Part shown: one piece after another, positions 1-43,705 of the stretch | How positions within the stretch are numbered: the first letter of the stretch is position 1 | Layout: every line of letters starts with the position of its first letter | Source of the DNA: Vectrevirus T147P1 | Strand: one strand, 5' to 3' | DNA length: 43,705 nt | Sequence record: OZ035788.1 | The notes under the pieces: generated by a model | Databases searched by the model: none | Told to the model about the DNA's origin: nothing | The model's input: the letters and a program-made list of their open reading frames with translations, nothing else | Program-made: the position numbers and the translations under genes

Positions 1-29
1 TAATAAGTTCAAGATTTGGAGAGAGAAGC

Positions 30-329
30 GTGAGCGTACACAATAAACATGCAGCTACAGAGGATGAGGTTGGCATTCTGCATGGTGCTATTACCAAAAT
101 CTTCAATAAGAAAGCACAGGCAATACTGGACACTATAGAAGAAGACCCTGATGCAGCATTACATTTAGTGTCTGGTAAGGATATTGGTGCGATGTGTAAG
201 TGGGTTCTTGATAACGGCATTACCGCCACACCTGCTGCACAGCAGGAAGAGTCCAAGTTATCTAAGCGCCTCAAGGCTATCCGAGAGGCATCCAGTGGTA
301 AGATAATTCAATTCACTAAGGAGGATTGA
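30..329 (+). CDS. terminase small subunit (T7 gp18-like), GTG start
   Basis: 99-aa ORF immediately upstream of and overlapping the large terminase start (TGATG); position conserved in T7/SP6-like genomes; no motif-level confirmation. Confidence 0.5.
   Translation: MSVHNKHAATEDEVGILHGAITKIFNKKAQAILDTIEEDPDAALHLVSGKDIGAMCKWVLDNGITATPAAQQEESKLSKRLKAIREASSGKIIQFTKED
121..143 (+). promoter_or_regulatory. phage RNAP promoter-like site inside terminase small gene
   Basis: CAATACTGGACACTATAGAAGAA matches the window consensus from -14 onward (14/17 upstream positions). Confidence 0.45.
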
Positions 330-2227
330 TGGCTAAGGCAAGAGAATCACAAGCGGAGGCTCTTGCCAGATGGGAGATGCTACAGGAGTTACAGCAGACC
401 TTTCCTTACACAGCGGAAGGTTTGCTTCTCTTTGCAGATACAGTTATTCATAACTTAATTGCAGGCAACCCTCATCTGATTCGTATGCAGGCGGATATCT
501 TGAAGTTCCTATTTTACGGACACAAGTACCGCCTCATCGAAGCACCTCGTGGTATCGCTAAGACAACACTATCAGCAATCTATACGGTATTCCGTATTAT
601 TCATGAACCGCATAAGCGTATCATGGTTGTGTCCCAAAACGCCAAGCGAGCAGAGGAAATCGCAGGTTGGGTAGTTAAAATCTTCCGTGGCTTAGACTTT
701 CTTGAGTTTATGCTGCCGGATATCTACGCTGGGGACCGTGCATCCGTTAAGGCGTTTGAGATTCATTACACCCTACGTGGCAGTGATAAGTCTCCTTCTG
801 TATCATGTTACTCAATCGAAGCAGGTATGCAGGGTGCTCGTGCTGATATTATTCTAGCGGATGACGTAGAGTCGATGCAGAATGCTCGTACGGCAGCGGG
901 CCGTGCCTTGCTTGAGGAACTGACTAAGGAGTTTGAATCTATCAACCAGTTTGGGGATATCATTTACCTTGGTACACCTCAGAACGTAAACTCTATCTAC
1001 AACAACCTACCTGCTCGTGGTTACTCTGTTCGTATCTGGACTGCGCGTTACCCTTCAGTAGAGCAAGAGCAATGTTATGGCGACTTCCTTGCACCTATGA
1101 TTGTTCAAGATATGAAGGACAACCCAGCACTTCGCTCAGGGTACGGGTTGGATGGTAATAGTGGTGCACCTTGTGCCCCTGAAATGTATGATGATGAAGT
1201 CCTGATTGAGAAGGAAATCTCTCAGGGTGCTGCTAAGTTCCAGCTTCAGTTCATGCTTAACACTCGCATGATGGATGCTGACAGATACCCATTACGCCTG
1301 AACAATCTAATCTTCACCTCGTTTGGTACAGAGGAAGTCCCTGTGATGCCTACGTGGAGTAATGATTCCATAAACATCATTGGTGATGCACCTAAGTATG
1401 GTAACAAGCCTACGGATTTCATGTACAGACCTGTAGCTCGCCCATACGAATGGGGTGCTGTCTCCCGCAAGATTATGTATATTGACCCTGCTGGTGGTGG
1501 TAAGAACGGAGATGAGACGGGTGCAGCCATCGTATTCCTGCACGGCACATTCATTTATGTGTATCAGTGCTTTGGTGTACCTGGCGGATACCGAGAGTCG
1601 TCCCTGAATCGCATTGTGCAGGCCGCAAAGCAGGCGGGTGTTAAAGAGGTATTCATTGAGAAGAACTTTGGTCATGGCGCGTTTGAGGCGGTAATTAAGC
1701 CGTATTTTGAACGAGAGTGGCCTGTAACTCTGGAAGAGGATTACGCCACCGGACAGAAAGAGTTGCGTATCATTGAGACGCTGGAGCCGCTCATGGCAGC
1801 CCATAGGCTTATCTTCAATGCAGAGATGGTGAAGTCAGACTTTGAGTCGGTACAGCACTATCCGCTTGAACTACGCATGTCCTACAGTCTTTTCAATCAA
1901 ATGTCGAACATAACGATTGAGAAGAACAGCCTCCGGCACGATGACCGCCTAGACGCCCTGTATGGCGCTATACGGCAATTAACTTCTCAGATAGACTATG
2001 ACGAGGTTACACGGATTAATCGCCTCAGAGCGCAGGAGATGCGCGATTACATCCATGCTATGAATACACCTCATCTACGCAGGGCAATGCTATATGGAGA
2101 TTACGGTACTGAGCGAAGAGTGACCAACACTTCCGTAGCGATGCAGCAGCGAGTTTACGGGCAGAACTACCGAAATAAATCGGCAAGCAGAAATACACTT
2201 TCTGCAAGGATTTCAAGGACTTATTAA
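329..2227 (+). CDS. terminase large subunit (T7 gp19-like)
   Basis: 633-aa ORF; Walker A-like EAPRGIAKTT and Walker B-like IILADDVE; AGGAGG RBS; size and position as in T7-like phages. Confidence 0.9.
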   Translation: MAKARESQAEALARWEMLQELQQTFPYTAEGLLLFADTVIHNLIAGNPHLIRMQADILKFLFYGHKYRLIEAPRGIAKTTLSAIYTVFRIIHEPHKRIMVVSQNAKRAEEIAGWVVKIFRGLDFLEFMLPDIYAGDRASVKAFEIHYTLRGSDKSPSVSCYSIEAGMQGARADIILADDVESMQNARTAAGRALLEELTKEFESINQFGDIIYLGTPQNVNSIYNNLPARGYSVRIWTARYPSVEQEQCYGDFLAPMIVQDMKDNPALRSGYGLDGNSGAPCAPEMYDDEVLIEKEISQGAAKFQLQFMLNTRMMDADRYPLRLNNLIFTSFGTEEVPVMPTWSNDSINIIGDAPKYGNKPTDFMYRPVARPYEWGAVSRKIMYIDPAGGGKNGDETGAAIVFLHGTFIYVYQCFGVPGGYRESSLNRIVQAAKQAGVKEVFIEKNFGHGAFEAVIKPYFEREWPVTLEEDYATGQKELRIIETLEPLMAAHRLIFNAEMVKSDFESVQHYPLELRMSYSLFNQMSNITIEKNSLRHDDRLDALYGAIRQLTSQIDYDEVTRINRLRAQEMRDYIHAMNTPHLRRAMLYGDYGTERRVTNTSVAMQQRVYGQNYRNKSASRNTLSARISRTY

Positions 2228-2248
2228 TTACTGGACACTATAGAAGGA
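2226..2248 (+). promoter_or_regulatory. phage RNAP promoter
   Basis: AATTACTGGACACTATAGAAGGA; overlaps the terminase stop codon. Confidence 0.7.
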
Positions 2249-2270
2249 AGGCCCAGATAATAAGAGAAAA

Positions 2271-2308
2271 TAATAGGTAATATAGGTTAACCTAGGTTAT
2301 ATAGGTAT
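2271..2308 (+). repeat. promoter-proximal AT-rich TAGGT element (copy A)
   Basis: TAATAGGTAATATAGGTTAACCTAGGTTATATAGGT; contains the 13-mer AGGTTATATAGGT also present at 14177-14189. Confidence 0.5.
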
Positions 2309-2382
2309 GCCTTAGTATGGGTGTACTCCTGTACACCCTATTCCTTACTACCTTACTATATTTACATAATAGGAGAGAGACA

Positions 2383-2661
2383 ATGGCTAATGATTATAGT
2401 AGTCAACCATTAACAGGTAAGTCTAAGAGAAAGCAGGTACAACCTGTAAGTGAAGAACTAATGCTTCCGGTACTCAAAAAAGAGGAAGTTAGTAAGAAAA
2501 GCAATGTTATTAATGATGCCACCAAATCAGGTAAACAGAAAGGGGCCATGGTGTGCCTTGAAGTGGAAGGTGGTGTATTGAAGATTGCTATCGCGGTTGA
2601 TGGCAAAGAAGATTCAGAGTGGAAGTTAGTAACAGTGGAACCAACTGTTAACCCAGTTTAA
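2383..2661 (+). CDS. hypothetical protein, paralog A of a tandem pair
   Basis: ORF with GGAGAGAGA RBS; shares the SGKQKGAMVxLE block and flanking residues with the next ORF. Confidence 0.6.
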   Translation: MANDYSSQPLTGKSKRKQVQPVSEELMLPVLKKEEVSKKSNVINDATKSGKQKGAMVCLEVEGGVLKIAIAVDGKEDSEWKLVTVEPTVNPV

Positions 2662-2679
2662 GATAAGGAGGAAGATTAC

Positions 2680-2979
2680 ATGGCTAAATATGGTACTACA
2701 GGTTCTGTTACTGGTCAGGCTTTTCGAGTAAAAGCAGTACAAACTATTGCAACGGCAATCCCGATGCCTGTTGTTAAAGAAGCAGACCTTAAGAGTAAAG
2801 ACCACCCTATCAACATCAAACATTTATCAGGTAAACAGAAAGGTGCAATGGTTGCTCTTGAGAAAGGTGACACAACCCTGCATATTGCTGTTGCACGTGG
2901 CAGTGAACCAACAGACCCTTGGGATGTAACTGGTATGGAAGAGGAAGCTGTTACTCCAGCAGGGTATAATAATGCTTAA
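2680..2979 (+). CDS. hypothetical protein, paralog B of a tandem pair
   Basis: AGGAGG RBS; clear paralogy to 2383-2661. Confidence 0.65.
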   Translation: MAKYGTTGSVTGQAFRVKAVQTIATAIPMPVVKEADLKSKDHPINIKHLSGKQKGAMVALEKGDTTLHIAVARGSEPTDPWDVTGMEEEAVTPAGYNNA

Positions 2980-3316
2980 TAAATACTTCAAGCGTAAAGA
3001 GTTTGCTTGCCGTTGTGGCTGCGGTACATCCACTGTTGATGCTGAATTACTACAGGTAGTCACAGATGTGCGTGAGCATTTCGGTGCACCTGTAGTTATC
3101 ACCTCTGGGCATCGCTGTGCTAAGCACAACTCCAATGTAGGAGGAGCTAAGAACTCCATGCATCTTACTGGTAAGGCTGCTGACATTAAGGTACGAGGCA
3201 TCTTACCTTCTGATGTACATAAGTATCTTACTGATAAGTACCAAGGCAAATATGGGATTGGTAAGTATAACTCCTTTACTCATATTGATGTACGTGACGG
3301 GTGTGCACGATGGTAG
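2972..3316 (+). CDS. putative endolysin, zinc peptidase M15-type cell wall hydrolase
   Basis: 114 aa; motif SGHRCxxHNxxVGGAxNSMHLTGKAADI typical of peptidase M15 family; followed by small membrane protein and spanin-like ORFs. Confidence 0.7.
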   Translation: MLNKYFKRKEFACRCGCGTSTVDAELLQVVTDVREHFGAPVVITSGHRCAKHNSNVGGAKNSMHLTGKAADIKVRGILPSDVHKYLTDKYQGKYGIGKYNSFTHIDVRDGCARW

Positions 3317-3424
3317 GTTGTGTTGCATGGTGTGAACGCATGGTTGCTAAGGCTTCAGAGGGAGGCAACTATGAAGATTGGCAGAACTACTCAACTTTAT
3401 TAGCTCAATGGAAAGGGAGATGCA

Positions 3425-3574
3425 ATGAAAAAGCTGTTCAAATCTAAGAAGGTTGTAGGTGCACTAGTTGCATTGGCAATTGCTCTTGTTTCTGTAGGTC
3501 TTGGTGTAGACCTTGGCTCTGGCACGGAATCCTCTGTGACAGACGTGGTCTGCCAAGTGATCACCTGTGAATAA
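3425..3574 (+). CDS. small single-TMD membrane protein (holin/antiholin-like)
   Basis: 49 aa, MKKLFKSKKVVGALVALAIALVSVGLGV; GGGAG RBS; sits between endolysin and spanins. Confidence 0.45.
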   Translation: MKKLFKSKKVVGALVALAIALVSVGLGVDLGSGTESSVTDVVCQVITCE

Positions 3575-3788
3575 GTTTCTAGAATTGCTGGCAGGTCTTA
3601 TTGGCCTGCTTGTCTCTGCTAAGAAGAAACAAGAAGAGAAGGAGGCACAAAGTGAAGCGAATCATGTTAGTGACAATCCTGCTGATTGGTTCGCTGACCA
3701 CTTCCGGGTGTCAGCAGGCGTTACCAGAGAAAGCAATGGTGAAACCTCTGAGGCCGACGCTGACGGCAGTTTACGAGGTAGACGATAA
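3567..3788 (+). CDS. putative i-spanin (Rz-like), GTG start
   Basis: N-terminal hydrophobic anchor LLAGLIGLLVSA followed by charged region; overlaps an out-of-frame lipoprotein ORF; short for an Rz protein. Confidence 0.4.
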   Translation: MNKFLELLAGLIGLLVSAKKKQEEKEAQSEANHVSDNPADWFADHFRVSAGVTRESNGETSEADADGSLRGRR

Positions 3789-3861
3789 AGTCTGCTTCAG
3801 TAAGCCTGATGCTACAAAATTAGGTTTGTATATTCTTTCGCTAGAACGCGGATATAATTAA
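3652..3861 (+). CDS. putative o-spanin lipoprotein (Rz1-like), GTG start
   Basis: AAGGAGG 6 nt upstream of GTG; signal peptide with lipobox-like LTTSGC; embedded in and extending past the i-spanin ORF in another frame. Confidence 0.5.
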   Translation: MKRIMLVTILLIGSLTTSGCQQALPEKAMVKPLRPTLTAVYEVDDKVCFSKPDATKLGLYILSLERGYN

Positions 3862-3890
3862 TACATAGCTTTATGTATCAGTGTCTTACG

Positions 3891-3913
3891 ATTTACTGGA
3901 CACTATAGAAGAG
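3891..3913 (+). promoter_or_regulatory. phage RNAP promoter upstream of tailspike 1
   Basis: ATTTACTGGACACTATAGAAGAG, exact consensus. Confidence 0.8.
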
Positions 3914-3992
3914 GTAAGATAGCGCCGTTCTTTTGAGCGGCCTATTACTAGCCAATCTTCATGGTGAGGGTTGGAAAGTAATAGGAGGTTTA

Positions 3993-5885
3993 ATGGCAAG
4001 ATTAACTCGCCCTGTTAGTGTATTTAATAGTCTGATGGATATTACTTACCCATGCTCCACTGATGGTGGTAAAGCGGAACTACTACAGGTTATACCCGGA
4101 CGTATGTCTGGTGGTGGTATCCTACTTTGGGACGCCAGTATGCCTCAGTCCAATCATAATGGTATTACCATCCTCAGCCCTGAAGCTAAATGGGATGGTA
4201 CTCTAGAAGGTTTTAAGGCCTATAGGGAAAGTGGAGGGACTGGCAATGGTTGCTGGGTTCGACCACGCAAAGGTACTGATCTGATGGCATCTTGGGCTGG
4301 TGTTGACACAGACGGGGACTGGATTGCGGATGAGCCACTTATGGCGCTGTGTCAGATTGCACATACACAACGTCGTAATATACGCATAGACTCTGGTGCT
4401 GTCATTCGTTGCGGTTTCACAACTCCGATTTCTCAGCAAGACAAGCACAACATTCTATCTCAAACATCTTTTGTATTACGTGGTTTAAAGAACTTCTCCA
4501 TATATGCTGAGCAAGATGCAGAGATAATCACAGACCACCCTGTACATCGTGAGCGTACAGTATTCTTCTTGGACGGTTGCGATAAGGTTACAATTTCTGG
4601 TCTTAAGTTTAATTCTGATTTCAGCGATTATTCTTTCGAACCTAATAGTCCCTATGAGCACCATATCAATGAACACTGGTTAGGTGTAGTTGCAGAGGCT
4701 TGTGGTACTGTTGAGGTTCGCAGATGTAGGTTCAATGCACCTCAGTTTGCTGTAAAGGCCGACTGTTTTAATAGAACAGACGGTAGGTGGAATGACACAG
4801 TTGCAGTAAAAGATTGTTTCTTCCAGTATGCTACAAACTATTGCTTTTTATCACGTAAGTTACGACATTACATCTTCTCTGATAATGAAGTAAGATTTAA
4901 TGGACGTAAGTGGCATACATATGGAGAGGCTTGTGCTCCTACTACCTATACTGAGAATCAGATTATCACTCGTAACCGTTTCATAGATCAGATTGCTGGT
5001 CAAAGCTGTATAACTCCTGGTTCTTATGCTAAGCAAGTACTTATTTCAGATAACTTCTGTCAACGTAGTAATGGTATCTTTGTTGAGATAGGCAGTGCTA
5101 GTAATATTAATATTCTTAACAACGTCTCCAAATCTACAGGTGAACGCATCGTCCACGGAAGTGATAAGTATGCAGGAACTACACATATCCTTCTAGTATC
5201 TGGGGCAGTTGATGATGAACCTGCTGGTGGGCTAAGTAATATCTTGATTCAAGGTAATAACTTCCAAGGCGGTGGTTATGCTTTACAAGAGTACAATACA
5301 GGCATCCCTATTCGTCGCGGGTTGGATATTCTTAATAACCACCTTGTAGACTGTATTCCACCAGCCTGTACTAACCAATCCTTTAAGTATATTAGGGTAG
5401 AAGGTAACTACATCCAAGCACCGGATGATTACCCAGATATGGCTATTGCAGGTCAACACCCTATTATCAAGGATAATGTCCTTATCGGTGTGCGATTGAG
5501 GGCTAGAGATTTAGGTTATACTGTTGTAGGGTTAAAAGTAATAGGTAATACTTTTACTGCAAATAGTGTAGCATCTAAGTTCCCTGCACTGATAGACTAC
5601 ACTGATCTAGAAGATCTTGAAGCTTATGACAACGCAGCAGGTATTCAGGCATCTTATGATAGCTTTATAGTAGCACCTGATTACTGTAATAAAATTAGCT
5701 TTATGAAAGTAGGTATGGTTGAAGGTTTTACACAGACACCAGCAGCGGTTTATGGTAGTAAGTTGCAAGGCCAGAAGGCAGGTGCGATTGTTGGCAATAG
5801 TGCACCTGGGTCTGTACATGGTTGTGCTGCATTCGTGAGTACTTCTAGTGGTGGTTGGGGTTTTATAAACTACGTTCCCGCATAA
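3993..5885 (+). CDS. tailspike protein 1, beta-helix depolymerase-like
   Basis: 630 aa from the ATG after AGGAGG (ORF opens at 3933); repetitive beta-helix-like segments (NILIQGNNFQGGGY, ITRNRFID); position after terminase as in SP6/K1-5. Confidence 0.75.
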   Translation: MARLTRPVSVFNSLMDITYPCSTDGGKAELLQVIPGRMSGGGILLWDASMPQSNHNGITILSPEAKWDGTLEGFKAYRESGGTGNGCWVRPRKGTDLMASWAGVDTDGDWIADEPLMALCQIAHTQRRNIRIDSGAVIRCGFTTPISQQDKHNILSQTSFVLRGLKNFSIYAEQDAEIITDHPVHRERTVFFLDGCDKVTISGLKFNSDFSDYSFEPNSPYEHHINEHWLGVVAEACGTVEVRRCRFNAPQFAVKADCFNRTDGRWNDTVAVKDCFFQYATNYCFLSRKLRHYIFSDNEVRFNGRKWHTYGEACAPTTYTENQIITRNRFIDQIAGQSCITPGSYAKQVLISDNFCQRSNGIFVEIGSASNINILNNVSKSTGERIVHGSDKYAGTTHILLVSGAVDDEPAGGLSNILIQGNNFQGGGYALQEYNTGIPIRRGLDILNNHLVDCIPPACTNQSFKYIRVEGNYIQAPDDYPDMAIAGQHPIIKDNVLIGVRLRARDLGYTVVGLKVIGNTFTANSVASKFPALIDYTDLEDLEAYDNAAGIQASYDSFIVAPDYCNKISFMKVGMVEGFTQTPAAVYGSKLQGQKAGAIVGNSAPGSVHGCAAFVSTSSGGWGFINYVPA

Positions 5886-5890
5886 TCACA

Positions 5891-5917
5891 AGGCAGTGCG
5901 TAAGCACTGCTTTTCAC
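5891..5917 (+). terminator. hairpin plus T-run between the two tailspike genes
   Basis: GCAGTGC-GTAA-GCACTGC stem-loop (7 bp, GNRA loop) followed by TTTTCAC. Confidence 0.45.
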
Positions 5918-5970
5918 GCAACTTTTCTTAAAGGTTATCATGGTGGTAGCCTTTCAGAAAAGGAGGTTAC

Positions 5971-7683
5971 ATGCTTCAAAGATTAAGTGCTTACTTGGTG
6001 AAGTACAAGAGTAAACTAACAGGTACTATTGAGCGCCTGCTATCTGATAAACTATCGGATACAATAGATGTTGCGGATTTTGGAGTTAATCCATCTTCTA
6101 ATGACAACAGGCAAGCCCTTCAAGCTGCATTCAATGCGGTCAGATTTCTAGGCGGTGGTACTGTATCAGTCACTAAAGCTGGCGAATATAAACTCAGTGG
6201 TACTGTTGAGATATTTGCTAATACACACTTCAAGGTTGCTAAAGGTGTAACATTTGTACGTGACTACGAAACAGGAGATACGCTATTCAGATTATCACAA
6301 GGGCAAGCTAGTAATGTAACAGTCAGTGGAGGTGTCTATGAAGGCAATGGTCACATTAAAGGAGATACACCTTTTGTAGTATTTGCATCTACTAGTAATA
6401 ATGATTTGAAGTTTGAAGGCATAACAGTTAACAATGTAGTGGACTACCACGCCATAGATTTAGCAGATTGGAACAACGTAGTTATTCGTGATTGTAAGTT
6501 CCTAGGGTTTAAGAATACAGGCAGTCGTAACTTCTCAGAGGCTATACAGTTAGACCCAGGACTTATTACAGTAGGTCGCTATGTGCAGTCTAGTGGTTTA
6601 CTGGTAGAGAATTGCTATGCTGGCCCAAACCTTGATTCTGGATTTGGCGGGTATGGTGCTCTAGTAGGAAATCATGCATCAGCTTATGGTGTTCAAGATA
6701 ACAACATTAGAATCCTAAATTGCACTACAGATGGTGCGCTCTTTGCAGGTGTACGTGTATTTAACTGGAAAAACTGGACAGTACGTGGTTGCACCTTTAG
6801 AAACTCTAATGCAAGAGGTATTCATGTTACACCTGTCTCCTCTCAAACTAAACCGCAAGGAACTCGACAAGGTAGTGTTGTAGATTGTACTTTTGATGGC
6901 GTAAGAACACCAGTGCTAATTGCGGCACCATCTTGGCCTTTTACCGATATTAGTGACATTTGGCATGACCATGTTGAAGTTTCTAATAATACTATGATCC
7001 TCACAGAGGATGTATCCTATGGTATAGATGCAAGGTGGTGTAAGAATTTAATTGTAAAAGGTAATACAGGCTCTGGTGGCTTAGGGTTAATCGGTTTACG
7101 CTTTGGGACAAAATACCACATCGAAGGTAATACTTGGGAAAACGGAAGAGGTAGTGGGATTTGGTTAGGTGAGTCTGATGCTGCTACATTCATTGGTACT
7201 GGCTTATCGGGCGAAGGTATACTTAGTCGTAATATCCTCTCTAAATTAGGGCAATATGGTATTCATGTAAACTGCAAGGTTGGCGGTCTAGTGATTAAGG
7301 CTAATAATATGAAGGAAGTATCTACAGCTGAAGCAGGTAGGCACTTCATTAGCATAGACACAGGAGCTAACAACATCCTAGTAGAAGGTAATATTGGAGT
7401 AGATGGAGAAAGCCCTAACAAGCCAAGCCTTGGTATTCGTGTTACTTCTTCTTGCTCCAATATTAAACTAATTGGCAATGATTGCTATGGTACGCAAGCA
7501 CCTCAGAATAACCAAGGAGTCGGTTCTAGTACGGTGATTGTTTATGGACTAAATGGTAATCCTACAACTTTAGGCGTAGGTGCACCTGTAGGCTCTTTAG
7601 CAACTGATATCAATGGGTCTGGTGGTAGTACATTGTACGTTAAAGAATCTGGTACATCTGCTCAAGGTTGGGTTGCAAAGTAG
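5971..7683 (+). CDS. tailspike protein 2, pectate-lyase-like beta-helix
   Basis: 570 aa; AGGAGG RBS; repeated beta-helix rungs (NNIRILNCTTDG, VRGCTFRNSNARGIHV). Confidence 0.75.
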   Translation: MLQRLSAYLVKYKSKLTGTIERLLSDKLSDTIDVADFGVNPSSNDNRQALQAAFNAVRFLGGGTVSVTKAGEYKLSGTVEIFANTHFKVAKGVTFVRDYETGDTLFRLSQGQASNVTVSGGVYEGNGHIKGDTPFVVFASTSNNDLKFEGITVNNVVDYHAIDLADWNNVVIRDCKFLGFKNTGSRNFSEAIQLDPGLITVGRYVQSSGLLVENCYAGPNLDSGFGGYGALVGNHASAYGVQDNNIRILNCTTDGALFAGVRVFNWKNWTVRGCTFRNSNARGIHVTPVSSQTKPQGTRQGSVVDCTFDGVRTPVLIAAPSWPFTDISDIWHDHVEVSNNTMILTEDVSYGIDARWCKNLIVKGNTGSGGLGLIGLRFGTKYHIEGNTWENGRGSGIWLGESDAATFIGTGLSGEGILSRNILSKLGQYGIHVNCKVGGLVIKANNMKEVSTAEAGRHFISIDTGANNILVEGNIGVDGESPNKPSLGIRVTSSCSNIKLIGNDCYGTQAPQNNQGVGSSTVIVYGLNGNPTTLGVGAPVGSLATDINGSGGSTLYVKESGTSAQGWVAK

Positions 7684-7692
7684 TAGGATTGC

Positions 7693-7842
7693 ATGCCAAT
7701 AATCAAATCAGTTAAGCAAAGTGCTGTACGCCAGAACACAGAAGAGCTTATTCAATCAGGCCGTGACCCTAAGCAAGCTTATGCCATTGCCAAGGATGTA
7801 CAACGTCGTGCCTTGAAGAAACCTTCTGCATCTTCTGCGTAA
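7693..7842 (+). CDS. small basic hypothetical protein
   Basis: 49-aa ORF MPIIKSVKQSAVRQ... with weak RBS at the right end of the coding region. Confidence 0.3.
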   Translation: MPIIKSVKQSAVRQNTEELIQSGRDPKQAYAIAKDVQRRALKKPSASSA

Positions 7843-7913
7843 GCAGGTTAATATCTTAGTGTACACAAGGGTAGACCTAGGTTTGCTCTTAGTGTATTTA
7901 CAATGGAGGTCTT

Positions 7914-7994
7914 ATGTATATACCTATGGAAGCAATAGTAGGTTGCCTATGCTTGTTGATAGGTTTCGTTATAGGCTTAATAGTAAATCCTTAG
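7914..7994 (+). CDS. tiny hydrophobic peptide
   Basis: 26 aa MYIPMEAIVGCLCLLIGFVIGLIVNP with GGAGG RBS 5 nt upstream. Confidence 0.3.
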   Translation: MYIPMEAIVGCLCLLIGFVIGLIVNP

Positions 7995-8056
7995 TCCTGT
8001 ACAAGGATTAACCAAAGTCAAAATTTTGATATAGGCGTGTGTCAGCTCTCTCGCCC

Positions 8057-8330
8057 TCGCCCTCGCCGGATTTCCCCCATATGGGGCCGCGCTGCGGTTG
8101 GCTTGGGAATTGGGCTGGGCTGGTCCGTCTTCGACGGGTGGCCTAGGGCTTGCCGAGGTCTGCTCTTAGTGACTGCACAAGGAGAACGCCTAGGAAGCGC
8201 TAGGGCACGCCTTAGTATTGGACAAGGTGATTGCCTTAGTGAAGCCTCTTAGTGCATTCCTTAGGCCATTCAGGGTGTTTATGAGGGATTGACAGGGTAT
8301 GATGGCGTGGGCTATCTGTTCGTTTCGTTC
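8057..8330. other. candidate terminal-repeat / physical genome end region
   Basis: GC-rich block beginning TCTCTCGCCCTCGCC, with palindrome CCCCATATGGGG (8085-8096) and a T7 CJ-like ATCTGTT (8313-8319); strongly reminiscent of the T7 terminal repeat; exact ends not determinable. Confidence 0.4.
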
Positions 8331-8638
8331 ACTCCGCTTGCGCTACGTTCACTCGCTCACGTGTACCTTAGGTTATTACTTGATGGATAGCTTAGGTTAA
8401 CCTTAGTGGACTACCTTAGTTAAAGCCTTAGTGCTTATCTTAGTAATAGCTTAGTAGTGTACCTTAGTAAGTCTTAGTGTCTTCTCTTAGTGATTGCACA
8501 TGCAAGCATGTAAGATGCCATTAGGTCGCGGTCGGTAGACCGCTAAAGAAAGAGAATAGTAATAAGATGCAGTAAGAGGAACACCGGAAACCTAGCCAAC
8601 CTAACCTATCCTAGCTCTGTATCTATTGCTTTTCCTTA

Positions 8639-8654
8639 GTCTCACATGTTAGAC
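8639..8654. repeat. degenerate copy of the 16-bp palindrome (GTCTCACATGTTAGAC)
   Basis: One mismatch to GTCTCACATGTGAGAC. Confidence 0.4.
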
Positions 8655-8688
8655 AACCTATCTTATTCTTAGTGATGATAACTTAGTG

Positions 8689-8717
8689 TTGACAAGATAA
8701 TCTTAGTGTAATACTAT
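8689..8717 (+). promoter_or_regulatory. candidate host sigma70 early promoter
   Basis: TTGACA, 17-nt spacer, TACTAT, upstream of the first early genes. Confidence 0.35.
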
Positions 8718-8860
8718 GCATCACGTAGGCGGTGCTGAGGCACCTAGTAGCCAGCTAGTAAGGCATACGAAGAGACTAGTGCTTACATTGCTCTTTAACA
8801 ATTTGCTTAGTGTAACCTATGTATGCCGTGGTTAATTACTTATTGAATGAGGGATTAACT

Positions 8861-9040
8861 ATGACATTAAACAACCGTGAACTATCCGTTCTCTTCACTC
8901 TGTTGTGCTACATGATTCGTAACAACGAATTGCTTACAGATGACGAGTTGGCACTGTATCACCGCTTTCTTAACGAAGGTTGGACCGATACAGTTAATCA
9001 ATACCGTAACATGATAGATGAGTTGAGGGAGGGTAAATAA
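8861..9040 (+). CDS. early hypothetical protein
   Basis: ORF opens at 8819 but the GAGGG RBS precedes the ATG at 8861; translationally coupled to the next ORF. Confidence 0.5.
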   Translation: MTLNNRELSVLFTLLCYMIRNNELLTDDELALYHRFLNEGWTDTVNQYRNMIDELREGK

Positions 9041-9264
9041 TGTATCAACATGATGTATTCTTTGAATCAGCTAGTGAAGCTATCCGCTTCCGTGATGATA
9101 TGATGCAAGCTGGTGTAGGCGTTGATGTGTATCACTATTTGATAGATTACGACACTGAATATCACCGAGTTACCTTAGTATCTGAGTATGACAACCAAGT
9201 CATTACTGAGTATCTAGGCAGTGAAGATTACGATTACGATGAAGTAATCACGACAAATCTCTAA
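9040..9264 (+). CDS. early acidic Tyr/Asp-rich hypothetical protein
   Basis: 74 aa; GAGGG RBS; TAAATG overlap with the upstream ORF. Confidence 0.55.
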   Translation: MYQHDVFFESASEAIRFRDDMMQAGVGVDVYHYLIDYDTEYHRVTLVSEYDNQVITEYLGSEDYDYDEVITTNL

Positions 9265-9272
9265 ATTAACTG

Positions 9273-9301
9273 TTGACAGCCACGGCATACAAGGTTACAT
9301 T
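9273..9301 (+). promoter_or_regulatory. candidate host sigma70 promoter
   Basis: TTGACA, 17-nt spacer, TACATT. Confidence 0.3.
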
Positions 9302-9393
9302 AAGCATCAAGACGGCGACGTCTTTAAACATCCCGCTCTTTAACAATACGGTTTGTGTCTTGATAGGCTAACTAACTAACTAAGGTAATTATC

Positions 9394-9504
9394 ATGAAAG
9401 GTTTAATTTGTGTAGAACGTATGGTCAATGGTAAACTTGAAATATTACCACTGGAAAACCAATCTAGCTTCAAAGAGTGGTATGGCTGTTTCTCACTGAT
9501 TTAA
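9394..9504 (+). CDS. small early hypothetical protein
   Basis: 36-aa ORF preceded by the three-frame stop CTAACTAACTAA and a weak RBS. Confidence 0.35.
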   Translation: MKGLICVERMVNGKLEILPLENQSSFKEWYGCFSLI

Positions 9505-9655
9505 GGTAAAGGCTGGCACTAGTCAGCCTATCAAGGCGCAAACCAAGCTCTTTAACAATTTGGATGGTAGCTTCTTAGTCTGGATAGGTTAAACCTAGGG
9601 GATTCTCTTGAGTCTCCTATAATGTAACCTAACTAACTAAATGAGGATTAATAAC

Positions 9656-10009
9656 ATGGCTATGTCTAATATGACTTACTCTCAGGTTTACAACACCGCT
9701 CATGCTGCATTAGTTGAACGTATCTGGGATGATGCTATTGATTGTATCGATAACGCACATGATGCAATCCATGAGGTGGCGGATAGTGCTGTACCAATCT
9801 ATTATGCTGACATCTTCTCAGTGATGGCCAGTGAAGGCATCGACCACTTCTTCGAGGATTCTGGCTTAATGCCAGACACTAAGGATGTGACGGTCGTACT
9901 ACAAGCCCGTATTTATGAACAACTCACCATTGATTTATGGGAACGTGTTCAAGATATGATTGATGAGTACATCGATTCCGCTGAGGATTCAGAAGAAGAG
10001 GAAGAATAA
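9656..10009 (+). CDS. ocr: Ocr-like DNA-mimic anti-restriction protein (T7 gp0.3 homolog)
   Basis: 117 aa; starts MAMSNMTY and contains [43 protein letters not shown] and an acidic C-terminus, matching T7 Ocr as I recall it; ORF opens at 9641 but the RBS supports 9656. Confidence 0.85.
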
Positions 10010-10011
10010 GG

Positions 10012-10125
10012 ATGGAAAAGCAATATAACTTTATCTTTTCAGACGGTGTAACCCTGAAGTGTTCCCTACGATTCGCTCAGATTCGTGAGGAAGTGCTAGG
10101 TACTACATACAAACTATTTATCTGA
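10012..10125 (+). CDS. small hypothetical protein
   Basis: 37-aa ORF directly after ocr. Confidence 0.3.
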   Translation: MEKQYNFIFSDGVTLKCSLRFAQIREEVLGTTYKLFI

Positions 10126-10201
10126 CACTATAAGAGAAGGCTTAACAAGGCGTTACTACGGTAGCGCCTGATTAAACTTTCACTGACTAGAGGTTAAAAT
10201 T

Positions 10202-10327
10202 ATGAAACTATCGCCATCCGCTAAAGGCCTCATTGCAGAACTTAAAGACTCTTTGAGGAATCCAATCATTTGGGCACTTATCTACATACCTTATGGTATC
10301 TACCTATTTCACCTCATCACTGAGTAA
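10202..10327 (+). CDS. small membrane protein
   Basis: 41 aa with hydrophobic segment IIWALIYIPYGIYLFHLI; GAGG RBS. Confidence 0.35.
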   Translation: MKLSPSAKGLIAELKDSLRNPIIWALIYIPYGIYLFHLITE

Positions 10328-10388
10328 ATAGCCTATAGCCTACCTATGTGGGCTATGTGATATTTACTTACACTATAAGGTGATTAAT

Positions 10389-11312
10389 ATGACTACTGAA
10401 AACACCCTTCTGTCTGTTCGTGAAGCTGCAACCGCTGAGATTAAGCAGCATTTGGATAATATCGGCACTTCTTACATCAAAGTTGGCGCTTGTCTGAATG
10501 AATTACGCGGTGATTTCGAAGGTCAAAAAGACTTTCTAGCTTATGTAGAATCAGAGTTCGGCATCAAGAAAGCACAATGCTACAAGCTGATGAGTGTAGC
10601 CCGTGTCTTTGAAGGAGACGAACGCTTTAAAGGTGTGGCTATGCGTGTAATGCTGGCGCTTGTTCCTTTCGCTGATGAAAATATAATCATGGAGAAGGCC
10701 GCAGAACTCGCCGCAGAGGGCAAGCTGGACACTAACGCCGTAAACGTCCTGATTGATCCTAAGAAAGAGACAAAGGCCGAGACGGTACAATCTAAGGTTG
10801 AGTCGGTAAAACCGCAGGAGAACGCGACTGAGGCCGCAGAAACTATGCAAGGACATGCAACCTTTGAGGATTTCATCTTAGAGAAGGCGAAAGAGGAGTT
10901 ACAAAGTGTGCCGCCAGCAAGTGAGTCGGGTAACGACGAATCCGCACCGTGGGAAGACAAAAGCAAGCCGGAAGACACAAAGGCAGCGCCACGGGATAAC
11001 ACGGCTAACACCGAGAGTGCCGCTATTGCTGGCCTTCTGGCACAAATTAAAGCACTGACCGAGCAATTACAGGCAGCTAATGACCGCATTGCCTCCTTAA
11101 GCAGCGCACGCGAAAGCAAGAAAGCAGCCGCGCCTATGCTGCCGCAATTCAAATCTTCCTGCTTCTATGCTCGCTTAGGTTTAAGCGCTGAGGAGGCAAC
11201 GAAGAAAACAGCAGTTAACAAGGCACGCCGCGAACTGGTTAAGCTAGGCTACGGCGAAGGCCATGAAGCATGGCCCTTAATCTCTGAGGCAGTAGAAGAA
11301 TTAACTAAGTAA
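10389..11312 (+). CDS. early protein of unknown function
   Basis: About 307 aa from the ATG after AAGGTGA (ORF opens with GTG at 10380); globular N-terminus, acidic low-complexity middle, coiled-coil-like C-terminus; sits where T7 has gene 0.7 but has no kinase motifs. Confidence 0.7.
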   Translation: MTTENTLLSVREAATAEIKQHLDNIGTSYIKVGACLNELRGDFEGQKDFLAYVESEFGIKKAQCYKLMSVARVFEGDERFKGVAMRVMLALVPFADENIIMEKAAELAAEGKLDTNAVNVLIDPKKETKAETVQSKVESVKPQENATEAAETMQGHATFEDFILEKAKEELQSVPPASESGNDESAPWEDKSKPEDTKAAPRDNTANTESAAIAGLLAQIKALTEQLQAANDRIASLSSARESKKAAAPMLPQFKSSCFYARLGLSAEEATKKTAVNKARRELVKLGYGEGHEAWPLISEAVEELTK

Positions 11313-11375
11313 CCTTATCGGTGGCATCTTCTTAGGTGTCACCTATTAAGGTTTCTTTCACTAGGAGTAAACAAG

Positions 11376-14003
11376 ATGCAAGACCTACACGCTATTCAAC
11401 TTCAACTTGAAGAAGAAATGTTTAACGGCGGTATCCGTCGCTTTGAAGCGGACCAACAACGCCAGATTGCATCCGGTAATGAATCAGACACGGCATGGAA
11501 TCGCCGCTTATTGTCCGAGTTAATCGCGCCAATGGCTGAAGGTATTCAGGCTTATAAGGAAGAGTACGAAGGCAAGCGCGGTCGTGCACCACGTGCATTG
11601 GCTTTCATTAACTGCGTAGAAAATGAAGTGGCAGCGTATATCACGATGAAGATCGTAATGGATATGCTTAACACTGATGTAACCTTGCAAGCTATCGCTA
11701 TGAATGTAGCTGACCGCATCGAAGACCAAGTGCGCTTCAGTAAACTAGAAGGCCATGCAGCTAAATATTTTGAGAAGGTCAAGAAGTCACTTAAGGCAAG
11801 TAAGACTAAATCATATCGCCATGCGCACAATGTAGCGGTCGTGGCTGAGAAGTCAGTAGCTGACCGTGACGCTGATTTCTCTCGCTGGGAAGCGTGGCCT
11901 AAAGATACCTTGCTACAAATTGGTATGACCTTGCTAGAAATACTGGAAAATAGTGTATTCTTCAACGGGCAGCCTGTTTTCATCCGCACCTTGCGTACTA
12001 ATGGCGGCAAACACGGTGTTTACTACTTACAGACTAGTGAACACGTTGGCGAGTGGATAACCGCCTTCAAAGAGCACGTAGCGCAACTAAGCCCTGCATA
12101 TGCACCTTGCGTTATTCCTCCGCGTCCGTGGGTTTCACCTTTCAACGGTGGGTTTCATACTGAGAAAGTAGCAAGCCGTATCCGCCTTGTTAAAGGCAAC
12201 CGTGAGCACGTCCGTAAGTTAACTAAAAAGCAAATGCCAGCGGTCTATAAGGCTGTTAACGCCTTACAAGCTACTAAGTGGCAGGTTAACAAGGAAGTAT
12301 TGCAGGTAGTAGAAGATGTTATTCGTCTAGACCTCGGTTATGGTGTACCTTCCTTTAAGCCGCTCATTGACCGCGAGAACAAACCAGCTAACCCTGTTCC
12401 TCTTGAGTTCCAACACCTGAGAGGCCGTGAACTGAAAGAGATGCTTACGCCAGAACAGTGGCAAGCTTTTATAAACTGGAAAGGAGAATGTACCAAGCTG
12501 TATACCGCTGAAACTAAGCGCGGAAGCAAGTCGGCGGCGACCGTTCGCATGGTTGGACAGGCCCGTAAATACAGCCAGTTTGACGCAATTTATTTTGTGT
12601 ATGCACTGGACAGCCGTTCGCGCGTTTATGCGCAATCTAGCACGCTCTCGCCGCAATCAAACGACTTAGGCAAGGCATTGCTCCGTTTTACCGAAGGGCA
12701 GCGTCTTGATAGCGCTGAGGCGCTTAAGTGGTTTTTGGTGAACGGGGCGAATAATTGGGGTTGGGATAAGAAAACTTTTGACGTGCGCACCGCTAACGTG
12801 CTGGATGGCGAATTTCAAGACATGTGCCGCGATATTGCAGCCGACCCGCTGACCTTCACTCAATGGGTAAATGCTGATTCCCCTTACGGCTTCCTTGCAT
12901 GGTGCTTTGAATATGCGCGTTATCTGGATGCACTGGATGAAGGCACGCAAGACCAATTCATGACGCACCTACCCGTCCATCAAGACGGTAGTTGCTCTGG
13001 TATCCAGCACTATAGCGCGATGTTACGCGATGAAGTAGGTGCGAAAGCAGTAAACCTTAAGCCTTCTGACTCCCCTCAAGATATTTATGGCGCGGTTGCG
13101 CAGGTTGTTATCCAGAAGAATTACGCCTACATGAATGCAGACGATGCAGAGACTTTCACATCTGGAAGCGTCACACTTACAGGTGCAGAACTGCGTAGCA
13201 TGGCTAGTGCGTGGGATATGATAGGAATCACTCGCGGATTGACCAAAAAGCCCGTAATGACACTACCTTATGGCAGCACACGTCTAACCTGCCGTGAATC
13301 AGTGATTGATTATATCGTTGATTTGGAAGAAAAAGAGGCCCAACGAGCTATTGCGGAAGGACGTACCGCCAATCCTGTACATCCTTTTGATAATGACCGT
13401 AAGGACAGCCTGACACCTAGCGCAGCTTATAACTATATGACAGCTTTAATCTGGCCTTCTATTTCGGAAGTGGTTAAAGCTCCTATAGTGGCAATGAAAA
13501 TGATTCGTCAGCTTGCCCGTTTCGCAGCTAAAAGGAATGAAGGCCTAGAGTATACCTTGCCTACTGGCTTCATCTTGCAACAAAAGATAATGGCTACTGA
13601 TATGCTCCGCGTATCCACTTGCCTGATGGGGGAAATCAAGATGAGTCTACAGATTGAAACGGACGTAGTGGATGAAACGGCTATGATGGGCGCTGCTGCT
13701 CCTAACTTTGTGCATGGTCATGATGCCAGTCACCTTATCTTAACAGTCTGCGACCTTGTTGATAAAGGGATTACATCTATCGCAGTCATTCATGATTCTT
13801 TCGGTACTCACGCAGGCCGTACAGCCGATCTACGTGATAGTCTAAGGGCAGAAATGGTGAAGATGTATCAAGGCCGTAATGCCCTGCAAAGCCTGTTAGA
13901 TGAGCATGAAGAACGCTGGTTAGTAGACACCGGAATCCAAGTGCCAGAGCAAGGAGAGTTTGACCTTAACGAAATCTTAGTATCTGACTATTGCTTCGCA
14001 TAA
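11376..14003 (+). CDS. single-subunit DNA-dependent RNA polymerase (SP6/T7 family)
   Basis: 875 aa; N-terminus [32 protein letters not shown]... and internal [25 protein letters not shown] / [11 protein letters not shown] / IHDSFGTHA match SP6 RNAP as recalled; AGGAG RBS. Confidence 0.97.
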
Positions 14004-14011
14004 TATTAATA

Positions 14012-14040
14012 GGCCATTCCTTCGGGAGTGGCCTTTTCTT
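14012..14040 (+). terminator. intrinsic terminator after the RNAP gene (TE-like)
   Basis: GGCCATTCC-TTCG-GGAGTGGCC hairpin (9 bp, UUCG loop) followed by TTTTCTTTT. Confidence 0.6.
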
Positions 14041-14076
14041 TTACCTACTACCGGTAACATTTCATTAACATAAAGT

Positions 14077-14092
14077 GTCTCACATGTGAGAC
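14077..14092. repeat. 16-bp palindrome GTCTCACATGTGAGAC (copy 1)
   Basis: Perfect palindrome immediately upstream of the promoter at 14095. Confidence 0.8.
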
Positions 14093-14094
14093 TT

Positions 14095-14117
14095 ATTTAC
14101 CGGACACTATAGGATAG
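14095..14117 (+). promoter_or_regulatory. phage RNAP promoter
   Basis: ATTTACCGGACACTATAGGATAG. Confidence 0.7.
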
Positions 14118-14158
14118 CCGTCGGAGACGGGAAAGAAGGGAAGATAAAGGATATAAAA

Positions 14159-14215
14159 GGAAGTAATAGGTATTAAAGGTTATATAGGTTTACCTAGGAA
14201 TACCTATTACCTTCC
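14159..14215. repeat. AT-rich element with 16-bp inverted repeat arms (copy B); candidate replication origin core
   Basis: GGAAGTAATAGGTATT ... AATACCTATTACCTTCC arms flank AGGTTATATAGGT; lies between two phage promoters just downstream of the RNAP gene, the layout of the T7 primary origin. Confidence 0.45.
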
Positions 14216-14258
14216 TCCTTCCTCTTATTACTACTTAGAGGAAGGGCAGACCTAAGTT

Positions 14259-14274
14259 GTCTCACATGTGAGAC
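14259..14274. repeat. 16-bp palindrome GTCTCACATGTGAGAC (copy 2)
   Basis: Perfect palindrome immediately upstream of the promoter at 14280. Confidence 0.8.
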
Positions 14275-14279
14275 TTCGT

Positions 14280-14302
14280 ATTTACCGGACAGTATAGATA
14301 AG
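14280..14302 (+). promoter_or_regulatory. phage RNAP promoter (variant, G at -5)
   Basis: ATTTACCGGACAGTATAGATAAG. Confidence 0.5.
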
Positions 14303-14459
14303 ACTAACTTACTTTGGAGATTTAACCATGCGTAACTTTGAGAAGATGACCCGTAAAGCTAACCGTTTTGACATGGAAGAAGGGCAGACTAAAGGCAAGA
14401 AGCTTAATAAACCTGTCCGCGACCGTGCATCTAAACGCGCTGCGTGGGAGTTCTAAGTT

Positions 14460-14681
14460 ATGGCTAAATACAGGATTAAGACGTGTTTAAACAATCAGGG
14501 GCATGAGTGCTATATAGTACAGCGTAAGGTTCTACTGGGCTTGCTGTGGGTTACTTGTATGATGCCTATTGGCTACACTGACACTGAAGCCATCTTTGGC
14601 ACGGAAGATGATGCCTACAGATTCATCGCTAAACGTAGAAAAGTAGAACGTTATAAACACAGAATTATTAAGGTAAACTAA
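14460..14681 (+). CDS. hypothetical protein
   Basis: 73-aa ORF with GGGAG RBS; stop overlaps the primase start (TAATG). Confidence 0.55.
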   Translation: MAKYRIKTCLNNQGHECYIVQRKVLLGLLWVTCMMPIGYTDTEAIFGTEDDAYRFIAKRRKVERYKHRIIKVN

Positions 14682-16669
14682 TGGCTATAATCAATAACAT
14701 TCAATGCCCTGCTTGTGCTAAGAACGGGCATGATAAATCCTCTAATCATCTCATGATATTTGATGATGGTGCTGGCTACTGTAATCGTGGACACTTTCAT
14801 GATAATGGTAGACCTTACTACCACAAGCCGGAAGGTGGCATCGAGATAACCGAGTTACCTATTACTGGCAATATCAAATATACACCTTCTCAATTCAAAG
14901 AAATGGAGAAGGAAGGGAAGATAAGCGACCCTAAATTACGTGCCATCGCACTAGGTGGTATGCGTATGAAAGACCGTTGGGAGGTCATGAATGAGCAAGA
15001 AAGGGCAGACCAAGAAGCAGAGTGGAAACTTGATGTTGAATGGTTCCTCACGCTTAAGCGTAAGAACCTTGTTTCCCGACACATTCGCGGCGACATTTGC
15101 GCATTGTATGATGTACGTGTCGGACACGATGAAGAGGGTAGAGTCTCGCGGCATTACTATCCACGCTTCGAGAAAGGTGAGCTAGTAGGAGCTAAGTGTC
15201 GCACATTACCTAAAGACTTTAAGTTTGGTCATTTAGGTAAACTCTTTGGTATGCAAGACCTTTTCGGGATGAATACTTTGTCTCACGTGTTAGACAAGGG
15301 AAGACGAAAGGACTGCTTGCTCATTGTCGGCGGCGAACTGGATGCACTAGCAGCGCAGCAGATGCTCCTTGATTCTGCCAAGGGTACTAAGTGGGAGGGT
15401 CAGCCATACCATGTATGGTCTGTCAACAAAGGCGAGTCTTGCCTTGAAGAGATAGTGCAGAACCGTGAGCATATCGCCCAATTCAAGAAGATTATATGGG
15501 GTTTTGATGGAGATGAGGTAGGGCAGAAGCAGAATCAGCAAGCGGCTCGCCTGTTTCCTGGCAAATCCTATATCCTTGAATACCCCTCTGGTTGCAAAGA
15601 TGCTAACAAGGCATTGATGGCTGGCAAGGCTAAAGAATTTGTAGATGCATGGTTTAATGCCAAGTCATCTGATGAAGTCTTTGGTAGCCAGATTAAATCT
15701 ATTGCATCTCAAAGGGATAAGCTCAAGGCTGCACGTCCAGAGCAAGGACTATCATGGCCTTGGCCTAAGCTGAACAAGGTAACGCTAGGTATTCGTAAGA
15801 ATCAGCTTATCATTGTAGGTGCAGGGTCTGGTGTAGGTAAGACTGAGTTCCTTCGTGAAGTAGTTAAGCACCTCATTGAAGAACACGGTGAATCTGTAGG
15901 CATCATTTCTACAGAAGACCCGATGGTCAAGGTGTCCCGTGCTTTTATCGGCAAGTGGATTGATAAGCGTATTGAGTTACCGCCAACCAACGACCCGAAA
16001 GAAGATGGATACCGTGAGGTGTTCGACTACACCGAGGAAGAAGCTAACGCCGCCATTGATTATGTAGCTGATACAGGTAAGCTGTTTGTGGCTGACCTAG
16101 AGGGTGACTATTCGATGGAAAAGGTAGAGCAAACTTGCCTAGAGTTTGAGGCTATGGGCATTTCTAATATCATCATTGATAACTTAACGGGGATTAAATT
16201 AGATGAGCGTGCTTTTGGTGGGAAGGTTGGTGCACTTGATGAATGCGTCAAGCGGATTGGTACTATCAAAGACCGACACCCGGTTACTATATTCCTTGTA
16301 TCACACCTTACACGTCCTCCGGCAAACCGTACCCAACACGAAGAAGGTGGCGAAGTTATCCTTTCTGACTTCCGAGGCTCAGGCGCTATCGGATTCTGGG
16401 CATCTTACGCCTTGGGGATTGAGCGTAATACAAGAGCTGAAACGCTTGACGAAAGGACTACCACGTACATCTCATGTGTCAAAGACCGCGACCAAGGTAT
16501 CTGGACTGGAACCAAGGTCATGCTTAAGGGTGACATTCAAACCGGACGTTTAATGGAACCACAAGCCCGTACTAAGTCATTTGATACAGGTGAAGCAAGG
16601 CAACAAGAAGTGCCGGATTTACCGGACACTATAGAAGAGACAACCTTTGACGATGAACAGGAGTTTTAA
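14681..16669 (+). CDS. DNA primase/helicase (T7 gp4-like)
   Basis: 662 aa; N-terminal Cys4 zinc ribbon (CPACAKNGHDKSSNH...CNRGHFH), Walker A GAGSGVGKT of the DnaB-like helicase domain, acidic C-terminus ending in F. Confidence 0.95.
   Translation: MAIINNIQCPACAKNGHDKSSNHLMIFDDGAGYCNRGHFHDNGRPYYHKPEGGIEITELPITGNIKYTPSQFKEMEKEGKISDPKLRAIALGGMRMKDRWEVMNEQERADQEAEWKLDVEWFLTLKRKNLVSRHIRGDICALYDVRVGHDEEGRVSRHYYPRFEKGELVGAKCRTLPKDFKFGHLGKLFGMQDLFGMNTLSHVLDKGRRKDCLLIVGGELDALAAQQMLLDSAKGTKWEGQPYHVWSVNKGESCLEEIVQNREHIAQFKKIIWGFDGDEVGQKQNQQAARLFPGKSYILEYPSGCKDANKALMAGKAKEFVDAWFNAKSSDEVFGSQIKSIASQRDKLKAARPEQGLSWPWPKLNKVTLGIRKNQLIIVGAGSGVGKTEFLREVVKHLIEEHGESVGIISTEDPMVKVSRAFIGKWIDKRIELPPTNDPKEDGYREVFDYTEEEANAAIDYVADTGKLFVADLEGDYSMEKVEQTCLEFEAMGISNIIIDNLTGIKLDERAFGGKVGALDECVKRIGTIKDRHPVTIFLVSHLTRPPANRTQHEEGGEVILSDFRGSGAIGFWASYALGIERNTRAETLDERTTTYISCVKDRDQGIWTGTKVMLKGDIQTGRLMEPQARTKSFDTGEARQQEVPDLPDTIEETTFDDEQEF
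16617..16639 (+). promoter_or_regulatory. phage RNAP promoter inside the 3' end of the primase/helicase gene
   Basis: ATTTACCGGACACTATAGAAGAG. Confidence 0.7.
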
Positions 16670-16830
16670 TGGAAATTATTAAACCAGTATTGAATATCGG
16701 TATTGAGATCCTATTCATGCTTGTGATCGCAGATTATGCTGCACGATATGGATTCAAGAAAGCTGTGAAACTTATCGTTGCATCTGGTTTTCTTATGTCA
16801 ATGTTCTTTATTGTAACACGCCTTATCTAG
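16669..16830 (+). CDS. small two-TMD membrane protein
   Basis: 53 aa; AGGAG RBS; TAATG coupling to the helicase stop. Confidence 0.45.
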   Translation: MEIIKPVLNIGIEILFMLVIADYAARYGFKKAVKLIVASGFLMSMFFIVTRLI

Positions 16831-16847
16831 TGTATTTATCAGGGCTT

Positions 16848-16863
16848 GTCTCACATGTGAGAC
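16848..16863. repeat. 16-bp palindrome GTCTCACATGTGAGAC (copy 3)
   Basis: Embedded in an extended inverted repeat GGGCTTGTCTCACA / TGTGAGACAGGCTC. Confidence 0.8.
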
Positions 16864-16896
16864 AGGCTCTTATTAAGTACATTAAATAACTGGAGA

Positions 16897-17625
16897 TTGA
16901 TTATGTATAAATTAGTATTGAATGTAGGTGATTATGTTCGTAACATCAATGAAGCCTCACGTCGTTATCGTTGCCGTGGTGTAGTGGCTCGTGTAAGTGA
17001 GAACATGTATCATGTAGAATATGAGGATGGTATTAAGGCTTCTTACCACAAGAAAACAGCACATAAATATCTTGAAAAGATTGTAGAGATAAACAATCAA
17101 TGTAAGTGCATACATGATGAGGTTTGCGATAAGTGTGCACGTCAGGCAGTTAAAGCCTTTACCTTTGCTCAACGTTATGGTTCTATGTATGGCGCTGGTA
17201 ACAAGACCCTTGCAGAAGCAGCTTGGAAGACATTACAGTTTGAGCGTTCAAATGGACGACGCACCACAATTAAGAAAGAGCGCCGCAATGTAATCACTGG
17301 TAAGACTCAAAGTGAAATGATTAAGAAATGTGGCACTGCACTAGGTGTTACGCAGTTTAACACTCGTGCTCTTGGTAAATCCACAGGACAAGCTATGGTA
17401 AAGATTGGCGAAGCCATGATGCATCCAAATGTACCTGTACGAATCAGGGATGTTGACCATGCAATCACAGAACACAGTACGCAACGACGTGTAATTAATA
17501 AGCATTTTGCCGACACTATAGAAGGTATTATTCGTAAGCAAGGGTTGAAAGGTCTTCACATCTTGAATGATGAAGAGTTACTGTACCTCCCTATTGTTAC
17601 TGAAGAAACCTACGTGAATATCTAA
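16897..17625 (+). CDS. hypothetical protein
   Basis: 242-aa ORF with GGAGA RBS between helicase and DNA polymerase. Confidence 0.7.
   Translation: MIMYKLVLNVGDYVRNINEASRRYRCRGVVARVSENMYHVEYEDGIKASYHKKTAHKYLEKIVEINNQCKCIHDEVCDKCARQAVKAFTFAQRYGSMYGAGNKTLAEAAWKTLQFERSNGRRTTIKKERRNVITGKTQSEMIKKCGTALGVTQFNTRALGKSTGQAMVKIGEAMMHPNVPVRIRDVDHAITEHSTQRRVINKHFADTIEGIIRKQGLKGLHILNDEELLYLPIVTEETYVNI
17504..17526 (+). promoter_or_regulatory. phage RNAP promoter-like site inside a coding sequence
   Basis: ATTTTGCCGACACTATAGAAGGT; core GACACTATAGAAG conserved. Confidence 0.5.
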
Positions 17626-17635
17626 GGAGTTAATC

Positions 17636-17854
17636 ATGACTAAAGTATTAATTTATATGCGTGGACCTCATAAATGCTATGCAGTTGTAGCACCAAATGG
17701 TGTTAAGCCCTATAGTACTTCAAAAGGATTGGCATTAATAGGTGCTAGTAGTAGTGCAAGTTTCCAAATGGAACTTTTTGGTCATTGGAATGAAAGGCAA
17801 TTCCGTGAGGATTTTAAAGTCATTGGCAGCTTCATGGTGAAACATGCAGAATAA
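17636..17854 (+). CDS. hypothetical protein
   Basis: 72-aa ORF with AAGGAG RBS. Confidence 0.55.
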   Translation: MTKVLIYMRGPHKCYAVVAPNGVKPYSTSKGLALIGASSSASFQMELFGHWNERQFREDFKVIGSFMVKHAE

Positions 17855-17867
17855 ACATAGTCTTAAA

Positions 17868-18020
17868 ATGTTCGATGGTCATGAAGACCTGCAAGCCAAG
17901 ATTACTAACCAAGCCTTCCTGTTTGCACAGTTAACTATGGCTGAAGCAAAGAAGAATAGCCTGACGCGTGAACAGGTTATCAAGGAAAGTGAAGTGAAAC
18001 GTAAGATTCGCAGTCGATAA
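17868..18020 (+). CDS. small hypothetical protein
   Basis: 50-aa ORF MFDGHEDLQAKITNQAF...; no clear RBS. Confidence 0.25.
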   Translation: MFDGHEDLQAKITNQAFLFAQLTMAEAKKNSLTREQVIKESEVKRKIRSR

Positions 18021-18030
18021 GTCAAGGGTT

Positions 18031-18046
18031 GTCTCACACGTGAGAC
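18031..18046. repeat. 16-bp palindrome variant GTCTCACACGTGAGAC (copy 4)
   Basis: Centre dinucleotide differs; arms conserved; extended stem GGTTGTCTCAC / GTGAGACAGCC. Confidence 0.8.
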
Positions 18047-18077
18047 AGCCTTTCATCATATTGATTGGAGGTGCATT

Positions 18078-18185
18078 ATGCCACGTGATTATGATTCTGA
18101 TTGGGACTATTATGACTCAATGAATCCAAAACCCGAACGTTCAGATGATTACTACGAAACAGAGGCAATGTATGAAGACTATTGA
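18078..18185 (+). CDS. small acidic Tyr/Asp-rich peptide
   Basis: 35 aa MPRDYDSDWDYYDSMNPKPERSDDYYETEAMYEDY; GGAGG RBS 7 nt upstream; overlaps the DNA polymerase start. Confidence 0.4.
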   Translation: MPRDYDSDWDYYDSMNPKPERSDDYYETEAMYEDY

Positions 18186-20718
18186 TTGGAAGAAGGAGGC
18201 AGAAGGTCGTATCCTCGTGATGGATGCGGAAGCTAAAGGACTCCTTGACGCTATCCGATATGGACACCGTGAAGATGTGCATATCATTTGCTGCATGGAT
18301 TTGCTTACTACCGAGGAGTTTCTCTTCTTTGACCCGTATGAGATGCGTGACCCTGAAGCAAGAGAACGCCTGAAGGAATGGGAAGGTCATCAAGATGGAA
18401 CCTTGGTTGACGGTGTTAACTTCCTGAAGCACTGTGAGGCTATTGTGTCGCAGAACTTCCTAGGGTATGACGGTCTTCTCTTTGAGAAAGCATTCCCTGA
18501 TATTTGGAAAGGCTTTAACTATACCGAGAAGCGCGGTAAGGGCAGACTCCGTGCTGACCTGTGTCCTATCCGTGTTGTAGATACGCTGGTGATGAGTCGT
18601 CTGCTAAACCCAGATAGACGCCTTCCTCCGCAAGCATATGCCAAAGGCATGGGTAACGTCGCCCCTCACTCAATTGAGGCGCACGGCATCCGTATAGGCC
18701 GCTATAAACCAGAGAATGAGGACTGGTCTAAACTAACTGACCACATGGTTCACCGTGTACGTGAAGACGTGGCAATTGGTCGTGACCTTTTCCTATGGCT
18801 TTACAACGGAGAGTGGACGGAGCACAAACGCCGTGGCGTGAATAAACGTACTGGCCTAGGTATTGAGACAGCCTTCCACATGGAGTCCATTGTGGCGCTG
18901 GAGATGAGCCGTCAGGCCGAGCGCGGGTTCCGTCTGGACATCGACAAGGCTTTGGCCCGATGCGAAGAATTGGACGCTAAGATTGACGAGACAGTCGCAG
19001 CGTTCCGCCCTCACATGCCTATGCGTATCAAGTCTAAACCTTTTAAACCGGAAGAAAAGAATGAAGTATGCCAACGCGCAAATGAGTATGGAGCTAGCAA
19101 CAATATACCTACTGTCCTTGACCCCTCACACTTTCTTCATGCCGAGAGACGAGGAGATCGCAAGACAGTATGGAGTGTCACTACTAAGTCTGGTGATTGG
19201 TCGGCTAGTGTCAAGAAAGACTTTCCTCACCTTAGAGGAAACCGTAATGACACGCCAAGCATCAAGTGGATTGGCGCTTACTCGCCTGTTACTTTCGAAG
19301 AGATTCCCTTGGGTAACAGGGATACAGTTAAGCAAGTGCTCTATGATTATGGATGGAAAGGTGTTGAATTTAACGATACCGAGCAAGCGCATCTCGATGA
19401 GCACGGAGTGTTACCCAAACCTTGGAGTGGTAAGATAAATGAAAAGTCCCTTACTTTATGGCAAGAAAGAGCCGCACGTGAAGGTAAAACAGTCCCTGAT
19501 TGGTGCTTGGGTATCGCTGCATGGTACATACTCGTATCCCGTCGTGGTCAGATACTCAACCGTGGTGACGTTGAAGCCTTCAACGAGAAGGGGACGTGGC
19601 CCTCGCAGGCTGGTGTACGAAAGTGTCGCGGCCTTGTACCTGTAGCATTCAACAAGGAGCTAGGAATCAATGCGCAGCAATACTACGAGAGGTACGGATG
19701 TTGGCCTACGTCTGATAAAGATGACGGAGAGTGGCGTGTTCCAGCTGTTGCTATTAGCATTGGCACTTCTACGTTCCGTATGCGTCATCGTAACGTGGTT
19801 AATGTTCCTGCCCGTGGCTTGTATCCTTTACGTGATTTATTCATAGCAGGGAAAGGCAAGCTAATCCTTGGTTGTGACGGTGCAGGTCTTGAACTGCGTG
19901 TCCTGTCTCACTTCATGAATGACCCTGAGTACCAAGAGATTGTACTGCACGGTGATATTCATACGCATAACCAGATGAAGGCTGGTCTTCCTAAGCGTGA
20001 TATGGCGAAGACGTTTATATACGCCTTCCTCTATGGCTCTGGTATAGCCAACCTTGCAGCAGTATGTGGTGTTACTGAGGAAGAAATGAAGGAAGTTGTG
20101 GCAAGATTCGAGATTGAACTGCCGTCTCTTGCACGTCTTCGTGAGAATGTTATCGCACAAGGTAACAAGTTTGGCTACCTGCAAGCACCTGATGGGCATT
20201 GGGGTCGCATCCGCATGTCTGGTGGTGAACTTAAAGAGCACACGATGCTTAACGTATTACTCCAGATGACTGGCTCTTTGTGTATGAAATATGCATTAGT
20301 CAAGGCATTTGCAGTAATGCGCAAGGAAGGTGTAGCCTTGGATGCTATGGGAAATCCTTGTGGTGTGGCTAACGTGCATGATGAAATCCAGATGGAAGTC
20401 CCTGAAGAGGAGGTCTTGTATCTTAACTACGACCTACCTTTCACCTTAGATGGGTTCGAAACAGAGAAGGCTGCCGTGAAAGCAGTATTCGATGCAGAGG
20501 AGAAACGTGTTCATGTGGATTCTGAAGGACGTATGTGGTCTGCTGCAAACCTCGTTAGTGTTGATGCTGATGCTGGTGTATTGCATTGCCAGCGCCGTTA
20601 TCACCGTGCAGGTCATATCATTGCCGACGCCATGACTTGGGCAGGGCAGTATCTGAAGATGCGTTGCCCGATGGCAGGCGAATATAAGATTGGCGCAAGC
20701 TGGAAGGAAACACACTGA
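18172..20718 (+). CDS. DNA polymerase, family A (T7 gp5-like)
   Basis: About 848 aa; N-terminal exonuclease-like ILVMDAEAKGL; polymerase motifs including HDEIQMEVPEE; start chosen at the ATG after GAGG (ORF opens at 18145). Confidence 0.93.
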   Translation: MKTIDWKKEAEGRILVMDAEAKGLLDAIRYGHREDVHIICCMDLLTTEEFLFFDPYEMRDPEARERLKEWEGHQDGTLVDGVNFLKHCEAIVSQNFLGYDGLLFEKAFPDIWKGFNYTEKRGKGRLRADLCPIRVVDTLVMSRLLNPDRRLPPQAYAKGMGNVAPHSIEAHGIRIGRYKPENEDWSKLTDHMVHRVREDVAIGRDLFLWLYNGEWTEHKRRGVNKRTGLGIETAFHMESIVALEMSRQAERGFRLDIDKALARCEELDAKIDETVAAFRPHMPMRIKSKPFKPEEKNEVCQRANEYGASNNIPTVLDPSHFLHAERRGDRKTVWSVTTKSGDWSASVKKDFPHLRGNRNDTPSIKWIGAYSPVTFEEIPLGNRDTVKQVLYDYGWKGVEFNDTEQAHLDEHGVLPKPWSGKINEKSLTLWQERAAREGKTVPDWCLGIAAWYILVSRRGQILNRGDVEAFNEKGTWPSQAGVRKCRGLVPVAFNKELGINAQQYYERYGCWPTSDKDDGEWRVPAVAISIGTSTFRMRHRNVVNVPARGLYPLRDLFIAGKGKLILGCDGAGLELRVLSHFMNDPEYQEIVLHGDIHTHNQMKAGLPKRDMAKTFIYAFLYGSGIANLAAVCGVTEEEMKEVVARFEIELPSLARLRENVIAQGNKFGYLQAPDGHWGRIRMSGGELKEHTMLNVLLQMTGSLCMKYALVKAFAVMRKEGVALDAMGNPCGVANVHDEIQMEVPEEEVLYLNYDLPFTLDGFETEKAAVKAVFDAEEKRVHVDSEGRMWSAANLVSVDADAGVLHCQRRYHRAGHIIADAMTWAGQYLKMRCPMAGEYKIGASWKETH

Positions 20719-20834
20719 TGGATAAGCTTGACATTGTTTGCCTATTCTTCACTTTCTTTCTTACACTCCTTATGCTTGCTTGTTATGGGAGTATGAGACT
20801 AGATATACCTGATGAAGAAGAGGGTTACGACTAA
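20718..20834 (+). CDS. small membrane peptide
   Basis: 38 aa, hydrophobic core; ATG overlaps the polymerase stop. Confidence 0.3.
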   Translation: MDKLDIVCLFFTFFLTLLMLACYGSMRLDIPDEEEGYD

Positions 20835-20932
20835 TGCAAACTGCTTTTATTATTCTTGGTATCATAGTATTTATGGTAGTACTCTGGGCCTTCTCTGGCA
20901 TTGACCCGGATTGTGATGGTAACTACGACTGA
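20834..20932 (+). CDS. small membrane peptide
   Basis: 32 aa MQTAFIILGIIVFMVVLWAF...; TAATG coupling. Confidence 0.3.
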   Translation: MQTAFIILGIIVFMVVLWAFSGIDPDCDGNYD

Positions 20933-20989
20933 GTTATACTCAAGGTCACTTACGAGTGGCCTTTATGAATAACTTAACTGGAGAGTATT

Positions 20990-21250
20990 ATGATTAAATC
21001 ACAGAAGTATTTCTCAACTAAAGATCGTAAGGTAGGTTTTGAAATCAAAGTTTGGGAAGACGGACACATTACTATTATTTACGAAGGTAAAGGTTCTAAT
21101 GGTATGATGCTACGTAGATGCCGTACATTCACAAAGAAAGAATGTATGCATATGTCTGAATGCATGTTTCTTTACATCATTGCTGATGATATTAAAGGTA
21201 TGAAGCTAATTGTATCTCTACCTTTAATACCTAAATCTTTGTTAGGTTGA
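20990..21250 (+). CDS. hypothetical protein
   Basis: 86-aa ORF with GGAGAG RBS. Confidence 0.55.
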   Translation: MIKSQKYFSTKDRKVGFEIKVWEDGHITIIYEGKGSNGMMLRRCRTFTKKECMHMSECMFLYIIADDIKGMKLIVSLPLIPKSLLG

Positions 21251-21272
21251 TTTATTGGACACTATAGAAGGA
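21250..21272 (+). promoter_or_regulatory. phage RNAP promoter
   Basis: ATTTATTGGACACTATAGAAGGA. Confidence 0.7.
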
Positions 21273-21285
21273 AAGCCTAGACAAT

Positions 21286-21327
21286 CTAGGTTTATAAGGT
21301 AGTATAGGTAATTAAGTAAATATAGGA
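21286..21327 (+). repeat. promoter-proximal AT-rich TAGGT element (copy C)
   Basis: CTAGGTTTATAAGGTAGTATAGGTAATTAAGTAAATATAGGA; related to copies A and B. Confidence 0.4.
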
Positions 21328-21336
21328 GATATAAAC

Positions 21337-21714
21337 ATGTCTATGGTAACTACTCTGGTATTTGTAGCTCAATACTTTCGTGGTCTGGCTAATAAGTTCA
21401 AGTCCAAGGCTATCAAAGCTATTGAGTCTCGCATCGAGGCAGTACAGGCAGAGCAAGTTAAAGTTGAAGAACATCGTAGTTCTCAAATGATTGACTGCCA
21501 TAACCGCTACTATGCATCTCGTGATGACCTTAATGCACGCCAAGTCAAAGAGGTTGAAGAGATGCTGGCACGTCACCAGCAAGAGCGCGACAGTCTGAAA
21601 GCTGAATTTGAAGAGAACAAGGCATCCATCTCCATTGCACATCAAGCCGCATCTGACAGCCTGAAGAAAGAGATTGTTATGCTGGAGATTGAGTTAGACA
21701 ATCTTACCAAATAA
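21337..21714 (+). CDS. hypothetical coiled-coil protein with N-terminal hydrophobic segment
   Basis: 125 aa; AGGAG RBS; flanked by two phage promoters. Confidence 0.6.
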   Translation: MSMVTTLVFVAQYFRGLANKFKSKAIKAIESRIEAVQAEQVKVEEHRSSQMIDCHNRYYASRDDLNARQVKEVEEMLARHQQERDSLKAEFEENKASISIAHQAASDSLKKEIVMLEIELDNLTK

Positions 21715-21735
21715 TTACTGGACACTATAGAACAA
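21713..21735 (+). promoter_or_regulatory. phage RNAP promoter
   Basis: AATTACTGGACACTATAGAACAA. Confidence 0.65.
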
Positions 21736-21791
21736 TAGGTCGGCTTAGTTCGGCCTATGATTGTGTAGTGTAACAATAGGAGACTAAATAA

Positions 21792-22598
21792 ATGGCACGT
21801 GGTGATTTTGATTTTGGTGCTCAGGTTACTAAAGCTGAAGGTAAGGTTTTTAAGAACCCTGAAGTTGGTGATCATGAAGCAGTAATCTCTGGCATCATTC
21901 ATGTGGGTTCCTTCCAAGATATCTTTAAGAAAGGTAATACCACTGAAGTTAAGAAGCCAGCAAACTTTGTTCTTGTTAAGATTGTACTGATGGGTGACGA
22001 TGACAAGAACGAAGATGATTCTCGCATGGAACAGTGGATGGCTGTGCCTCTGAAGTCTGGTGACAAGGCAACCTTGACTAAGTTCCTGAATGCAGTTGAC
22101 CCTAAAGAGCTGCTTGGTGGTTTCGATGACTTCATCGGTGAATGCCTGACTGCAACTATGGTTGGCTCTGGCGACAAGAATGATGATGGTACTTTCAAGT
22201 ATGTTAACTGGAAAGGCTTTGGCGGTATGCCTGATAAGTTGAAGAAGCTTGTACTGGCTCAGGTAGAAGAGGAAGGTCTGTCTATGACAGGTCATATCAC
22301 CTTCGACAAGCTGACCAAAGAAATCCTTGATGACATCCCAGCTAACTTGGTGCGTCAATACTTCCTTAATGAAACACCTCGTGGTAAGAACCTGTCTGTT
22401 GCTGGTTCTCACGTAGAAGCAATCATTAAAGCTGCTCGTGAAGAAGACCCAGAGTGGAAGAAAGCCAAGAAGAAAGATGACGAGGATGCTACTCCAGCTA
22501 ATCGTAAACCTCTGGATACTGGTGAGTCTGTTCCACAGGAAGTACCTGAAGCAGAAGATACTCCTGCACCGGAGATGGATGAGGACGCGGAATATTAA
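21792..22598 (+). CDS. putative ssDNA-binding protein (gp2.5-like by architecture)
   Basis: 268 aa; acidic C-terminal tail ending in aromatic residue (PEMDEDAEY); codon usage of a highly expressed gene; product call is by analogy, not sequence identity. Confidence 0.55.
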   Translation: MARGDFDFGAQVTKAEGKVFKNPEVGDHEAVISGIIHVGSFQDIFKKGNTTEVKKPANFVLVKIVLMGDDDKNEDDSRMEQWMAVPLKSGDKATLTKFLNAVDPKELLGGFDDFIGECLTATMVGSGDKNDDGTFKYVNWKGFGGMPDKLKKLVLAQVEEEGLSMTGHITFDKLTKEILDDIPANLVRQYFLNETPRGKNLSVAGSHVEAIIKAAREEDPEWKKAKKKDDEDATPANRKPLDTGESVPQEVPEAEDTPAPEMDEDAEY

Positions 22599-22607
22599 GG
22601 AGAAAGG

Positions 22608-22826
22608 ATGAAAGTACAAATCGTAACTCTGCACTGCAAGAAAGGTATCACAACGCTCGGAGGTAGCACTTTCCACTCTTTCTCCGAAGGGGAGGTTTAT
22701 GCTGACCTGCACTACATCTGGCGCGACGGACAGCACGTGGTGAACTACAGCGACCCAGCTACGGGGAAACGTCACGGCGTATCGCTTCCGGCGCATGACA
22801 TTGCTCAGGTGAACACAGTTTTATAA
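22608..22826 (+). CDS. hypothetical protein
   Basis: 72-aa ORF with AAGGAG RBS. Confidence 0.55.
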   Translation: MKVQIVTLHCKKGITTLGGSTFHSFSEGEVYADLHYIWRDGQHVVNYSDPATGKRHGVSLPAHDIAQVNTVL

Positions 22827-22827
22827 A

Positions 22828-22843
22828 GTCTCACGTGTGAGAC
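22828..22843. repeat. 16-bp palindrome variant GTCTCACGTGTGAGAC (copy 5)
   Basis: Reverse complement of the copy-4 variant; about 15 nt upstream of the promoter at 22859. Confidence 0.8.
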
Positions 22844-22858
22844 AAATCGGTGTCCGGT

Positions 22859-22881
22859 ATTTACTGGACACTATAGAAGAG
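22859..22881 (+). promoter_or_regulatory. phage RNAP promoter
   Basis: ATTTACTGGACACTATAGAAGAG, exact consensus. Confidence 0.8.
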
Positions 22882-22930
22882 AAGAATTTTAATCGGCGAT
22901 AATGCCACAACTAACAAAGGAGAATTTAAT

Positions 22931-23311
22931 ATGTTCAAGATTGAAACTATCGTAAACCGTGTTGTTAAAGGTGCTGCTCTGGTATCCGTTGAGTCTTTCA
23001 TTATCGTCGATGAAGCTGATCAACTGGTAGCTGGTACTAAGGCTTACGATACCCGTGAAGAAGCTCAGGCTAAGATTGACAGCATGGGTAACTTCGCTGC
23101 TGGTCTGGAGTTCGCTCGCGCTTGCTTCCCTGAGCAGGCTGACAAAGCTCAGATTGGTAAGGCTAATATCGTAGCTGAATATCTGGATTGGATTGCTGCT
23201 GGTAAGCCGGTGAAAGAAGTTAAGTCTGCTGAAGAAGCTGAAGCTCAGGCAGTAGAAGAAGAAGTAGCTGCACCGGTAGATGCTCCGGTAAGCGAAGAGG
23301 AAGAGTTTTAA
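22931..23311 (+). CDS. abundant small acidic protein of unknown function
   Basis: 126 aa; ends VSEEEEF; strongly host-optimised codons; own consensus promoter and a downstream hairpin. Confidence 0.7.
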   Translation: MFKIETIVNRVVKGAALVSVESFIIVDEADQLVAGTKAYDTREEAQAKIDSMGNFAAGLEFARACFPEQADKAQIGKANIVAEYLDWIAAGKPVKEVKSAEEAEAQAVEEEVAAPVDAPVSEEEEF

Positions 23312-23317
23312 TTGATG

Positions 23318-23350
23318 CCCTGTCTGCCTTAGTGTAGGCAGGGTCTTTTG
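23318..23350 (+). terminator. possible terminator hairpin with T-run
   Basis: CCCTG(TCT)GCC ... GGCAGGG bulged stem followed by TCTTTTG. Confidence 0.3.
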
Positions 23351-23375
23351 CGTAATAGTTATTGGAGAATGAATT

Positions 23376-23681
23376 ATGCCGACTATTAAATCTCGTTTAG
23401 TAGCAGACTATGTGTATGGTCGTGACTTAAAGTTAATGCAAGATTACTTTAAAGTAATCATCCTGCTGGATGGAGAAGTGTTTCACACTAAAACATTCAC
23501 CCTTCCTGAATTGTTTGATTTAGGTTATTGGGGTTATACATATCAGGCCATAGCAGAAAAGGTGCTACTCAGTGTATTAGAGGAGTGGCCTACATGCGAC
23601 CAAACTTCGACTTCGGAGCTACAGTATCGGAAGACAATAATCTCATCTTGTGGCCAACTGAAGGTAATCGAATCGCTTTAA
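23376..23681 (+). CDS. hypothetical protein
   Basis: 101-aa ORF with GGAGA RBS; its 3' end overlaps the exonuclease start. Confidence 0.45.
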   Translation: MPTIKSRLVADYVYGRDLKLMQDYFKVIILLDGEVFHTKTFTLPELFDLGYWGYTYQAIAEKVLLSVLEEWPTCDQTSTSELQYRKTIISSCGQLKVIESL

Positions 23682-24622
23682 TAGATGCTGATATGTTACC
23701 TTACATCGTCGGGTATACAATCAGTGACATGACTTATGTACGAGCTACAACTCGTGTTAAGTCAGGACAAGTCCCATCAATCAAAGATACCCCTGAGTGT
23801 AAGCAAGCGTGTGACCGTGTGAACTCCTTGCTTAACTCTTGGGTGTATGCAGCAGAGTGTGATGCTGCTAAGTTATTCATGACGAAATCAGAAGCTAACT
23901 TCCGAGTTCGCCTAGCCTTCACCAAACCCTATAAGGGTCAACGTAAGACCGAGAAGCCTCCGTTCTTCTATGAATTGCGAGAGCATCTCTTAGAGGTTCA
24001 TGGTGCAATCTTGGCAGATGGAGAAGAGGCTGATGACCTCATGAGCATTGCACAATGGGACAGCCACCGCCGCTTCCAGCAAGATACAGGTAACGAGTTC
24101 CCTATCGGTAGTCCAGAGCATAAAGCATTCTCTGATACTTGCATCGTTTCCTTAGATAAGGATTTGATGATTGTTCCCGGTTGGCATCTTCAGCCGGGTC
24201 AAGAGAAGAAATGGGTAGAGCCTATGGGTTGGCTTGAGTTACGCCGTAAGGCTAATGGTCAGGTTAAAGACCTTAAAGGTGCTGGCCTCATGTTTCATTA
24301 TGCACAGATGATTATCGGTGATGATATTGATAACTATGCTGGCATACCTGGACGTGGTGCTAAATACGCCTATGATCTTCTCAAATATTGTAAGACAGAG
24401 AAAGAGTTGTACATGGCAGTGCTTGGTGCTTACAAGGCTAAGTTCGGACATGGACAAGTTAAGATTAAGAATTACCGAGGGGGTTATCGTATCGGCAAGG
24501 CTTTTGACCTGATGCTCGAATGTGGTCGTCTAGCTCACATGGCAAGATTCAAAGGTGATATATGGCGAGCCGATAAGAACCCAATCTTGTGGGGAGATGA
24601 TGCGGAATGGTTAGCAAATTAA
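23594..24622 (+). CDS. 5'-3' exonuclease (T7 gp6-like)
   Basis: About 342 aa from the ATG after GAGGAG (ORF opens at 23528); acidic clusters IALIDADMLPY, EEADDLM, SLDKDLMIVPG, IGDDIDNYAGIPG typical of FEN-type nucleases. Confidence 0.85.
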   Translation: MRPNFDFGATVSEDNNLILWPTEGNRIALIDADMLPYIVGYTISDMTYVRATTRVKSGQVPSIKDTPECKQACDRVNSLLNSWVYAAECDAAKLFMTKSEANFRVRLAFTKPYKGQRKTEKPPFFYELREHLLEVHGAILADGEEADDLMSIAQWDSHRRFQQDTGNEFPIGSPEHKAFSDTCIVSLDKDLMIVPGWHLQPGQEKKWVEPMGWLELRRKANGQVKDLKGAGLMFHYAQMIIGDDIDNYAGIPGRGAKYAYDLLKYCKTEKELYMAVLGAYKAKFGHGQVKIKNYRGGYRIGKAFDLMLECGRLAHMARFKGDIWRADKNPILWGDDAEWLAN

Positions 24623-25017
24623 AATCATCTGAGGTAGCAGCTTATAAGAGGGAATTGCTAGAGAAGCAAGGATGGCAGTGCCCCCTATGTGGCGGCAGTC
24701 TCAAGGCTGTTACTCCTATAAACCGTGTACTTGACCATGACCATGAGACAGGATTCTGCCGTGCTGTTGTATGCCGAGGCTGCAATGGTGCAGAAGGAAA
24801 GATTAAGGGTGTTATCTCTGGTTACGGTAAGGCTGGTAACAACCGTTACTTCCAGCTTCAATGGTTAGAGCGACTATATGGATACTGGAAGTTACATAGT
24901 ACGCCTCAGACAGATAAGTTATATCACAAACATCAAACGGAGGCAGAGAAGCGCGAGGCTAAGAACCGTAAGGCACGCCTTGCTTATGCAAGAAAGAAGG
25001 AGGTTAAAGTTGGGTAA
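24607..25017 (+). CDS. endonuclease VII-like Holliday junction resolvase
   Basis: 136 aa; CPLCGG...LDHDHETGFCRAVVCRGCNGAEGKIKG matches the zinc-binding His-Cys box of T4 endonuclease VII as recalled. Confidence 0.8.
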   Translation: MVSKLKSSEVAAYKRELLEKQGWQCPLCGGSLKAVTPINRVLDHDHETGFCRAVVCRGCNGAEGKIKGVISGYGKAGNNRYFQLQWLERLYGYWKLHSTPQTDKLYHKHQTEAEKREAKNRKARLAYARKKEVKVG

Positions 25018-26017
25018 GCTTCGCAGCTTGTACAAAGACTCCGAGGTACTTGATGCAATCGAGCAAGCTACCGACGAGAAAGGTAATGTTAATTACAATG
25101 AGATGGCACGTGTATTATCGTGTCACCCTGTGGGTAAGAAGATTACCCGCCAGTTGGCTCGATACTGGCATGGTCAATTCAAGAAGACCAAGAAGAATGG
25201 TGATTATTACCAGACCCTTCTGCAAGAAGATAAGCGTATCAAAGAAGAGCGTAAGCTCAGGACTCCTGACCGCTACGAGGATTTGGCTATTGTACCATTG
25301 CCTGACTCGCCTCATCGAAGTGTACTGGTAATCCCTGATACTCATGCACCTTATGAGCATCCAGATACCTTAGAGTTCCTTGCAGCCGTAGCAGCACGTT
25401 ACCGTCCAGACACAGTGGTACACCTAGGAGATGAGGCAGACAAACATGCCCTGTCATTCCACGATTCGGACCCAAATCTGGATAGTGCTGGCATGGAGTT
25501 AGAGAAGGCTCGTATCTTCATGCACAAATTGCACAAGATGTTCCCTGTTATGCGCCTGTGTCACTCTAACCATGGCTCTATGCACTTCCGTAAGGCAAGC
25601 GCCAAAGGCATCCCTGTGCAATACCTGCGCACCTACCGTGAAGTCTTCTTCCCGCAGGGAGGTGGCGACCAGTGGGACTGGCAGCATACTCATGTTCTTG
25701 AGCTACCTAATGGTGAACAGGTGGCGTTCAAGCATCAACCTGCTGGCTCTGTTCTAGCAGATGCAGCGCATGAGCGCATGAACCTAGTGTGTGGTCACTT
25801 GCATGGTAAGATGTCTGTGGAGTACGCACGTAATACACATGAACAGTATTGGGCTGTGCAAGGTGGCTGCTTAATTGATGAGTCATCCCGTGCATTTGCC
25901 TATGGGCGTGAGTCTAAATACAAGCCAGCATTAGGTTGTGTGGTTATTCTGGAGGGTGTACCTCATATTGTCCCGATGCAAACCAATAGCGACAACCGTT
26001 GGATTGGCAAGATTTAG
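25010..26017 (+). CDS. calcineurin-like metallophosphoesterase, TTG start
   Basis: Motifs DTH, GDEAD, SNHG in order; AAGGAGG 6 nt upstream of TTG (ORF opens at 24878 in the overlap with the previous gene). Confidence 0.75.
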   Translation: MGKLRSLYKDSEVLDAIEQATDEKGNVNYNEMARVLSCHPVGKKITRQLARYWHGQFKKTKKNGDYYQTLLQEDKRIKEERKLRTPDRYEDLAIVPLPDSPHRSVLVIPDTHAPYEHPDTLEFLAAVAARYRPDTVVHLGDEADKHALSFHDSDPNLDSAGMELEKARIFMHKLHKMFPVMRLCHSNHGSMHFRKASAKGIPVQYLRTYREVFFPQGGGDQWDWQHTHVLELPNGEQVAFKHQPAGSVLADAAHERMNLVCGHLHGKMSVEYARNTHEQYWAVQGGCLIDESSRAFAYGRESKYKPALGCVVILEGVPHIVPMQTNSDNRWIGKI

Positions 26018-26034
26018 TTGACACTATAGAACAA
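26012..26034 (+). promoter_or_regulatory. phage RNAP promoter (SP6-like G at -12)
   Basis: ATTTAGTTGACACTATAGAACAA; overlaps the phosphoesterase stop. Confidence 0.65.
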
Positions 26035-26117
26035 AGGGCTAGGTAAGACTTTATCGGCTGGCGTATCCAAATGATATTGCACTAGCCCTTGATTGTATAG
26101 TGAATGGAGGATTCAAT

Positions 26118-26621
26118 ATGTCACACTATGAATGTAAGAAGTGTCATAAGCGTTATGATTACTGTACTTGTGGTCAAGAGAAAACATCTTTTAAAGTTGG
26201 AGACAAGGTATTTCGTAATGAAAAATATCCGAGTCCTTGGAATCAATACTGCAAAGAAGCTGGTATTGACCCTGATAGCCCTGTAACCATAGATGATATT
26301 GATGGCATTAACTTGTGCTTTCGTGAGGTGAGGGGTACAGGTTGGGATTCCAAAAGATTCAAACTTGCATCTGATAAGTTAGACAACAATATGGTAACTC
26401 AGCCTAAGCACTACGAGTTCTTTGATGGCGTAGAAGCAATTACTATCATCGCCCGTAGTATGACCGAGAAGCAATTCGCGGGGTATTGCATGGGTAATGC
26501 TTTGAAGTATCGTCTGCGTGCAGGTAAGAAGTTCAATACTGAAGAAGACCTGAAGAAAGCAGACTACTACAAAGAGTTATTCCAGAAGCATCGTCACGAA
26601 TGTATTGATGAGGATATTTGA
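26118..26621 (+). CDS. hypothetical protein with N-terminal Cys cluster
   Basis: 167 aa from the ATG after GGAGG (ORF opens with GTG at 26100); CKKCHKRYDYCTC; C-terminal NALKYRLRAGKKFNTEEDLKKADYY. Confidence 0.65.
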   Translation: MSHYECKKCHKRYDYCTCGQEKTSFKVGDKVFRNEKYPSPWNQYCKEAGIDPDSPVTIDDIDGINLCFREVRGTGWDSKRFKLASDKLDNNMVTQPKHYEFFDGVEAITIIARSMTEKQFAGYCMGNALKYRLRAGKKFNTEEDLKKADYYKELFQKHRHECIDEDI

Positions 26622-26622
26622 T

Positions 26623-27570
26623 ATGAATATCTTTGAGTTCCTAGGTCTTCCAGAAGACCACCGCAATCACCCATTCATGTTGGTGAAGCATCGCGGTGAA
26701 GTTCCTGAGAAGAAATTAACTTTTCCATGTTATGCACAAGTGAAACGAGATGGAATATTCAGTGCTGTTGTGGTGCGCAATGATGGTGCTGTTGCCATCT
26801 TCGGTCGTACTGGTAAGAAGCTCGCAAATGTTGAATCCTTGGAAAAGACATTTAGTGTATTTCCTGTCGGGTTGTATCTTGGTGAGTTGCAATCTATGGC
26901 TGTTGATGTTTATCTTGAAGCCCTGTCAGGAGTGGTAAACCCTAATCGTACAGAGCCACTTGACTTCATAGGCCAGCAGATTAAAGACAACCTGTATATC
27001 GACTTCTTCGATATGTTAACTATTAAGGCATTCCATGATGGATTCACTGATGTTTCTTATCTCAAACGTTACGATGCTTTACATCGTCGCATCGGCGCTC
27101 ATCTTAGCGGGTACAACGCTATCCTTCCTATTACTCCTTGCCATAATGAGCGAGAAGTTGAAGCGTTTGCGCAAGAGCAGATAGACGCAGGCCGAGAAGG
27201 TGCTGTGTTTAAACTGGACTGTGATTATGAAGCAGGACATAAAGGTTATCGTCAGACTAAAGAAATCCGTAAGGTAACTTATGACCTTACTTGTATTGGC
27301 TTTGAAGAAGGTAAAGGCAAATACAAAGGTAAGGTAGCTAACCTCATTTTCAAATGGAAAGGAGGCAAGACAATCAAAGCTATGTTAGGTAAGGGGTGGA
27401 CTCATGCAGATGCAGAACAGATGTTCCACGACATTAAACATGGTGGACGATTGAATGTCATTGGTAAAATCTTTGAAGTCAAAGGTCTTCAGGATTCAAG
27501 CAAGGGCAACATTCGTCTGCCCAAAGCGGGAGAATTAAGACATGACAAAGATGAACCAGATTTCTTTTGA
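26623..27570 (+). CDS. ATP-dependent DNA ligase
   Basis: 315 aa; nucleotidyltransferase motifs KRDG (motif I, lysine adenylation site), LGELQ, EGAVFK, and a KxK motif. Confidence 0.82.
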   Translation: MNIFEFLGLPEDHRNHPFMLVKHRGEVPEKKLTFPCYAQVKRDGIFSAVVVRNDGAVAIFGRTGKKLANVESLEKTFSVFPVGLYLGELQSMAVDVYLEALSGVVNPNRTEPLDFIGQQIKDNLYIDFFDMLTIKAFHDGFTDVSYLKRYDALHRRIGAHLSGYNAILPITPCHNEREVEAFAQEQIDAGREGAVFKLDCDYEAGHKGYRQTKEIRKVTYDLTCIGFEEGKGKYKGKVANLIFKWKGGKTIKAMLGKGWTHADAEQMFHDIKHGGRLNVIGKIFEVKGLQDSSKGNIRLPKAGELRHDKDEPDFF

Positions 27571-27757
27571 TAGCATGAAGGCAACTCGTGCAGTTGAGGT
27601 AGCAGAAGCTATCTTTGAAACTTTATCCTGTGGCATGGAAGTGCCATATACTTTACTTGCTGATGCAGAAGAACTTGGTCTTTCTGTAGAAGCTATCCAA
27701 GAGAAGGTTGACGAATTATATGGTACAGACGAAGAAGAAACCGACGATTTCATTTGA
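27542..27757 (+). CDS. small acidic hypothetical protein
   Basis: 71 aa; GGGAG RBS; C-terminus TDEEETDDFI. Confidence 0.5.
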   Translation: MTKMNQISFDSMKATRAVEVAEAIFETLSCGMEVPYTLLADAEELGLSVEAIQEKVDELYGTDEEETDDFI

Positions 27758-27886
27758 AGGAATGGAGATGCTTGAGATGATTCTCAAGCCTTCTTCTCCG
27801 AAGGTGACTAAGACTCATGAAGAGTTAATCGTTGATGAAGTGAAGCGTTACATCATGGATTGTGTCAGAGCACAACTGGTGGTTCA

Positions 27887-28348
27887 ATGATACGTCCAGC
27901 TTCCTTCCTAGATATCCCTGAGATTATAAACCTTGGGAATAAATATGTGGAAGAGGAAGTCAAGGTAGTGGCCCATCACTCAGCCTCATGGAATGCAGAA
28001 CAAAGTGCACATAACCTTTGTGCATCTCTTAGTAGAGAAGATTTATTCCTATGGGTGGCTGTAGATGAAGGGAAGATTGTAGGGTTCCTGTGGGCTGGCT
28101 ATCACGAGTTAGCCCCTTGGACACCTGTAAGGGTTGCCTCTGACATTCTCTTTTACATTATACCAGAGAAGCGAGGGACACTACTAGGTATGCGTCTTAT
28201 CAAGGCTCTTAAACAATGGGCTAATGAAAATGAATGCTCTGAGGTTCGCCTGTCTATCGCCTCTGGTATTAATGAAGAACGTGTCGGACGTATGTATAAG
28301 CGACTTGGCTTTGAACCGTTTGGCACTGTGTACAACCTGAAGTTCTAA
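27887..28348 (+). CDS. GNAT-family N-acetyltransferase
   Basis: 153 aa; acetyl-CoA-binding-like core RGTLLGMRLIKALKQWA and C-terminal RLGFEPFG (ORF opens at 27860). Confidence 0.65.
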   Translation: MIRPASFLDIPEIINLGNKYVEEEVKVVAHHSASWNAEQSAHNLCASLSREDLFLWVAVDEGKIVGFLWAGYHELAPWTPVRVASDILFYIIPEKRGTLLGMRLIKALKQWANENECSEVRLSIASGINEERVGRMYKRLGFEPFGTVYNLKF

Positions 28349-28357
28349 GGAGATAAC

Positions 28358-28567
28358 ATGGGTGTTGTAAAGAAAGCATTTAAGGCTATCGGTCTTGCTC
28401 AAGATGCACCACGTATTGAAGCCAAAGTCCCAGCACAGCAGCTTGAGCGTAAGCCTGAGACTGAAGCTGAAGATATTCAAATTGGTGCAGGTGGTGATGA
28501 TGCGACTGCATCTGCAAAAGGTAAGCGCGGCCTTGTCCGTCCGGTAGCTTCTAGCTTGAAGGTGTAA
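28358..28567 (+). CDS. small virion-associated protein (gp6.7-like by position and composition)
   Basis: 69 aa; AAGGAG RBS; immediately upstream of the portal gene. Confidence 0.5.
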   Translation: MGVVKKAFKAIGLAQDAPRIEAKVPAQQLERKPETEAEDIQIGAGGDDATASAKGKRGLVRPVASSLKV

Positions 28568-28568
28568 T

Positions 28569-30119
28569 ATGAAACAGAGCACAGATTTGGAGTATGGAGG
28601 TAAGCGGTCTAAGATACCTAAGCTATGGGAGAAGTTCTCCACTAAACGTAGCTCTTTCCTTGATAGGGCGAAGCATTACTCCAAATTAACCTTGCCCTAT
28701 CTGATGAATGACAAAGGTGATAACGAGACTTCGCAGAATGGATGGCAAGGTGTAGGTGCTCAGGCAACTAATCATCTAGCCAACAAGCTAGCGCAAGTAC
28801 TATTTCCTGCACAGCGTTCCTTCTTCCGTGTAGACTTAACTGCACAAGGTGAGAAGGTTCTTAATCAGCGTGGCCTGAAGAAGACAGAGCTAGCTACCAT
28901 CTTCGCTCAAGTGGAAACACGGGCAATGAAAGAGTTAGAGCAACGTCAATTCCGGCCTGCTGTAGTGGAAGCATTCAAGCATCTTATTGTTGCTGGTAGC
29001 TGTATGCTATACAAGCCGAGCAAAGGTGCAATCAGTGCTATCCCAATGCATCACTATGTAGTTAACCGTGATACCAATGGCGACCTGTTAGACATTATCT
29101 TACTGCAAGAGAAAGCCTTACGCACCTTTGACCCAGCTACACGTGCTGTAGTAGAGGTTGGCCTGAGAGGTAAGAAGTGCAAGGAGGATGACAGCGTTAA
29201 GCTGTACACACATGCTAAGTATCTTGGTGATGGATTTTGGGAACTCAAGCAATCTGCTGATGATATCCCTGTGGGTAAGGTGAGTAAAATCAAATCAGAA
29301 AAGCTACCTTTCATCCCATTAACTTGGAAGCGAAGCTATGGTGAGGATTGGGGTCGCCCTCTTGCAGAGGATTACTCCGGTGATTTATTCGTTATCCAAT
29401 TCTTATCTGAAGCGGTTGCCCGTGGTGCTGCGCTGATGGCAGATATCAAGTACCTGATTCGTCCGGGTGCTCAAACTGATGTTGACCACTTTGTTAACTC
29501 TGGCACTGGTGAGGTTGTCACTGGTGTAGAAGAAGACATCCATATTGTACAGTTAGGTAAGTACGCAGACCTAACACCTATTAGCGCGGTTCTAGAGGTA
29601 TACACTCGCCGTATCGGTGTTGTCTTCATGATGGAGACAATGACACGCCGTGACGCCGAACGTGTTACTGCTGTAGAAATCCAGCGAGATGCGTTAGAGA
29701 TTGAGCAGAACATGGGTGGTGTATACTCCCTCTTTGCTACTACTATGCAATCGCCAGTAGCGATGTGGGGTCTGCTGGAGGCAGGGGAGTCCTTCACTAG
29801 TGACTTAGTGGACCCTGTGATTATCACAGGTATTGAAGCTTTAGGACGCATGGCTGAGTTGGATAAACTGGCTAACTTTGCTCAGTATATGTCACTGCCA
29901 TTACAATGGCCTGAGCCTGTCCTAGCTGCTGTGAAATGGCCTGACTATATGGATTGGGTGCGTGGTCAAATCTCTGCTGAACTGCCGTTCCTTAAATCGG
30001 CTGAAGAGATGGCACAAGAACAGGAAGCACAGATGCAAGCACAGCAAGCACAGATGCTTGAAGAAGGTGTGGCTAAGGCCGTGCCGGGTGTAATTCAACA
30101 AGAACTTAAGGAGGCGTAA
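28569..30119 (+). CDS. portal (head-tail connector) protein, T7 gp8-like
   Basis: 516 aa; WQGVGAQATNHLANKLAQVLFP aligns with the T7 gp8 N-terminal region as recalled; followed by scaffold and capsid. Confidence 0.9.
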   Translation: MKQSTDLEYGGKRSKIPKLWEKFSTKRSSFLDRAKHYSKLTLPYLMNDKGDNETSQNGWQGVGAQATNHLANKLAQVLFPAQRSFFRVDLTAQGEKVLNQRGLKKTELATIFAQVETRAMKELEQRQFRPAVVEAFKHLIVAGSCMLYKPSKGAISAIPMHHYVVNRDTNGDLLDIILLQEKALRTFDPATRAVVEVGLRGKKCKEDDSVKLYTHAKYLGDGFWELKQSADDIPVGKVSKIKSEKLPFIPLTWKRSYGEDWGRPLAEDYSGDLFVIQFLSEAVARGAALMADIKYLIRPGAQTDVDHFVNSGTGEVVTGVEEDIHIVQLGKYADLTPISAVLEVYTRRIGVVFMMETMTRRDAERVTAVEIQRDALEIEQNMGGVYSLFATTMQSPVAMWGLLEAGESFTSDLVDPVIITGIEALGRMAELDKLANFAQYMSLPLQWPEPVLAAVKWPDYMDWVRGQISAELPFLKSAEEMAQEQEAQMQAQQAQMLEEGVAKAVPGVIQQELKEA

Positions 30120-31039
30120 TGTCTTTCTCATTTACTGAACCGTCAACCACTCACCCTACTGCTGAAGAAGGTCCGGTAGAAACCAAGGAGGTAACAACTG
30201 ATGCTGCTACTACTGGTGCTCCTGCTGACGCTGGCACTGCTGTACAAGATGACAATGCTGGTGCACAACCCACTGAAGACACCGGAGGAGAAGCTTCTGG
30301 ACAGCCTTCAGAAAAAGGAGACAATGGCGGAGAGAATGGTGAACCTAAGCCAGATGATACCGCGACCGACACTGAGGAAGTGCAATACTTCTTCGGAGAA
30401 CATGAAGTAACAGTAGACATCCCACAGGATGTAACTGACAGCCTTAAAGAGAAAGGCATTGATGCCAAGCAGGTTGCCAAGGAACTCTATTCCAAAGGTG
30501 GCAAGTTTGAATTGTCAGATGCAACCAAGCAGAAATTGTATGATGCTTTTGGCAAGTTTGCGGTAGATGCTTACCTGTCAGGTCTAAAGGCTCAAAATGA
30601 AGCCTTCTTCCTGAAAGAAGCCAACGCAGCTAAAGAGTTGGAAGCAGCTAACACACAACGCTTCTCTGATGTTTCTAAGGAAATTGGTGGCGAAGAAGGT
30701 TGGTCCCGTCTTGAGGAGTGGGCGCTTGAAACGCTATCAGATGACGAACTCACGGCATTCAATGCGGTGATGGAGTCTGGCAACCAATACCTTCAGCAAT
30801 ATGCTGTGCGTGAACTAGAAAGCCGCCGGAAAGCTGCACAGGGTGATGACAAGCCAAACTTGATTGAACCCTCTGCACCTGCTGCTGCGTCTGAAGACAA
30901 CGGCCCACTATCGCGTGAGCAGTACCTGCGTGAGATGATGACCCTTAGCTCTCGTTTCGGTACAGACAAGAAAGCTGCTGCTGAGTATCAGGCTAAACTG
31001 GATGCTCGCCGTCGTGCTGGGATGGCTCGCGGACTCTAA
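30119..31039 (+). CDS. capsid scaffolding protein (gp9-like)
   Basis: 306 aa, acidic and helical; between portal and major capsid; TAATG coupling. Confidence 0.8.
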   Translation: MSFSFTEPSTTHPTAEEGPVETKEVTTDAATTGAPADAGTAVQDDNAGAQPTEDTGGEASGQPSEKGDNGGENGEPKPDDTATDTEEVQYFFGEHEVTVDIPQDVTDSLKEKGIDAKQVAKELYSKGGKFELSDATKQKLYDAFGKFAVDAYLSGLKAQNEAFFLKEANAAKELEAANTQRFSDVSKEIGGEEGWSRLEEWALETLSDDELTAFNAVMESGNQYLQQYAVRELESRRKAAQGDDKPNLIEPSAPAAASEDNGPLSREQYLREMMTLSSRFGTDKKAAAEYQAKLDARRRAGMARGL

Positions 31040-31044
31040 TCAGT

Positions 31045-31067
31045 ATTTACTGGACACTATAGAAGGG
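31045..31067 (+). promoter_or_regulatory. phage RNAP promoter for the capsid gene
   Basis: ATTTACTGGACACTATAGAAGGG. Confidence 0.8.
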
Positions 31068-31115
31068 AGAAATGTCTCCCTAAAATATCACTTTGATTTA
31101 TAAGGAGGTTTATTA

Positions 31116-32324
31116 ATGTCTACACCGAATACTCTGACCAACGTTGCAGTCTCCTCTTCCGGTGAGGTAGACAGCCTGCTCATTGAGAAATTCAATGGTA
31201 AGGTGAATGAGCAGTACCTGAAAGGTGAGAACATCATGTCCTACTTCGATGTTCAGACTGTTACTGGTACTAACACGGTAAGCAACAAATACTTGGGTGA
31301 AACAGAGTTGCAGGTTCTGGCACCGGGTCAGTCTCCTGCTGCAACCTCTACTCAGGCCGATAAAAACCAGCTGGTAATTGATGCCACTGTTATCGCTCGT
31401 AACACCGTTGCACACCTGCATGATGTACAGGGTGATATTGACAGCCTGAAACCGAAGCTGGCTACCAACCAAGCTAAGCAGCTTAAGAAGATGGAAGATG
31501 AAATGCTGATTCAGCAGATGCTGCTGGGCGGTATTGCTAACACTCAGGCTAAGCGTACTAATCCGCGTGTTAAAGGCCATGGCTTCTCTGTCAACGTAGA
31601 AGTTGCAGAAAGTGAAGCACTGGTCAACCCGCAGTATGTAATGGCGGCTGTAGAATTTGCTCTTGAGCAGCAGCTTGAGCAGGAAGTAGACATCTCTGAT
31701 GTAGCTATCCTGATGCCGTGGCGCTACTTCAACGTACTGCGTGATGCAGACCGTATCGTTGACAAGAGCTACACCATTAGCCAGTCTGGTGCAACCATTC
31801 AGGGTTTTGTTCTGTCTTCTTACAACTGCCCTGTTATCCCGTCTAACCGCTTCCCTAAATTCTCTGCGGGTCAGAAACATCACCTGCTGTCAAATGAAGA
31901 CAACGGTTATCGTTATGACCCGACTGCAGAAATGAATGGCGCTATCGCTGTACTATTCACAGCTGACGCTCTTCTTGTTGGTCGTTCAATTGATGTAACA
32001 GGTGATATCTTCTATGAGAAGAAAGAGAAGACCTATTACATTGACACCTTTATGTCTGAAGGTGCAATCCCTGACCGTTGGGAGGCAGTGTCTGTAGTTA
32101 CCACCAAGCGAGAGACAAAGGGCACGCCTACCTCTACTGCAACTCAGGCTGCACAGCATACTCAGGTTCTGAACCGTGCACAGCGTAAGGCGGTGTATGT
32201 CAAGAGCGCTAACCCGGCAGGTGCTTTCGCTGCTGCTAGCTTGTCTGCTGAAGACTTGGTTGCTGCTGTACGTGCAGTGATGGCTAATGACATTAAGCCG
32301 ACTGCAATGAAACCTACTGAGTAA
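31116..32324 (+). CDS. major capsid protein (gp10-like)
   Basis: 402 aa; AAGGAGG RBS; highly biased codons; consensus promoter upstream and terminator downstream. Confidence 0.9.
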   Translation: MSTPNTLTNVAVSSSGEVDSLLIEKFNGKVNEQYLKGENIMSYFDVQTVTGTNTVSNKYLGETELQVLAPGQSPAATSTQADKNQLVIDATVIARNTVAHLHDVQGDIDSLKPKLATNQAKQLKKMEDEMLIQQMLLGGIANTQAKRTNPRVKGHGFSVNVEVAESEALVNPQYVMAAVEFALEQQLEQEVDISDVAILMPWRYFNVLRDADRIVDKSYTISQSGATIQGFVLSSYNCPVIPSNRFPKFSAGQKHHLLSNEDNGYRYDPTAEMNGAIAVLFTADALLVGRSIDVTGDIFYEKKEKTYYIDTFMSEGAIPDRWEAVSVVTTKRETKGTPTSTATQAAQHTQVLNRAQRKAVYVKSANPAGAFAAASLSAEDLVAAVRAVMANDIKPTAMKPTE

Positions 32325-32332
32325 TACCTATG

Positions 32333-32366
32333 CCCTATCTACCTTGCGTAGGTAGGGTTATTTTTG
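32333..32366 (+). terminator. terminator after the capsid gene (T-phi-like)
   Basis: CCCTATCTA-CCTTGCG-TAGGTAGGG hairpin followed by TTATTTTTG. Confidence 0.6.
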
Positions 32367-32378
32367 TTAGGAGGATTC

Positions 32379-33116
32379 ATGCCTGTAATTAGACAAACCA
32401 GTAAAGTAGGACACATGATGGAAGATGTGGCCTTCCAGATTATTGATAGTAAACTTGAAGCGGTCAACCTGTGTATGCGAGCTATTGGTCGTGAGGGTGC
32501 GGATTCTCTCGACTCAGGGGACTTGGACGCAGAGGATGCAAGCAAGATGATCGACATCGTATCCCAGAGGTTCCAGTACAACAAAGGGGGTGGCTGGTGG
32601 TTCAATCGTGAACCAAACTGGCAACTTGCACCAGACACTAACGGTGAAGTTAATTTACCTAACAACTGCCTAGCAGTATTGCAGTGTTATGCTTTAGGTG
32701 AAAAGAAAGTACCTATGACTATGCGAGCAGGTAAGCTCTACTCTACATGGAGTCATACCTTTGATATGCGTAAGCATGTGAATGCTAATGGTATGATTCG
32801 TCTTACCTTACTTACCTTACTTCCATATGAGCATCTACCTACTAGTGTAATGCAGGCTATTGCCTATCAAGCTGCTGTAGAGTTTATTGTGTCTAAGGAT
32901 GCAGATCGGACTAAGCTAGCCACTGCACAGCAGATTGCCACTCAGCTTCTAATGGATGTGCAATCAGAACAAATGTCACAAAAGCGATTGAATATGCTTG
33001 TACATAATCCTACGCAGCGTCAGTTCGGTATTATGGCAGGTGGTTCTCAGAATGTACCTGCTTACTCTCATTCACCTTATGAGAGTTGGGCGCTCCGTCC
33101 GTGGGAGGATCGTTAA
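32379..33116 (+). CDS. tail tubular protein A (gp11-like)
   Basis: About 245 aa from the ATG after AGGAGG (ORF opens at 32364); position between capsid and tube B. Confidence 0.8.
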   Translation: MPVIRQTSKVGHMMEDVAFQIIDSKLEAVNLCMRAIGREGADSLDSGDLDAEDASKMIDIVSQRFQYNKGGGWWFNREPNWQLAPDTNGEVNLPNNCLAVLQCYALGEKKVPMTMRAGKLYSTWSHTFDMRKHVNANGMIRLTLLTLLPYEHLPTSVMQAIAYQAAVEFIVSKDADRTKLATAQQIATQLLMDVQSEQMSQKRLNMLVHNPTQRQFGIMAGGSQNVPAYSHSPYESWALRPWEDR

Positions 33117-35518
33117 TGGAAGTACAAGGTTCATTAGGTAGACAAATCCAAGGGATTAGCCAGCAGCCGCCAGCGGTACGCTTGGATGGTCAGTGCACAG
33201 CTATGGTTAATATGATACCTGATGTAGTGAATGGTACTCAATCACGCATGGGTACAACTCATATTGCAAAGATACTTGATGCGGGGACTGATGACATGGC
33301 TACTCATCATTATCGCAGAGGTGATGGTGATGAAGAGTATTTCTTCACGTTGAAGAAAGGACAAGTTCCTGAGATATTTGATAAGTATGGGCGCAAATGT
33401 AATGTGACTTCACAAGATGCACCTATGACTTACTTAACTGAAGTAGTCAACCCAAGGGAAGATGTGCAATTTATGACTATTGCAGATGTAACCTTTATGC
33501 TTAATCGAAGAAAGGTAGTTAAAGCTCGTACTGATAAATCACCAAAGGTTGGAAATAAGGCGATTGTCTTCTGCGCCTATGGCCAATATGGGACTACTTA
33601 TAAAATTATAATTGATGGCAATGTAGCAGCTACACGTACCACCCCTGACGGTGGTGAAGCGGGTCAAGTTGTAAATATAAGAACAGAAGACATTACAAAC
33701 CACCTTTATGATAGTTTACAGCAATGGAGTGGTATTAATGCCTACAACATCCAGAAAGATGGAACAAGTATCTTTATTGAAAAGAAAGATGGTAGCTCTT
33801 TTAATATTACTACAGAAGATGGTGCAAAAGGTAAGGACTTAGTAGCCATAAAGAACCGTGTAGCCTCTACCGACCTTCTACCCTCCCGTGCACCTGAAGG
33901 TTACAAAGTGCAAGTATGGCCTACTGGAAGTAAACCGGAGTCACGTTATTGGCTGGAAGCAGAGCCAAAAGAGGGGAATTTAGTATCATGGCAAGAGACA
34001 GTAGCGGCGGATGTTTTACTTGGCTTTGATAAAGGGACCATGCCGTATATTATTGAGCGTACAGGTATCATTGATGGTATTGCTCAATTTAAGATTAGGC
34101 AGGGTGATTGGGAAGACCGCAAGGTGGGGGATGACCTCACTAACCCTATGCCGTCTTTCATTGATGAAGAAGTTCCTCAGACAATTGGCGGGATGTTCAT
34201 GGTGCAGAACCGTTTATGCTTTACAGCAGGTGAAGCTGTCATTGCATCACGCACTTCCTACTTCTTTGATTTCTTTCGTTATACGGTTATCTCTGCATTG
34301 GCAACTGACCCATTTGATATTTTCTCAGATGCTAGTGAAGTCTACCAGCTAAAACATGCAGTGACCTTAGATGGCGCTACCGTGTTGTTCTCTGATAAGT
34401 CACAATTCATACTGCCAGGCGATAAGCCTTTAGAGAAGTCAAATGCACTGCTTAAGCCTGTTACAACATTTGAAGTGAACAATAAAGTGAAGCCAGTAGT
34501 AACTGGTGAATCGGTAATGTTTGCCACTAATGATGGTTCTTACTCTGGTGTACGAGAGTTCTATACAGACTCTTATAGTGACACTAAGAAGGCACAAGCA
34601 ATCACAAGTCATGTGAATAAACTCATCGAAGGTAACATTACCAACATGGCAGCAAGCACCAATGTCAACAGGCTACTTGTCACTACCGATAAGTATCGTA
34701 ACATAATCTACTGCTACGATTGGTTATGGCAAGGAACAGACCGTGTACAATCAGCATGGCATATATGGAAGTGGCCTATAGGTACAAAGGTGCGAGGTAT
34801 GTTTTATTCTGGTGAATTACTTTACCTGCTCCTTGAGAGAGGAGATGGCGTATATCTGGAGAAGATGGACATGGGTGATGCACTAACCTACGGTTTGAAT
34901 GACCGCATCAGAATGGATAGGCAAGCAGAGTTAGTCTTCAAGTATTTTAAAGCAGAAGATGAATGGGTGTCTGAACCTCTTCCTTGGACCCCTACTAACC
35001 CAGAACTTTTGGATTGCATCTTAATAGAAGGATGGGATTCATATATTGGTGGTTCTTTCCTATTCAAATACAACCCCGGTGATAACACCTTGTCTACAAC
35101 CTTTGATATGCATGATGATAGCCACGTAAAAGCGAAGGTTATTGTTGGTCAGATTTACCCTCAAGAGTTTGAACCAACACCTGTAGTTATCAGAGATAGG
35201 CAAGACCGTGTATCCTATATTGATGTACCTGTTGTGGGATTAGTTCACCTTAATCTTGATATGTATCCTGATTTCTCCGTGGAGGTTAAGAATGTGAAGA
35301 GTGGTAAAGTACGCAGGGTGCTAGCGTCAAACCGTATAGGTGGTGCTCTCAACAATACAGTAGGTTATGTTGAACCAAGAGAAGGTGTCTTCAGATTCCC
35401 ACTGAGAGCTAAGAGTACGGATGCTGTTTATCGTATTATTGTAGAATCACCTCACACATTCCAGCTTCGTGATATTGAGTGGGAAGGGAGCTACAATCCA
35501 ACCAAAAGGAGGGTCTAA
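33116..35518 (+). CDS. tail tubular protein B (gp12-like)
   Basis: About 800 aa; TAATG coupling to tube A (ORF opens at 33086); size and position as T7 gp12. Confidence 0.85.
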   Translation: MEVQGSLGRQIQGISQQPPAVRLDGQCTAMVNMIPDVVNGTQSRMGTTHIAKILDAGTDDMATHHYRRGDGDEEYFFTLKKGQVPEIFDKYGRKCNVTSQDAPMTYLTEVVNPREDVQFMTIADVTFMLNRRKVVKARTDKSPKVGNKAIVFCAYGQYGTTYKIIIDGNVAATRTTPDGGEAGQVVNIRTEDITNHLYDSLQQWSGINAYNIQKDGTSIFIEKKDGSSFNITTEDGAKGKDLVAIKNRVASTDLLPSRAPEGYKVQVWPTGSKPESRYWLEAEPKEGNLVSWQETVAADVLLGFDKGTMPYIIERTGIIDGIAQFKIRQGDWEDRKVGDDLTNPMPSFIDEEVPQTIGGMFMVQNRLCFTAGEAVIASRTSYFFDFFRYTVISALATDPFDIFSDASEVYQLKHAVTLDGATVLFSDKSQFILPGDKPLEKSNALLKPVTTFEVNNKVKPVVTGESVMFATNDGSYSGVREFYTDSYSDTKKAQAITSHVNKLIEGNITNMAASTNVNRLLVTTDKYRNIIYCYDWLWQGTDRVQSAWHIWKWPIGTKVRGMFYSGELLYLLLERGDGVYLEKMDMGDALTYGLNDRIRMDRQAELVFKYFKAEDEWVSEPLPWTPTNPELLDCILIEGWDSYIGGSFLFKYNPGDNTLSTTFDMHDDSHVKAKVIVGQIYPQEFEPTPVVIRDRQDRVSYIDVPVVGLVHLNLDMYPDFSVEVKNVKSGKVRRVLASNRIGGALNNTVGYVEPREGVFRFPLRAKSTDAVYRIIVESPHTFQLRDIEWEGSYNPTKRRV

Positions 35519-36264
35519 TGGCTATAGGTTCAGCCGTTATGGCTGGTATGTCTTCTATTGGTAGTATGTTTGCAGGTAGCGGTGCAGCCGCCGCTGCTGG
35601 TGGTACTGCCGCAGCAGCAGGAGGGACAGCCGCCGCAGGTGGCGGAGGTTTGCTTGGCTCCCTTGGTAGTTTCTTAGGAGGTACTTCTGCTGGCTTCTCT
35701 AATGCAGGACTGCTTAGTGCAGGTATGCAAGGTCTTGGTCTTCTAGGCAATCTTTTTGGTGGAAGTGATGAAGCCAAAGCTATGAAGAAAGCTCAGGAGG
35801 AGCAATGGCGGCAGCAGTTAATTGCTACACAAGAAGCATATAAGACAGTGGCAGATGCAGAACGCTCTGCTGCTAAACAGTATCATGCGGATGCAATAAG
35901 CAATCAGGCTTCACTGCTACAGCAAAGAGCGCAGGTTGCACTACTTGCAGGTGCAACTGGCACTGGTGGTAACTCTGTATCTTCTATGCTGAATGACTTA
36001 GCAGCAGAGGGCGGGAGGAACCAGAGTACAATTATTGATAACTATGAGAATCAGAAGATTAACTTCACCAATCAGCTTAAGTCTATCCAGCGAGGTGGAC
36101 AGATGCAGATGCGTGAGTTTAAGAAGCCTTCTGCCGTGAGCACCTTGGTGCAAGGTATACCGAGTCTGGCATCTGCCTATGTAACAGGTAGTAAGTCCGG
36201 CATGGCTTTAGGTAAAGCTTTAACTGATTCTCGTACATATTCATCTGGAACAAGAGGTATTTAA
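35518..36264 (+). CDS. internal virion protein, Gly/Ala-rich (gp13/14-like)
   Basis: About 248 aa; TAATG coupling (ORF opens at 35479); low-complexity G/A-rich N-terminus. Confidence 0.7.
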   Translation: MAIGSAVMAGMSSIGSMFAGSGAAAAAGGTAAAAGGTAAAGGGGLLGSLGSFLGGTSAGFSNAGLLSAGMQGLGLLGNLFGGSDEAKAMKKAQEEQWRQQLIATQEAYKTVADAERSAAKQYHADAISNQASLLQQRAQVALLAGATGTGGNSVSSMLNDLAAEGGRNQSTIIDNYENQKINFTNQLKSIQRGGQMQMREFKKPSAVSTLVQGIPSLASAYVTGSKSGMALGKALTDSRTYSSGTRGI

Positions 36265-39212
36265 TGGCAATTGAGCGACAAGCAGTACAAGGTCTGCCAC
36301 AAGTGCAGGCCACTTCTCCTAATGTCATGACCTTTGCACCTCAGCGAGTTGGAGGTGTGGAGGCTGGCGTAGCTTCTACCTCCGGTAGTCGATTTATCGA
36401 AGACCTTATTCGAGCAGCCAGTAGTGTAGCTGATGTAACCACTGGTATCCTTAATCAAAAGATTGAGGAAGATAAGGTTGTTCAAATGGAACGGGCATAT
36501 AACGGATTAATGCCTTCTGAGGATGCAACTCGTGGTGGCGCTCGTGCTAACATGCTTGTCAAAGCTCAACTGCTAGCTAATGATGAAGCAGCACGAATGA
36601 AAGACATGGCTACTCGTTTCCAAGGAACGGATGACGAGTGGACACAACTTATGGTTGACTCTCGTAATGAGATGCAGAATAAGCTGTTCCAGCAATACCC
36701 TGAGTTGCAAGGTGACAAAGATACTATGCGTATGGTCACTAATGTCTTCCAAGAACAGCAGCCTCAGATTTGGGCTACACGAACCAAGCATAAACTTGAC
36801 CGTGAACAAGCAGACCGTGAGGATACCTTTGACGGGCGAGTGGCTTCTACTTGGGATTCTAATATTGACCCTGAAGCCTCTGGTTATGCTTTACAGGAAC
36901 GAATCCGCGAAGGTCTTACTCAAGGATTACTACCCGAACAGATGCACAAGAAGTTAGTCCAGCGAGCAATTTCACTTGCACAAGGCGGTGATGTTAGCAT
37001 GGCTGAAGCCCTGAAGTATGTGAAGGACGATAAGGGTGTTTCTGTTTATGCTAAGAATCCACAGCTTATCACAGCCATCACTAGTGGTAATGCAGTTTGG
37101 GCTAGGAATAATGTAGCTGATGTAACTCGTATGTCTTTCGAAGTTAAAGAATCCTACCTTGCAGGTGATTTAACTGATGAAGAATTGTTGGAACGAGCAC
37201 AGCACATTAATAATCTGACAGGTAACTCTGTCTTCTCTAATCCAGAACTAGAGGCACTGATGCGCCAACGGGCTAAGCAGAATGCAGAGCTAGGTGCAAT
37301 GCAGGATATGCGACGTGAGCTTTACTCCGACCGCCTGACTGGCTTCCAAGGTAAGAGTGATAAAGAGAAGAAGGCTTACATTGATGTTATCAAACGGGAT
37401 AGCCAACTTTATGCAGACCAGCAAATCAAACAACGTGGCTTGGACCCTTACAGTCAAGAGGCTGAAGCTATTCGTGGTGCAGTGGAAGTGCAGCGTCTGC
37501 AATTCATGAATTCTAAAGGCTTAGTGGATGATACCTTTGAGTCTCGTATCAAAGCCATGGAATCTATGCTATCGCCTGAGCACTTTGCCAAGGGCGAACC
37601 ACAGGAGTTGATGACTATTCGCCAGTTGTGGGAACAGTTGCCAGAAGAGAGCCGAGGTGTCTTTGGTGACACGGTGAATGGCTACATGGATAACTACAAC
37701 ACTGCACTACAAATGGGAGAGACACCTTTGCAGGCTGCAAGGTTTGCGCGTGAAGCACAGCAGAAATTCTCTCGTACTGAGAAGGAAACCAAGAAGTTCA
37801 ACTCAGCTATTGGAGATGCACTGGATGAGGTATCTGGTGCTGGCTGGTTTGATGGTAAAACCGAAGTGTCAGACTTAGGTAAAGCTATTGCGGAAGAAGA
37901 GTTACGAGCTAAGGCCAATATGTTGTGGTCTAGTGGTATGCGTAACATGGATTCTATCAAGAAGGCTTTAATTACTTGGGGCAATAAACGCTACACTCAA
38001 ACAGAGGATGCAAAGACTTCCGGTGGCTATTTCATTAAAGGTGATTACACTTCTGCATCTGATATGCTTATGTCAGTTGGGAAAGGCGTAAACCCTACCG
38101 ATGTGCCTCTGGCGCTTGGTAGGTATGTAGAAACACAGATGCCAGAATTGAAGAAGGAGCTTCAAGAGTGGGAAACTAAAGATGATATATACATTGATTA
38201 CAATGAACAGAAAGGAACTTTTGTGATTCGTGCTGGTGCAGCAGGTCGCCCTCTTTCTGGAGTAATCCCTGTAACCTCTTTAGATACTACTTCACTACTA
38301 GATTCTGCCTATCAGAAGAAAGTAGAGGAACGAGATAAAGGCGAGTATGTTCACCCGTATCGTACAGATATTGGTGCACAAGAGCCTATGCCGGCTAAAC
38401 CAACTGCCAAAGATATTGGTAAATTTGGACTAGCTAACTTCCTCATGTCTTCTGCTTTTGCTTCTGGTGAGAATCTGCCTTCTAACTTCGAGATTAACTA
38501 TCGAGGTAATATGCAACAATTCTATGACAAGCTAGCTATGGATGAGAATAAAGATAAAGTTGGCTTTAATAAGGCAACTGGAACCTTTACTCCATATAAA
38601 GACGCTCACGGTGAGTCTATCGGTTACGGTCATTTCTTAACGGAAGAAGAGAAGCGAAACGGGTATATTAAGATTGGCGATGAACTAGTTCCCTATCGAG
38701 GGTCTATGTCTCAGCTTACAGAGAGCAAGGCTCGCGCTCTTATGGAGCAAGATGCTAAGAAGCATGTGCCTCCTACTCGTGACTGGAAGATTCCGTTTGA
38801 CCAGATGCATCCTGCACAGCAACGTGGCTTGATGGATTTAACCTACAATTTAGGTAAAGGTGGAATCCAGAACTCACCGCGTGCTCTTGCTGCATTCAAA
38901 GCTGGTAAGCTTACGGAAGGCTTTATCGAAATGCTGGGCACTGCATCAAGTGAAGGTAAGCGTATTCCTGGCCTACTGAAGCGACGCGCTGAGGCATACA
39001 ATATGGCATCTGCTGGTGGTGTGCCTAAGATTACCGAAGTGGAGACTCGTGAAGATGGCTCCATGTGGGTTAGGTTTGGTGGACCTATGCCAGCAGGTTC
39101 TGTCTCGGCATGGACTCATAAACGTATTGGCGCGGATGGTTGGTATCAGGTTTATGAGGCTGCACCTACCAAGTTAGCTAAAGGTTCTAAGGTAGGTAAA
39201 GTTAAGTTGTAG
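36264..39212 (+). CDS. internal virion protein with C-terminal lysozyme-like domain
   Basis: 982 aa; C-terminal segment HGESIGYGHFLTEEEK...DLTYNLGKGG resembles the T4-lysozyme-type muramidase fold; position of T7 gp15. Confidence 0.8.
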   Translation: MAIERQAVQGLPQVQATSPNVMTFAPQRVGGVEAGVASTSGSRFIEDLIRAASSVADVTTGILNQKIEEDKVVQMERAYNGLMPSEDATRGGARANMLVKAQLLANDEAARMKDMATRFQGTDDEWTQLMVDSRNEMQNKLFQQYPELQGDKDTMRMVTNVFQEQQPQIWATRTKHKLDREQADREDTFDGRVASTWDSNIDPEASGYALQERIREGLTQGLLPEQMHKKLVQRAISLAQGGDVSMAEALKYVKDDKGVSVYAKNPQLITAITSGNAVWARNNVADVTRMSFEVKESYLAGDLTDEELLERAQHINNLTGNSVFSNPELEALMRQRAKQNAELGAMQDMRRELYSDRLTGFQGKSDKEKKAYIDVIKRDSQLYADQQIKQRGLDPYSQEAEAIRGAVEVQRLQFMNSKGLVDDTFESRIKAMESMLSPEHFAKGEPQELMTIRQLWEQLPEESRGVFGDTVNGYMDNYNTALQMGETPLQAARFAREAQQKFSRTEKETKKFNSAIGDALDEVSGAGWFDGKTEVSDLGKAIAEEELRAKANMLWSSGMRNMDSIKKALITWGNKRYTQTEDAKTSGGYFIKGDYTSASDMLMSVGKGVNPTDVPLALGRYVETQMPELKKELQEWETKDDIYIDYNEQKGTFVIRAGAAGRPLSGVIPVTSLDTTSLLDSAYQKKVEERDKGEYVHPYRTDIGAQEPMPAKPTAKDIGKFGLANFLMSSAFASGENLPSNFEINYRGNMQQFYDKLAMDENKDKVGFNKATGTFTPYKDAHGESIGYGHFLTEEEKRNGYIKIGDELVPYRGSMSQLTESKARALMEQDAKKHVPPTRDWKIPFDQMHPAQQRGLMDLTYNLGKGGIQNSPRALAAFKAGKLTEGFIEMLGTASSEGKRIPGLLKRRAEAYNMASAGGVPKITEVETREDGSMWVRFGGPMPAGSVSAWTHKRIGADGWYQVYEAAPTKLAKGSKVGKVKL

Positions 39213-39229
39213 TACCTAACTCAAGGCTT

Positions 39230-39245
39230 GTCTCACATGTGAGAC
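39230..39245. repeat. 16-bp palindrome GTCTCACATGTGAGAC (copy 6)
   Basis: Extended inverted repeat GGCTTGTCTCACA / TGTGAGACAGGTC between two internal virion protein genes. Confidence 0.8.
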
Positions 39246-39276
39246 AGGTCTTTATGATAGGCACTATGGAGGAATT

Positions 39277-42200
39277 ATGGAACAAGACATTAAGACTAAT
39301 TGGGCTGGATATGTCCAGTCTACTCCTGAGCCGTTTTCTATTGAGGCGGCTCCGGTATCGGCTCCTACGATACGCCAGCGTAATGAGTTACAAGAGCAAG
39401 TTCTTGAAGCTAAAGCTGACGCTGATATTTTAGGTGCTGTAGGTGCTGCCTTCCAGAATGAGTGGTTGGCATTCGGAGGCAAGCGGTGGTATGACCGTGC
39501 CACTGCTGATTTCACACCTCAACCAGACTTTGAGATACAACCTGAGCAACGTGAAGCACTACGTTTCAAATATGGTACGGATATGATGCAGACAATCACG
39601 GAGGGTGTTCGTTCTGAGGATGAATTGAACTTCCGTATTCAGAATGCTGATGAAGACCTTGAGCGCAATAAGCGCATTGCTCAGGCTGGCTGGGTTGGCT
39701 CTGTGGCGACGATTGGCGCTGCTGTGCTTGACCCTGTGGGATGGGTTGCCTCTATTCCAACCGGCGGTGCCGCTAAAGTTGGACTCGTAGGCCGTGCTGT
39801 GCGTGGCGCTATCGCCGCTGGCGTAAGTAATGCCGCTATTGAATCCGTATTGGTCCAAGGTGACATGACTCGTGATTTAGATGACATTATGGTAGCACTA
39901 GGCTCCGGTATGGCTATGGGTGGCGTTATTGGCGCTGTAGCGCGTGGTAGGGCCACTAAGCTCAGTGAGCAAGGGGATGACAGGGCTGCGAGCATTGTGC
40001 GCAGTGCAGACGCAGGGGACCGCTATGTGCGTGCTGTTGCTGATGATAGTATTGGTGCGATGCGTGTTAAGGGTGAAGAGGTACTCACTGAGGGTGCATT
40101 TGATATCTCTAGCAAAGGTGAAGATTTGCTGAAAACCCTACAGCGGGAAGGTAATGCAATTGATATGACCCCTCGCCGCTGGGCCGGAACTCTGTCTGCC
40201 CTTGGTACTGTCGTACATTCCTCTCAGGATGCAAGTGTACGCGGCCTTGGTGCTCGCCTGTTTGAGTCCCCCCAAGGCTTAGGTATGCAGAAGGCATCTG
40301 CTAGTCTCATGCAGAATACTAACTTGAACCGTCTGAAATCTGCTGATATGAATCGTTTCAACGATGGGGTCGATTTATGGCTCAAAGAGAATAATATCAA
40401 CCCGGTTGCAGGTCATACTAACTCTCACTATGTGCAGCAATATAATGAGAAGGTATGGGAAGCTGTACGCATCGGTATGGATGAGTCTACGCCTAAGTCT
40501 ATCCGTATGGCAGCAGAAGGGCAGCAAGCTATGTATCGTGAAGCATTAGCATTACGTCAACGCTCTGGTGAAGCTGGGTTTGAAAAGGTTAAAGCAGATG
40601 ATAAGTACATGCCTGATATTTTTGACAGTATGAAGGCTCGTCGTCAGTTCAGTATGCACGATAAAGAGGACATCATTGAGTTATTCTCTCGTGCATACCA
40701 GAATGGCTCTCGTAAGGTTCCAAAGGAAGTGGCTGATGATATTGCACGAGCACAAGTAAACCGCGTTGCTGATGCCACCTTGACCGGACAGCTTAGCTTT
40801 GAAAAGGCTATGTCTGGTCAAACCAAAGCAGAATATGAAGCACTCATGCGCAAAGCAGGCTTTAGTGATGAAGAGATTGAAAAGATGGTAGAAGCTCTGG
40901 ATAATAAAGAAACCAGAGATAATATCTCTAACCGAGCTAAGATGAGTTTAGGCTTAGATGTTACTCAAGAGTACAATGGTATTCGTATGCGTGACTTTAT
41001 GAACACTAACGTGGAAGAGTTAACAGATAACTACATGAAGGAAGCGGCAGGTGGTGCTGCCTTGGCTCGTCAAGGTTTCTCTACCTATCAGGCTGCACTT
41101 AATGCAATTGATCTTGTAGAGCGAAATGCACGAAATGCAGCTAAAGATACAAAAGCACACGCACAATTTGAAGCGGAGTCGGCTAAGATCCGTCAATCAG
41201 AGCCTGATTACAAGAAGGCACAAGAGAAGATTGAAGAGTTAAAGAAGCGACTTAAATTGAAAGAGAAAGATGAAGCAGCAGGTCTGGCTATTGATGAAGA
41301 AATCCGTCAGATGCGAGAGGGGCTTCGCCTGATTATGGGTAAATCTATCGATTCAAACCCACAAGATTTGTCTACTAAAATGCTGCGTCGTGGGCGTGAC
41401 ATTACAGGCGTACTTCGCTTAGGTCAGATGGGCTTCGCACAGCTAGGTGAACTTGCTAACTTCATGGGTGAGTTTGGTATTGCTGCCACCACTATGGCTT
41501 TAGGTAAGCAATTCCGCTTCACCTCTAAGGCGTTGCGTAATGGCGATGGCTTCTTTCGAGATAAGAATTTAGCTGAGGTTGAGCGAATGGTAGGTTACAT
41601 TGGTGAAGACAACTGGCTAACAACTAAGGGTGCGCGTCCAGATGAGTTTGGTGATGTAACCACAGTGCGAGGTATGATGGCTCACTTTGACCAGTCCATG
41701 AACTCTATACGACGTGCTCAGACAAACCTATCCCTCTTCCGCATGGCACAGGGTTCTCTAGAGCGAATGACCAATAGGCAAATAGCTTTGTCTTTCATTG
41801 ACCACCTTGAAGGCAAGAAGATTATTCCTCAGAAGAAACTGGAGGAACTTGGTCTTACTCAGGAGTTCATGACTAACCTACAGAAGCACTATGATGCTAA
41901 CTCTAAGGGTTCTGGCTTGCTTGGCTTTGATACAATGCCTTATGCCATGGGTGAAACTTTAGCTAATGCTATTCGTCGTAAGTCAGGTCTAATTATCCAA
42001 CGTAACTTCATTGGTGATGAAGGTATCTGGATGAACAAAGCACTAGGTAAGACATTTGCACAGCTTAAGTCATTTTCTCTTGTATCTGGTGAGAAGCAAT
42101 TTGGTCGAGGGATTCGCCACGATAAGATTGGTCTAGCTAAGAAGACAGCCTTTGGCTTTGCTTTGGGTTCGATGGTGTATGCAGCGAAAGCCTATGTGAA

Positions 42201-42585
42201 CTCTATTGGACGAGAAGACCAAGATGAATATCTGGAAGAGAAGTTATCGCCTAAAGGGTTGGCCTTTGGTGCAATGGGTATGATGAGTACAACTGCTGTA
42301 TTTAGTCTAGGTGGAGATTTCTTAGGTGGCCTAGGTGTTCTACCTTCTGAGTTAGTACAATCCCGTTATGAGGCTGGCTTTCAGACTAAGGGTTTGATAG
42401 ACCAAATACCACTAGTAGGTGTTGGTCAAGATGCATATCGTTTAGCAGATTCTATAACTAAATATGCAGAGGGTGATACAGAAGGTGTAGATGTGGCACG
42501 TAGGGCTTTACGCTTAGTGCCTCTGACTAATGTAATAGGAATCCAGAACGCATTGCGTTATGGCTTAGATGAACTGGAGGATTGA
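39277..42585 (+). CDS. large internal virion protein (gp16-like)
   Basis: 1102 aa; GGAGG RBS; largest structural ORF, position as T7 gp16. Confidence 0.8.
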   Translation: MEQDIKTNWAGYVQSTPEPFSIEAAPVSAPTIRQRNELQEQVLEAKADADILGAVGAAFQNEWLAFGGKRWYDRATADFTPQPDFEIQPEQREALRFKYGTDMMQTITEGVRSEDELNFRIQNADEDLERNKRIAQAGWVGSVATIGAAVLDPVGWVASIPTGGAAKVGLVGRAVRGAIAAGVSNAAIESVLVQGDMTRDLDDIMVALGSGMAMGGVIGAVARGRATKLSEQGDDRAASIVRSADAGDRYVRAVADDSIGAMRVKGEEVLTEGAFDISSKGEDLLKTLQREGNAIDMTPRRWAGTLSALGTVVHSSQDASVRGLGARLFESPQGLGMQKASASLMQNTNLNRLKSADMNRFNDGVDLWLKENNINPVAGHTNSHYVQQYNEKVWEAVRIGMDESTPKSIRMAAEGQQAMYREALALRQRSGEAGFEKVKADDKYMPDIFDSMKARRQFSMHDKEDIIELFSRAYQNGSRKVPKEVADDIARAQVNRVADATLTGQLSFEKAMSGQTKAEYEALMRKAGFSDEEIEKMVEALDNKETRDNISNRAKMSLGLDVTQEYNGIRMRDFMNTNVEELTDNYMKEAAGGAALARQGFSTYQAALNAIDLVERNARNAAKDTKAHAQFEAESAKIRQSEPDYKKAQEKIEELKKRLKLKEKDEAAGLAIDEEIRQMREGLRLIMGKSIDSNPQDLSTKMLRRGRDITGVLRLGQMGFAQLGELANFMGEFGIAATTMALGKQFRFTSKALRNGDGFFRDKNLAEVERMVGYIGEDNWLTTKGARPDEFGDVTTVRGMMAHFDQSMNSIRRAQTNLSLFRMAQGSLERMTNRQIALSFIDHLEGKKIIPQKKLEELGLTQEFMTNLQKHYDANSKGSGLLGFDTMPYAMGETLANAIRRKSGLIIQRNFIGDEGIWMNKALGKTFAQLKSFSLVSGEKQFGRGIRHDKIGLAKKTAFGFALGSMVYAAKAYVNSIGREDQDEYLEEKLSPKGLAFGAMGMMSTTAVFSLGGDFLGGLGVLPSELVQSRYEAGFQTKGLIDQIPLVGVGQDAYRLADSITKYAEGDTEGVDVARRALRLVPLTNVIGIQNALRYGLDELED

Positions 42586-43547
42586 TGAGTTATACTTTCA
42601 CAGAACATATAGCCAACGGTACGCAAGTAACCTATCCCTTTAGATTTGCTGGCAGGGATAAAGGCTATCTTCGTGCCTCAGATGTGATAGTGGAATCTCT
42701 TCAAGGTAACACTTGGATTGAGGTTACATCTGGCTGGCAATTAACTGGTACGCATCAAATCACTTTTGATGTAGCACCTGTTGCAGGTTTGAAGTTCCGT
42801 ATTCGAAGGGAAGTACAAAAGGAATATCCATACGCTGAGTTTGACCGTGGTGTTACCTTGGATATGAAGTCTTTAAATGGCTCTTTCATTCATATACTGG
42901 AGATTACACAGGAGTTACTTGATGGGTTTTATCCAGAAGGATACTTCATTAAACAGAATGTAAGCTGGGGCGGCAATAAGATTACTGATTTGGCTGATGG
43001 CACAAATCCGGGAGATGCAGTAAATAAGGGGCAGCTTGATGCCATCGACAAGAAGCATACAGATTGGAACGCCAAACAGGACATTGAGATTGCTGGCCTT
43101 AAGGCTGGTATGACTTCTGGTATTGCGCACAGAACTGTTCCTTGGTACACGATAGCCCAAGGTGGTGAGATTTCCGTAAAACCACCTTATGAATTTCAAG
43201 ATGCACTAGTTTTCCTTAATGGGGTATTGCAGCACCAAATTGTAGGCGCATACTCTATAAGCAACAACACTATCACTTTCGCAGAGCCGCTTGTGGCTGG
43301 TACAGAGGTGTATGTGTTGATTGGTAGTCGTGTGGCTACATCTGAACCTAATATTCAGTTAGAGTTGAACTTTGACTTAGTAGAAGGCCAACAAGTAGTA
43401 CAGATTGGCTCTGCATTTAAGTACATTGAGGTCTACCTTGATGGATTATTACAACCTAAACTTGCTTATCAGGTAGACGGTGACATTGTTACTTTCTCAG
43501 AGGGAGTGCCAGAATGCCGGATGACTGCTAAGATTATCACAGAATAA
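42585..43547 (+). CDS. tail fiber N-terminal-domain-like tailspike adaptor
   Basis: About 320 aa; TGATG coupling (ORF opens at 42582); TYPFRFAGRDKGYLRASDV...GNKITDLADGTNPGDAVNKGQLD resembles the tail-binding N-terminal domain of T7 gp17 and lacks a receptor-binding C-terminus. Confidence 0.75.
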   Translation: MSYTFTEHIANGTQVTYPFRFAGRDKGYLRASDVIVESLQGNTWIEVTSGWQLTGTHQITFDVAPVAGLKFRIRREVQKEYPYAEFDRGVTLDMKSLNGSFIHILEITQELLDGFYPEGYFIKQNVSWGGNKITDLADGTNPGDAVNKGQLDAIDKKHTDWNAKQDIEIAGLKAGMTSGIAHRTVPWYTIAQGGEISVKPPYEFQDALVFLNGVLQHQIVGAYSISNNTITFAEPLVAGTEVYVLIGSRVATSEPNIQLELNFDLVEGQQVVQIGSAFKYIEVYLDGLLQPKLAYQVDGDIVTFSEGVPECRMTAKIITE

Positions 43548-43556
43548 GGAGGTGGG

Positions 43557-43705
43557 ATGATTAACTCCGAACTGGTAGATAGTGGTGTGAAGCTTGCGCC
43601 ACCTGCACTCGTATCAGGTGGGTACTTCCTCGGTATCAGTTGGGATAATTGGGTGTTAATAGCAACATTCATTTATACCGTGTTGCAAATTGGGGACTGG
43701 TTTTA
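43557..43705 (+). CDS. class II holin (T7 gp17.5-like), 3' end runs off the window
   Basis: AGGAGG RBS; one TMD (VLIATFIYTVLQIG) resembling T7 gp17.5; reading continues in frame into bases 1-46 of the window if the ends are joined. Confidence 0.65.
   Translation, partial: MINSELVDSGVKLAPPALVSGGYFLGISWDNWVLIATFIYTVLQIGDWF

Follow-up and report, generated by a model that had tools for sequence, protein, structure and literature searches.

The stretch of DNA analysed here, the window, is a phage genome record of 43,705 bp (OZ035788.1) whose last bases lie inside an open reading frame. This raises the question of whether the edges of the record are the ends of a DNA molecule, or only mark the point at which a circular-looking assembly was opened. 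The reading frame begins with an ATG at 43557, preceded by AAGGAGG, and direct reading of the sequence finds it open through base 43705, a span of 149 nt or 49 codons and 2 bases. When base 43705 is joined to base 1, the latter supplies the third base of a TAT codon, after which the frame reads ...WFYNKFKIWREKRERTQ up to a TAA at 44-46. An earlier sequence-only reading had described this same course of the frame, and direct reading agrees with it in all but the length of the product. The joined protein counts 64 amino acids, not 65, a figure reached only when the stop codon is included. The list of open reading frames made for this stretch includes no holin.

The joined 64-residue sequence is identical to a protein in the public databases, ANT40791.1, annotated as 'holin [Escherichia phage AAPEc6]', and is present on 140 contigs. 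It matches PF10746, the T7-holin family (Phage_holin_2_2), over profile positions 1-61 of 61 with 95.5 bits (E = 1.5e-27), above the curated Pfam cut-off of 25.4 bits. In alignment, the identity is 98% to the K1-5 protein, 80% to that of SP6 and only 33% to that of T7. In spite of this last difference, T7 gp17.5 is similar in length (67 amino acids versus 64), has the conserved YTVxQIG core and a basic C-terminal tail, and is encoded at the same position. Indeed, the order of tail fibre, holin and small terminase is the order of T7 genes 17, 17.5 and 18, and the tail of the protein, KFKIWREKRERTQ, is strongly basic; the earlier description of a holin with a basic tail, just upstream of the small terminase as in T7, thus holds. 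A Kyte-Doolittle plot contains a strong hydrophobic segment around residues 31-47 and a weaker one around 13-27, which would give one or two membrane spans. From family membership, we infer that the frame spanning the junction encodes a class II holin of the T7 gp17.5 family.

The junction itself is contiguous in K1-5 and in about 20 other independent phage genomes. K1-5 bases 35367 and 35368 align to bases 43705 and 1 gap-free, with no base missing or added. A 1200-nt probe spanning the join matched K1-5 in a single piece at 99.1%, and 26 records were matched across at least 80% of the probe length. After rotation, the record is colinear with all of K1-5, with each gene matched once. It had been claimed from the letters alone that the genome is complete and its boundary a matter of rotation, with alignment to SP6 and K1-5 proposed as a check, and this is what the K1-5 alignment and the contiguity in the other genomes bear out. 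The size of 43.7 kb is likewise in the range of SP6, as had been stated (43,769 bp for SP6 and 44,385 bp for K1-5). The statement that every expected module occurs exactly once can be kept as far as the modules are concerned, but the lysis module is split and there are two tailspike genes.

It could be imagined that the edges are nevertheless true physical or contig ends, in which case the frame from 43557 would be a truncated gene or pseudogene and its continuation from base 1 a coincidence. Only the linear presentation without terminal overlap speaks for this, and its probability is negligible in view of the identity of the joined protein to a widely deposited holin, the base-for-base contiguity of K1-5 over the join, and a terminal-repeat homologue situated 8 kb away. 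An exact search found no overlap of at least 10 nt between the ends of the record, from which it follows that trimming or rotation of the contig had taken place beforehand. A further indication comes from Vectrevirus T147P1 (OZ035797.1), whose record is identical to the window over its opening 60 nt and over its closing 60 nt; this shared start and end point to a deliberate rotation of the records. Other OZ0357xx Vectrevirus records also have a base 1 that aligns to base 1 here, and further related records start at the small terminase GTG (position 30 here) or at the holin ATG. A preprint on Vectrevirus phages with similarly styled names describes sequencing from Nextera libraries, assembly by SPAdes and annotation by Prokka, and gives no rotation rule. 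Relatives carry homing-endonuclease insertions near the junction. The idea that these fall at 43705|1 was considered and rejected; the HNH gene of AAPEc6 sits between the two terminase genes.

If the edges of the record are not the ends of the molecule, these have to be sought elsewhere. In the record of K1-5, two exact copies of a 234-bp direct terminal repeat (DTR) are present, whereas the homologue of this repeat occurs only once in the window. To the left of this homologue lies the unique sequence of the K1-5 right end and to its right the unique sequence of the K1-5 left end, as in a concatemer junction. The repeat region is about 75% identical to that of K1-5, from which it differs by a 26-nt insertion and smaller indels. 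Two further records mark the same boundaries: KAW1A4500, which has both repeat copies, starts at the equivalent of 8049 and ends at that of 8314, and EC120 starts, by alignment, at the equivalent of 8315 and ends at that of 8314. The left boundary differs by 2 nt, being 8051 by K1-5 and 8049 by KAW1A4500. The heptamer CTTAGTG, which clusters around this region, has 22 copies in the genome, a number reached in 0 of 100 shuffles. In SP6-like phages, DTRs of 179-261 bp are known.

By homology, the DNA in the virion most likely has fixed ends and no circular permutation; the ends are predicted at about 8049-8051 (left) and 8314 (right). One repeat copy having collapsed in the record, the physical genome is predicted to measure about 43,969 bp, and its DTR about 264 bp; the deposited length would then be one copy short. 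The term 'circularly permuted' in the sequence-only reading is then appropriate for the record, but not for the virion DNA, given the single homologue of the K1-5 repeat. With headful packaging, the virion DNA would consist of terminally redundant circular permutations, and the record boundary would reflect an arbitrary one of these. Assembly of such a genome would also yield a seamless circular join. However, the terminase is of the T7 type, at 99.8% identity to that of K1-5, and not of a pac type, the boundaries of the repeat homologue match the record ends of K1-5, KAW1A4500 and EC120, both flanks of the repeat are conserved, several relatives have been deposited with ends at the same positions, and the group has experimentally mapped repeats. 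On this indirect evidence, it is very improbable that this phage packages by headful.

Very probably, the record represents the whole genome of a virulent Vectrevirus with fixed-end linear virion DNA, the terminal repeats of which were collapsed and which was rotated and opened inside the holin gene. Short reads would have given a contig that looks circular, with both copies of the terminal repeat merged into one. This contig would then have been linearised 29 nt before the start of the small terminase gene, a site that is arbitrary but conventional; as this gene begins within the 3' end of the holin gene, it is the holin gene that is cut. In the particle, the DNA would be linear, running from about 8051 through 43705 to 1 and ending at 8314. 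The split holin gene is a bookkeeping artefact and no biological oddity. Its main significance is one of annotation hygiene: in this phage group, the holin gene overlaps the small terminase gene and is cut when a linear record is opened shortly before the latter, so that gene callers miss or shorten it.

Table 1. Features of the 43,705-bp window
Feature	Position	Strand	Evidence or relatives
Holin gene, 5' part (codons 1-49 and 2 bases)	43557..43705	+	RBS AAGGAGG; Pfam PF10746 1.5e-27; PHROG 920 holin
Holin gene, 3' part (last base of codon 50, codons 51-64, TAA 44-46); basic tail	1..46	+	Joined protein = ANT40791.1; 98% to K1-5 gp38
Small terminase subunit, GTG start, 17-nt overlap with holin 3' end	30..329	+	100% to K1-5 gp39; PF11123; PHROG 891
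Large terminase subunit, T7 type	329..2227	+	99.8% to K1-5 gp40; PF22530 2.8e-35
Endolysin, Peptidase_M15_3	2972..3316	+	Without N-terminal signal or hydrophobic segment
49-aa protein, N-terminal transmembrane segment, probable i-spanin	3425..3574	+	PHROG 4712 label 'holin'; i-spanin family PMC6139136
Lipoprotein o-spanin, Rz1-like	3652..3861	+	PHROG 8971; lipobox LTTSGC
Tailspike 1, 630 aa, beta-helix, in place of K1-5 K5 lyase	3993..5885	+	99% to T147P1, T147P9, LF31P3
Tailspike 2, 570 aa, beta-helix, in place of K1-5 endosialidase	5971..7683	+	96-99% in about 20 Vectrevirus records
Cluster of CTTAGTG heptamers around terminal-repeat region	7855..8812	+	13 of 22 genome-wide copies
Direct-terminal-repeat homologue, single copy, 264 bp	8051..8314	.	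K1-5 exact 234-bp DTR, alignments, exact string search
Single-subunit phage RNA polymerase	11376..14003	+	99.3% to K1-5 gp7; PHROG 414
Structural module: portal, scaffold, capsid, tail tube A and B, three internal virion proteins, tail-fibre adaptor	28569..43547	+	

On nucleotide similarity, the phage is a member of the genus Vectrevirus (K1-5/K1E group, Molineuxvirinae). The genus criterion is a genome-wide similarity to type members of more than about 70%; the values here (identity multiplied by coverage) are about 83% to K1-5 and about 95% to T147P1, and each of the best 25 nucleotide matches is either a Vectrevirus or an unclassified Escherichia phage of that group. The genome also has the traits of the genus: a single-subunit RNA polymerase with its own promoters (9-12 of the K1-5 type, all on the + strand), genes on one strand and the K1-5 gene order. 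As to a linear genome with short DTRs at fixed ends, another genus trait, the record contains one repeat homologue in a context like that of a concatemer junction, from which the ends are predicted by homology. A search of the genome for tRNA genes found none. The designation 'SP6-like' in the sequence-only reading is right at the level of the subfamily, in an older and broader sense, but not at that of the genus, as SP6 is a Zindervirus.

K1-5 (AY370674; Vectrevirus K15) resembles the phage in gene order throughout, promoter consensus and terminal-repeat boundaries, and in the sequence of the holin, both terminase subunits and the RNA polymerase (98%, 100%, 99.8% and 99.3% identity). It differs in that gp5, gp12, gp15.5 and gp49 have no match here, and in its K5 lyase and K1 endosialidase, which are replaced by other beta-helix tailspikes; both replacements are already known from relatives. 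Its repeat is shorter, and its record is not rotated as the window is. SP6 (AY370673) shares the order of genes 37 to 49, but belongs to another genus, and the Salmonella phage records matched in nucleotide searches fit a band of 60-80% identity. T147P1 (OZ035797.1) is close, with about 95.2% similarity over 99% of the length and both tailspikes at 99%, but not identical: short segments are replaced near 9.7, 16.7-17.2, 21.1, 23.4 and 26.6 kb. As this similarity to the nearest deposited relative sits right on the species line, a distinct Vectrevirus species with a longer repeat (about 264 bp versus 234 bp in K1-5) is conceivable, albeit unlikely. Less likely still are true ends that differ from those of K1-5, which would mean that the packaging site has shifted within the genus. 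As a whole, the window presents an ordinary E. coli phage of the K1-5/K1E type and no new biology.

The lysis genes deserve separate consideration, since a second protein carries a holin label. The lysis module is split: the holin gene is at the junction, whereas the genes for an M15 endolysin and for a pair of separated spanins follow that for the large terminase. In T7, in contrast, the spanin genes are placed between those of the two terminase subunits, and gp3.5, an amidase, serves as the lysin. A class II holin together with a separated spanin pair is known from LL11. The 49-aa membrane protein encoded at 3425-3574 belongs to PHROG 4712, labelled 'holin', and its gene is flanked by those of the endolysin and the lipoprotein spanin. 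It could thus be the real holin, and the junction frame would then encode, for example, an antiholin or an accessory membrane protein; consistent with this, KBNP1315 ORF46, a distant homologue of the junction protein, gave only moderate growth inhibition in a functional test. This assignment is nevertheless quite improbable, because the junction protein scores far above the curated T7-holin cut-off at the position of T7 gene 17.5, and because the 49-aa protein combines a single transmembrane segment at the N-terminus with a short, cysteine-terminated soluble tail, and the lipoprotein gene lies directly downstream. This layout is typical of i-spanin/o-spanin pairs, and Kongari et al. (PMC6139136) list K1-5, K1E and SP6 both in an i-spanin family and in an o-spanin family. 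On topology, the adjoining lipoprotein gene and these families, the PHROG label was rejected, and the 49-aa protein is a probable i-spanin.

With the junction protein as the predicted holin, lysis may proceed as follows. Late in infection, the holin would accumulate in the inner membrane and open holes at a set time; such timed permeabilisation is supported only indirectly, by an endolysin that has no signal. The holes would release this cytoplasmic M15 endolysin, and the separated spanin pair would then break the outer membrane.

An ATG at position 43557, preceded by AAGGAGG, opens a frame that stays open through base 43705 (149 nt). When base 43705 is linked to base 1, the frame continues (...WFYNKFKIWREKRERTQ) to a TAA at 44-46, as had been read from the sequence alone. 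The product is a protein of 64 aa; the 65 aa given earlier include the stop codon, while the assignment to a holin family and the basic tail stand. Three independent lines of evidence demonstrate that this join is real. An identical 64-aa protein is deposited as ANT40791.1, "holin [Escherichia phage AAPEc6]", occurs on 140 contigs and is named class II holin in UniRef. Furthermore, the alignment to K1-5 (AY370674) that had been proposed as a check pairs window 41282-43705 with K1-5 32944-35367 and window 1-4006 with K1-5 35368-39380. These blocks abut at 35367/35368, so that K1-5 runs over the join with no base missing or added. Finally, a 1200-nt junction probe, made up of the final 600 and initial 600 bases of the window, is matched over at least 80% of its length by 26 records, K1-5 matching it in a single piece (99.1%); under the match, all annotated records carry tail fibre, holin and the two terminase genes, small and large. 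The window ends do not overlap by 10 nt or more. The phage is of a known kind, and the split of its holin gene is an artefact of the record boundary.

The junction ORF covers the entire profile of Pfam PF10746 (Phage_holin_2_2, the T7 family) with 95.5 bits (cut-off 25.4 bits; E = 1.5e-27), and it matches PHROG 920, "holin", at 5.8e-28. Its identity amounts to 98% with K1-5 gp38, 80% with SP6 gp38 and 33% with T7 gp17.5, and the YTVxQIG core is kept in the alignment with these holins. In the hydropathy profile, a strong hydrophobic segment (about residues 31-47) follows a weaker one (about 13-27), and the tail is very basic. The GTG at 30 is the start of the small terminase gene, whose first 17 nt are shared with the end of the holin gene; K1-5 genes 38 and 39 overlap in exactly this way. 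T7 has genes 17, 17.5 and 18 (tail fibre, holin and small terminase, respectively) in this order, and so the earlier remark that the holin lies just upstream of the small terminase "as in T7" is right as far as this neighbourhood goes. In EC120, by contrast, the two genes lie about 390 bp apart (35352-35744) and the holin is annotated with 74 aa; EC120, AAPEc6 and others have an HNH gene between the two terminase genes. The holin-terminase region is an insertion hotspot. A phage-promoter-like site, ATACTGGACACTATAGAAGAA (123-143; two mismatches to the consensus), lies within the coding sequence of the small terminase and precedes the large terminase gene.

The top matches of the window are Vectrevirus records, with T147P1 (OZ035797.1) at about 96-97% identity over 95-100% of the query, followed by K1-5, K1E, AAPEc6, VEc3, LL11 and EC120. 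Since BLAST-based identity multiplied by coverage is about 95.2% for T147P1 and about 83% for K1-5, the window can be assigned to the genus Vectrevirus (Molineuxvirinae). "SP6-like" is correct in the sense of the old Sp6-like group, but SP6 itself belongs to another genus, Zindervirus. After rotation, the K1-5 proteins fall at one site each in the window and follow the order of K1-5, except for gp5, gp12, gp15.5, gp46 (K5 lyase) and gp49, for which the K1-5 protein search gave no match, and gp47 (endosialidase), of which only the first 100 residues match (34% identity). The K1-5-type promoter TTACTGGACACTATAGAAGAG occurs in 9-12 copies on the + strand, with none expected by chance, and no tRNA genes were found in the window. 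On this protein placement and the scans for modules, promoters and tRNAs, the genome is complete with every module present once, as had been claimed. Four segments without megablast-level alignment to T147P1 (9659-9992, 16665-17263, 21042-21247 and 23399-23581) represent small replacements of accessory genes in the early region and in that of DNA metabolism.

Lysis genes, tailspikes and PHROG modules of the window
Feature	Coordinates	Location or type	Evidence or remark
M15 peptidase endolysin	2972-3316	downstream of large terminase	PF08291, 1.1e-33
49-aa protein	3425-3574	after endolysin	one N-terminal membrane segment
Lipoprotein	3652-3861	after 49-aa gene	lipobox; PHROG 8971, Rz-like spanin
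Tailspike, 630 aa	3993-5885	beta-helix	replaces a K1-5 spike
Tailspike, 570 aa	5971-7683	beta-helix	replaces a K1-5 spike
Ocr-like anti-restriction protein, RNA polymerase, primase/helicase, DNA polymerase, exonuclease			PHROG
Endonuclease VII, phosphoesterase, nucleotide kinase, ligase		DNA metabolism	PHROG
Portal, scaffold, capsid, two tail-tube proteins, three internal virion proteins, tail-fibre adaptor		virion	PHROG
Both terminase subunits		packaging	PHROG

The first and last 60 bases of T147P1 are those of the window, base 1 of other OZ0357xx Vectrevirus records aligns to window base 1, and in still other deposits the first base is that of the terminase GTG or of the holin ATG. The cut therefore reflects a shared convention of rotating records so that they open close to the small terminase gene, and marks no biological boundary. 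Its practical consequence is that the window's ORF list lacks any holin. A preprint on a collection of phages, among them Vectrevirus members with names of like style (e.g. T145_P2), describes Nextera libraries assembled with SPAdes into single contigs (PRJEB69283) and gives no rotation rule; we infer that the OZ0357xx records come from this collection.

The physical ends seem to lie elsewhere. The K1-5 record carries an exact direct terminal repeat of 234 bp, of which the first 19 bases are found at window 8051 and the last (GGCGTGGGCTA) end at 8314. To the left of 8051 lies the counterpart of the sequence preceding the right-hand repeat of K1-5, and to the right of 8314 that of the sequence following its left-hand repeat. 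Thus, the window consists of right-end unique sequence, one repeat copy and left-end unique sequence, which is the structure of a concatemer junction or a collapsed assembly. KAW1A4500, with both repeat copies, runs from the equivalent of 8049 to that of 8314; the EC120 record starts at the equivalent of 8315 and ends at that of 8314; fTuEco01 and Mt1B1_P10, the latter annotated with "direct terminal repeats", have record ends at about 8049-8050. On the repeat homologue, its flanks and these record ends, fixed ends are predicted from homology at about 8049-8051 and 8314; the repeat would measure about 264-266 bp and the physical genome about 43,969 bp. Published repeats of relatives measure 179 bp (UAB_Phi78, Bal31-mapped), 208 bp (KBNP1315) and 261 bp (AAPEc6). 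With such fixed ends and a single repeat homologue, "circularly permuted" fits the record, but most likely not the virion DNA. A good sigma-70-like promoter (8689-8717; TTGACA, 17-nt spacer, TACTAT) lies beyond the repeat region, as expected at a T7-like left end. CTTAGTG heptamers cluster inside the repeat homologue and on both flanks: of 22 copies in the genome, 13 lie within 7855-8812, all on the + strand. In T7, arrays of short repeats occur close to the genome ends.

The remaining lysis genes lie apart from the holin. PHROG 4712 labels the 49-aa protein "holin", a possibility rejected on its topology, its lipoprotein neighbour, the spanin survey of Kongari et al., in which one i-spanin and one o-spanin family each include K1-5, K1E and SP6, and the LL11 announcement ("a class-II holin, endolysin ... 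and a separated spanin pair"). Given these families and this description, the 49-aa gene is taken for a putative i-spanin, with the junction ORF as the only holin, and the PHROG label is probably misleading. The endolysin N-terminus has neither signal nor hydrophobic segment. Judging from family membership, the holin would perforate the inner membrane and let out the cytoplasmic endolysin, which would cleave peptidoglycan, and the spanins would subsequently disrupt the outer membrane. A functional study of a distant holin homologue (KBNP1315 ORF46) reported moderate toxicity and synergy with endolysin.

Both tailspikes differ from the K5 lyase and endosialidase of K1-5, and are 96-99% identical to spikes of other Vectrevirus records; the replacement is ordinary receptor-binding-protein swapping of spikes already known. 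The 630-aa spike is also about 43-48% identical to spikes of Kagunavirus and Kayfunavirus phages, suggesting that spikes have been exchanged across genera. On the whole, the observation made in the sequence-only reading is confirmed and its interpretation supported with four corrections, concerning holin length, genus, permutation, and the split lysis module with two tailspikes.

Two adjacent paralogous small genes (2383-2661 and 2680-2979), homologues of K1-5 gp41 and gp42 with about 36% mutual identity, encode proteins of 92-99 aa without a Pfam match; both match PHROG 2725, "acetyl-CoA acetyltransferase", a doubtful label for proteins of this size. Finally, a 35-nt near-perfect palindromic element, TCAGGGCTTGTCTCACATGTGAGACAGGCTCTTAT, is present at 16839-16873, 18022-18056 and 39221-39255, always intergenic and on the coding strand, each copy forming a 13-bp hairpin (z = -4.6 to -7.0). 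Its core has two copies in K1-5 and three each in T147P1 and EC120; the element may act as a terminator, be bound by a protein or mark a site of RNA processing.

Follow-up and report, generated by a model that had tools for sequence, protein, structure and literature searches.

Periodic pentamer arrays in three phage promoter leaders of Vectrevirus T147P1, candidate components of transcription-primed replication origins

Phages of the T7 supergroup are not known to require any origin recognition other than that of the promoter. The primary origin of T7, the activity of which is proven, lies 3' of the RNA polymerase gene and 5' of gene 1.1, with the tandem promoters phi1.1A and phi1.1B at positions 5848–5923 of 39,937 bp (about 15% of the genome) and with a C-poor, AT-rich and purine-rich non-template strand just downstream; when read by eye, the AT-rich region consists of about 7 loosely arrayed (C/T)TTAAG-like units at irregular spacing (9–13 nt). 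The interval between phi1.1A and phi1.1B holds the RNase III site R1.1, and the AT-rich origin follows the second promoter. T7 replication begins at phi1.1A/B, with phiOR and phi6.5 usable too, and plasmids carrying the phiOR origin require T7 RNA polymerase and replicate only when RNase H is lost, as expected of an R-loop mechanism (PMC8373140). For SP6, a secondary source states that the genome paper assigned replication to an origin at the DNA polymerase gene, active in both directions (PMC4837284), and our literature search found no published origin mapping for the SP6/K1-5 group. By analogy only, the mitochondrial LSP with its conserved sequence blocks and ColE1 RNA II also combine a promoter with purine-rich blocks within approximately 100–200 nt; in such systems G-containing blocks of the non-template strand stabilise the RNA-DNA hybrid that serves as a primer.

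The window analyzed here, i.e. the whole stretch of 43,705 nt (OZ035788.1), is the complete, circularly permuted genome of Vectrevirus T147P1, a K1-5-like phage of the SP6/K1-5 group. It contains three arrays of short direct repeats, all located at approximately +2 to +90 relative to phage promoters of the GGACACTATAG type: 3' of the terminase large subunit gene (site 1), in the interval between the RNA polymerase gene and the homolog of T7 gene 1.1 (site 2), and 5' of gene 15 (site 3). An earlier note on this DNA had placed a shared AT-rich element in the transcribed leaders of three phage promoters; this placement was borne out, with transcription starts at 2243, 14112 and 21267. The features of the three sites are the following:

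2226..2248, + strand: site 1 promoter AATTACTGGACACTATAGAAGGA, +1 at 2243, directly 3' of the terminase large subunit gene (326–2227)
2270..2310, + strand: site 1 array, four TAGGT units at 2274, 2283, 2293 and 2302 (spacing 9, 10, 9)
2310..2338, + strand: CCTTAGT motif (2310–2316), then the GC hairpin GGGTGTAC-TCCT-GTACACCC (2319–2338)
2332..2371, + strand: G-less run of C/U/A, at 40 nt the longest in the genome, containing CCTTACTA twice
14011..14034, + strand: intrinsic terminator 3' of the RNA polymerase gene (11376–14003)
14077..14117, + strand: palindrome GTCTCACATGTGAGAC (14077–14092) and site 2 promoter A ATTTACCGGACACTATAGGATAG, +1 at 14112
14118..14130, + strand: small 5' hairpin CCGTC-GGA-GACGG of the site 2 leader, with compensatory changes in relatives
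14147..14199, + strand: site 2 array, six units (AAGGA, AAGGA, TAGGT, AAGGT, TAGGT, TAGGA)
14199..14237, + strand: G-less pyrimidine-rich tract 3' of the site 2 array, 39 nt, the second longest of the genome
14259..14302, + strand: second copy of the palindrome (14259–14274) and variant promoter B ATTTACCGGACAGTATAGATAAG, +1 at 14297
14328..14456, + strand: homolog of T7 gene 1.1 (Pfam PF08200, E = 7e-16)
21250..21272, + strand: site 3 promoter ATTTATTGGACACTATAGAAGGA, +1 at 21267
21268..21328, + strand: site 3 array, AAGGA at 21268, degenerate TAGAC at 21277, TAGGT at 21287, AAGGT at 21296, TAGGT at 21305

The promoter arrangement of site 1 is also found in K1-5, SP6, PM116, PP1 and Ea100. 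Its array lies just 3' of, and partly within, a 36-nt C-less run (2255–2290), and the start-site sequence AAGGA at 2244 precedes it by 30 nt. The stem of the GC hairpin that follows differs in sequence from genus to genus (GGGAGGTA/TACCTCCC in SP6, GGGTACT/AGTACCC in a Proteus phage, GGGACT/AGTCCC in PP1, CCCCTCT/AGAGGGG in an Erwinia phage), and no U-run follows it; a role as a phage terminator was rejected on this ground, since the true terminator 3' of the capsid gene is different in this respect. Gene 41 (ATG at 2383) follows the 40-nt G-less run, preceded by its Shine-Dalgarno sequence. The site 2 units begin at 14147, 14157, 14167, 14176, 14185 and 14195, and the longest C-less run of the genome (14129–14192, 64 nt) overlaps them. 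The small 5' hairpin upstream of these units shows a GC to AU change in 2 of 15 sequences (variants CCATCGGAGATGG, CCCTCGGAGAGGG and CCATCGAAGATGG). An extra ORF at 14460–14681 accounts for the 13% that is missing in K1-5, while the site 2 array itself is present there. At site 3, the second-longest C-less run (21287–21335) overlaps the array, the Shine-Dalgarno sequence TAGGAG at 21323 follows the last listed unit in register (18 nt, i.e. 2 x 9), and the gene 15 homolog starts at 21337.

The consensus of the array unit is a-TAGGT-A, repeated every 9 or 10 nt, 3–6 times, on the transcribed strand; TAGGT is the dominant unit, and according to the position weight matrix the T after AGG is present in a fraction of 0.68–1.0 of the units. 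A scan of the whole genome for NAGGW units in chains of 3 or more, spaced 8–11 nt apart, returned exactly three chains on the + strand, all at the three sites, while 0.23 (at least 3 units) and 0.005 (at least 4 units) are expected in random genomes and TAGGT clusters are expected at 0.04 per genome. Tandem Repeats Finder independently reported arrays with period 9–10 at 2258–2307 and 14146–14184. The leaders of sites 1 and 2 align over about 140 nt (local score 72; maximum for other leader pairs 37–41), and the leader of site 3 aligns with these two at scores of only 48 and 42. The 13-mer AGGTTATATAGGT is indeed identical at 2294–2306 and 14177–14189, with copies of 1–2 mismatches at 2275 and 21297 and with 6 matches within 2 mismatches in the genome (1.33 expected), but the weight given to this identity was excessive, as about 21 identical 13-mer pairs occur in first-order Markov random genomes, and it was discarded as evidence. 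Thus, it is the periodic array and not the 13-mer pair that is the non-chance feature, because the chain scan, Tandem Repeats Finder, the alignment of the site 1 and site 2 leaders and the conservation across genera all converge on it. The 9/10-nt periodicity of the AGG-centered unit, which the earlier note had not mentioned, is the defining property of the element. With relatives included, the spacing at site 2 is 9 nt in 39 cases and 10 nt in another 39, with almost no other value, and at site 1 it is 9–11 nt or multiples thereof (19–20, 28–30, 39); the mean period is 9.5 nt, which corresponds to a drift of about half a helix turn over six units.

A motif search in related phages revealed that the element is conserved and linked to promoters across genera. 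In K1-5, SP6, and the Proteus and Erwinia phages, the arrays of sites 1 and 2 retain their position, unit and spacing, and arrays with the same core occupy the same two positions in at least 5 genera, the coding DNA of which is only about 75% identical or less. In the alignment the AGG columns are invariant and the flanking T/T-A is conserved, while the spacers vary. Pectobacterium phage PP1 exhibits TAGGT clusters at both positions, with interrupted spacing; a further PP1 cluster at 625–661 was considered as a left-end (phiOL-like) array and rejected, as it contains no 9/10-nt chain and, read by eye, apparently lies inside a small membrane-peptide ORF. More distant clades use pentamers of their own at an unchanged period, the clade-specific cores being TAGGT, TAGAGC, AGTAGC and AGAAGC (two of them also given as AGAGC and AGTAG), and Vibrio phage AS51 carries the TAGAGC core at both sites of its genome. 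In Erwinia phages a 27-bp unit is present in 1–2, 5 or 7 copies, with chains of up to 16 units. All arrays in every clade lie at most about 100 nt 3' of a phage promoter, in sense orientation. The site 2 array remains with promoter A despite downstream insertions of HNH (homing-endonuclease) genes (PM116, UAB_Phi78-like) and also in the Erwinia phages, whose downstream gene differs, while site 1 is always adjoined downstream by the gene 41/42 family (phrog_2725). Concerted evolution of sites 1 and 2 was not adopted as an explanation, the similarity of the two being only modestly higher within genomes than between them (56 vs 43). No description of these arrays was found in the searchable literature.

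The comparison with T7 shows that two of the three arrays occupy positions orthologous to T7 origins. Like the primary origin of T7, site 2 is situated 3' of the RNA polymerase gene and 5' of the gene 1.1 homolog, at 13.9% of the genome length, with two tandem phage promoters (A/B here, phi1.1A/1.1B in T7) and a C-poor, AT-rich and purine-rich non-template strand just downstream. In contrast to T7, where the repeats follow the second promoter, those of site 2 lie between the two promoters; they are of the TAGGT type with a strict 9/10-nt period, they show no sequence similarity to the irregular T7 units, and as an origin site 2 is a candidate known from its sequence. Site 1 resembles phiOR in having a phage promoter directly 3' of the terminase large subunit gene and a C-poor, purine-rich leader (C content 0.11 in phiOR) followed by a hairpin and a small gene; phiOR, however, is separated from the right terminal repeat by about 550 bp and site 1 from the genome end (window position 8047) by about 5.8 kb, T7 has no regular array there, and the two downstream genes are not related. 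Of the 17 T7 promoters examined, phi1.1B (0.11), phiOR (0.11) and phiOL (0.13) have the smallest fraction of C at +1 to +100, and among the 12 leaders of the present genome it is smallest at site 3 (0.09) and site 2 (0.10), site 1 (0.14) being tied with two other leaders. The C-less runs of sites 2 and 3 are the two longest of the genome, and that of site 1 is the fifth.

As the earlier note had remarked, the array regions are AT-rich (68–73% vs 55% for the genome), but this does not define the element: by eye, the Erwinia-phage arrays are roughly half G+C, and neither these nor the AGTAG-type arrays are AT-rich or C-less, hence a rule of an AT-rich unwinding region or of a C-less strand is not general. 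Nearest-neighbor energies (RNA-DNA minus DNA-DNA) place the top hybrid-favoring 60-nt window of the genome at site 2, while this R-loop score does not single out sites 1 and 3, nor does it consistently single out site 2 in other genomes. The GC skew rises from 0.04–0.08 to 0.09–0.18 at about 6 kb, i.e. at site 2, and the cumulative skew increases monotonically with a change of slope only at that point; as evidence for an origin this step is weak, since the change from early to middle transcription confounds it.

We propose, as the best of the explanations considered and with somewhat less than even confidence, that each array forms the promoter-proximal part of a transcription-primed replication-origin module; site 2 would be the counterpart of T7 phi1.1A/B, site 1 that of phiOR, and site 3 an extra, lineage-specific secondary site. 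This is suggested by the positions of sites 2 and 1, orthologous to phi1.1A/B and phiOR, by the C-poor leaders that the arrays have in common with the T7 origin promoters, by the independence of the site 2 array from the gene downstream, and by the location of all arrays within transcribed leaders. The secondary origins suggested in the earlier note thus gain positional support for sites 1 and 2, although site 2, lying between the RNA polymerase gene and the gene 1.1 homolog, would be a candidate for the primary origin. According to the proposed mechanism, the phage RNA polymerase would fire at the promoter into the C-poor, purine-rich array, and the purine-rich RNA might remain paired with the pyrimidine-rich template as an R-loop; the displaced non-template strand, bearing the TAGGT units and nearly free of C, would form no stable fold and could serve as a landing pad for the phage primase-helicase, whereupon the phage DNA polymerase would extend the RNA's 3' end rightwards. 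The formation of the R-loop, priming, helicase loading and any sequence-specific reading of TAGGT are what we infer from these features. The primase site of SP6 is 5'-GCA-3', a trinucleotide that the top strand of the C-less array must lack. In the mitochondrial and ColE1 systems the blocks are G-runs, whereas here they are pentamers with a 9.5-nt period and the hybrid is hypothetical. Several observations speak against the origin reading: the reported SP6 origin is at the DNA polymerase gene and not at site 2, according to the secondary source (PMC4837284); the R-loop model requires neither a 9.5-nt period nor a conserved core; site 3 has no counterpart among T7 origins and its last unit is the ribosome-binding site; the R-loop score picks out site 2 only; and, by strict position, the site 2 array matches R1.1, which in T7 occupies the inter-promoter interval.

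This last match favors a rival possibility, somewhat unlikely in our estimation, that the arrays act in the RNA, as 5'-leader elements for processing, stability or translation. The C-less array and the G-less tract after it could form a long irregular hairpin cut by RNase III in the manner of T7 R1.1, or the array, left single-stranded, could attract ribosomes or an RNA-binding protein through its AGGU/AGGA units, which resemble weak Shine-Dalgarno sequences. The arrays are invariably within the transcript in sense orientation, the succession of a C-less and a G-less arm suits arm-to-arm pairing, and the arrays of sites 1 and 2 are immediately succeeded by the two longest G-less runs in the genome. 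Single-sequence folds of site 2 form an irregular hairpin of 17–25 bp, in this genome a 17-bp stem between the tract 14199..14237 and the 3' half of the array; in all site 2 homologs 12–25 array bases pair with the downstream tract (z = -3 to -6), and the site 2 window has z = -2.7 relative to dinucleotide shuffles. The aligned relatives give this hairpin no support: RNAalifold applied to 15 Vectrevirus and Zindervirus site 2 leaders (consensus -7.4 kcal/mol, covariation term -0.35) retained only the small 13-nt 5' hairpin, the long stem being out of register, and close relatives carry uncompensated stem changes when read by eye (e.g. TAGGT to TAGAT in L089). Folding of the site 1 leader does not exceed that of shuffled sequences (z = +0.2), a small local hairpin is all that site 3 forms, neither resembles R1.1 in this respect, and no sequence similarity to R1.1 was detected. 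A conserved long hairpin or RNase III site is therefore disfavored. In the RNA the units are as accessible as the rest of the leader, and Rfam 15 yielded no match above the gathering score in the whole window, only sub-threshold noise (E <= 1) at the sites. In favor of an RNA element, site 1 invariably lies upstream of the gene 41/42 family. A role in translation, one of the earlier suggestions, fits only site 3, where the Shine-Dalgarno TAGGAG is itself the last unit, in register. It does not fit site 2, where promoter B would render the array dispensable for expression of gene 1.1; as this promoter intervenes and the array stays despite changes of the downstream gene, the array is not a gene-specific leader. 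In other clades the pentamers (AGAGC, AGTAG, AGAAGC) do not resemble Shine-Dalgarno sequences and yet have the same period; the idea of a Shine-Dalgarno decoy was rejected on the ground of these units. A CsrA sponge of the CsrB/RsmZ type was likewise dismissed, since GGA is the essential core of the CsrA site, while the dominant unit TAGGT lacks it and other clades have AGAGC or AGTAG.

That the arrays are instead direct-repeat sites in double-stranded DNA for an oligomeric phage or host protein, acting as a transcription roadblock or timer or marking the DNA for another transaction, is in our view unlikely. Comparable arrays of 10–11-bp direct repeats are known from ParR centromeres, MraZ boxes and OmpR/PhoB-type sites; the 11-bp iterons of R1 parC and the MraZ TGGGN boxes at 10-bp spacing share with the present arrays tandem units of about 10 bp, a conserved 5-nt core and proximity to a promoter, but differ in the period (10–11 vs 9.5), and the arrays described here are strictly inside the transcript, with a cognate protein that is only hypothetical. 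The 3–6 units, in the same orientation, regularly spaced and with a conserved core, match what is expected of such sites (at least 3 repeats), as do the tightly quantized spacing at both sites, the retention of the AGG core and flanking T/T-A while the spacers vary, and the variable copy number of the Erwinia-phage unit; the clade-specific core at constant period, with one core at both sites of AS51, suggests a co-evolving reader. However, with a mean of 9.5 bp the period falls short of a B-DNA turn (about 10.5 bp), and the half-turn drift over six units would be poor for binding on one face, while multiples of about 10 bp occur as well; neither the strict orientation nor the placement inside transcripts is demanded by a DNA-binding array, and the within-genome resemblance of sites 1 and 2 is only modestly above that between genomes. 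The search for a binder was unproductive: gene 41/42, the constant neighbor of site 1, gave a low-confidence model (pLDDT 63.5), no solved relative and no Pfam domain, and the 4 IHF consensus matches of the genome all lie away from the arrays, which gives no support to IHF, a host factor named in the earlier note. A related and still less likely reading is that the arrays are a code for a phage replication or transcription protein (e.g. the primase-helicase ring or a small protein), i.e. clade-specific, iteron-like origin determinants that would co-evolve with their reader. Between clades the pentamer switches among TAGGT, TAGAGC, AGTAGC and AGAAGC, and the 9.5-nt period stays constant. Very improbable, finally, is that the arrays are functionless slippage repeats of the purine-rich initially transcribed sequence or a chance AT-rich similarity. 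The first unit often equals the start-site sequence (AAGGA at +2 in the leaders of sites 1 and 3; read by eye, also AGAGC in AS51, at +3, and AGAAGC in L051, at +1), the copy number in Erwinia phages is unstable, and the 13-mer identity alone is at chance level; against this stand the conservation of position and core in at least 5 genera of diverged coding DNA, the invariant AGG columns between variable spacers, and the confinement of the only three chains of the genome to these promoters.

Therapeutic K1-capsule phages belong to the SP6/K1-5 group, as does the phage from which SP6 RNA polymerase is derived. The origin reading provides candidate origins at three precise coordinates, and the rule derived from the arrays, i.e. 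a promoter followed by at least 3 purine-core pentamers at 9/10-nt spacing, finds the element across several subfamilies of Autographiviridae. Should the arrays be origins, they would reveal how the transcript of a single-subunit RNA polymerase passes to the replisome, a question common to mitochondrial DNA replication, and they would be small portable modules for synthetic systems based on the SP6 polymerase. As RNA elements or protein-binding arrays they would represent a widespread, undescribed regulatory motif in a well-used phage family.

The three promoter-linked TAGGT-type arrays of the window (sites 1, 2 and 3) depart from chance as periodic arrays and not through the identity of a shared 13-mer. 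The 13-mer AGGTTATATAGGT, which the earlier note had described as identical at two places, does occur as an exact copy at both 2294 and 14177, and closely related versions lie at 2275 and 21297, but about 21 identical pairs are expected in first-order random genomes of the same composition, and the identity itself carries no evidential weight. When the complete genome was scanned for chains of three or more NAGGW units at intervals of 8-11 nt, the + strand yielded exactly three, at 2274-2302 (4 units), 14147-14195 (6 units) and 21287-21305 (3 units, with additional flanking units at 21268 and 21323); by chance, 0.23 such chains would be expected, and 0.005 with four or more units. Tandem Repeats Finder independently identified arrays of period 9-10 at sites 1 and 2, and TAGGT clusters are expected at only 0.02-0.05 per genome. 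The homology proposed around the 13-mers was confirmed, as the site 1 and site 2 leaders can be aligned along ~140 nt (local score 72, other pairs at most 37-41), while the supposed third copy is related but weaker (scores 48 and 42 vs sites 1 and 2). The placement downstream of promoters also holds: all three arrays begin ~2-36 nt past +1 and end within ~90 nt. Beyond these sites, TAGGT-type clusters were found only at 8590-8609 (- strand; three ACCTA units spaced by 9-10 nt in early non-coding DNA close to the left end, shared with SP6) and at 42308-42332 (+ strand; three TAGGT spaced by 15 and 9 nt inside the large internal-virion-protein gene, kept in K1-5), the latter probably a coding coincidence. 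The unit consensus common to all three sites is (a/c)-T-A-G-G-T-A-(a/g)-t.

Features of the three sites (window coordinates, strand)
2243, +: +1 of the site 1 promoter, then a purine-rich stretch
2274-2302, +: site 1 array, four TAGGT units 9, 10 and 9 nt apart
2310, +: CCTTAGT, directly past the site 1 array
2319-2338, +: GC hairpin of site 1
2332-2371, +: the genome's longest G-less run, before the gene 41 ribosome-binding site
2383, +: gene 41, whose ribosome-binding site ends site 1
14011-14034, +: terminator 3' of the RNA polymerase gene, site 2
14077, +: 16-bp palindrome upstream of promoter A
14112, +: +1 of promoter A, then a 13-nt hairpin
14147-14195, +: site 2 array, six units, within the genome's longest C-less run (64 nt)
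3' of the site 2 array, +: the genome's second-longest G-less run
14259, +: second copy of the palindrome, ahead of promoter B
14297, +: +1 of promoter B (a variant), then a 42-codon gene
21267, +: +1 of the site 3 promoter
+2, +21, +30 and +39 of site 3, +: units
+57 of site 3, +: Shine-Dalgarno TAGGAG in register with the units, then gene 15 (21337)

The window (43,705 bp) holds the entire genome, in circularly permuted form, of a K1-5/K1E-like Vectrevirus, which belongs to the SP6 group of T7-like phages (subfamily Molineuxvirinae); its identity is 99.4% with Vectrevirus T147P1 (over 1.2 kb) and 98.6% with K1-5. Comparison with the left end of SP6 places its physical left end at ~8047, and all of its ~12 GGACACTATAGAA-type phage promoters are on the + strand. 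An extra 73-codon ORF (phrog_24605, 14460-14681), which separates the gene 1.1 homologue from the primase-helicase gene, is missing from K1-5, which explains the K1-5 coverage of 87% in the BLAST search of 13400-15000.

All three arrays are present also in K1-5 and in SP6, although the coding DNA of SP6 shares only ~76% identity with the window. Proteus phage PM116, Pectobacterium phage PP1 and Erwinia phage phiEa100 keep sites 1 and 2, each of which recurs in ~20 further distinct IMG/VR contigs, and promoter specificity differs among the phages that share them; the CCTTAGT copy at 2310 is conserved across genera. In PP1 the TAGGT clusters are clear at both positions, but their spacing is interrupted and the strict 8-11-nt scan therefore gives no chain. 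When 15 site 2 leaders from Vectrevirus and Zindervirus are aligned, the AGG columns do not vary but the spacers do, and the spacings among site 2 homologues are quantised (39 of 9 nt, 39 of 10 nt, almost no others); those of site 1 are 9-11, or 19-20, 28-30 and 39 nt. Site 3 is confined to Vectrevirus and Zindervirus (13/13 loci), and the homologous PP1 leader has no array. The same architecture is found 3' of the terminase gene in distant phages, among them Colwellvirinae (e.g. Vibrio phage AS51) and unclassified contigs whose terminase identity is 51-60%, with other pentamers (AGAGC, AGTAG/GGTAG, AGTAA, AGAAGC, TAGAA) and an identical 9/10 alternation; AS51 has TAGAGC at both positions. The order promoter, array, hairpin, pyrimidine tract recurs there in the distant Autographiviridae loci L032, L036, L039, L044-L056 and L061, and the pentamer is often similar to the sequence around the start site of its cognate promoter (in L051, promoter ...CAATAGAAGC and units TATAGAAGC). 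In Erwinia phages the site 1 array is a tandem 27-bp super-unit, TAGGTAGGCCCAGGTTATCCAGGTCTA (L007 40681-40819; L029; L030), the copy number of which varies even among close relatives (~5 in phiEa100, 7 in L029 and 1-2 in L030); array copy number is dynamic.

Several neighbouring elements were also observed. A dense array of ~20 CTTAGT(G/A) repeats flanks the genome end (7855-8806), with similar arrays in SP6 (L004 240-560) and PP1 (L006 200-520), and recalls the short repeat arrays adjoining the T7 terminal repeats. The intergenic palindrome GTCTCAC(A/G)(T/C)GTGAGAC (14077, 14259, 16848, 18031, 22828 and 39230; half-site at 8639) usually lies just upstream of phage promoters, is represented in the same places by GTCCAACNNGTTGGAC in SP6, Proteus and Pectobacterium phages, has the form GTCTCACNNGTGAGAC in Erwinia and Vibrio-type phages, and could be an operator, terminator or recombination site. 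A second leader class (21730-21790 and 26029-26100), which starts with GAACAA(T/A)AGG..., contains a hairpin, ends with ...GATTGT(G/A)TAGTG and is shared by PP1 (GAACAAAGG...CCTTGATTGTATAGT), could represent a processing site of a kind other than the arrays. At site 3, three unrelated types of upstream flank abut the same promoter and array in different phages (21200-21256; loci L116-L128), and the promoter therefore lies at a mosaic (recombination) junction. Genes 41 (2383-2661) and 42 (2680-2979) are paralogues (phrog_2725), labelled 'acetyl-CoA acetyltransferase' in RefSeq, for which neither a Pfam domain nor a solved homologue was found; in all clades examined, the site 1 array is followed by a phrog_2725 member with a conserved PLTGK motif.

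The 42-codon gene past site 2 is homologous to T7 gene 1.1 (PF08200, E = 7e-16), which places site 2 in the phi1.1A/phi1.1B/AT-rich primary-origin interval of T7; site 2 lies at 13.9% of genome length and phi1.1A/B (5848-5923 of 39,937 bp) at ~15%. Site 1 is directly 3' of the terminase large subunit gene, as is phiOR. T7 replication begins at phi1.1A/B, with phiOR and phi6.5 also usable, and phiOR-based plasmids depend on T7 RNA polymerase and on RNase H being lost (PMC8373140), a signature of R-loop priming. Among the leaders of 17 annotated T7 promoters, the lowest C content is that of phi1.1B (0.11), phiOR (0.11) and phiOL (0.13), all purine-rich and, phiOR excepted (AT 0.62), among the most AT-rich; in the window it is that of site 3 (0.09) and site 2 (0.10), with site 1 tied third (0.14).

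The favoured reading, plausible though far from assured, is that the arrays are the promoter-proximal part of candidate transcription-primed origin modules, since sites 1 and 2 are positionally orthologous to T7 origins, the leader composition parallels that of T7 origin promoters, and the site 2 array does not serve one given gene as its leader: promoter B lies between it and the next gene, and it keeps its place by promoter A in phages with inserted HNH genes or a different downstream gene. The polymerase would transcribe the purine-rich, nearly C-free stretch, the RNA would stay hybridised to the template, the displaced strand, unable to fold, would load the primase-helicase, and DNA polymerase would extend the RNA. 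The + strand GC skew (0.04-0.08 over the first 6 kb, 0.09-0.18 for the remainder) steps at ~6 kb genome coordinate (window ~14000), i.e. at site 2, compatibly with an origin, but this is confounded, as the switch from host- to phage-transcribed genes is also there. The counter-evidence is substantial. A hybrid-stability score marks site 2 only, some relatives' arrays are, by eye, neither AT-rich nor C-less, and by strict position the site 2 array corresponds to the T7 interval of R1.1, an RNase III site. A pure R-loop model predicts neither the 9.5-nt period nor the conserved core. For SP6, the genome paper is reported by a secondary source (PMC4837284) to have placed a bidirectional origin at the DNA polymerase gene.

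Alternatively, the arrays could be an RNA element in which the C-less arm pairs with the following G-less arm, as the order of the arms invites and as every site 2 homologue folds; a translational role would fit best at site 3, where the last unit is the ribosome-binding site. We consider the RNA reading somewhat unlikely, as the alignment does not keep the site 2 pairing in register, sites 1 and 3 fold no better than chance, the units show no preferential accessibility, and other clades use pentamers that do not resemble a Shine-Dalgarno sequence. Double-stranded DNA-binding sites for an oligomeric protein would suit the quantised spacing, the conservation of the core and a clade-specific pentamer at constant period, but are an unlikely explanation given a period of 9.5 bp, an orientation that is strictly kept and no candidate protein in our searches. 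That the arrays are functionless products of slippage or chance is highly improbable in view of their conservation and genome-wide uniqueness.

The arrays match no Rfam family, and the searchable literature yielded no description of them, with prior mention possible in the original SP6 and K1-5 genome papers. Their nearest counterparts in function and position are the T7 primary origin and phiOR; in form they are like short direct-repeat binding arrays, and by analogy they recall the promoter and purine-block primer-forming elements of mitochondrial DNA and ColE1. The arrays are a real, conserved and previously unannotated family of cis-elements, which is best filed as a putative variant of the T7-type promoter-linked origin module, and the periodic repeat structure of which could indicate a sequence-specific reader.

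Follow-up and report, generated by a model that had tools for sequence, protein, structure and literature searches.

A block of about 1 kb in Vectrevirus T147P1 is very probably the concatemer junction of a phage of the T7 supergroup. Within the window, i.e. the whole stretch of 43,705 nucleotides that was analyzed (OZ035788.1), this block would comprise unique sequence of the right genome end, one collapsed copy of a direct terminal repeat of ~265 bp, and the leader of the left end, which reaches to position 8861. A sequence-only reading of the same DNA had taken the block for T7-type genome termini; homologous repeats at both ends of the K1-5, K1E, and SP6 records supported this. The terminal-repeat region is already known as the homologue of regions in public records of close relatives: GenBank has included the repeats of SP6, K1-5, and K1E since 2004-2006, and biologically the finding is not new. 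The question touched by our results is the function of strand-specific heptamer arrays in phages of the T7 supergroup. All features are listed in Table 1.

Table 1. Features of the junction block and of associated genes and promoters in the T147P1 window
Feature	Position	Strand	Support
Small terminase subunit gene	30-329	+	PHROG 891, E 1e-25
Large terminase subunit gene, T7 gp19 type	326-2227	+	PHROG 17672, E 9e-241
Last SP6-type phage promoter upstream of the junction, ATTTACTGGACACTATAGAAG	3891-3911	+	SP6-consensus match
CTTAG(T/G) units left of the repeat	7855-7995	+	Aligned position kept in 9-11 of 16 relatives
Hydrophobic 26-aa ORF, MYIPMEAIVGCLCLLIGFVIGLIVNP	7914-7994	+	PHROG 37692, E 3e-13; GGAGG 5 nt upstream
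Conserved unique sequence directly left of the repeat	8003-8046		84-97% column identity, 16 relatives
Direct terminal repeat (predicted), one collapsed copy	8047-8314	+	Homology to end duplications of K1-5, K1E, and SP6
(CTCGCC)x3, extreme left end of the repeat	8050-8067	+	TRF 3.0 copies, 100% match
Perfect palindrome CCCCATATGGGG, ~27 nt from the left end	8075-8086		Kept as CCCCATA(T)GGG in all relatives
Five units inside the repeat (8165, 8211, 8235, 8248, 8260)	8165-8265	+	Among related CCTAGG/CTAGGG motifs
Right-boundary block TTGACAGGG..GCGTGGGCTATCTGTTCG	8289-8322	+	8303-8322 at 91% column identity
TATCTGTT, predicted class II pause signal for T7-type RNA polymerases, non-template strand	8313-8320	+	Position as in T7
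Array of ten CTTAG(T/G) units directly right of the repeat	8367-8492	+	Last nine 10-13 bp apart
Conserved two-hairpin module	8493-8582	+	99% identity for 8523-8542
Five further CTTAGT units (8635, 8668, 8682, 8702, 8806)	8635-8812	+	Two flank or overlap the early promoter
Putative sigma-70-type early promoter, TTGACA-17-TACTAT	8689-8717	+	10/12 consensus match
Single-subunit phage RNA polymerase gene	11376-14003	+	PHROG 414, E 3e-290

Genome record and terminal repeat

The T147P1 record is a complete Vectrevirus genome (SP6 supergroup) in circularly permuted form, opened at the small terminase. The last 300 nt and the first 300 nt of the record were joined and used as a query, which aligned in one piece (99.5%) inside many relatives. 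Since the end of the record continues into its start in these phages, it represents a complete genome whose circular assembly was opened at the terminase gene; the start just upstream of the small terminase gene indicates that the assembly was reoriented. A megablast search with 7700-8900 matched 122 phage records, nearly all of them Vectrevirus (K1-5/K1E group) or other SP6-like Molineuxvirinae, and the best match covered the full query with 94.7% identity. The ~1-kb block showed 85%, 79%, and 70% identity to the end regions of the type members K1-5, K1E, and SP6, respectively, and up to 95% to those of Vectrevirus phages. Many unannotated Vectrevirus records carry the junction at about the same coordinate.

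Genes are arranged in the order small terminase, large terminase, two tail fibre/spike genes, the block, early genes, RNA polymerase, and portal, and all ORFs assigned to protein families are located on the + strand. The block is flanked by gene 48 at the left and by a homologue of K1-5 gene 1 (ATG at 8861) at the right. Over its full length, the large terminase is homologous to T7 gp19, with 35% identity across 563 aa (E 3e-99). Seven matches to the SP6 promoter consensus were found in the window, all of them rightward, as compared to none expected. Inside 7843-8861, no such promoter was detected with up to three mismatches; the nearest one upstream is located at 3891.

The repeat was delimited by comparison with linear records, which carry exact end duplications of 234 bp (K1-5), 288 bp (K1E), 174 bp (SP6), and 160 bp (T7). 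Further annotated repeats measure 286 bp in mutPK1A2, 267 bp in Mt1B1_P10, 283 bp in Raoultella P3a, and 180 bp in UAB_Phi78. In T147P1, the left boundary motif TC(TC)TCG(C/G)CC is located at 8047-8056 and the right boundary motif GTGGGCT(A), directly before TCTGTT, at 8306-8320; the end duplications of K1-5, K1E, and SP6 have exactly these boundaries. On window coordinates, the SP6 record starts at 8047 (TCTCTCGG), K1E at 8049 (TCTCGCC), Mt1B1_P10 and mutPK1A2 at 8050, and K1-5 at 8051. The left end among these records thus differs by at most 4 nt (TCTCTC, TCTC, CTC, or TC) and the right end by 1 nt. Bases left of 8049 vary among relatives (CAGCTC or GAGGTG) and TCTCGCCC is common from 8049 on; as the shared sequence begins only there, 8049 is favored as the left end.

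At the right boundary, the repeat end ...GTGGGCTA corresponds to window position 8314 in all compared SP6-like records except UAB_Phi78. The same phage is the exception among seven SP6-like records, the other six of which have a repeat ending with GGGCTA and TCTGTT directly after. The ends of UAB_Phi78 were mapped by run-off sequencing (PMC4837284), and its 180-bp repeat is offset by ~11-14 nt leftward relative to the other records. The repeat end of Raoultella P3a reads GGGCTAATCTGTT. In T7 and T3, the repeat ends with ...GTCCCT and ATCTGTT follows directly; therefore, the right end in T147P1 may also be 8313, and the terminal A of the repeat could be an untemplated addition in run-off sequencing. 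Judged from these homologies, the physical ends of T147P1 would lie at 8047-8051 and at 8313/8314, which corresponds to a repeat of 263-268 bp.

The start motif of the repeat occurs only once in the window. Hence, the repeat is collapsed, and the record would be a circular permutation of a linear virion genome that should be ~265 bp longer, i.e. roughly 43.97 kb. Base composition agrees with an earlier claim of a GC-rich segment that contains a palindrome: the GC content of 8047-8314 is 58% (68% in the left half) as compared to 45% for the window, the segment starts with TCTCTCGCCC at 8047-8056, and the palindrome CCCCATATGGGG follows.

It is extremely unlikely that the ends are located elsewhere, or that DNA is packaged by a headful mechanism and the block is simply an intergenic regulatory region. 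Such a reading would be consistent with the fact that the record itself has no ends at the block, the ends being assigned by homology; however, homologous repeats are present at both ends of the records of at least seven linear relatives, one of which was mapped by run-off sequencing, the terminase is of the T7 type, and the boundary motifs are invariant.

Conserved elements and predicted maturation of the genome

The window was aligned with 16 relatives, namely Vectrevirus phages, SP6, SP6-like phages of Klebsiella and Citrobacter, and five IMG/VR contigs. A scan of IMG/VR with GTGGGCTATCTGTT had yielded 120 loci, which were mostly chance matches to a 14-mer; about nine were SP6-like as judged by their CTTAGT density. 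Conservation among the 16 relatives peaked most sharply at 8003-8082, 8303-8322, 8523-8542, and 8563-8582, and each boundary of the repeat falls within a sharply conserved block (8003-8082 and 8289-8322, respectively).

No other stretch on the left side of the block is as well conserved as the unique sequence 8003-8046; it includes a palindrome, TCAAAATTTTGA, at 8018-8029 just outside the repeat and is a candidate for a part of the left-end cleavage signal. The short repeats at the extreme left end are kept as CTCG(C/G)CC in Vectrevirus and SP6 relatives and as CGCCCGT in Klebsiella relatives and contig L010. Counterparts of the palindrome CCCCATATGGGG are present in T7, T3, and Era103. The middle of the repeat is variable among relatives through insertions, deletions, and replacements, which explains repeat lengths from 174 to 288 bp.

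At the right boundary, GTGGGCTATCTGTTC is invariant in 17 of 17 aligned sequences, and a TTGACA is located at 8289-8294. The heptamer ATCTGTT, which had been assigned to 8313-8319, is indeed present, its correct position being 8314-8320. This is the only copy on the + strand in 43.7 kb (Markov-1 expectation 3.5), and three copies are found on the - strand. Position of the pause signal is shared with T7 (161-167), T3 (232), SP6, K1-5, and K1E. Taken alone, neither the heptamer nor the 12-bp palindrome exceeds chance; both gain their weight from position and from conservation in 16 of 16 aligned relatives. DNA folding of the two boundary blocks was no better than that of shuffled sequences (z = -0.41 and 0.07); therefore, the boundaries are sequence signals and not strong hairpins. 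For the T7 junction, an extended -10 sigma-70 promoter has been reported; the corresponding reading for T147P1 was rejected, because TGTTCGTTT is found in place of the TGTTACAGT of T7 and lacks the needed TA. Although a conserved TTGACA precedes TATCTG by 18 nt, the -10 region is poor.

A T7-type junction with a polymerase pause site is textbook knowledge. The sequence TATCTGT(T/A) is reportedly conserved at this position in T7-like phages, and packaging of T7 DNA is said to run right end first. Maturation and packaging in T7 start when gp18 and gp19 interact with the paused complex of polymerase and lysozyme (PMC3276506). By analogy, we infer a T7-like maturation mechanism for T147P1. Replication would produce head-to-tail concatemers with one repeat per junction. 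A rightward-moving phage RNA polymerase, probably coming from 3891, would meet TATCTGTT on the non-template strand and pause at about 8326-8328; the paused complex would recruit terminase-prohead, and the DNA would be cut at the right boundary between GGGCT(A) and TCTGTT. Packaging would then proceed from the right end; with the repeat duplicated, the genome would be finished by another cut, this time at the left boundary between ...CAGC and TCTCTCGCC. Upon infection, the left end would enter first, and host RNA polymerase would start at the 8689 promoter, much as at A1-A3 of T7. The promoter at 3891 is the likely source of the rightward transcription that reaches the pause signal, read-through to the junction being presumed. 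Pausing of the phage polymerase at TATCTGTT is likewise predicted from T7; a literature search found no accessible paper showing pausing of an SP6-type polymerase at this site.

The block had been described as having no convincing ORF. This held true for 7995-8860, the non-coding stretch between the 26-aa ORF and the gene 1 homologue, and had to be corrected for 7914-7994, where the ORF belongs to a known family (Table 1). SP6 has an annotated 25-aa gene 49 in the matching slot, and the DNA aligns closely there; K1-5 carries a gene 49 of another type, so that the small ORF left of the repeat in T147P1 is of the SP6-gene-49 type. ORFs called across 8037-8400 in records of relatives are probably spurious; those annotated inside the repeat, e.g. 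the counterpart of 8037-8252, cover a part of it that K1-5 and SP6 have deleted or replaced.

The leader of the left end contains the two-hairpin module, which consists of a hairpin at 8498-8511, TAAGATGC at 8511-8518 and again at 8563-8570, and the near-invariant hairpin GCGGTC-GGTA-GACCGC at 8528-8543. In the first of these hairpins, three stem pairs are preserved through changes on both sides, and a DNA fold z of -2.95 was obtained for the module. On the opposite side of the repeat, a hairpin at 7867-7890 tolerates G-U pairs and shows one compensatory change; for these reasons it probably functions at the RNA level. An Rfam scan of 7600-9100 revealed no family match, the one snoRNA match (E 0.28) being due to chance. 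The putative early promoter at 8689 is located ~640 bp from the left end and is conserved in the K1-5-like subgroup; its position is analogous to that of the T7 promoters A1-A3 at 498-750. Another sigma-70 promoter considered at 8494-8516 was rejected, with TTGCAC and TAAGAT only 11 nt apart.

The CTTAGT units and their possible role

Around twenty CTTAGT(G/A) repeats had been noticed on both sides of the GC-rich segment, and the count was confirmed. Seventeen exact copies of CTTAGT(G/A) are distributed over 7855-8812, all of them on the + strand. CTTAGT occurs in the block 20 times on the + strand and not at all on the - strand, as compared to 0.39 copies expected from the rate outside the block (Poisson p ~2e-27). 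With CTTAG[TG] as the motif, 23 units were found on the + strand (20 CTTAGT, three CTTAGG) and none on the - strand; three of these lie left of the repeat, five inside, ten in the array directly right of it, and five further right. The same pattern of zones is common to T7 and to 13 SP6-like relatives with a recognizable left boundary.

Units of the array are spaced by 11.9 bp on average (last nine), and TRF reported periods of 24 and 48. They are conserved to 94-97% as compared to 76-82% for the spacers, and eight of the ten sites are retained in at least 12 of the 16 relatives. When sets of ten 6-nt blocks were drawn at random 20000 times, the conservation of the array units was never reached. 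Unit and spacer columns share one tree; therefore, the array units are under real selective constraint. Inside the repeat, units are conserved to 76% and spacers to 80%.

The motif differs between lineages, being C[CT]TAAAG in T7 and T3, CTTAGT in SP6 and K1-5, and CTTATGG in Era103; phiKMV has other motifs. Since the units are conserved above their spacers and differ between lineages, the function of such arrays becomes a testable question, although the present data do not answer it. To our knowledge, not even for T7 has a role of these arrays been established. A literature search on CTTAGT in phages returned nothing relevant, the primary genome papers of SP6 and K1-5 being outside its reach. 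CTTAGTG was also considered as a decoy of the SP6 promoter (ATTTAGGTG...) and rejected: promoters in the window read ATTTAC(T/C)GGACACTATAGAAG and do not contain the unit.

We tentatively propose that the CTTAGT units may be bound, as an oriented array, by a packaging protein specific to the lineage; the best candidate is the small terminase. Slightly more doubtful is the related idea that they constitute a lineage-specific recognition code read by a fast-evolving small terminase or by another packaging or ejection protein; in that case, an oriented array with a spacing of ~12 bp would wrap a protein oligomer. Divergence of the small terminase from T7 gp18 parallels the change of the repeat unit, a link based on two or three lineages. 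If a recognition code existed, joint changes of unit and small terminase would set the packaging specificity among co-infecting phages of the T7 supergroup. Two observations argue against terminase sites: the main array is located beyond the right-end cut, an odd place if packaging runs from right to left, and within the repeat, conservation of the units does not exceed that of their spacers. The location of the densest array, 8367-8492 in the left-end leader, on the side of the right-end cut not packaged with that end and just upstream of the near-invariant two-hairpin module, would suit sites for a replication or genome-entry protein. The units would then act as a secondary origin resembling iterons, or they would serve as a brake or handle for the ~850 bp that enter the cell first. 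Oriented, closely spaced repeats are typical of iterons, and the equivalent zone of T7 carries the promoter phiOL, which acts as a secondary origin. We nevertheless consider this role unlikely: units are also present inside and left of the repeat, at the other genome end, which fits a junction-centered role better, the block contains no phage promoter, and no known initiator protein could be assigned.

An activity of the units as RNA, with CUUAGU in read-through or leader transcripts serving processing, stability, or protein binding, would account for the strict strand bias that places every unit on the transcribed sense strand, and the nearby hairpin at 7867-7890 probably acts at the RNA level as well. 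Yet transcription of the main array may be poor, since the pause signal precedes it and the only good sigma-70 promoter (8689) follows it; furthermore, the array shows neither a consistent secondary structure nor a match to an Rfam family, and this explanation appears quite improbable.

Comparison with known phages

The closest systems are K1-5 (AY370674) and K1E (AM084415), both Vectrevirus, which are homologous to T147P1 over the whole block with 79-85% identity. Genes 48 and 1 flank the block in these phages too, and the CTTAGT array, the early promoter, and the two-hairpin module are shared, as are the boundary motifs (TC(TC)TCGCCC... at the left, ...GTGGGCTA followed by TCTGTT at the right). 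Differences concern the length of the repeat, which is ~265 bp in T147P1 as compared to 234 bp in K1-5 and 288 bp in K1E because of its variable middle, and the palindrome, which is the perfect CCCCATATGGGG in T147P1 and K1E and CCCCATAGGG in K1-5. SP6 (AY370673, 174 bp), a Zindervirus, agrees with T147P1 in the start of the repeat (TCTCTCGGCCTCGG...) and in its end (GGGCTA directly before TCTGTT); it has CCCCATAGGG, the invariant GCGGTCGGTAGACCGC hairpin, and a CTTAGT array with eight units within the 250 nt that follow the repeat. However, identity is only ~70%, the repeat is shorter, and it contains a single unit. Era103, an Erwinia phage of the Molineuxvirinae with a repeat of 277 bp, carries GTCCCCATAGGG close to its left end, and at its right boundary TTGACAGGC...GGCT is followed by ATCT. 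Strand-specific short repeats follow the repeat in this phage too, but the units are CTTATGG and GGCTAGGCTA, and the boundary reads ATCTATC instead of ATCTGTT. The repeat unit thus changes even within the SP6 supergroup.

The 160-bp repeat of T7 starts with TCTCACAG, contains CCCCCATAGGGGG at 26-38, and is directly followed by ATCTGTT at 161-167. The arrangement of a TCTC start, palindrome, units, and ATCTGTT that the sequence-only reading had ascribed to T7 was found placed alike on the T7 record. T147P1 shares with T7 and T3 the TCTC start, an inverted repeat of a C-run, ATA, and a G-run ~26 nt from the end, and (T)ATCTGTT at the right boundary. All have heptamer units on one strand, left of, inside, and mostly right of the repeat, with a spacing of 12-13 bp; CCTAAAG-type units in T7 number three left, three inside, and 13+2 right, as compared to 3/5/10+5 in T147P1. 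Sigma-70 early promoters 500-750 bp from the left end are common to these phages as well, and large terminase and RNA polymerase are homologous. In contrast, the small terminase of T147P1 is not recognizably similar to T7 gp18 (pairwise BLASTP, E 0.045 over 52 aa), no DNA can be aligned beyond short motifs, and the unit is CTTAGT(G/A) instead of CCTAAAG. The conclusion drawn earlier, that the architecture is conserved and the repeat unit has diverged from that of T7, was correct and extends to T3 (C[CT]TAAAG) and Era103 (CTTATGG). Finally, no phage promoter corresponding to phiOR or phiOL of T7 adjoins the junction of T147P1, and the leader has the conserved two-hairpin module instead; this is a detail without bearing on the block being the genome ends.

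Hairpin and cassette downstream of gene 48

Comparison of aligned relatives, judged by eye, revealed that G-U pairs are tolerated in the hairpin following gene 48 and that SP6 carries a compensatory C-G to T-A change. Because of these two features, the hairpin probably acts in RNA, where it may stabilise the 3' end, mark a processing site or terminate transcription weakly. Its loop holds CCTAGG/CTTAGG, and its 3' arm is overlapped by a CTTAGT unit, one of the short repeats distributed around the terminal repeat.

Gene 48 and the terminal repeat are separated by a variable cassette, also in the relatives L004 and L131-L135, and column identity drops here to 37-53%. The window and SP6 encode a hydrophobic peptide of 25-26 aa, whereas K1-5 carries the unrelated gene 49 (42 aa) and EcoP_C, CrRp3 and Klebsiella phages carry a 51-aa ORF (MIWIHTYG...).

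Features flanking the terminal repeat, and phage promoters (window coordinates)
Feature	Position	Location or strand
10-bp hairpin AAGGGTAGAC-CTAG-GTTTGCTCTT	7867-7890	directly 3' of gene 48
Variable cassette	7900-8000	between gene 48 and repeat
Six bases left of TCTCGCCC	8043-8048	
Near-invariant module	8493-8582	between CTTAGT array and early promoter
Hairpin, ACATGC/GCATGT or ATAGC/GCTAT	8498-8511	in module, followed by TAAGATGC
Hairpin GCGGTC-GGTA-GACCGC	8528-8543	in module
Second TAAGATGC	8563-8570	in module
AACCTAGCC-like tandem repeat, 2.8 copies	8589-8615	between module and next CTTAGT unit
Seven SP6-type phage promoters, ATTTAC(T/C)GGACACTATAGAAG	3891, 16617, 17504, 21250, 22859, 26012, 31045	+ strand

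Ends of the terminal repeat

The six bases preceding TCTCGCCC occur in two versions, CAGCTC (window, K1-5, K1E, SP6) and GAGGTG/GGGGTG (LI10P3, UTI89UKE3, T145P2, L009, L025, L044). This dimorphism suggests that the conserved repeat begins at 8049, which is perhaps also the true left end. Two records deviate: relative to all other SP6-like records, the annotated repeat of UAB_Phi78 (NC_020414.2, 1-180) is displaced to the left, by 14 nt at its start and by 11 nt at its end, and Raoultella phage P3a (283-284) has one additional A at the end of the repeat (GGGCTAATCTGTT). These deviations are either real variation of the ends or artefacts of mapping or assembly.

Relatives' records list 'hypothetical proteins' over the terminal repeat as well as over the array of CTTAGT units (e.g. 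MZ234050 UTI89UKE3_055/056, NC_047920 gp06). Such ORFs, like that at 8037-8252, overlie parts of the repeat that K1-5 and SP6 either lack or have replaced, so the annotations are probably artefactual.

A two-hairpin module, and comparison with Era103 and T7

The module right of the array is kept in SP6, Klebsiella phages and a metagenomic contig of 56% identity. Its second hairpin is invariant; in the first, three pairs are preserved despite changes on both sides. The DNA fold of the module gave z = -2.95, and neither an Rfam match nor a convincing promoter was found in it. The adjacent tandem repeat is kept by most relatives.

Erwinia phage Era103 (1-630) retains GTCCCCATAGGG, plus TTGACAGGC..GGCT then ATCT, but reads ATCTATC where ATCTGTT stands in the window, and has CTTATGG and GGCTAGGCTA in place of CTTAGT. 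In T7, the phage promoters phiOR and phiOL adjoin the concatemer junction, whereas none of the window's seven SP6-type promoters does so; the position of phiOL is held here by the two-hairpin module.

Follow-up and report, generated by a model that had tools for sequence, protein, structure and literature searches.

The early region and its repeated boxA element

The window analyzed here, the whole 43,705-nt stretch of sequence record OZ035788.1, is the circularly permuted genome of a Vectrevirus, a K1-5/K1E-like phage of the SP6 group. Its early region, read from the + strand, opens with a predicted sigma-70 promoter, P1 (8689-8717, TTGACA-17-TACTAT, 10/12 consensus matches), from which the early transcript presumably starts near 8724. 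Two small early genes follow (8861-9264), with ORFs of 59 aa (8861-9040) and 74 aa (9040-9264) that match K1-5 genes 1 and 2 and the families phrog_9275 and phrog_6403, both without assigned function. A second predicted sigma-70 promoter, P2 (9273-9301, TTGACA-17-TACATT, 10/12 consensus matches), precedes a 36-aa ORF (9394-9504), for which no PHROG match was found. Next comes ocr (9656-10009), the homologue of T7 gene 0.3 (phrog_2568, ocr-like, E = 5.6e-50), whose homologues in related phages are annotated Ocr. Far downstream, directly 3' of the phage RNA polymerase gene (11376-14003), the terminator scan identified an intrinsic-terminator-like hairpin and T-tract (14011-14043; 10 pairs, 6 of them G-C, followed by TTTCTTTT), which presumably ends early transcription by the host polymerase.

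The motif CTCTTTAACAAT, noticed in the initial annotation, occurs three times on the + strand within 770 nt of the opening part of this region (8791-8802, 9336-9347 and 9548-9559), and these are the only exact copies on either strand of the whole 43.7 kb. When the 12-mer GCTCTTTAACAA is searched across the same stretch with at most one mismatch, five matches are obtained, three of them exact, compared with 0.34 expected. The full conserved unit, GCTCTTTAACAAT, is one base longer, so that each copy reads xGCTCTTTAACAAT: boxA1 (T-GCTCTTTAACAAT, 8790-8802), boxA2 (C-GCTCTTTAACAAT, 9335-9347) and boxA3 (A-GCTCTTTAACAAT, 9547-9559). All three lie on the sense strand in untranslated leaders, 58-108 nt 5' of start codons. 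Copies 2 and 3 were correctly placed between early ORFs, but copy 1 was not: this one is 3' of P1, within the 5' leader of the gene that opens the early region (ATG 8861). boxA2 is found ∼30 nt 3' of the point at which a transcript from P2 would start. Both boxA1 and boxA2 are thus downstream of promoters of the form TTGACA-17-TAxxxT, and the same consensus scan found no promoter ahead of boxA3, which is by position the counterpart of the single boxA of T7.

The identity of the motif is indicated by comparison with the host. boxA1 is the same as the leader boxA of E. coli rrnB, GCTCTTTAACAATTT, over 15 nt, and the three copies are identical to that element over 13-15 nt. All three also fit the gamma-proteobacterial Nus consensus GYTCTTTAANA (PMC5725501) and the E. 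coli rrn boxA UGCUCUUUAACAA. T7 carries the same sequence at 813-825, between promoter A3 and gene 0.3, and the initial annotation's suggestion that this phage had adopted a sequence solution different from that of T7 is therefore contradicted by both T7 and the rrnB leader. Judged by its sequence, the 12-mer repeated here is the boxA of the host itself, the loading signal for NusB/NusE(S10), and would be expected to bind these factors. According to PMC3709561, which cites Savalia 2010, mutations in the T7 boxA render Gp2 dispensable, genetic evidence that the T7 element anti-terminates transcription by the host polymerase.

The element is perfectly conserved, in one to three copies, in 12 annotated phages belonging to several subfamilies, and is present in many IMG/VR contigs. 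Phages with a perfect boxA include SP6, K1E, K1-5, LL11, BP12B, ULIP33, phD2B, Pm5460, K30, PhiM1 and Peggy, and in every case it is found in the early region on the + strand. Contigs recovered in the viral scan by the pattern of a hairpin plus GCTCTTTAACAATCTGG were set aside, because they are lambdoid SfIV-like prophages with ordinary nut-type contexts. Rfam returned nothing at gathering thresholds over the whole stretch, and only chance snoRNA-level matches between 8600 and 9700 at E ≤ 1. Our literature search found no paper tying boxA to SP6, K1-5 or the Autographiviridae, and no description of the long-range helices of these phages that we report below; the original SP6, K1-5 and K1E papers may mention boxA.

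Long-range helices and a local hairpin downstream of boxA

Each boxA is followed, 2-4 nt downstream, by the 5' strand of a helix. The leader strand of helix 1 (8804-8833, with a bulged A at 8819) pairs with a trailer strand at 9278-9306 that overlaps P2 and lies 29 nt 5' of boxA2. The resulting duplex has 29 bp, one bulge and a 444-nt loop that contains the two small early genes, and its RNAduplex energy is -48.1 kcal/mol. In helix 2, the leader strand (9350-9369) pairs with a trailer strand (9526-9545) that ends 1 nt 5' of boxA3; this duplex of ∼20 bp includes two U-G wobbles, closes a 156-nt loop containing the 36-aa ORF, and reaches -40 kcal/mol (RNAduplex), with weaker pairing possible to 9381 through CTAACTAACTAA. 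The helices were found as inverted repeats and then tested by duplex energy. Both are outliers relative to shuffled arms (minima of -22 to -31 kcal/mol) and to native segments of the genome (average -25.1 ± 4.3 kcal/mol, best other segment -36.0 kcal/mol), while the sequence following boxA3 yields -25.2 kcal/mol, which is at the level of the controls and indicates no long-range partner.

Helix 1, helix 2 and a local hairpin following boxA3 are all present in both the minimum-free-energy (MFE) and the centroid fold of the whole 947-nt transcript (z = -6.9). Structure prediction, which had been proposed for each element separately, thus does reveal helices and a hairpin, but the pairing is mostly long-range, joining the flank of one boxA to the sequence just ahead of the next, and is not local to the 12-mer. 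In the same folds, boxA2 and boxA3 are unpaired, and boxA1 is predicted to have its first six bases paired with an AAGAG 5' of it, which could limit access to this copy. RNase III acts on double-stranded RNA, and because copies 2 and 3 are predicted to be single-stranded, the initial proposal that the 12-mer is itself an RNase III element is unsupported. The perfect 8-bp inverted repeat described around copy 2 is indeed present (ATCAAGAC at 9306-9313, GTCTTGAT at 9357-9364), but we reject it as a structural element: it is absent from the MFE fold and it is unconserved, since ATCAAGAC is missing from LL11 and K1E shows GCCTTGGT where GTCTTGAT would stand. The sequence with which GTCTTGAT has a conserved pairing is ATCAAGG (9531-9537), in the trailer strand of helix 2.

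Comparison among relatives shows that both long-range helices are + strand RNA structures. For the helix 2 type, represented by 26 distinct sequences, 94.5% of cells are paired and double-sided changes are found in 12 of 19 pairs; none of 500 shuffles was as good, and slid controls were paired in 26-41% of cells. For the helix 1 type, 96% of cells are paired and double changes are found in 18 of 27 pairs (0/500 shuffles as good, slid controls 28-41%), a count made on our own gapless register, with the better of two bulge options, because MAFFT placed gaps out of register, and so to a lower standard than for helix 2, where the count was made by a tool. Both sets were collected in part with search patterns in which 7-9 nt of one arm were fixed, and the columns so fixed are uninformative. 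The changes are readily seen in individual sequences of the helix 1 type: TGTA[T/A]GCC covaries with GGC[A/T]TACA, and five unrelated distal-arm sequences are each complementary to their own partner. Cognate arms pair more strongly than non-cognate arms (-44.3 vs -33.4 and -32.6 vs -22.2 kcal/mol). The ratio of G-U to A-C is 41:8 and 26:7 in the two helix types, and this excess indicates selection on the + strand RNA.

Two further features accompany the trailer strands. In nearly all relatives, and likewise in T5 and My1, a TTGACA lies directly 5' of the helix 1-type trailer strand, in the arrangement seen here for P2. Abutting the 3' strand of helix 2 is a small hairpin (GGCUGGC-ACUA-GUCAGCC, 9511-9528); a hairpin is found next to the helix 2 trailer in all 22 of the genuine modules compared, with its stem swapped or changed, and in none of three chance-anchored controls. 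We presume that it serves as the 3' end-protecting stem-loop of a released cassette RNA.

The hairpin that follows boxA3 (9575-9640, fold z = -3.1) consists of two helices and lies ahead of ocr, the first gene downstream. Its lower stem (9575-9591 with 9625-9640) and upper stem (9596-9605 with 9610-9619, loop UCUU) are separated by internal loops at 9592-9595 and 9620-9624. The same architecture is common to 11 relatives, with five unrelated upper-stem sequences among them, and to the R0.3 site of T7. This comparison is one of single-sequence folds; RNAalifold on a MAFFT alignment of the 11 relatives returned zero pairs, with the arms misaligned. Between the hairpin and T7 positions 830-900, nothing can be aligned except boxA and a short CTCTTGAG, and Rfam holds no family matching the region. 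T7 R0.3 is reportedly cleaved at nt 890; by analogy, an RNase III cut would be expected at 9620-9625, on the 3' side of the internal loop.

The location of the hairpin also bears on CTAACTAACTAA, which was initially read as a three-frame stop placed just before the next gene. The motif occurs at 9368-9383 (with four TAAs) and at 9629-9640, and the rest of the stretch contains no further match at ≤1 mismatch (0.24 expected). TAA is indeed present in each of the three frames, but the second occurrence is 70 nt past copy 3 and does not adjoin it. A working stop is rejected because no ORF reaches either occurrence, the upstream ORFs ending at 9264 and 9504, and the stop after copy 2 is unconserved (GGCTTACTAACAAAGG in K1E and LL11, GGCTTACTCAACGAGG in PhiM1). 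Instead, the occurrence at 9629-9640 forms the 3' side of the hairpin's lower stem, and the one after copy 2 is an extension of a helix 2 strand; neither is a needed stop.

A proposed mechanism and its alternatives

The preferred explanation is that boxA and the helices act together, in Nus loading, anti-termination and release of gene cassettes by RNase III, and we assign to it as a whole a probability of roughly 0.7. The host RNA polymerase would transcribe the early region from P1 and P2, and each nascent boxA would bind NusB-NusE(S10), which together with NusA, NusG and SuhB would produce the fast, Rho-resistant polymerase that E. coli uses on its rrn operons. After boxA1 and boxA2, the leader strand would pair with its distant trailer, closing the RNA around one cassette of small early genes; after boxA3, the strand would fold into the local two-helix hairpin ahead of ocr. 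RNase III would then cut the helices to give discrete mRNAs, each beginning with an unstructured A/C-rich leader (UAACUAACUAAGG, for example) and retaining a small stem-loop at its 3' end. A fresh boxA past each trailer would reload the Nus factors once the earlier boxA had been cut off, in the way that the boxA of the rrn spacer does. In addition, boxA-NusB could hold the leader strand at the RNA exit channel and so help it to meet the emerging trailer, in the manner of the 'delivery' model proposed for rrn boxC. We infer Nus binding, anti-termination, RNase III cleavage and the coupling of boxA to the helices from this arrangement of sequence and predicted structure. To our knowledge, no reliable sequence consensus exists for RNase III, and its cleavage is therefore not predictable from sequence. 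A quick cut of the hairpin after boxA3 would detach boxA3 from the polymerase early, and the modification may not last over the 4.4 kb still to be transcribed downstream.

If the helices are real but are not substrates of RNase III, they might insulate the cassettes against RNase E or exonucleases, or loop the mRNA for ribosome recycling. Covariation proves pairing and is silent on cleavage, and T7 grows without RNase III (PMC6938266), so that processing may be dispensable. We nevertheless consider this alternative unlikely: RNase III classically acts on perfect duplexes of this kind, 20-29 bp long, and there are close positional parallels to the leader-trailer helices of rrn and to R0.3 of T7.

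The second alternative starts from the cargo. The same arms enclose different genes in different phages, a 36-aa ORF here and other small genes at the same site in relatives (a gene 2.8-type ORF in K1E, LL11 and K30), and the module is found in the Molineuxvirinae, the Studiervirinae (K30), the Corkvirinae (PhiM1) and the Demerecviridae (My1, T5). It could be argued that boxA and the arms are mainly DNA recombination junctions for swapping early cassettes, like the promoter/stem-loop cassettes of T4-type phages, and that the RNA helices are a by-product. This is quite unlikely, given that compensatory changes in the arms and the preference for G-U over A-C fit a + strand RNA helix and not a recombination site, and that boxA is invariant and equal to the host rrn signal. 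Cassette exchange at these junctions is likely to be a real side effect, and one compatible with a role of the RNA helix.

We regard as very unlikely the proposal that the copies act as repressors, with NusB/NusE near the ribosome-binding site lowering translation, triggering Rho termination and so throttling the early genes. A boxA close to a start codon in a 5' UTR can repress and favor Rho termination, as at suhB (PMC5725501, PMC12360218), and each of the three copies is in an untranslated 5' leader; however, their distance from the start codons places them beyond the 50-nt window used for suhB-type sites (PMC5725501), and in T7 the genetics of the identical element are those of an anti-terminator. 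A repressor placed ahead of ocr would also be costly for the phage, whose RNA polymerase gene is reached by this route only.

The reading first given to this locus, in which the 12-mer is the core of a new T7-style RNase III site and CTAACTAACTAA a three-frame stop before the next gene, appears highly improbable: it accords with the non-coding positions of the 12-mer in an early polycistronic region, with the hairpin after copy 3 and with the TAAs of CTAACTAACTAA, but it is at odds with the identity of the 12-mer as the boxA of rrn and T7, with the unpaired state of copies 2 and 3, with the lack of conservation both of the 8-bp repeat and of the motif after copy 2, with the constraint on the motif after copy 3 as a helix strand, and with the absence of any ORF reading into either motif. 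What survives of it is the resemblance to a T7-like processed early polycistronic mRNA, for which the two-helix hairpin and the two long duplexes are plausible RNase III substrates.

Relation to rRNA operons and to other phages

The boxA-helix explanation gains from comparison with the rrn operons, whose layout the early operon copies, its two long-range helices closing around cassettes as the rrn helices do around 16S and 23S rRNA. The rrn anti-terminator has the order boxB-boxA-boxC. The rrn helices are 25-40 bp long and are cut by RNase III, with boxC 18-19 nt past boxA and a second boxA ahead of 23S (PMC10250234; PMC8632103); in rrnB, boxA is immediately succeeded by the leader strand of the 16S helix. 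In the phage, boxA is identical and the leader strand of a 20-30 bp helix begins 2-4 nt past it, the middle of this strand falling at about the boxC position. The trailer comes after the cargo and is followed by a new boxA, as ahead of 23S, boxA2 starting 29 nt and boxA3 2 nt past the trailer, and the helix is likewise kept by covariation. The differences are that the phage cargo consists of protein-coding cassettes of 110-400 nt instead of rRNA, that the loops measure 156-444 nt compared with 1.7-3 kb, that the trailer strand has a sigma-70 promoter built into it, and that there is no conserved boxC sequence.

The early leader of T7 has the same boxA sequence and runs likewise from boxA through a two-helix hairpin, interrupted by an internal loop, to ocr/0.3. 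It differs in having one boxA behind three promoters where this phage has three copies, in the absence of a long-range partner for its post-boxA sequence, whose energy equals that of controls, and in the unrelated sequence of its hairpin. The mobile PeSL cassettes of T4-type phages reportedly consist of an early promoter and a stem-loop flanking small ORFs. They resemble the present modules in that small early ORFs are bounded by repeated regulatory sequences and are seemingly mobile between phages, and differ in that their stem-loops are local and come with promoters, while neither boxA nor a long-range helix is known to take part.

In suhB and in CRISPR arrays, too, a transcript other than rRNA has a boxA in its 5' leader that recruits Nus factors (PMC5725501; PMC7665894), but these are single sites without leader-trailer helices, and the suhB site represses. 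At lambda nut sites, where boxA is followed by a boxB that the N protein reads, boxA and host Nus factors produce a termination-resistant polymerase in phage early operons, as is proposed here. Here, however, there is no boxB hairpin with a conserved loop 3' of boxA, and the leader strand has instead a distant or a 60-nt-distant partner; the boxA of this phage moreover matches the rrn consensus in full, and in rrn such a boxA is sufficient with no phage factor (PMC10250234).

The boxA-helix layout recurs in other subfamilies of the Autographiviridae and in the pre-early regions of T5 and My1. We suggest, tentatively, that virulent enterobacterial phages of at least two families (Autographiviridae, with the SP6/K1-5 group, K30 and PhiM1; Demerecviridae, with T5 and My1) may build their immediate-early operons as working copies of rRNA operons, in which boxA would load Nus factors and SuhB and tether the leader at the exit channel for a trailer 150-800 nt further on, the trailer would double as the next sigma-70 promoter, RNase III would excise the cassettes and the next boxA would reload the polymerase. 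If this is correct, the short, dispensable and highly variable phage helices would provide a natural minimal system for a question still debated in rrn operons, the 'delivery' or RNA chaperone question of whether the anti-termination complex hands the leader to the trailer strand. With loops of 150-800 nt, no essential function for the cell, diverse sequences and easy mutability, the phage versions would make that question directly testable.

For K1-5/SP6-like therapeutic phages, the analysis adds to the annotation a pair of leader-trailer helices, a hairpin resembling R0.3 and three putative sites of Nus loading. The arms would, if the suggestion holds, also mark exchangeable early-gene cassettes, and in phage engineering the combination of promoter, boxA and processing helix could be used as a natural insulator part. 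The sharing of cassettes across subfamilies and with T5-like pre-early regions suggests that these phages have a common way to add and insulate small genes for host takeover.

Identity of the early 12-mer

Over 8400-9700, the window shares 95-98% identity with the left ends of Escherichia phages KMB14, AAPEc6 and K1-5 and of many 'Vectrevirus' records; it is thus a circularly permuted, K1-5/K1E-like genome of the SP6 group (Autographiviridae, Molineuxvirinae), with nucleotide 1 of K1-5 at ∼8081. The 12-mers therefore lie right where the early region, the part transcribed by host RNA polymerase, begins. The 12-mer CTCTTTAACAAT, within the conserved unit GCTCTTTAACAAT, occurs exactly at 8791, 9336 and 9548, always on the + strand and nowhere else in the window. 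The initial annotation had located it correctly near 8800, 9340 and 9550, but its statement that all copies lie between early ORFs fails for the first, which sits in the leader of the first gene. Its reading of the 12-mer as a T7-like RNase III site is rejected: judged by sequence, the 12-mer is boxA.

The functional gamma-proteobacterial boxA consensus is GYTCTTTAANA (PMC5725501), and boxA RNA is recognized by NusB-NusE (PMC3177189; PMC12360218). The E. coli rrnB leader carries GCTCTTTAACAATTT directly past the rrnB promoter P2, and T7 carries GCTCTTTAACAAT at 813-825, with promoter A3 (750) on one side and gene 0.3 (925) on the other. For T7 boxA there is genetic evidence of anti-termination (Savalia 2010, as cited in PMC3709561), so that an element identical to that of the window is backed by genetics in a related phage. 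Consensus scanning places candidate sigma-70 promoters on the + strand upstream of copy 1 (P1, 8689-8717, TTGACA-17-TACTAT) and copy 2 (P2, 9273-9301, TTGACA-17-TACATT). The element is conserved: boxA is perfect in SP6, K1E, K1-5, LL11, BP12B, K1-ULIP33, phD2B, Pm5460, K30, PhiM1 and Peggy, with 1-3 copies each, without exception on the + strand of the early region.

In SP6, the boxA before ocr (1536-1546) reads GATCTTTAACA, with A where consensus position 2 calls for C or T; the published consensus therefore does not cover it, while the hairpin 3' of it is intact. A small hairpin predicted at 8770-8796, which may mask boxA1 (copy 1), pairs the first six bases of this element with an AAGAG farther upstream (8770-8775) that K1-5 and Pm5460 also have. 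One-mismatch look-alikes on the + strand inside late genes, GCTCTTTAGCAA and GCTCTTAAACAA (7592-7603 and 28205-28216), are probably chance matches; both deviate from the consensus at conserved positions. The window holds 37 copies of the heptamer CTTAGTR (14.9 expected), with 17 + strand copies clustered at 7855-8812, in the genome end or terminal-repeat region and just upstream of P1; one copy (8806) lies within the helix 1 leader strand described below. The palindrome TCTCACATGTGAGA, a possible terminator/insulator hairpin or operator, occurs eight times with up to 2 mismatches (0.26 expected), at 8640, 14078, 14260, 15281, 16849, 18032, 22829 and 39231; SP6-type phage promoter sequences follow the copies at 14078 and 14260 at a distance of about 16 nt (ATTTACCGGACACTATAGGATAG at 14094), and one degenerate copy precedes P1. 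The 'early' region itself holds SP6-type phage-polymerase promoter sequences, placed past ocr and before the RNA polymerase gene (ATTTATCTGACACTATAAGAGA, 10117-10140; ATTTACTTACACTATAAGGTGA, 10361-10383), so both polymerases could transcribe the genes there.

Long-range helices beside boxA

Comparison of boxA contexts across all sites in the window and its relatives revealed that the sequence 2-4 nt past each boxA (the leader strand) complements one ending at or shortly before the next boxA (the trailer strand, past the enclosed cargo genes). Helix 1 (8804-8833 with 9278-9306, + strand) comprises 29 bp and a single bulged A, has an energy of -48.1 kcal/mol and encloses two small + strand genes (8861-9040 and 9040-9264); helix 2 (9350-9369 with 9526-9545, + strand) has about 20 bp including two U-G pairs (-40 kcal/mol) and encloses a + strand 36-aa ORF (9394-9504). 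Both energies are far from background: shuffled arms gave -22 to -31 kcal/mol, and 274 native segments, each of 36 nt, from this genome gave -25.1±4.3, the best other being -36.0 kcal/mol. BoxA3 (copy 3) has no distant partner, its -25.2 kcal/mol resembling the controls. Past it comes a local hairpin (9575-9640), predicted to comprise a lower stem (9575-9591/9625-9640, + strand), an internal loop that is asymmetric, an upper stem of 10 bp and the loop UCUU. Folding predicts this architecture for 11 relatives as well, with five unrelated upper-stem sequences among them, and in the T7 region known as R0.3. RNA structure prediction, a check proposed in the initial annotation, thus yields two long-range helices and a hairpin; all three are present in the MFE and centroid folds of the whole 947-nt P1 transcript (z = -6.9), which leave boxA2 (copy 2) and boxA3 unpaired.

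These folds bear on two other elements. The motif CTAACTAACTAA occurs in two places only, 9368-9383 and 9629-9640, and had been described as a three-frame stop following copies 2 and 3; both are present, but the second lies 70 nt past copy 3. No ORF enters either motif, so a stop-codon function before the next gene is unnecessary, and the three-frame stop past copy 2 is not conserved in relatives. In the predicted structure, 9629-9640 is the 3' strand of the boxA3 hairpin's lower stem, and the motif after copy 2 continues the leader strand, single-stranded or weakly paired, directly 5' of the Shine-Dalgarno sequence. The 8-bp inverted repeat noted earlier (9306-9313/9357-9364) exists, but it is unconserved in relatives and unused in the predicted folds.

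Covariation was evaluated on non-redundant arm pairs from three IMG/VR scans and annotated phages. The helix 2-type set (26 distinct sequences, anchored only on GATAGGC/GCCTATC and including 3 chance-anchored non-homologues) has 94.5% of cells paired, with both-side changes in 12 of 19 pairs (69 cells); none of 500 shuffles was as good, and slid registers gave 26-41%. The helix 1-type set (14 distinct sequences, in our own register since MAFFT placed gaps wrongly) has 96% of cells paired and double changes in 18 of 27 pairs, against 0/500 shuffles and 28-41% in slid registers. Its distal arms comprise five unrelated sequences, each matching its own partner, and TGTA[T/A]GCC co-varies with GGC[A/T]TACA in every case. 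In both helix types, cognate arms pair better than non-cognate ones by about 10 kcal/mol. A 6-7 bp hairpin adjoining the helix 2 3' strand (9511-9528 in the window) is present, with stems swapped or changed, in 22/22 genuine modules and in 0/3 chance controls. Among non-Watson-Crick cells, G-U outnumbers A-C by 41:8 (helix 2 type) and 26:7 (helix 1 type), indicating selection on the + strand RNA rather than on DNA or the opposite transcript. This RNA-type covariation contradicts the view that the conserved arms serve solely as recombination junctions for cassette exchange, although such exchange is probably a real side effect.

Modules in other phages

The module, made up of boxA, a leader strand, a small gene, a hairpin and a trailer strand, ranges well beyond the genus: it carries differing cargo genes in Molineuxvirinae, K30 (Studiervirinae) and PhiM1 (Corkvirinae), and unrelated arm sequences in several more viral contigs (L034, L024, L129, L150). 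T5-like phages also have it, in their first-step-transfer (pre-early) terminal repeat, where leader strands pair at -38 to -50 kcal/mol with trailers about 270-370 nt downstream. In T5 (module at about 4680-4988, - strand), GCTCTTTAAAA lies at 4988; the strand past it and a site 266 nt farther downstream pair at -49.9 kcal/mol. In Pectobacterium phage My1, one module directly follows another (3148-3960). Sequence matches to sigma-70 promoters lie in the T5 trailer (TTGACA-17-TAAGAT) and the second My1 trailer (TTGACA-17-TATGAT).

In a large prophage-like IMG/VR group (L019, L033, L047, L048 and about 30 more), a hairpin AAGCGCCC...GGACGCTT directly precedes GCTCTTTAACAATCTGG. The one example tested has its match in lambdoid Shigella phage SfIV and its relatives, so these are probably nut-type sites. 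At several of these loci, ATCTGGATATCC past boxA recurs in inverted form 480-670 nt farther downstream.

An rrn-like early operon

By sequence, the early region is laid out like an rrn operon. There, a promoter is followed by boxB-boxA-boxC, boxC lies 18-19 nt past boxA, inside the leader strand of an RNase III-cut, covariation-supported leader-trailer helix of 25-40 bp, and a second boxA precedes 23S (PMC10250234; PMC8632103). In the current model, boxA-NusB keeps the leader strand tethered to the RNA exit channel while the trailer has yet to emerge (PMC10250234; PMC8632103). As in rrnB, the phage leader strand starts directly past boxA. In contrast to rrn, the phage operon has small protein genes as cargo, short loops, no conserved sequence for boxC and, in the helix 1 trailer, a candidate sigma-70 promoter; TTGACA lies directly 5' of the trailer in nearly all relatives. 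BoxA3, its hairpin and ocr are the positional homologue of T7 boxA-R0.3-0.3, but T7 has a single boxA without a long-range partner. Unlike λ-type nut sites, the phage boxA is not trailed by boxB.

BoxA in T7 was known already, and the 12-mer itself is thereby explained. A literature search, with the original SP6/K1-5 genome papers outside it, returned nothing on boxA for the SP6/K1-5 group and nothing on long-range helices next to boxA in early operons of phages.

Beyond the sequence identity, helices, covariation and conserved layout observed here, we infer, by analogy, Rho-resistant elongation, RNase III cutting and boxA replacement. RNase III would cut helices 1 and 2 and the boxA3 hairpin, giving separate mRNAs whose 5' leaders are open and A/C-rich and whose 3' ends carry stem-loops, and every new boxA would substitute for one just removed by cutting. 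It is possible that the helices insulate and are left uncleaved. A negative, suhB-like control by boxA is unlikely in view of the T7 genetics. In the anti-termination reading that we favor, host polymerase would become fast and Rho-resistant across leaders and tiny ORFs poorly shielded by ribosomes; this state would secure transcription via ocr to the phage RNA polymerase gene (11376-14003), and early transcription would reach the terminator-like hairpin at 14011. In T7-like phages, host transcription draws the genome into the cell, as established for T7 and presumed for the phage of the window; anti-termination would then also result in faster genome entry.

Follow-up and report, generated by a model that had tools for sequence, protein, structure and literature searches.

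The RNA polymerase and promoters of a Vectrevirus genome belong to the K1-5/K1E type, and the promoters depart from those of SP6 mainly at position -11

Results

RNA polymerase gene and its surroundings

The stretch of DNA that we analyzed (the window; 43,705 nucleotides, record OZ035788.1) is the genome of a K1-5/K1E-like coliphage of the SP6 supergroup, circularly permuted relative to the K1-5 record AY370674. Its membership of the genus Vectrevirus (K1-5/K1E-like phages, Molineuxvirinae) is established by genome-wide nucleotide identity and collinearity, as bases 1-25000 had 96.9% identity to GenBank Vectrevirus T147P1 with 95% of bases covered and bases 25001-43705 had 96.6% identity with 100% covered. 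In 75 records, the match covered 80% or more of the polymerase region.

The gene for the phage single-subunit RNA polymerase lies at 11376..14003 on the plus strand, encodes 875 amino acids and is the orthologue of K1-5 and K1E gp7 and of SP6 gp8. Its product matched the Pfam families RNA_pol (9.9e-90) and RPOL_N (1.1e-31), passed the curated thresholds of PF00940 (301.9 bits, cut-off 22) and PF14700 (110.9 bits, cut-off 30.1), and had a full-length phmmer match to T7 RNAP structures (E=8e-112, residues 7-875). In the alignment, the catalytic residues D537, K624, Y632, H806 and D807 correspond to T7 D537, K631, Y639, H811 and D812. By these sequence features the product is a T7-family single-subunit RNA polymerase with predicted promoter-specific activity, and promoter-specific transcription has been published for two of its relatives, the K1E polymerase (PMC6412113) and a Vectrevirus-type metagenomic polymerase (PMC13029058). 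Vectrevirus T147P9 in GenBank has a polymerase with exactly the same amino-acid sequence (100% identity). The first-pass annotation of this DNA had described the protein as very close to SP6 RNAP; while it does have 85.7% identity to that enzyme, it is much closer to gp7 of K1-5 (99.3%) and K1E (98.6%). Six amino-acid substitutions separate it from K1-5 gp7, none of them inside the specificity loop, and twelve separate it from K1E gp7, mainly in the C-terminal 50 residues, which does not imply a functional difference.

The polymerase feature had been drawn to 14117; however, the open reading frame ends at 14003, and 14004-14117 contains a hairpin, a palindrome and a promoter. The hairpin is GC-rich and terminator-like (14011-14034; 10-bp stem with six GC pairs), lies directly 3' of the polymerase stop codon on the plus strand and is followed by a T-run, TTTTCTTTT. 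Together the two (14011..14043) are a probable early terminator. A 16-bp palindrome is situated at 14077-14092, between the polymerase ORF and the promoter at 14095.

Promoters of the window

Scanning with the core GACACTATAG at up to one mismatch identified 13 sites in the window, all on the plus strand and built on GACACTATA(G/A); promoter sites are given here by the coordinate of their -17 base. The 21-mer ATTTACYGGACACTATAGAAG had 12 matches within three mismatches, likewise all on the plus strand, four of them exact (3891, 16617, 22859 and 31045), and there were no matches in any of 100 shuffles. The count of 13 thus agrees with that made originally, although what the sites have in common is a consensus, ATTTAC(T/C)GGACACTATAGAAG, and not one sequence. 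The core (-9 to +1) is exact in 11 sites, the departures being G at -5 in site 14280 and A at +1 in site 10116. No promoter features are annotated in the GenBank records of K1-5, K1E and SP6, and the promoters of those phages were re-derived from the records by sequence scan. Each of the 13 window sites is matched by a near-identical site in the corresponding place of both the K1-5 (L001) and the K1E (L003) genome.

The promoter CAATACTGGACACTATAGAAG at 121..141 has orthologues in K1-5 (35488) and K1E (37182), and no syntenic counterpart in SP6, whereas AATTACTGGACACTATAGAAG at 2226..2246 has orthologues in all three (K1-5 37593, K1E 40033, SP6 37773). The exact consensus ATTTACTGGACACTATAGAAG occurs three times: upstream of the tail-spike genes (3891..3911; SP6 39910, with the K1-5 counterpart at 39265 upstream of gene 46), at 22859..22879 (K1-5 14590, K1E 15932, SP6 14286), and upstream of the major capsid gene (31045..31065; SP6 22413, with the K1-5 counterpart at 22852 between gene 30 and capsid gene 31). 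The fourth exact consensus site, given as ATTTACCGGACACTATAGAAG, is at 16617..16637 (K1-5 8320, K1E 9342, SP6 8411). Upstream of the genes preceding the polymerase is the promoter-like site ATTTATCTGACACTATAAGAG (10116..10136), in which A replaces G at +1; the site is conserved, that A included, in K1-5 (2014), K1E (2779) and SP6 (2104). The polymerase gene is followed by a tandem pair, of which ATTTACCGGACACTATAGGAT (14095..14115; predicted +1 G14112; K1-5 6020, K1E 6824, SP6 6118) comes first and ATTTACCGGACAGTATAGATA (14280..14300; predicted +1 G14297; K1-5 6204, K1E 7008, SP6 6287) second, upstream of a gene starting at 14328.

Further along are ATTTTGCCGACACTATAGAAG at 17504..17524 (K1-5 9010, K1E 10190, SP6 9112), ATTTATTGGACACTATAGAAG at 21250..21270 (K1-5 12580, K1E 13925, SP6 12542), AATTACTGGACACTATAGAAC at 21713..21733 (SP6 13005) and ATTTAGTTGACACTATAGAAC at 26012..26032, which is identical in K1-5 (17755) and K1E (19097). 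Site 26012 (ATTTAGTTG) has G at -12 and T at -11 and -10, and its SP6 counterpart at 17428 has AGT at these three positions. It had been singled out as the one site keeping an SP6-like G at -12, which it does, but so does site 17504 (ATTTTGCCG), where C follows at both -11 and -10.

Comparison with SP6 promoters

The register in which the window consensus had been set against the SP6 promoter ATTTAGGTGACACTATAG was correct, with differences at -12, -11 and -10. Among 12 syntenic promoter pairs, the window and SP6 differ at -11 in every pair, at -12 in 10 and at -10 in seven, whereas each other position differs in at most four. The pair 21713/SP6 13005 has differences at only those three positions between -17 and +5. 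SP6 and the window share the element ATTTA at -17 to -13. Both -12 (C, T or G in the window; G, A, C or T in SP6) and -10 (G, T or C; T or G) are variable, whereas -11 is T or C at all 13 window sites. As none has G there (0/13), the window sites fall outside the SP6 promoter class (ATTTAGGTGACACTATAGAAG) on that position, while sharing its core GACACTATAG and ATTTA. The window promoters belong instead to the K1-5/K1E class, which they match in consensus, in position and in a cognate loop with Ser747. The main distinction between the two classes is at -11, where SP6-class promoters have G and those of the K1-5/K1E class a pyrimidine; the shifts at -12 (C in place of G) and -10 (G in place of T) are less strict.

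Specificity loop of the polymerase

The specificity loop (residues 738-766) is encoded at 13587..13673 on the plus strand and aligns with T7 residues 739-770. The loop is invariant across the window, K1-5, K1E and nine IMG/VR Vectrevirus loci, the sole exception being I760V in locus L020. Six differences from SP6 fall inside it, and only one of the four positions that contact bases in T7 is affected: the T7 N748 equivalent, which is Arg746 in SP6 and Ser747 in the window (codon 13614..13616, plus strand). Both enzymes have R, K and S at the positions aligned with T7 R746, R756 and Q758, respectively, and promoter positions -9 to +1 are likewise unchanged in consensus. The remaining loop differences are E742D, D753E, V760I, I764V and A768T, the last deduced by elimination without a per-residue listing, and these could contribute to the change in specificity between SP6 and the window. 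The counterpart of the AT-rich recognition loop of T7 comprises residues 65-73 (EGKRGRAPR; codons 11568..11594, plus strand) and has a single conservative difference from SP6, K68R. The original expectation that the promoter differences lie where the specificity loop should read was borne out. The loop also differs at the position that discriminates T7 from T3, and the promoter difference from SP6 is both real and mechanistically sensible.

Covariation of loop residue and promoter

When sites were pooled, -11 at promoters of Ser-type polymerases was C in 59, T in 41 and G in two (102 sites from 12 sources, the window and 11 loci), and at promoters of SP6-like Arg-type polymerases it was G in 36 and A in one (37 sites, four loci). 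This covariation largely reflects two clades and, for the most part, one or two evolutionary events. C at both -12 and -11 also occurs in Erwinia phage VyarbaL (loop LRVSS), which represents an independent lineage of the Ser type, and for a directed-evolution T7 variant with 748S among other changes the listed promoter reads CCTGA from -12 to -8 (PMC11880802, Table 2). A general Molineuxvirinae code, in which Arg would specify G and Ser a pyrimidine at -11, was considered and is ruled out by distant Arg-type relatives, namely Klebsiella phage VLCpiA2a with T at -11 and a Proteus phage with A there. Because of these relatives, the residue at the N748 equivalent does not on its own constitute a code.

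Discussion

In this study, we found that the window encodes a polymerase and a set of promoters that are already known, having been present in published genomes since 2004-2006 and both used and tested in the laboratory. The first-pass annotation had raised the possibility of a naturally orthogonal or partly cross-reactive pair. The pair is not new, as K1-5 (AY370674) and K1E (AM084415) have the matching promoter at each site and a specificity loop of the same sequence, an observation that the annotation itself had named as refuting its proposal. Of its two suggestions, it was partial cross-reactivity that agreed with published activities, as discussed below. In our assessment, the window very probably has a K1-5/K1E-type Vectrevirus polymerase that serves about 13 promoters. 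The two would be a form of the SP6 pair that co-evolved towards relaxed specificity, without becoming orthogonal to it.

If the programme resembles that of T7 and SP6, the phage RNAP would be made early in infection by host RNA polymerase, and the phage enzyme would then transcribe the middle and late genes from the approximately 13 promoters, all on one strand, with the consensus ATTTAC(T/C)GGACACTATA-G(+1)AAG. Asn748 of T7 RNAP contacts -11 and -10 of its promoter. Based on the alignment to T7, the Arg to Ser change at this loop position is the candidate protein change matching the shift at -11: Arg746 of SP6 would read G(-11), and the short side chain of Ser747 would lose that contact. Such a loss would result in a K1-5-type enzyme that prefers or tolerates pyrimidines at -11 while still accepting SP6-type promoters.

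Evidence on cross-reactivity comes from the Vectrevirus-type polymerase No. 2049, which in vitro had 3.5% of the activity of the T7 reference on an SP6 promoter, ~2% on its own consensus TATTTACTGGACACTATAGAAGAA and 0.18% on a Proteus-phage-type promoter, values to be read with the caveat that absolute activities were low and that there were also slight +5/+6 differences among the tested promoters (PMC13029058, 2026). Its promoter list and its stated >84% identity to SP6 suggest that No. 2049 has the Vectrevirus-type loop (PMC13029058). Since this enzyme was about equally active on the SP6 promoter and on its own consensus, we consider the pair to be cross-reactive and not orthogonal. Were the K1-5-type enzyme and SP6 polymerase to reject each other's promoters, as those of T7 and T3 do, one would expect just such a change as is seen at -11, which is complete in 12 of 12 syntenic promoters and coupled to a change at the N748 equivalent by the same logic as in T7/T3 discrimination. 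The lack of a pyrimidine at -11 in any of the 37 SP6-like sites is also consistent with SP6 polymerase requiring G. Nonetheless, a functionally orthogonal pair is very unlikely, as the activity of a Vectrevirus-type polymerase on the SP6 promoter was no lower than on its own consensus, contradicting orthogonality in its full form for such enzymes (PMC13029058). Moreover, SP6-type GGT promoters occur occasionally in Vectrevirus genomes, including two in that of No. 2049 (PMC13029058) and one, ATTTAGGTG, in Ser-type locus L010, and the pair would be already published and in use even given one-way orthogonality. Discrimination in one direction, SP6 polymerase rejecting K1-5-type promoters, is possible because of those same 0/37 sites. 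Tentatively, specificity may be asymmetric, with SP6 polymerase being strict for G(-11) and the Ser747 enzyme using both promoter types, although we regard this as somewhat less likely than not.

It could also be argued that -12 to -10 are weakly read positions which drifted neutrally and were fixed by shared ancestry, unrelated to the Arg/Ser change, since -12 and -10 vary within both the SP6 genome and the window and a K1-5-type enzyme functions on both promoter types. That explanation is very improbable, as -11 is near-invariant in each clade and opposite between them (G in 36/37 versus pyrimidine in 100/102), the flanking promoter positions are unchanged, and independent drift would not have changed 12 of 12 dispersed sites. 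In addition, Ser together with C at -11 was found again in the distant Erwinia phage lineage.

Beyond confirmation, the significance of the pair is small. It does represent a clean natural case of polymerase-promoter co-evolution, with -11 switched in 12 syntenic promoters alongside one Arg to Ser change, and the Ser form has signs of permissiveness, not of orthogonality. Potentially, if the asymmetric reading is true, a single Arg/Ser exchange would decide whether -11 is recognized strictly or permissively within the SP6 supergroup. Comparison of the window with SP6 could guide a small mutagenesis of -11 reading by SP6-group enzymes.

Among the closest known systems is Escherichia phage K1-5, whose genome was reportedly described by Scholl et al. 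in 2004 (J Mol Biol 335:1151). It has all 13 promoter sites at the same relative positions, most of them identical over -17 to +5, along with the identical specificity loop and the highly similar gp7; a few single-base promoter differences occur, for example at window sites 10116 (ATTTATCT versus ATTTAGCT in K1-5) and 21250 (ATTTATTG versus ATTTACTG). Escherichia phage K1E likewise shares the promoter set and the loop, and its polymerase and promoter drive the C3P3-G1/G2 expression system (PMC6412113, PMC10908868). Polymerases and promoters of this type have been systematically mined (PMC11880802), and their biotechnological use comprises C3P3 and enzyme screens for in vitro transcription. Salmonella phage SP6 resembles the window in genome organization, in 12 syntenic promoters and in the -17 to -13 and -9 to +1 elements, and differs from it in having G versus T/C at -11 in all 12 pairs and Arg versus Ser at the N748 equivalent. 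A 2025 NAR study placed "K1E" and "SP6" in separate polymerase-promoter clusters, neither of which follows the T7-derived recognition rules (PMC11880802). T7 and T3 offer a parallel: their polymerases are also closely related, positions -10 to -12 distinguish their promoters, and the two loops diverge at that same position of the alignment, T7 N748 and T3 D749 discriminating between the two promoters according to the T7 RNAP-promoter complex 1CEZ and mutagenesis (summarized in PMC11880802). However, T7 and T3 are mutually exclusive, whereas for SP6 and the window the data indicate that the Ser-type enzyme is cross-active on the SP6 promoter.

Results

The ORF at 11376-14003 (875 aa) encodes a T7-family single-subunit RNA polymerase, with Pfam matches to RNA_pol (301.9 bits) and RPOL_N (110.9 bits), a full-length match to T7 RNAP structures (E = 8e-112) and all five equivalents of the T7 catalytic residues D537, K631, Y639, H811 and D812 kept in the alignment. 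The first-pass annotation had assigned the interval 11376-14117 to the polymerase; the ORF does lie there, but it ends at 14003, and the remainder consists of a terminator-like hairpin (14011-14034) with a T-run after it, a palindrome of 16 bp (14077-14092) and a + strand promoter, 14095, with its predicted +1 at G14112.

The sequence comes from a coliphage of the K1-5/K1E kind (genus Vectrevirus). The DNA of the polymerase region has 99.5% identity to Vectrevirus T147P9, with at least 80% of the region covered by 75 phage records, and the polymerase protein is 100, 99.3, 98.6 and 85.7% identical to those of T147P9, K1-5 (gp7), K1E (gp7) and SP6, respectively. Across the whole window, 95-100% of the length aligns with Vectrevirus T147P1 at 96-97% identity. 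Position 35488 of K1-5 is the equivalent of window base 121, and since the assembly starts internally relative to the K1-5 record, the genome is circularly permuted with respect to it; this start point is common to the GenBank OZ0357xx Vectrevirus records, and the terminal repeat has presumably collapsed in the window assembly.

A window scan with the core GACACTATAG, allowing up to one mismatch, found 13 + strand promoter sites, whose -17 bases are at 121, 2226, 3891, 10116, 14095, 14280, 16617, 17504, 21250, 21713, 22859, 26012 and 31045. The 21-mer ATTTACYGGACACTATAGAAG had 12 matches in the window at up to three mismatches, all on the + strand and four of them exact, and none in any of 100 dinucleotide-preserving shuffles. 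The thirteen sites, consensus and promoter register proposed from the sequence were all correct, as was the G at -12 of site 26012, a feature that site 17504 shares.

K1-5 (AY370674), K1E (AM084415) and SP6 (NC_004831) were scanned with the same core. All 13 window sites recur at matching relative positions in both K1-5 and K1E, most of them unchanged over -17 to +5. The polymerases of the window, K1-5 and K1E share one and the same 29-residue specificity loop, the stretch that aligns with T7 residues 739-770. Nine IMG/VR Vectrevirus loci have the same loop, save for one I-to-V change in the locus L020. The window promoters are K1-5/K1E promoters, and those published genomes already combine them with this loop, which is what the first-pass annotation had named as refuting its proposal.

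Comparison with SP6, where 12 of the 13 window promoters have syntenic partners, located the differences more narrowly. Position -11 differs in all 12 pairs (G in SP6, T or C in the window), -12 in 10 (mostly G to C) and -10 in seven (mostly T to G), whereas any other position differs in at most four pairs, in a scattered manner; several pairs, such as 21713 and SP6 13005, are identical over -17 to +5 save for -12 to -10. In T7 RNAP, promoter bases are contacted by R746, N748, R756 and Q758. In both T7 and T3, the residue at the N748 position reads -11/-10, and it sets T7 versus T3 discrimination (PMC11880802). SP6 and the window are alike at three of these four contact positions (R, K and S), the sole difference being at the N748 equivalent (Arg746 in SP6, Ser747 in the window; window codon 13614-13616). 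When promoters were pooled by this residue, the 102 sites from 12 Ser-type Vectrevirus sources (the window plus 11 loci) had C at -11 in 59, T in 41 and G in two, while the 37 sites from four Arg-type SP6-like sources had G in 36 and A in one, so that a pyrimidine occurred at none of the 37 sites among the SP6-like loci examined. The syntenic pairs and pooled counts together identify -11 as the discriminating position; -12 and -10 are variable inside both groups.

Several other features were observed near the promoters. The promoter-like site at 10116-10136, GACACTATAAGAG, lies 5' of the genes that come ahead of the polymerase and is conserved in K1-5 (2014), K1E (2779) and SP6 (2104), with A rather than G at +1 in all four phages. 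The A at +1 suggests that this promoter is deliberately weak or initiates differently, and it may be involved in feedback on polymerase expression. A weaker match at 10361-10382, TATTTACTTACACTATAAGGTG, whose -9 base is T and whose +1 base is A, directly precedes the GTG start of an ORF at 10380 and may be a chance occurrence or a degenerate promoter. The perfect 16-bp palindrome GTCTCACATGTGAGAC has eight copies in the window at up to two mismatches (8639, 14077, 14259, 15280, 16848, 18031, 22828 and 39230), compared to 0.02 expected, with copies 2, 5 and 15 bp upstream of promoters 14095, 14280 and 22859. Exact copies were found in K1-5, K1E and the other Vectrevirus loci, and none in the SP6-like loci examined; the element may form a small hairpin in RNA, with a 6-bp stem and a CAUG loop, or may be bound by a dimeric protein. 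Between the tandem promoters 3' of the polymerase gene, the interval 14116-14258 is rich in purines and in A+T (GGAAAGAAGGGAAGATAAAGGATATAAAAGG...), and AGGAAGTAATAGGTATT ... AATACCTATTACCTTCCT within it form an imperfect inverted repeat. In T7, the primary replication origin comprises phi1.1A/phi1.1B and an AT-rich region, and by analogy of position this interval may be a candidate origin.

Discussion

The most likely basis for the difference at -11 is that SP6 Arg746 reads the G, that its replacement by the short side chain of Ser would lose this contact, and that promoters of the K1-5 lineage would then have moved to a pyrimidine. Evidence for an Arg/Ser reading of -11 beyond both clades comes from VyarbaL, an Erwinia phage of an independent lineage (60% identity), which has Ser at the N748 equivalent (loop LRVSS) and C at both -12 and -11, and from a directed-evolution T7 variant that carries 748S, among other changes, for a promoter with CCTGA at -12 to -8 (PMC11880802). 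Arg-type Klebsiella and Proteus phages with T or A at -11, however, are evidence against a simple Arg/Ser code, as are the five further loop residues that differ between the window and SP6 and the statement that K1E- and SP6-type enzymes fall outside the rules drawn from other T7-like polymerases (PMC11880802). Among the Molineuxvirinae loci L068, L069, L070, L014 and L015, whose polymerases have 60-84% identity to that of the window, the -12 to -1 consensus diverges stepwise (Proteus phage, AAGA-CCACTATA; Klebsiella phage, GTGG-CGAGTATA; Erwinia phage, CCAC-CCAGTATA; L014, TGTT-GCACTATA; L015, GGGG-CTACTATA), and this series represents a ready-made set for studies of specificity evolution in the SP6 supergroup.

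The first-pass annotation had considered the pair either orthogonal to SP6 or partly cross-reactive, and the latter option fits the data on the metagenomic polymerase No. 2049. This enzyme, from a genome with the window's promoter series, e.g., TATTTACCGGACACTATAGG, CATTTTGCCGACACTATAG and TATTTACTGGACACTATAG, was purified in a 2026 study that amounts in essence to the transcription assay suggested in the first-pass annotation (PMC13029058). Its activity was 3.5% of the T7 reference on the SP6 promoter TATTTAGGTGACACTATAGAAGAG, about 2% on its own consensus TATTTACTGGACACTATAGAAGAA and 0.18% on a Proteus-phage-type promoter, in test promoters that also differ slightly downstream of +4 (PMC13029058). 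Two natural GGT (SP6-type) promoters are present in the No. 2049 genome (PMC13029058), and an SP6-type ATTTAGGTG site occurs in a Ser-type locus, the IMG/VR Vectrevirus contig L010 (position 2709). Based on these activities and sites, the Ser-type enzyme is cross-reactive on SP6 promoters, with No. 2049 assigned to this type from its promoter list. The presence of ATTTAGGTG in Ser-type genomes and the lack of -11 pyrimidines in the SP6-like loci hint at an asymmetric tolerance, in which, judging from the promoter sequences, SP6 polymerase might strictly require G at -11. Possibly, modules have been exchanged between the two genera.

The window's polymerase/promoter pair is already known; the K1-5 genome dates from 2004 and that of K1E from 2006. 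A 2025 survey of polymerase-promoter pairs mined from the genomes of 23,854 phages treats "K1E" and "SP6" as clusters of their own, delimited by residues 748, 756 and 758 (T7 numbering) together with promoter bases -12 to -8 (PMC11880802), and the K1E polymerase and K1E promoter drive the C3P3-G1 and C3P3-G2 expression systems (PMC6412113, PMC10908868).

Follow-up and report, generated by a model that had tools for sequence, protein, structure and literature searches.

A dispersed, conserved 16-bp palindrome in a Vectrevirus genome and its relation to RNase III-type hairpins

What keeps a short palindrome nearly invariant at separate points of a compact phage genome? The window analysed here is the whole 43,705 nt sequence of Vectrevirus T147P1 (OZ035788.1), a circularly permuted genome of the K1E/K1-5 type. 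The original prediction recognised in it six copies of GTCTCAC-NN-GTGAGAC and a single one-mismatch copy, all intergenic, and proposed an RNA hairpin or cruciform, with RNase III sites, pause or termination hairpins and a protein operator as candidates.

The palindrome family and its conservation

All six exact copies, and the one-mismatch copy at 8639, are present (Table 1). The chance expectation for exact copies is 0, and 0 of 100 dinucleotide shuffles of the window contain any. Both arms are invariant in the exact copies, as had been described, and their centres are AT, AC or GT. A second one-mismatch copy (GTCTCACGTGTTAGAC, 15280–15295) had been overlooked and brings the family to eight. 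Since it lies within the primase/helicase ORF (14681–16669), the proposed confinement to intergenic regions applies to the exact copies only. Seven of the eight copies are non-coding, against 9.6% of the genome (K1E annotation; binomial P ~6 × 10−7), and isolated half-sites are rare in the window (1 observed vs. ~5.4 expected). The half-site is GTC-Y-M-AC-R, with halves abutting or 1 bp apart. No report of this motif was found in the literature.

Table 1. Palindrome copies and RNase III-type hairpins in the window.
Feature	Position	Strand	Description
S0	8639–8654		One-mismatch copy (GTCTCACATGTTAGAC)
S1	14077–14092		Exact; bare 7-bp palindrome
S2	14259–14274		Exact; bare palindrome
S3	15280–15295		One mismatch; within primase/helicase gene; codons TCT CAC GTG TTA GAC
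S4	16848–16863	+	Exact; apex of two-tier hairpin; gene 9.5/gene 10 gap
S5	18031–18046	+	Exact; apex of two-tier hairpin; gene 11/next-gene gap
S6	22828–22843		Exact; bare palindrome; begins 1 nt past gene 17 stop codon
S7	39230–39245	+	Exact; apex of two-tier hairpin; genes 35/36 gap
Decayed relic	12791–12806		CGCTAACGTGCTGGAT; in RNA polymerase gene; 4 mismatches to frame
S4 hairpin	16823–16889	+	13-bp upper stem, internal loop, 11-bp lower stem
S5 hairpin	18011–18069	+	RNase III-type; covariance-model match
S7 hairpin	39210–39268	+	Flanks ACUCAAGG...CUUUAUGAU, the T7 R-site consensus
Canonical T7-type hairpin	20930–20979	+	ACUCAAGGUCACUUACGAGUGGCCUUUAUGAAUA; DNA polymerase gene/next-gene gap; without palindrome
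RNase III-type hairpin	11307–11359	+	Just 5′ of RNA polymerase gene; without palindrome
RNase III-type hairpin	10322–10371	+	5′ of gene 6; without palindrome

The palindrome occupies equivalent syntenic sites in K1E, K1-5, SP6, IMG/VR relatives, Proteus phage Pm5460, Erwinia phage S2 and Vibrio phage MGD2, the RNA polymerase of which is only 43% identical. Syntenic retention extends over at least five named genera (Vectrevirus, Zindervirus, Acadevirus, Eracentumvirus and Kaohsiungvirus) and unclassified IMG/VR contigs; a search of the T7 genome found no copy. The SP6 form of the element is GTCTAAC..GTTGGAC, and some copies in the Proteus, Erwinia and Vibrio phages have a 3-nt centre. As judged from these genomes, the palindrome is an element of SP6-like (Molineuxvirinae) and related (Colwellvirinae) phages. 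The family is real, ancient and non-random, and nearly all of it is non-coding.

As predicted, three copies stand close to phage promoters: S1, S2 and S6 lie 2, 5 and 15 nt upstream of those at 14095, 14280 and 22859, the last of which drives gene 18. The arrangement at S6 (gene 17 stop codon, palindrome, promoter) is conserved in SP6, Pm5460, Erwinia S2 and Vibrio MGD2. S0 lies about 630 bp from the left end of the genome, past a TATCTGTT motif close to the genome end, and precedes by 34 nt the first early promoter of sigma-70 type (TTGACA at 8689), a position kept in all relatives examined. S1 is 43 nt past the early terminator hairpin (14011–14034), which is free of the palindrome, in agreement with the view that the canonical terminators do not use it. 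A terminator or pause role for the palindrome was not upheld in the form of a class I terminator, for want of a consistent U-tract at the copies.

Copies within genes had been regarded as counting against function. They do occur in relatives, yet their positions are conserved and selection on them acts at the nucleotide level, so they support function. In S3, a perfect palindrome would place a TGA stop codon in the primase/helicase reading frame, and in SP6 and L131–L134 the orthologous codons change together with the intergenic copies. The RNA polymerase gene copy, a relic in the window, is intact at the same spot (within 1.5 nt, with no indel) in Erwinia S2, L131 and Vibrio MGD2, where both the reading frame and the amino acids encoded by it differ. 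In Erwinia S2 the primase gene is followed by no intergenic gap, and a copy is inside the next gene instead.

Hairpins with and without the palindrome

In S4, S5 and S7 the palindrome forms the top 7 bp of two-tier hairpins on the + strand, with a 13–14 bp upper stem and a lower stem (z −3.8 to −7.1); the − strand folds are much weaker. For the S4 hairpin the values are −30.6 kcal/mol (z −7.1) on the + strand and −19.8 on the − strand. Compensatory changes across genera affect 4 pairs of the S4 hairpin, compensatory changes are also seen in 2 pairs of the S7 hairpin, and the S5 hairpin has compensatory double changes in 9 of its 24 pairs; all three hairpins have conserved G-U pairs. The three copies have about 30 nt in common and look paralogous.

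A covariance model was trained on seven T7 RNase III sites and searched against the window, T7, SP6 and Pm5460. The T7 R-site coordinates, taken to be those of Dunn and Studier (1983), were checked only by the presence of canonical hairpins at those positions, with the common sequence ACUCAAGG...CCUUUAU^GAU. The model recovered T7 R6.5, which was absent from the training set, and gave scores of 31.6 bits for S7, 25.7 for S5 and 19.0 for S4, every match being on the + strand; the S7 orthologues in SP6 and Pm5460 reached 44–47 bits. Sequence and predicted folding together make these hairpins candidate RNase III processing sites, very probably genuine ones, with cuts predicted near 16873/16874 in S4 (CUCUUAU^UAAG), 18056/18057 in S5 (CCUUUCAU^CAU) and 39255/39256 in S7.

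The proposed selection for a hairpin over coding content, with extended flanking complementarity and G-U pairs, therefore stands for the copies at 16848, 18031 and 39230 only. S0, S1, S2 and S6 consist of the 7-bp palindrome alone and lack a lower stem, and at S3 the stem is extended by just four flanking pairs around a central mismatch. Conversely, the window holds at least four or five hairpins of RNase III type (20930, 11307, 10322, 9585 and 5922) that carry no palindrome. The one at 20930 scores 48.7 bits (E 3 × 10−10), as does its SP6 orthologue at 12224–12273 (48.7 bits), and the one at 11307 is analogous in position to T7 R1. At the S7 position Erwinia S2 has an RNase III-type hairpin and no palindrome, while in MGD2 such a hairpin is followed 8 nt downstream by a separate palindrome hairpin. 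Because palindrome-free RNase III-type hairpins and bare copies both exist, RNase III processing fails to explain the palindrome itself; on this comparison, the palindrome is separable from the RNase III hairpin.

How the palindrome might be read

The core is identical among phages with unrelated flanks, and the adjoining stems drift by compensation. All 2-nt centres across the phage family are R-Y and all 3-nt centres R-N-Y, with one exception. Position 5 of S0 switches between C and A independently in each arm, and S0 is fully paired in only one of five Vectrevirus haplotypes. These features suggest, tentatively, a portable, sequence-specific two-fold site that is independent of RNase III and is most likely read as DNA by a dimeric protein. 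The protein operator among the predicted candidates is thus favoured by the symmetry, but not as a classical promoter operator, because the spacing from palindrome to promoter is variable (0 to 17 nt) and only 3 of the ~12 phage promoters carry a copy, about nine having none. We lean towards a dimeric DNA-binding reader, with an RNA-level reader nearly as likely.

An RNA-level explanation, a serious possibility, would have the + strand hairpin read by host RNase III or by a putative RNA-binding protein or endoribonuclease. The capped two-tier copies would be cut by RNase III, the in-gene copies would down-regulate early and middle mRNAs, and the bare copies, ahead of promoters and ribosome-binding sites, would protect 3′ or 5′ ends or act as weak pause or termination hairpins on read-through transcripts. 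S4, S5 and S7 are demonstrably within selected RNA hairpins, but the core alone, a 6–7 bp stem with a 2–4 nt loop (~−7 kcal/mol), is much too small for an RNase III substrate. If pairing were all that mattered the sequence could drift, as it does in the adjoining stems, and the core is nonetheless invariant; nor does pairing explain the two-fold symmetric rule for the centres. In Vectrevirus, S0 and S3 are conserved although a C-U or A-G mismatch at the centre abolishes their hairpin (−2.7 kcal/mol).

Other evidence bears on the RNA level from both sides. The Pm5460 genome mixes five copies whose centre is 3 nt with a single copy whose centre is 2 nt, which a hairpin accommodates easily but a rigid dimer only with difficulty. 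In six of the nine SP6 copies the common form GTCTAAC/GTTGGAC gives a sense-strand U-G wobble (C-A in one), as an RNA hairpin predicts, although selection on RNase III hairpins or a non-template C-to-T bias would be alternatives. Copies are always 5′ of promoters and never 3′, which places them at the 3′ end of the upstream unit, but little transcription reaches S0, which precedes every promoter, or S1, which falls in the interval from the early terminator to the first phage promoter. A crude scan for a hairpin with a T-rich tail picks up S1 and S2, and one such hairpin is annotated as a terminator in the Pm5460 record; against this, the U-tract is inconsistent, as noted above. In-gene copies are restricted to early and middle genes (RNA polymerase, primase, ligase, kinase and gene 10), in keeping with an RNA-level role. 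Several MGD2 copies adjoin Shine-Dalgarno sequences, directly 5′ of them, and one is just 3′ of an RNase III-type site. Adjoining a Shine-Dalgarno sequence is a typical RNA-level context and counts against a DNA reader.

A DNA hairpin or cruciform serving replication or recombination, whether as an origin, a priming or loading mark or a hotspot cut by endonuclease VII, is improbable. S1 and S2 flank an origin-like region 3′ of the RNA polymerase gene, and the order S1, promoter, structured AT-rich 150-nt leader, S2, promoter resembles the layout of the T7 primary origin, as S0 resembles the left-end secondary origin of T7; most copies, however, are distant from any origin-like region, and the motif fits neither the SP6 primase recognition sequence (GCA) nor that of T7 (GTC). 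The arms are short, and the mismatched S0 and S3 would not extrude. The phage encodes an endonuclease VII homologue and the K1-5 copy of S5 coincides with a mosaic boundary, but nothing ties endonuclease VII to sequence specificity. Also in favour, palindromes of the T7-like vibriophage N4 are recognised by Lamassu DdmABC in the form of single-strand hairpins (PMC11707656).

The least probable reading makes the element a repeat, selfish or neutral, that was dispersed by insertion or gene conversion and is either functionless or a mere microhomology linker for module exchange: its portability (the same 16–17 nt in many contexts, hairpin apices included), the paralogous look of S4, S5 and S7 and the K1-5 boundary would fit, but synteny is kept over two subfamilies although the flanks are unalignable, in-gene copies arose and persist by substitution without indel, overriding the amino-acid sequence, changes are concerted within each lineage, and the window encodes no transposase or RAYT-like gene.

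By analogy with T7, host RNase III would make a single cut in each of the S4, S5 and S7 hairpins, at the 3′ side of its internal loop (~CUUUAU^GAU); upstream and downstream mRNAs would thereby be separated, and the upstream RNA would end in the capped hairpin. The palindrome, judging from its symmetry and contexts, would be an independent site and not an RNase III determinant, placed where the compact genome allows: at a hairpin apex, among permissive codons, or in the spacer that precedes a promoter or Shine-Dalgarno sequence. Its putative reader would bind duplex DNA as a dimer and would probably be phage-encoded; site positions 4–5 and the spacer vary by lineage, as expected if site and protein co-evolve. 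Scans against Pfam, PHROGs and NCBIfam found no DNA-binding domains in ~20 small early and middle proteins. Plausibly, the palindrome would serve as a roadblock or boundary that limits read-through where early and middle transcription units end, much as stoperators do in mycobacteriophages or as mTERF does with the mitochondrial RNA polymerase, a related enzyme.

Comparison with known systems

The RNase III sites of T7 (R0.3, R0.5, R1, R1.1, R1.3, R4.7, R6.5 and R18.5) are the closest match to S4, S5 and S7, which are likewise + strand intergenic two-tier hairpins near gene ends, with ACUCAAGG...CUUUAUGAU flanks and a C/UAU internal loop, and which score significantly on the T7-built model; canonical copies are also present in the window (20930). 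They differ in having an upper stem of 13–14 bp, compared with 9–10 bp in T7, and in that its top 7 bp are the invariant palindrome, absent from T7. The other five copies are unlike T7 sites, four having no lower stem and the in-gene copy a short extension.

Stoperators of mycobacteriophage L5 and other Cluster A phages are repressor sites that block elongation, with many copies of one short site, mostly in short intergenic gaps at transcription-unit ends and sometimes tolerated elsewhere. The palindrome is similarly a multi-copy, short, protein-type site that for the most part occupies small gaps between genes where transcription units end and is occasionally tolerated elsewhere. Stoperators, however, are asymmetric and orientation-dependent and occur in temperate phages whose repressor is known, whereas the palindrome is symmetric, the phage lytic and the reader putative. 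The PeSL cassettes of T4-type phages combine an early promoter with a stem-loop at module boundaries; the pairing of stem-loop and promoter at such boundaries is shared, as is a possible role in modular exchange. PeSLs have no single invariant sequence and follow host-type early promoters, whereas the palindrome is carried by 3 of ~12 phage promoters.

The dispersed palindromes of the T7-like vibriophage N4/VIB04 trigger Lamassu DdmABC (Robins et al. 2024, PMC11707656). The main text of that paper contains neither GTCTCAC nor GTGAGAC, and the work concerns another phage lineage and host sensing, not benefit to the phage. As described there (PMC11707656), highly similar palindromes are dispersed over an Autographiviridae genome, some resembling T7 RNase III sites and others not, as in the window.

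Copies of the palindrome in the window and in related phages

The window is a circularly permuted Vectrevirus genome of the K1E/K1-5 type (Autographiviridae, Molineuxvirinae), with all genes on the + strand. Its RNA polymerase region is 99.5% identical to that of Vectrevirus T147P9 and 93–96% identical to those of many E. coli K1 phages, and comparison with K1E places the left genome end at about position 8008. The six predicted exact copies of the 16 bp palindrome GTCTCAC-NN-GTGAGAC (14077, 14259, 16848, 18031, 22828 and 39230) were all found, against a chance expectation of 0. Allowing one mismatch gave two extra copies, the one already described at 8639 (the left-end copy) and another at 15280, which the original prediction had missed. 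This last copy lies within the primase/helicase gene (14681–16669), so the claim that the family is confined to intergenic regions holds for the exact copies only. Seven of the eight copies are non-coding, in a genome that is 9.6% non-coding by the K1E annotation (P about 6e-7). An Rfam scan of the whole window (E up to 1) gave zero matches, and the GenBank entries for SP6, K1E and K1-5 carry only CDS annotation.

Three copies are followed immediately by a phage promoter, as was originally noted: 14077, 14259 and 22828 lie 2, 5 and 15 nt upstream of promoters 14095, 14280 and 22859, respectively. About nine more promoter-like sites in the window have no copy, and no co-variation of motif and promoter sequence was seen. 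The left-end copy lies upstream of every promoter, preceding the first sigma-70-type early promoter by 11–34 nt in every lineage.

Two structured regions were found near these promoters. Beside the copy at 22828 is a second hairpin (22849–22872, GGTGTCCGG TATTTA CTGGACACT), the 3′ arm of which is the specificity region of promoter 22859. Its 5′ arm covaries with the promoter sequence in SP6, four IMG/VR relatives (L131–L134) and Proteus phage Pm5460, with six pairs double-changed, which suggests a conserved 'anti-promoter' structure. Downstream of the RNA polymerase gene, between two promoters, lies a 150 nt non-coding stretch (14112–14258), purine-rich and then pyrimidine-rich, that folds as a long, imperfectly paired hairpin (−44.9 kcal/mol, z −2.8). 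Its layout is akin to the primary replication origin region of T7.

K1E and K1-5 share the palindrome copies of the window. SP6 has no exact copies; its eight orthologous positions all carry GTCTAAC-NN-GTTGGAC or GTCCAAC-NN-GTTGGAC, and an extra copy lies in the nucleotide kinase gene. The form is GTCCAAC/GTTGGAC in L131–L134 (RNA polymerase about 85% identical) and GTCCAAC-NNN-GTTGGAC in Pm5460, where the left-end copy alone has a 2 nt centre. Erwinia phage S2 has the exact motif of the window. In Vibrio phage MGD2, a member of the Colwellvirinae with an RNA polymerase 43% identical, GTCTCAC-NNN-GTGAGAC occurs about nine times, with one copy in each terminal repeat; the bare copies of this phage, those not capping a larger hairpin, lie immediately 5′ of a ribosome-binding site. 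Other IMG/VR contigs of 42–48 kb have the form with the 3 nt centre in similar contexts, and the T7 genome contains nothing resembling the palindrome. Arm positions 4 and 5 change together within each lineage (U:A/C:G, C:G/A:U or U:G/A:U), and the remaining core positions are invariant, even among phages with flanks that cannot be aligned. K1-5 (L124, 9570–9585) has the SP6-type GTCCAAC..GTTGGAC at a single site, and a mosaic boundary falls right at this hairpin, as the gene downstream is SP6-like.

Bare copies adjoining neither a promoter nor a ribosome-binding site lie within early or middle genes. One is found at the same spot of the RNA polymerase gene in Erwinia S2 (GTG TCT CAC GTG TTA GAC), L131 (CAG TCC AAC GTG TTG GAC) and MGD2 (CGT GTC TCA CGC TGT GAG ACA), the last in another reading frame, encoding different amino acids, and without an indel. 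The RNA polymerase gene of the window retains only a decayed relic (12791–12806). The primase gene copy shifts in step with the intergenic copies (in SP6, by a His to Asn change and a synonymous one at Leu). Within its reading frame, the primase copy of the window comes as near to a palindrome as it can, because GTGAGAC makes a TGA stop codon. In Erwinia S2 the primase gene is followed without a gap by another gene, inside which the copy sits. The palindrome is syntenic across two subfamilies and overrides even protein sequence, implying a sequence-specific reader, that is, a molecule that recognises it.

RNase III-type hairpins and the capped copies

The copies at 16848, 18031 and 39230 form the apex of two-tier hairpins on the + strand, with an upper stem of 13–14 bp separated by a small internal loop from a lower stem of 9–11 bp. 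These fold at −26 to −31 kcal/mol (z −3.8 to −7.1), and much worse on the − strand because G-U pairs turn into C-A. Across aligned sequences of Vectre-, Zinder- and Acadevirus, double changes that preserve pairing occur in 9 of 24 pairs at 18031, four pairs at 16848 and two at 39230, with the G-U pairs invariant on the + strand. An upper stem, asymmetric internal loop and lower stem were not found together at 8639, 14077, 14259, 15280 or 22828.

Canonical hairpins are present in T7 at what we take to be the RNase III site coordinates of Dunn and Studier (1983), and have the common pattern ACUCAAGG-stem-CCUUUAU^GAU; the site at 39230 reads ACUCAAGGCUU-palindrome-AGGUCUUUAUGAU. A covariance model trained on seven T7 RNase III sites recovered T7 R6.5, which is outside the training set, and in the window gave matches on the + strand only. 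The capped copies matched at E 1e-5 to 0.03, and with the cutoff relaxed to E 10 none of the bare copies did. In SP6 and Pm5460, the orthologous hairpins to that at 39230 score 44–47 bits.

RNase III-type hairpins matched in the window by the T7-site covariance model
Feature	Position	Strand	Score (bits)
Canonical hairpin without palindrome	20930–20979	+	48.7
Hairpin capped by the copy at 39230	39210–39268	+	31.6
Hairpin capped by the copy at 18031	18011–18069	+	25.7
Hairpin without palindrome	5922–5969	+	25.5
Hairpin without palindrome, ahead of gene 6	10322–10371	+	19.5
Hairpin without palindrome, directly before the RNA polymerase gene	11307–11359	+	19.4
Hairpin capped by the copy at 16848	16828–16886	+	19.0
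Hairpin without palindrome, before ocr	9585–9633	+	15.4

The three capped copies thus belong to true RNase III-type processing hairpins. Processing by RNase III is probable there, and by analogy with T7 we infer cut positions near 16873/4, 18056/7 and 39255/6. Such predicted cut sites in the SP6 group are directly testable.

Three of the hairpins without palindrome are in the early region and parallel T7 R0.3 and R1: the one before ocr is placed like R0.3, and the one just before the RNA polymerase gene like R1. The hairpin at 20930 is nearly identical to the T7 consensus (ACUCAAGGUCACU..AGUGGCCUUUAUGA). T7-type processing hairpins therefore reach the SP6 group almost unchanged, despite RNA polymerases that are only about 32% identical. 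A weak match (11.9 bits) fell on the early terminator hairpin that follows the RNA polymerase gene (14011–14034, GGCCAUUCCUUCGGGAGUGGCC plus a U-run), which looks like the upper stem of T7 R1.1. Phage promoters of consensus or near-consensus sequence occur within the 3′ ends of the primase/helicase gene (16617–16637) and gene 10 (17504–17524), each with a capped hairpin 230–530 nt downstream.

The palindrome can be separated from these hairpins. The window has at least five RNase III-type hairpins without it, and the position orthologous to 39230 in Erwinia S2 has a plain hairpin with a 9 bp stem and no palindrome. In MGD2, a palindrome hairpin of its own lies 8 nt beyond an RNase III-type hairpin, and a Shine-Dalgarno sequence comes after it. 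The copies at 8639, 14077, 14259 and 22828 have neither an extended stem nor covarying flanks, and that at 15280 is extended only a little by its flanks. Folded as RNA, the perfect bare copies fold at about −7 to −8 kcal/mol, and the two mismatched copies at −2.7 (8639) and −8.5 kcal/mol (15280, including flanks). On these comparisons, RNase III does not account for the palindrome. RNase III processing, one of the roles originally proposed, is borne out as a prediction for the three capped hairpins and not for the palindrome itself.

Possible readers of the palindrome

The core is unchanged at a divergence where adjoining stems have been rewritten by compensation. Centres within the phage family are purine-pyrimidine (AT, AC, GT, GC) or purine-N-pyrimidine, with a single exception (AGA, in MGD2); the other centres collected that break the rule come from unrelated contigs. 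Centre positions are unable to pair in so small a loop, and the symmetry of the rule is what a pair of GTCYMACR half-sites would give. Left-end haplotypes collected by BLAST among Vectrevirus loci include GTCTCAC/GTTAGAC, GTCTAAC/GTTAGAC, GTCTAAC/GTGAGAC and GTCTAAT/GTGAGAC: the fifth position alternates between C and A in one arm regardless of the other, and only one haplotype in five is fully paired. Such pairing-independent half-sites were seen at 8639 and 15280, and elsewhere perfect pairing is nearly always kept. Isolated half-sites are scarce in the window (one observed, about 5.4 expected).

We tentatively favour, from these sequence patterns, a palindrome read as duplex DNA by a putative dimeric protein, probably phage-encoded. 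Counting against this are the SP6 copies, six of nine of which have U-G and one C-A on the sense strand, the mixing of 2 nt and 3 nt centres in Pm5460, the MGD2 copies that adjoin Shine-Dalgarno sequences, and the failure of the searches to yield a candidate binding protein. An RNA-level reader, or a plain protective hairpin, is the next best reading, only slightly less likely.

For the duplex-DNA reading, the protein operator of the original prediction gains support from two-fold symmetry at the non-pairing centre, and no cognate protein was found in the scans. About 20 small proteins, early and middle, were compared with Pfam, PHROGs and NCBIfam and gave no DNA-binding domain, and PDB sequence searches with candidate reader proteins gave no significant match. 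The gene 18 protein has a weak TraR match (E 0.96), a lead dropped because in the alignment the protein has an acidic ...SEEEEF tail of the kind usual in replisome partners. The gene 17 protein has only two homologues, and the structure model of the gene 6 protein has a mean pLDDT of 52. The C-termini of the gene 16 (21792–22598, ...EMDEDAEY) and gene 18 (22931–23311) proteins are both acidic with a terminal aromatic residue, and their MGD2 homologues end likewise (...DEEQEF and ...AEDEEF). T7 gp2.5 and gp4 have acidic tails of a similar kind, a resemblance suggesting that the two proteins are probably a single-strand DNA-binding protein and another replisome partner.

If bound as duplex DNA, the palindrome might act as a boundary or roadblock to read-through transcription. 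T7 lysozyme shuts off early and middle genes. The endolysin of the window (2972–3316) is of the Peptidase_M15_3 type, compared with the Amidase_2 type of T7 lysozyme, so the phage probably lacks T7's lysozyme-RNA polymerase control of class II genes. An operator roadblock would provide the shut-off that lysozyme performs in T7, and a set of 8–10 operators would take in the RNA polymerase and primase gene sites as well as a site preceding the first early promoter. SP6-like and Colwell-like phages are, to our knowledge, lytic, with regulation thought to depend on RNA polymerases and RNA processing alone. That these Autographiviridae encode a dimeric site-specific DNA-binding protein, whose palindromic operators block or bound the phage RNA polymerase, is an unlikely proposal. 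The composite explanation as a whole is the best we can offer, at somewhat less than even confidence.

A pause or termination hairpin, also proposed originally, was not supported. An intrinsic (class I) terminator is a stable, G+C-rich hairpin followed directly by a U-run; the bare stems fold at about −7 kcal/mol, and 8639, 15280 and 22828 have no U-tract. The copies at 14077 and 14259 pass a lax terminator scan, where the T-rich tail is the AT-rich upstream part of the promoter itself, and the Pm5460 record labels one palindrome hairpin as a predicted terminator. The class II pause/termination signal of T7 RNA polymerase (ATCTGTT type) is absent from the palindrome. Its core, TATCTGTT, occurs once on the + strand (8313–8320), just inside the left genome end. 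It lies about 70 nt beyond the expected terminal repeat, the left-end palindrome follows about 320 nt downstream, and the count by itself is not significant.

A replication or recombination hairpin is improbable. T7 primase recognises GTC and SP6 primase GCA, and as a primase recognition site the motif fits neither. The sites of host factors such as CRP, SlmA, MatP and DeoR would resemble the palindrome only as permuted halves, and this idea was dropped. Least probable is a selfish repeat: a mobile, REP/MITE-like origin by in-frame insertion was rejected because no indel separates the in-gene copies from copy-less orthologues, and the protein-family scans found no transposase-like gene.

Significance and comparison with known systems

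The implied reader belongs to a widely used phage group, the source of SP6/K1E RNA polymerase technology and of K1-capsule phage therapy. Its identity could show how early and middle genes are switched off, or how replication or packaging landmarks are marked. Open-access full text, a scope outside which the original SP6, K1-5 and K1E genome papers fall (Dobbins 2004, Scholl 2004, Stummeyer 2006), contained no variant of the motif and no description of it.

The closest known system is the set of T7 RNase III sites, which the hairpins at 16848, 18031 and 39230 match in structure, in the sequence model and in covariation. After these come the dispersed palindromes of the T7-like vibriophage N4, which trigger Lamassu DdmABC (PMC11707656), and by this parallel the palindrome sites may also be an obligatory weak point of the phage, open to host defences.
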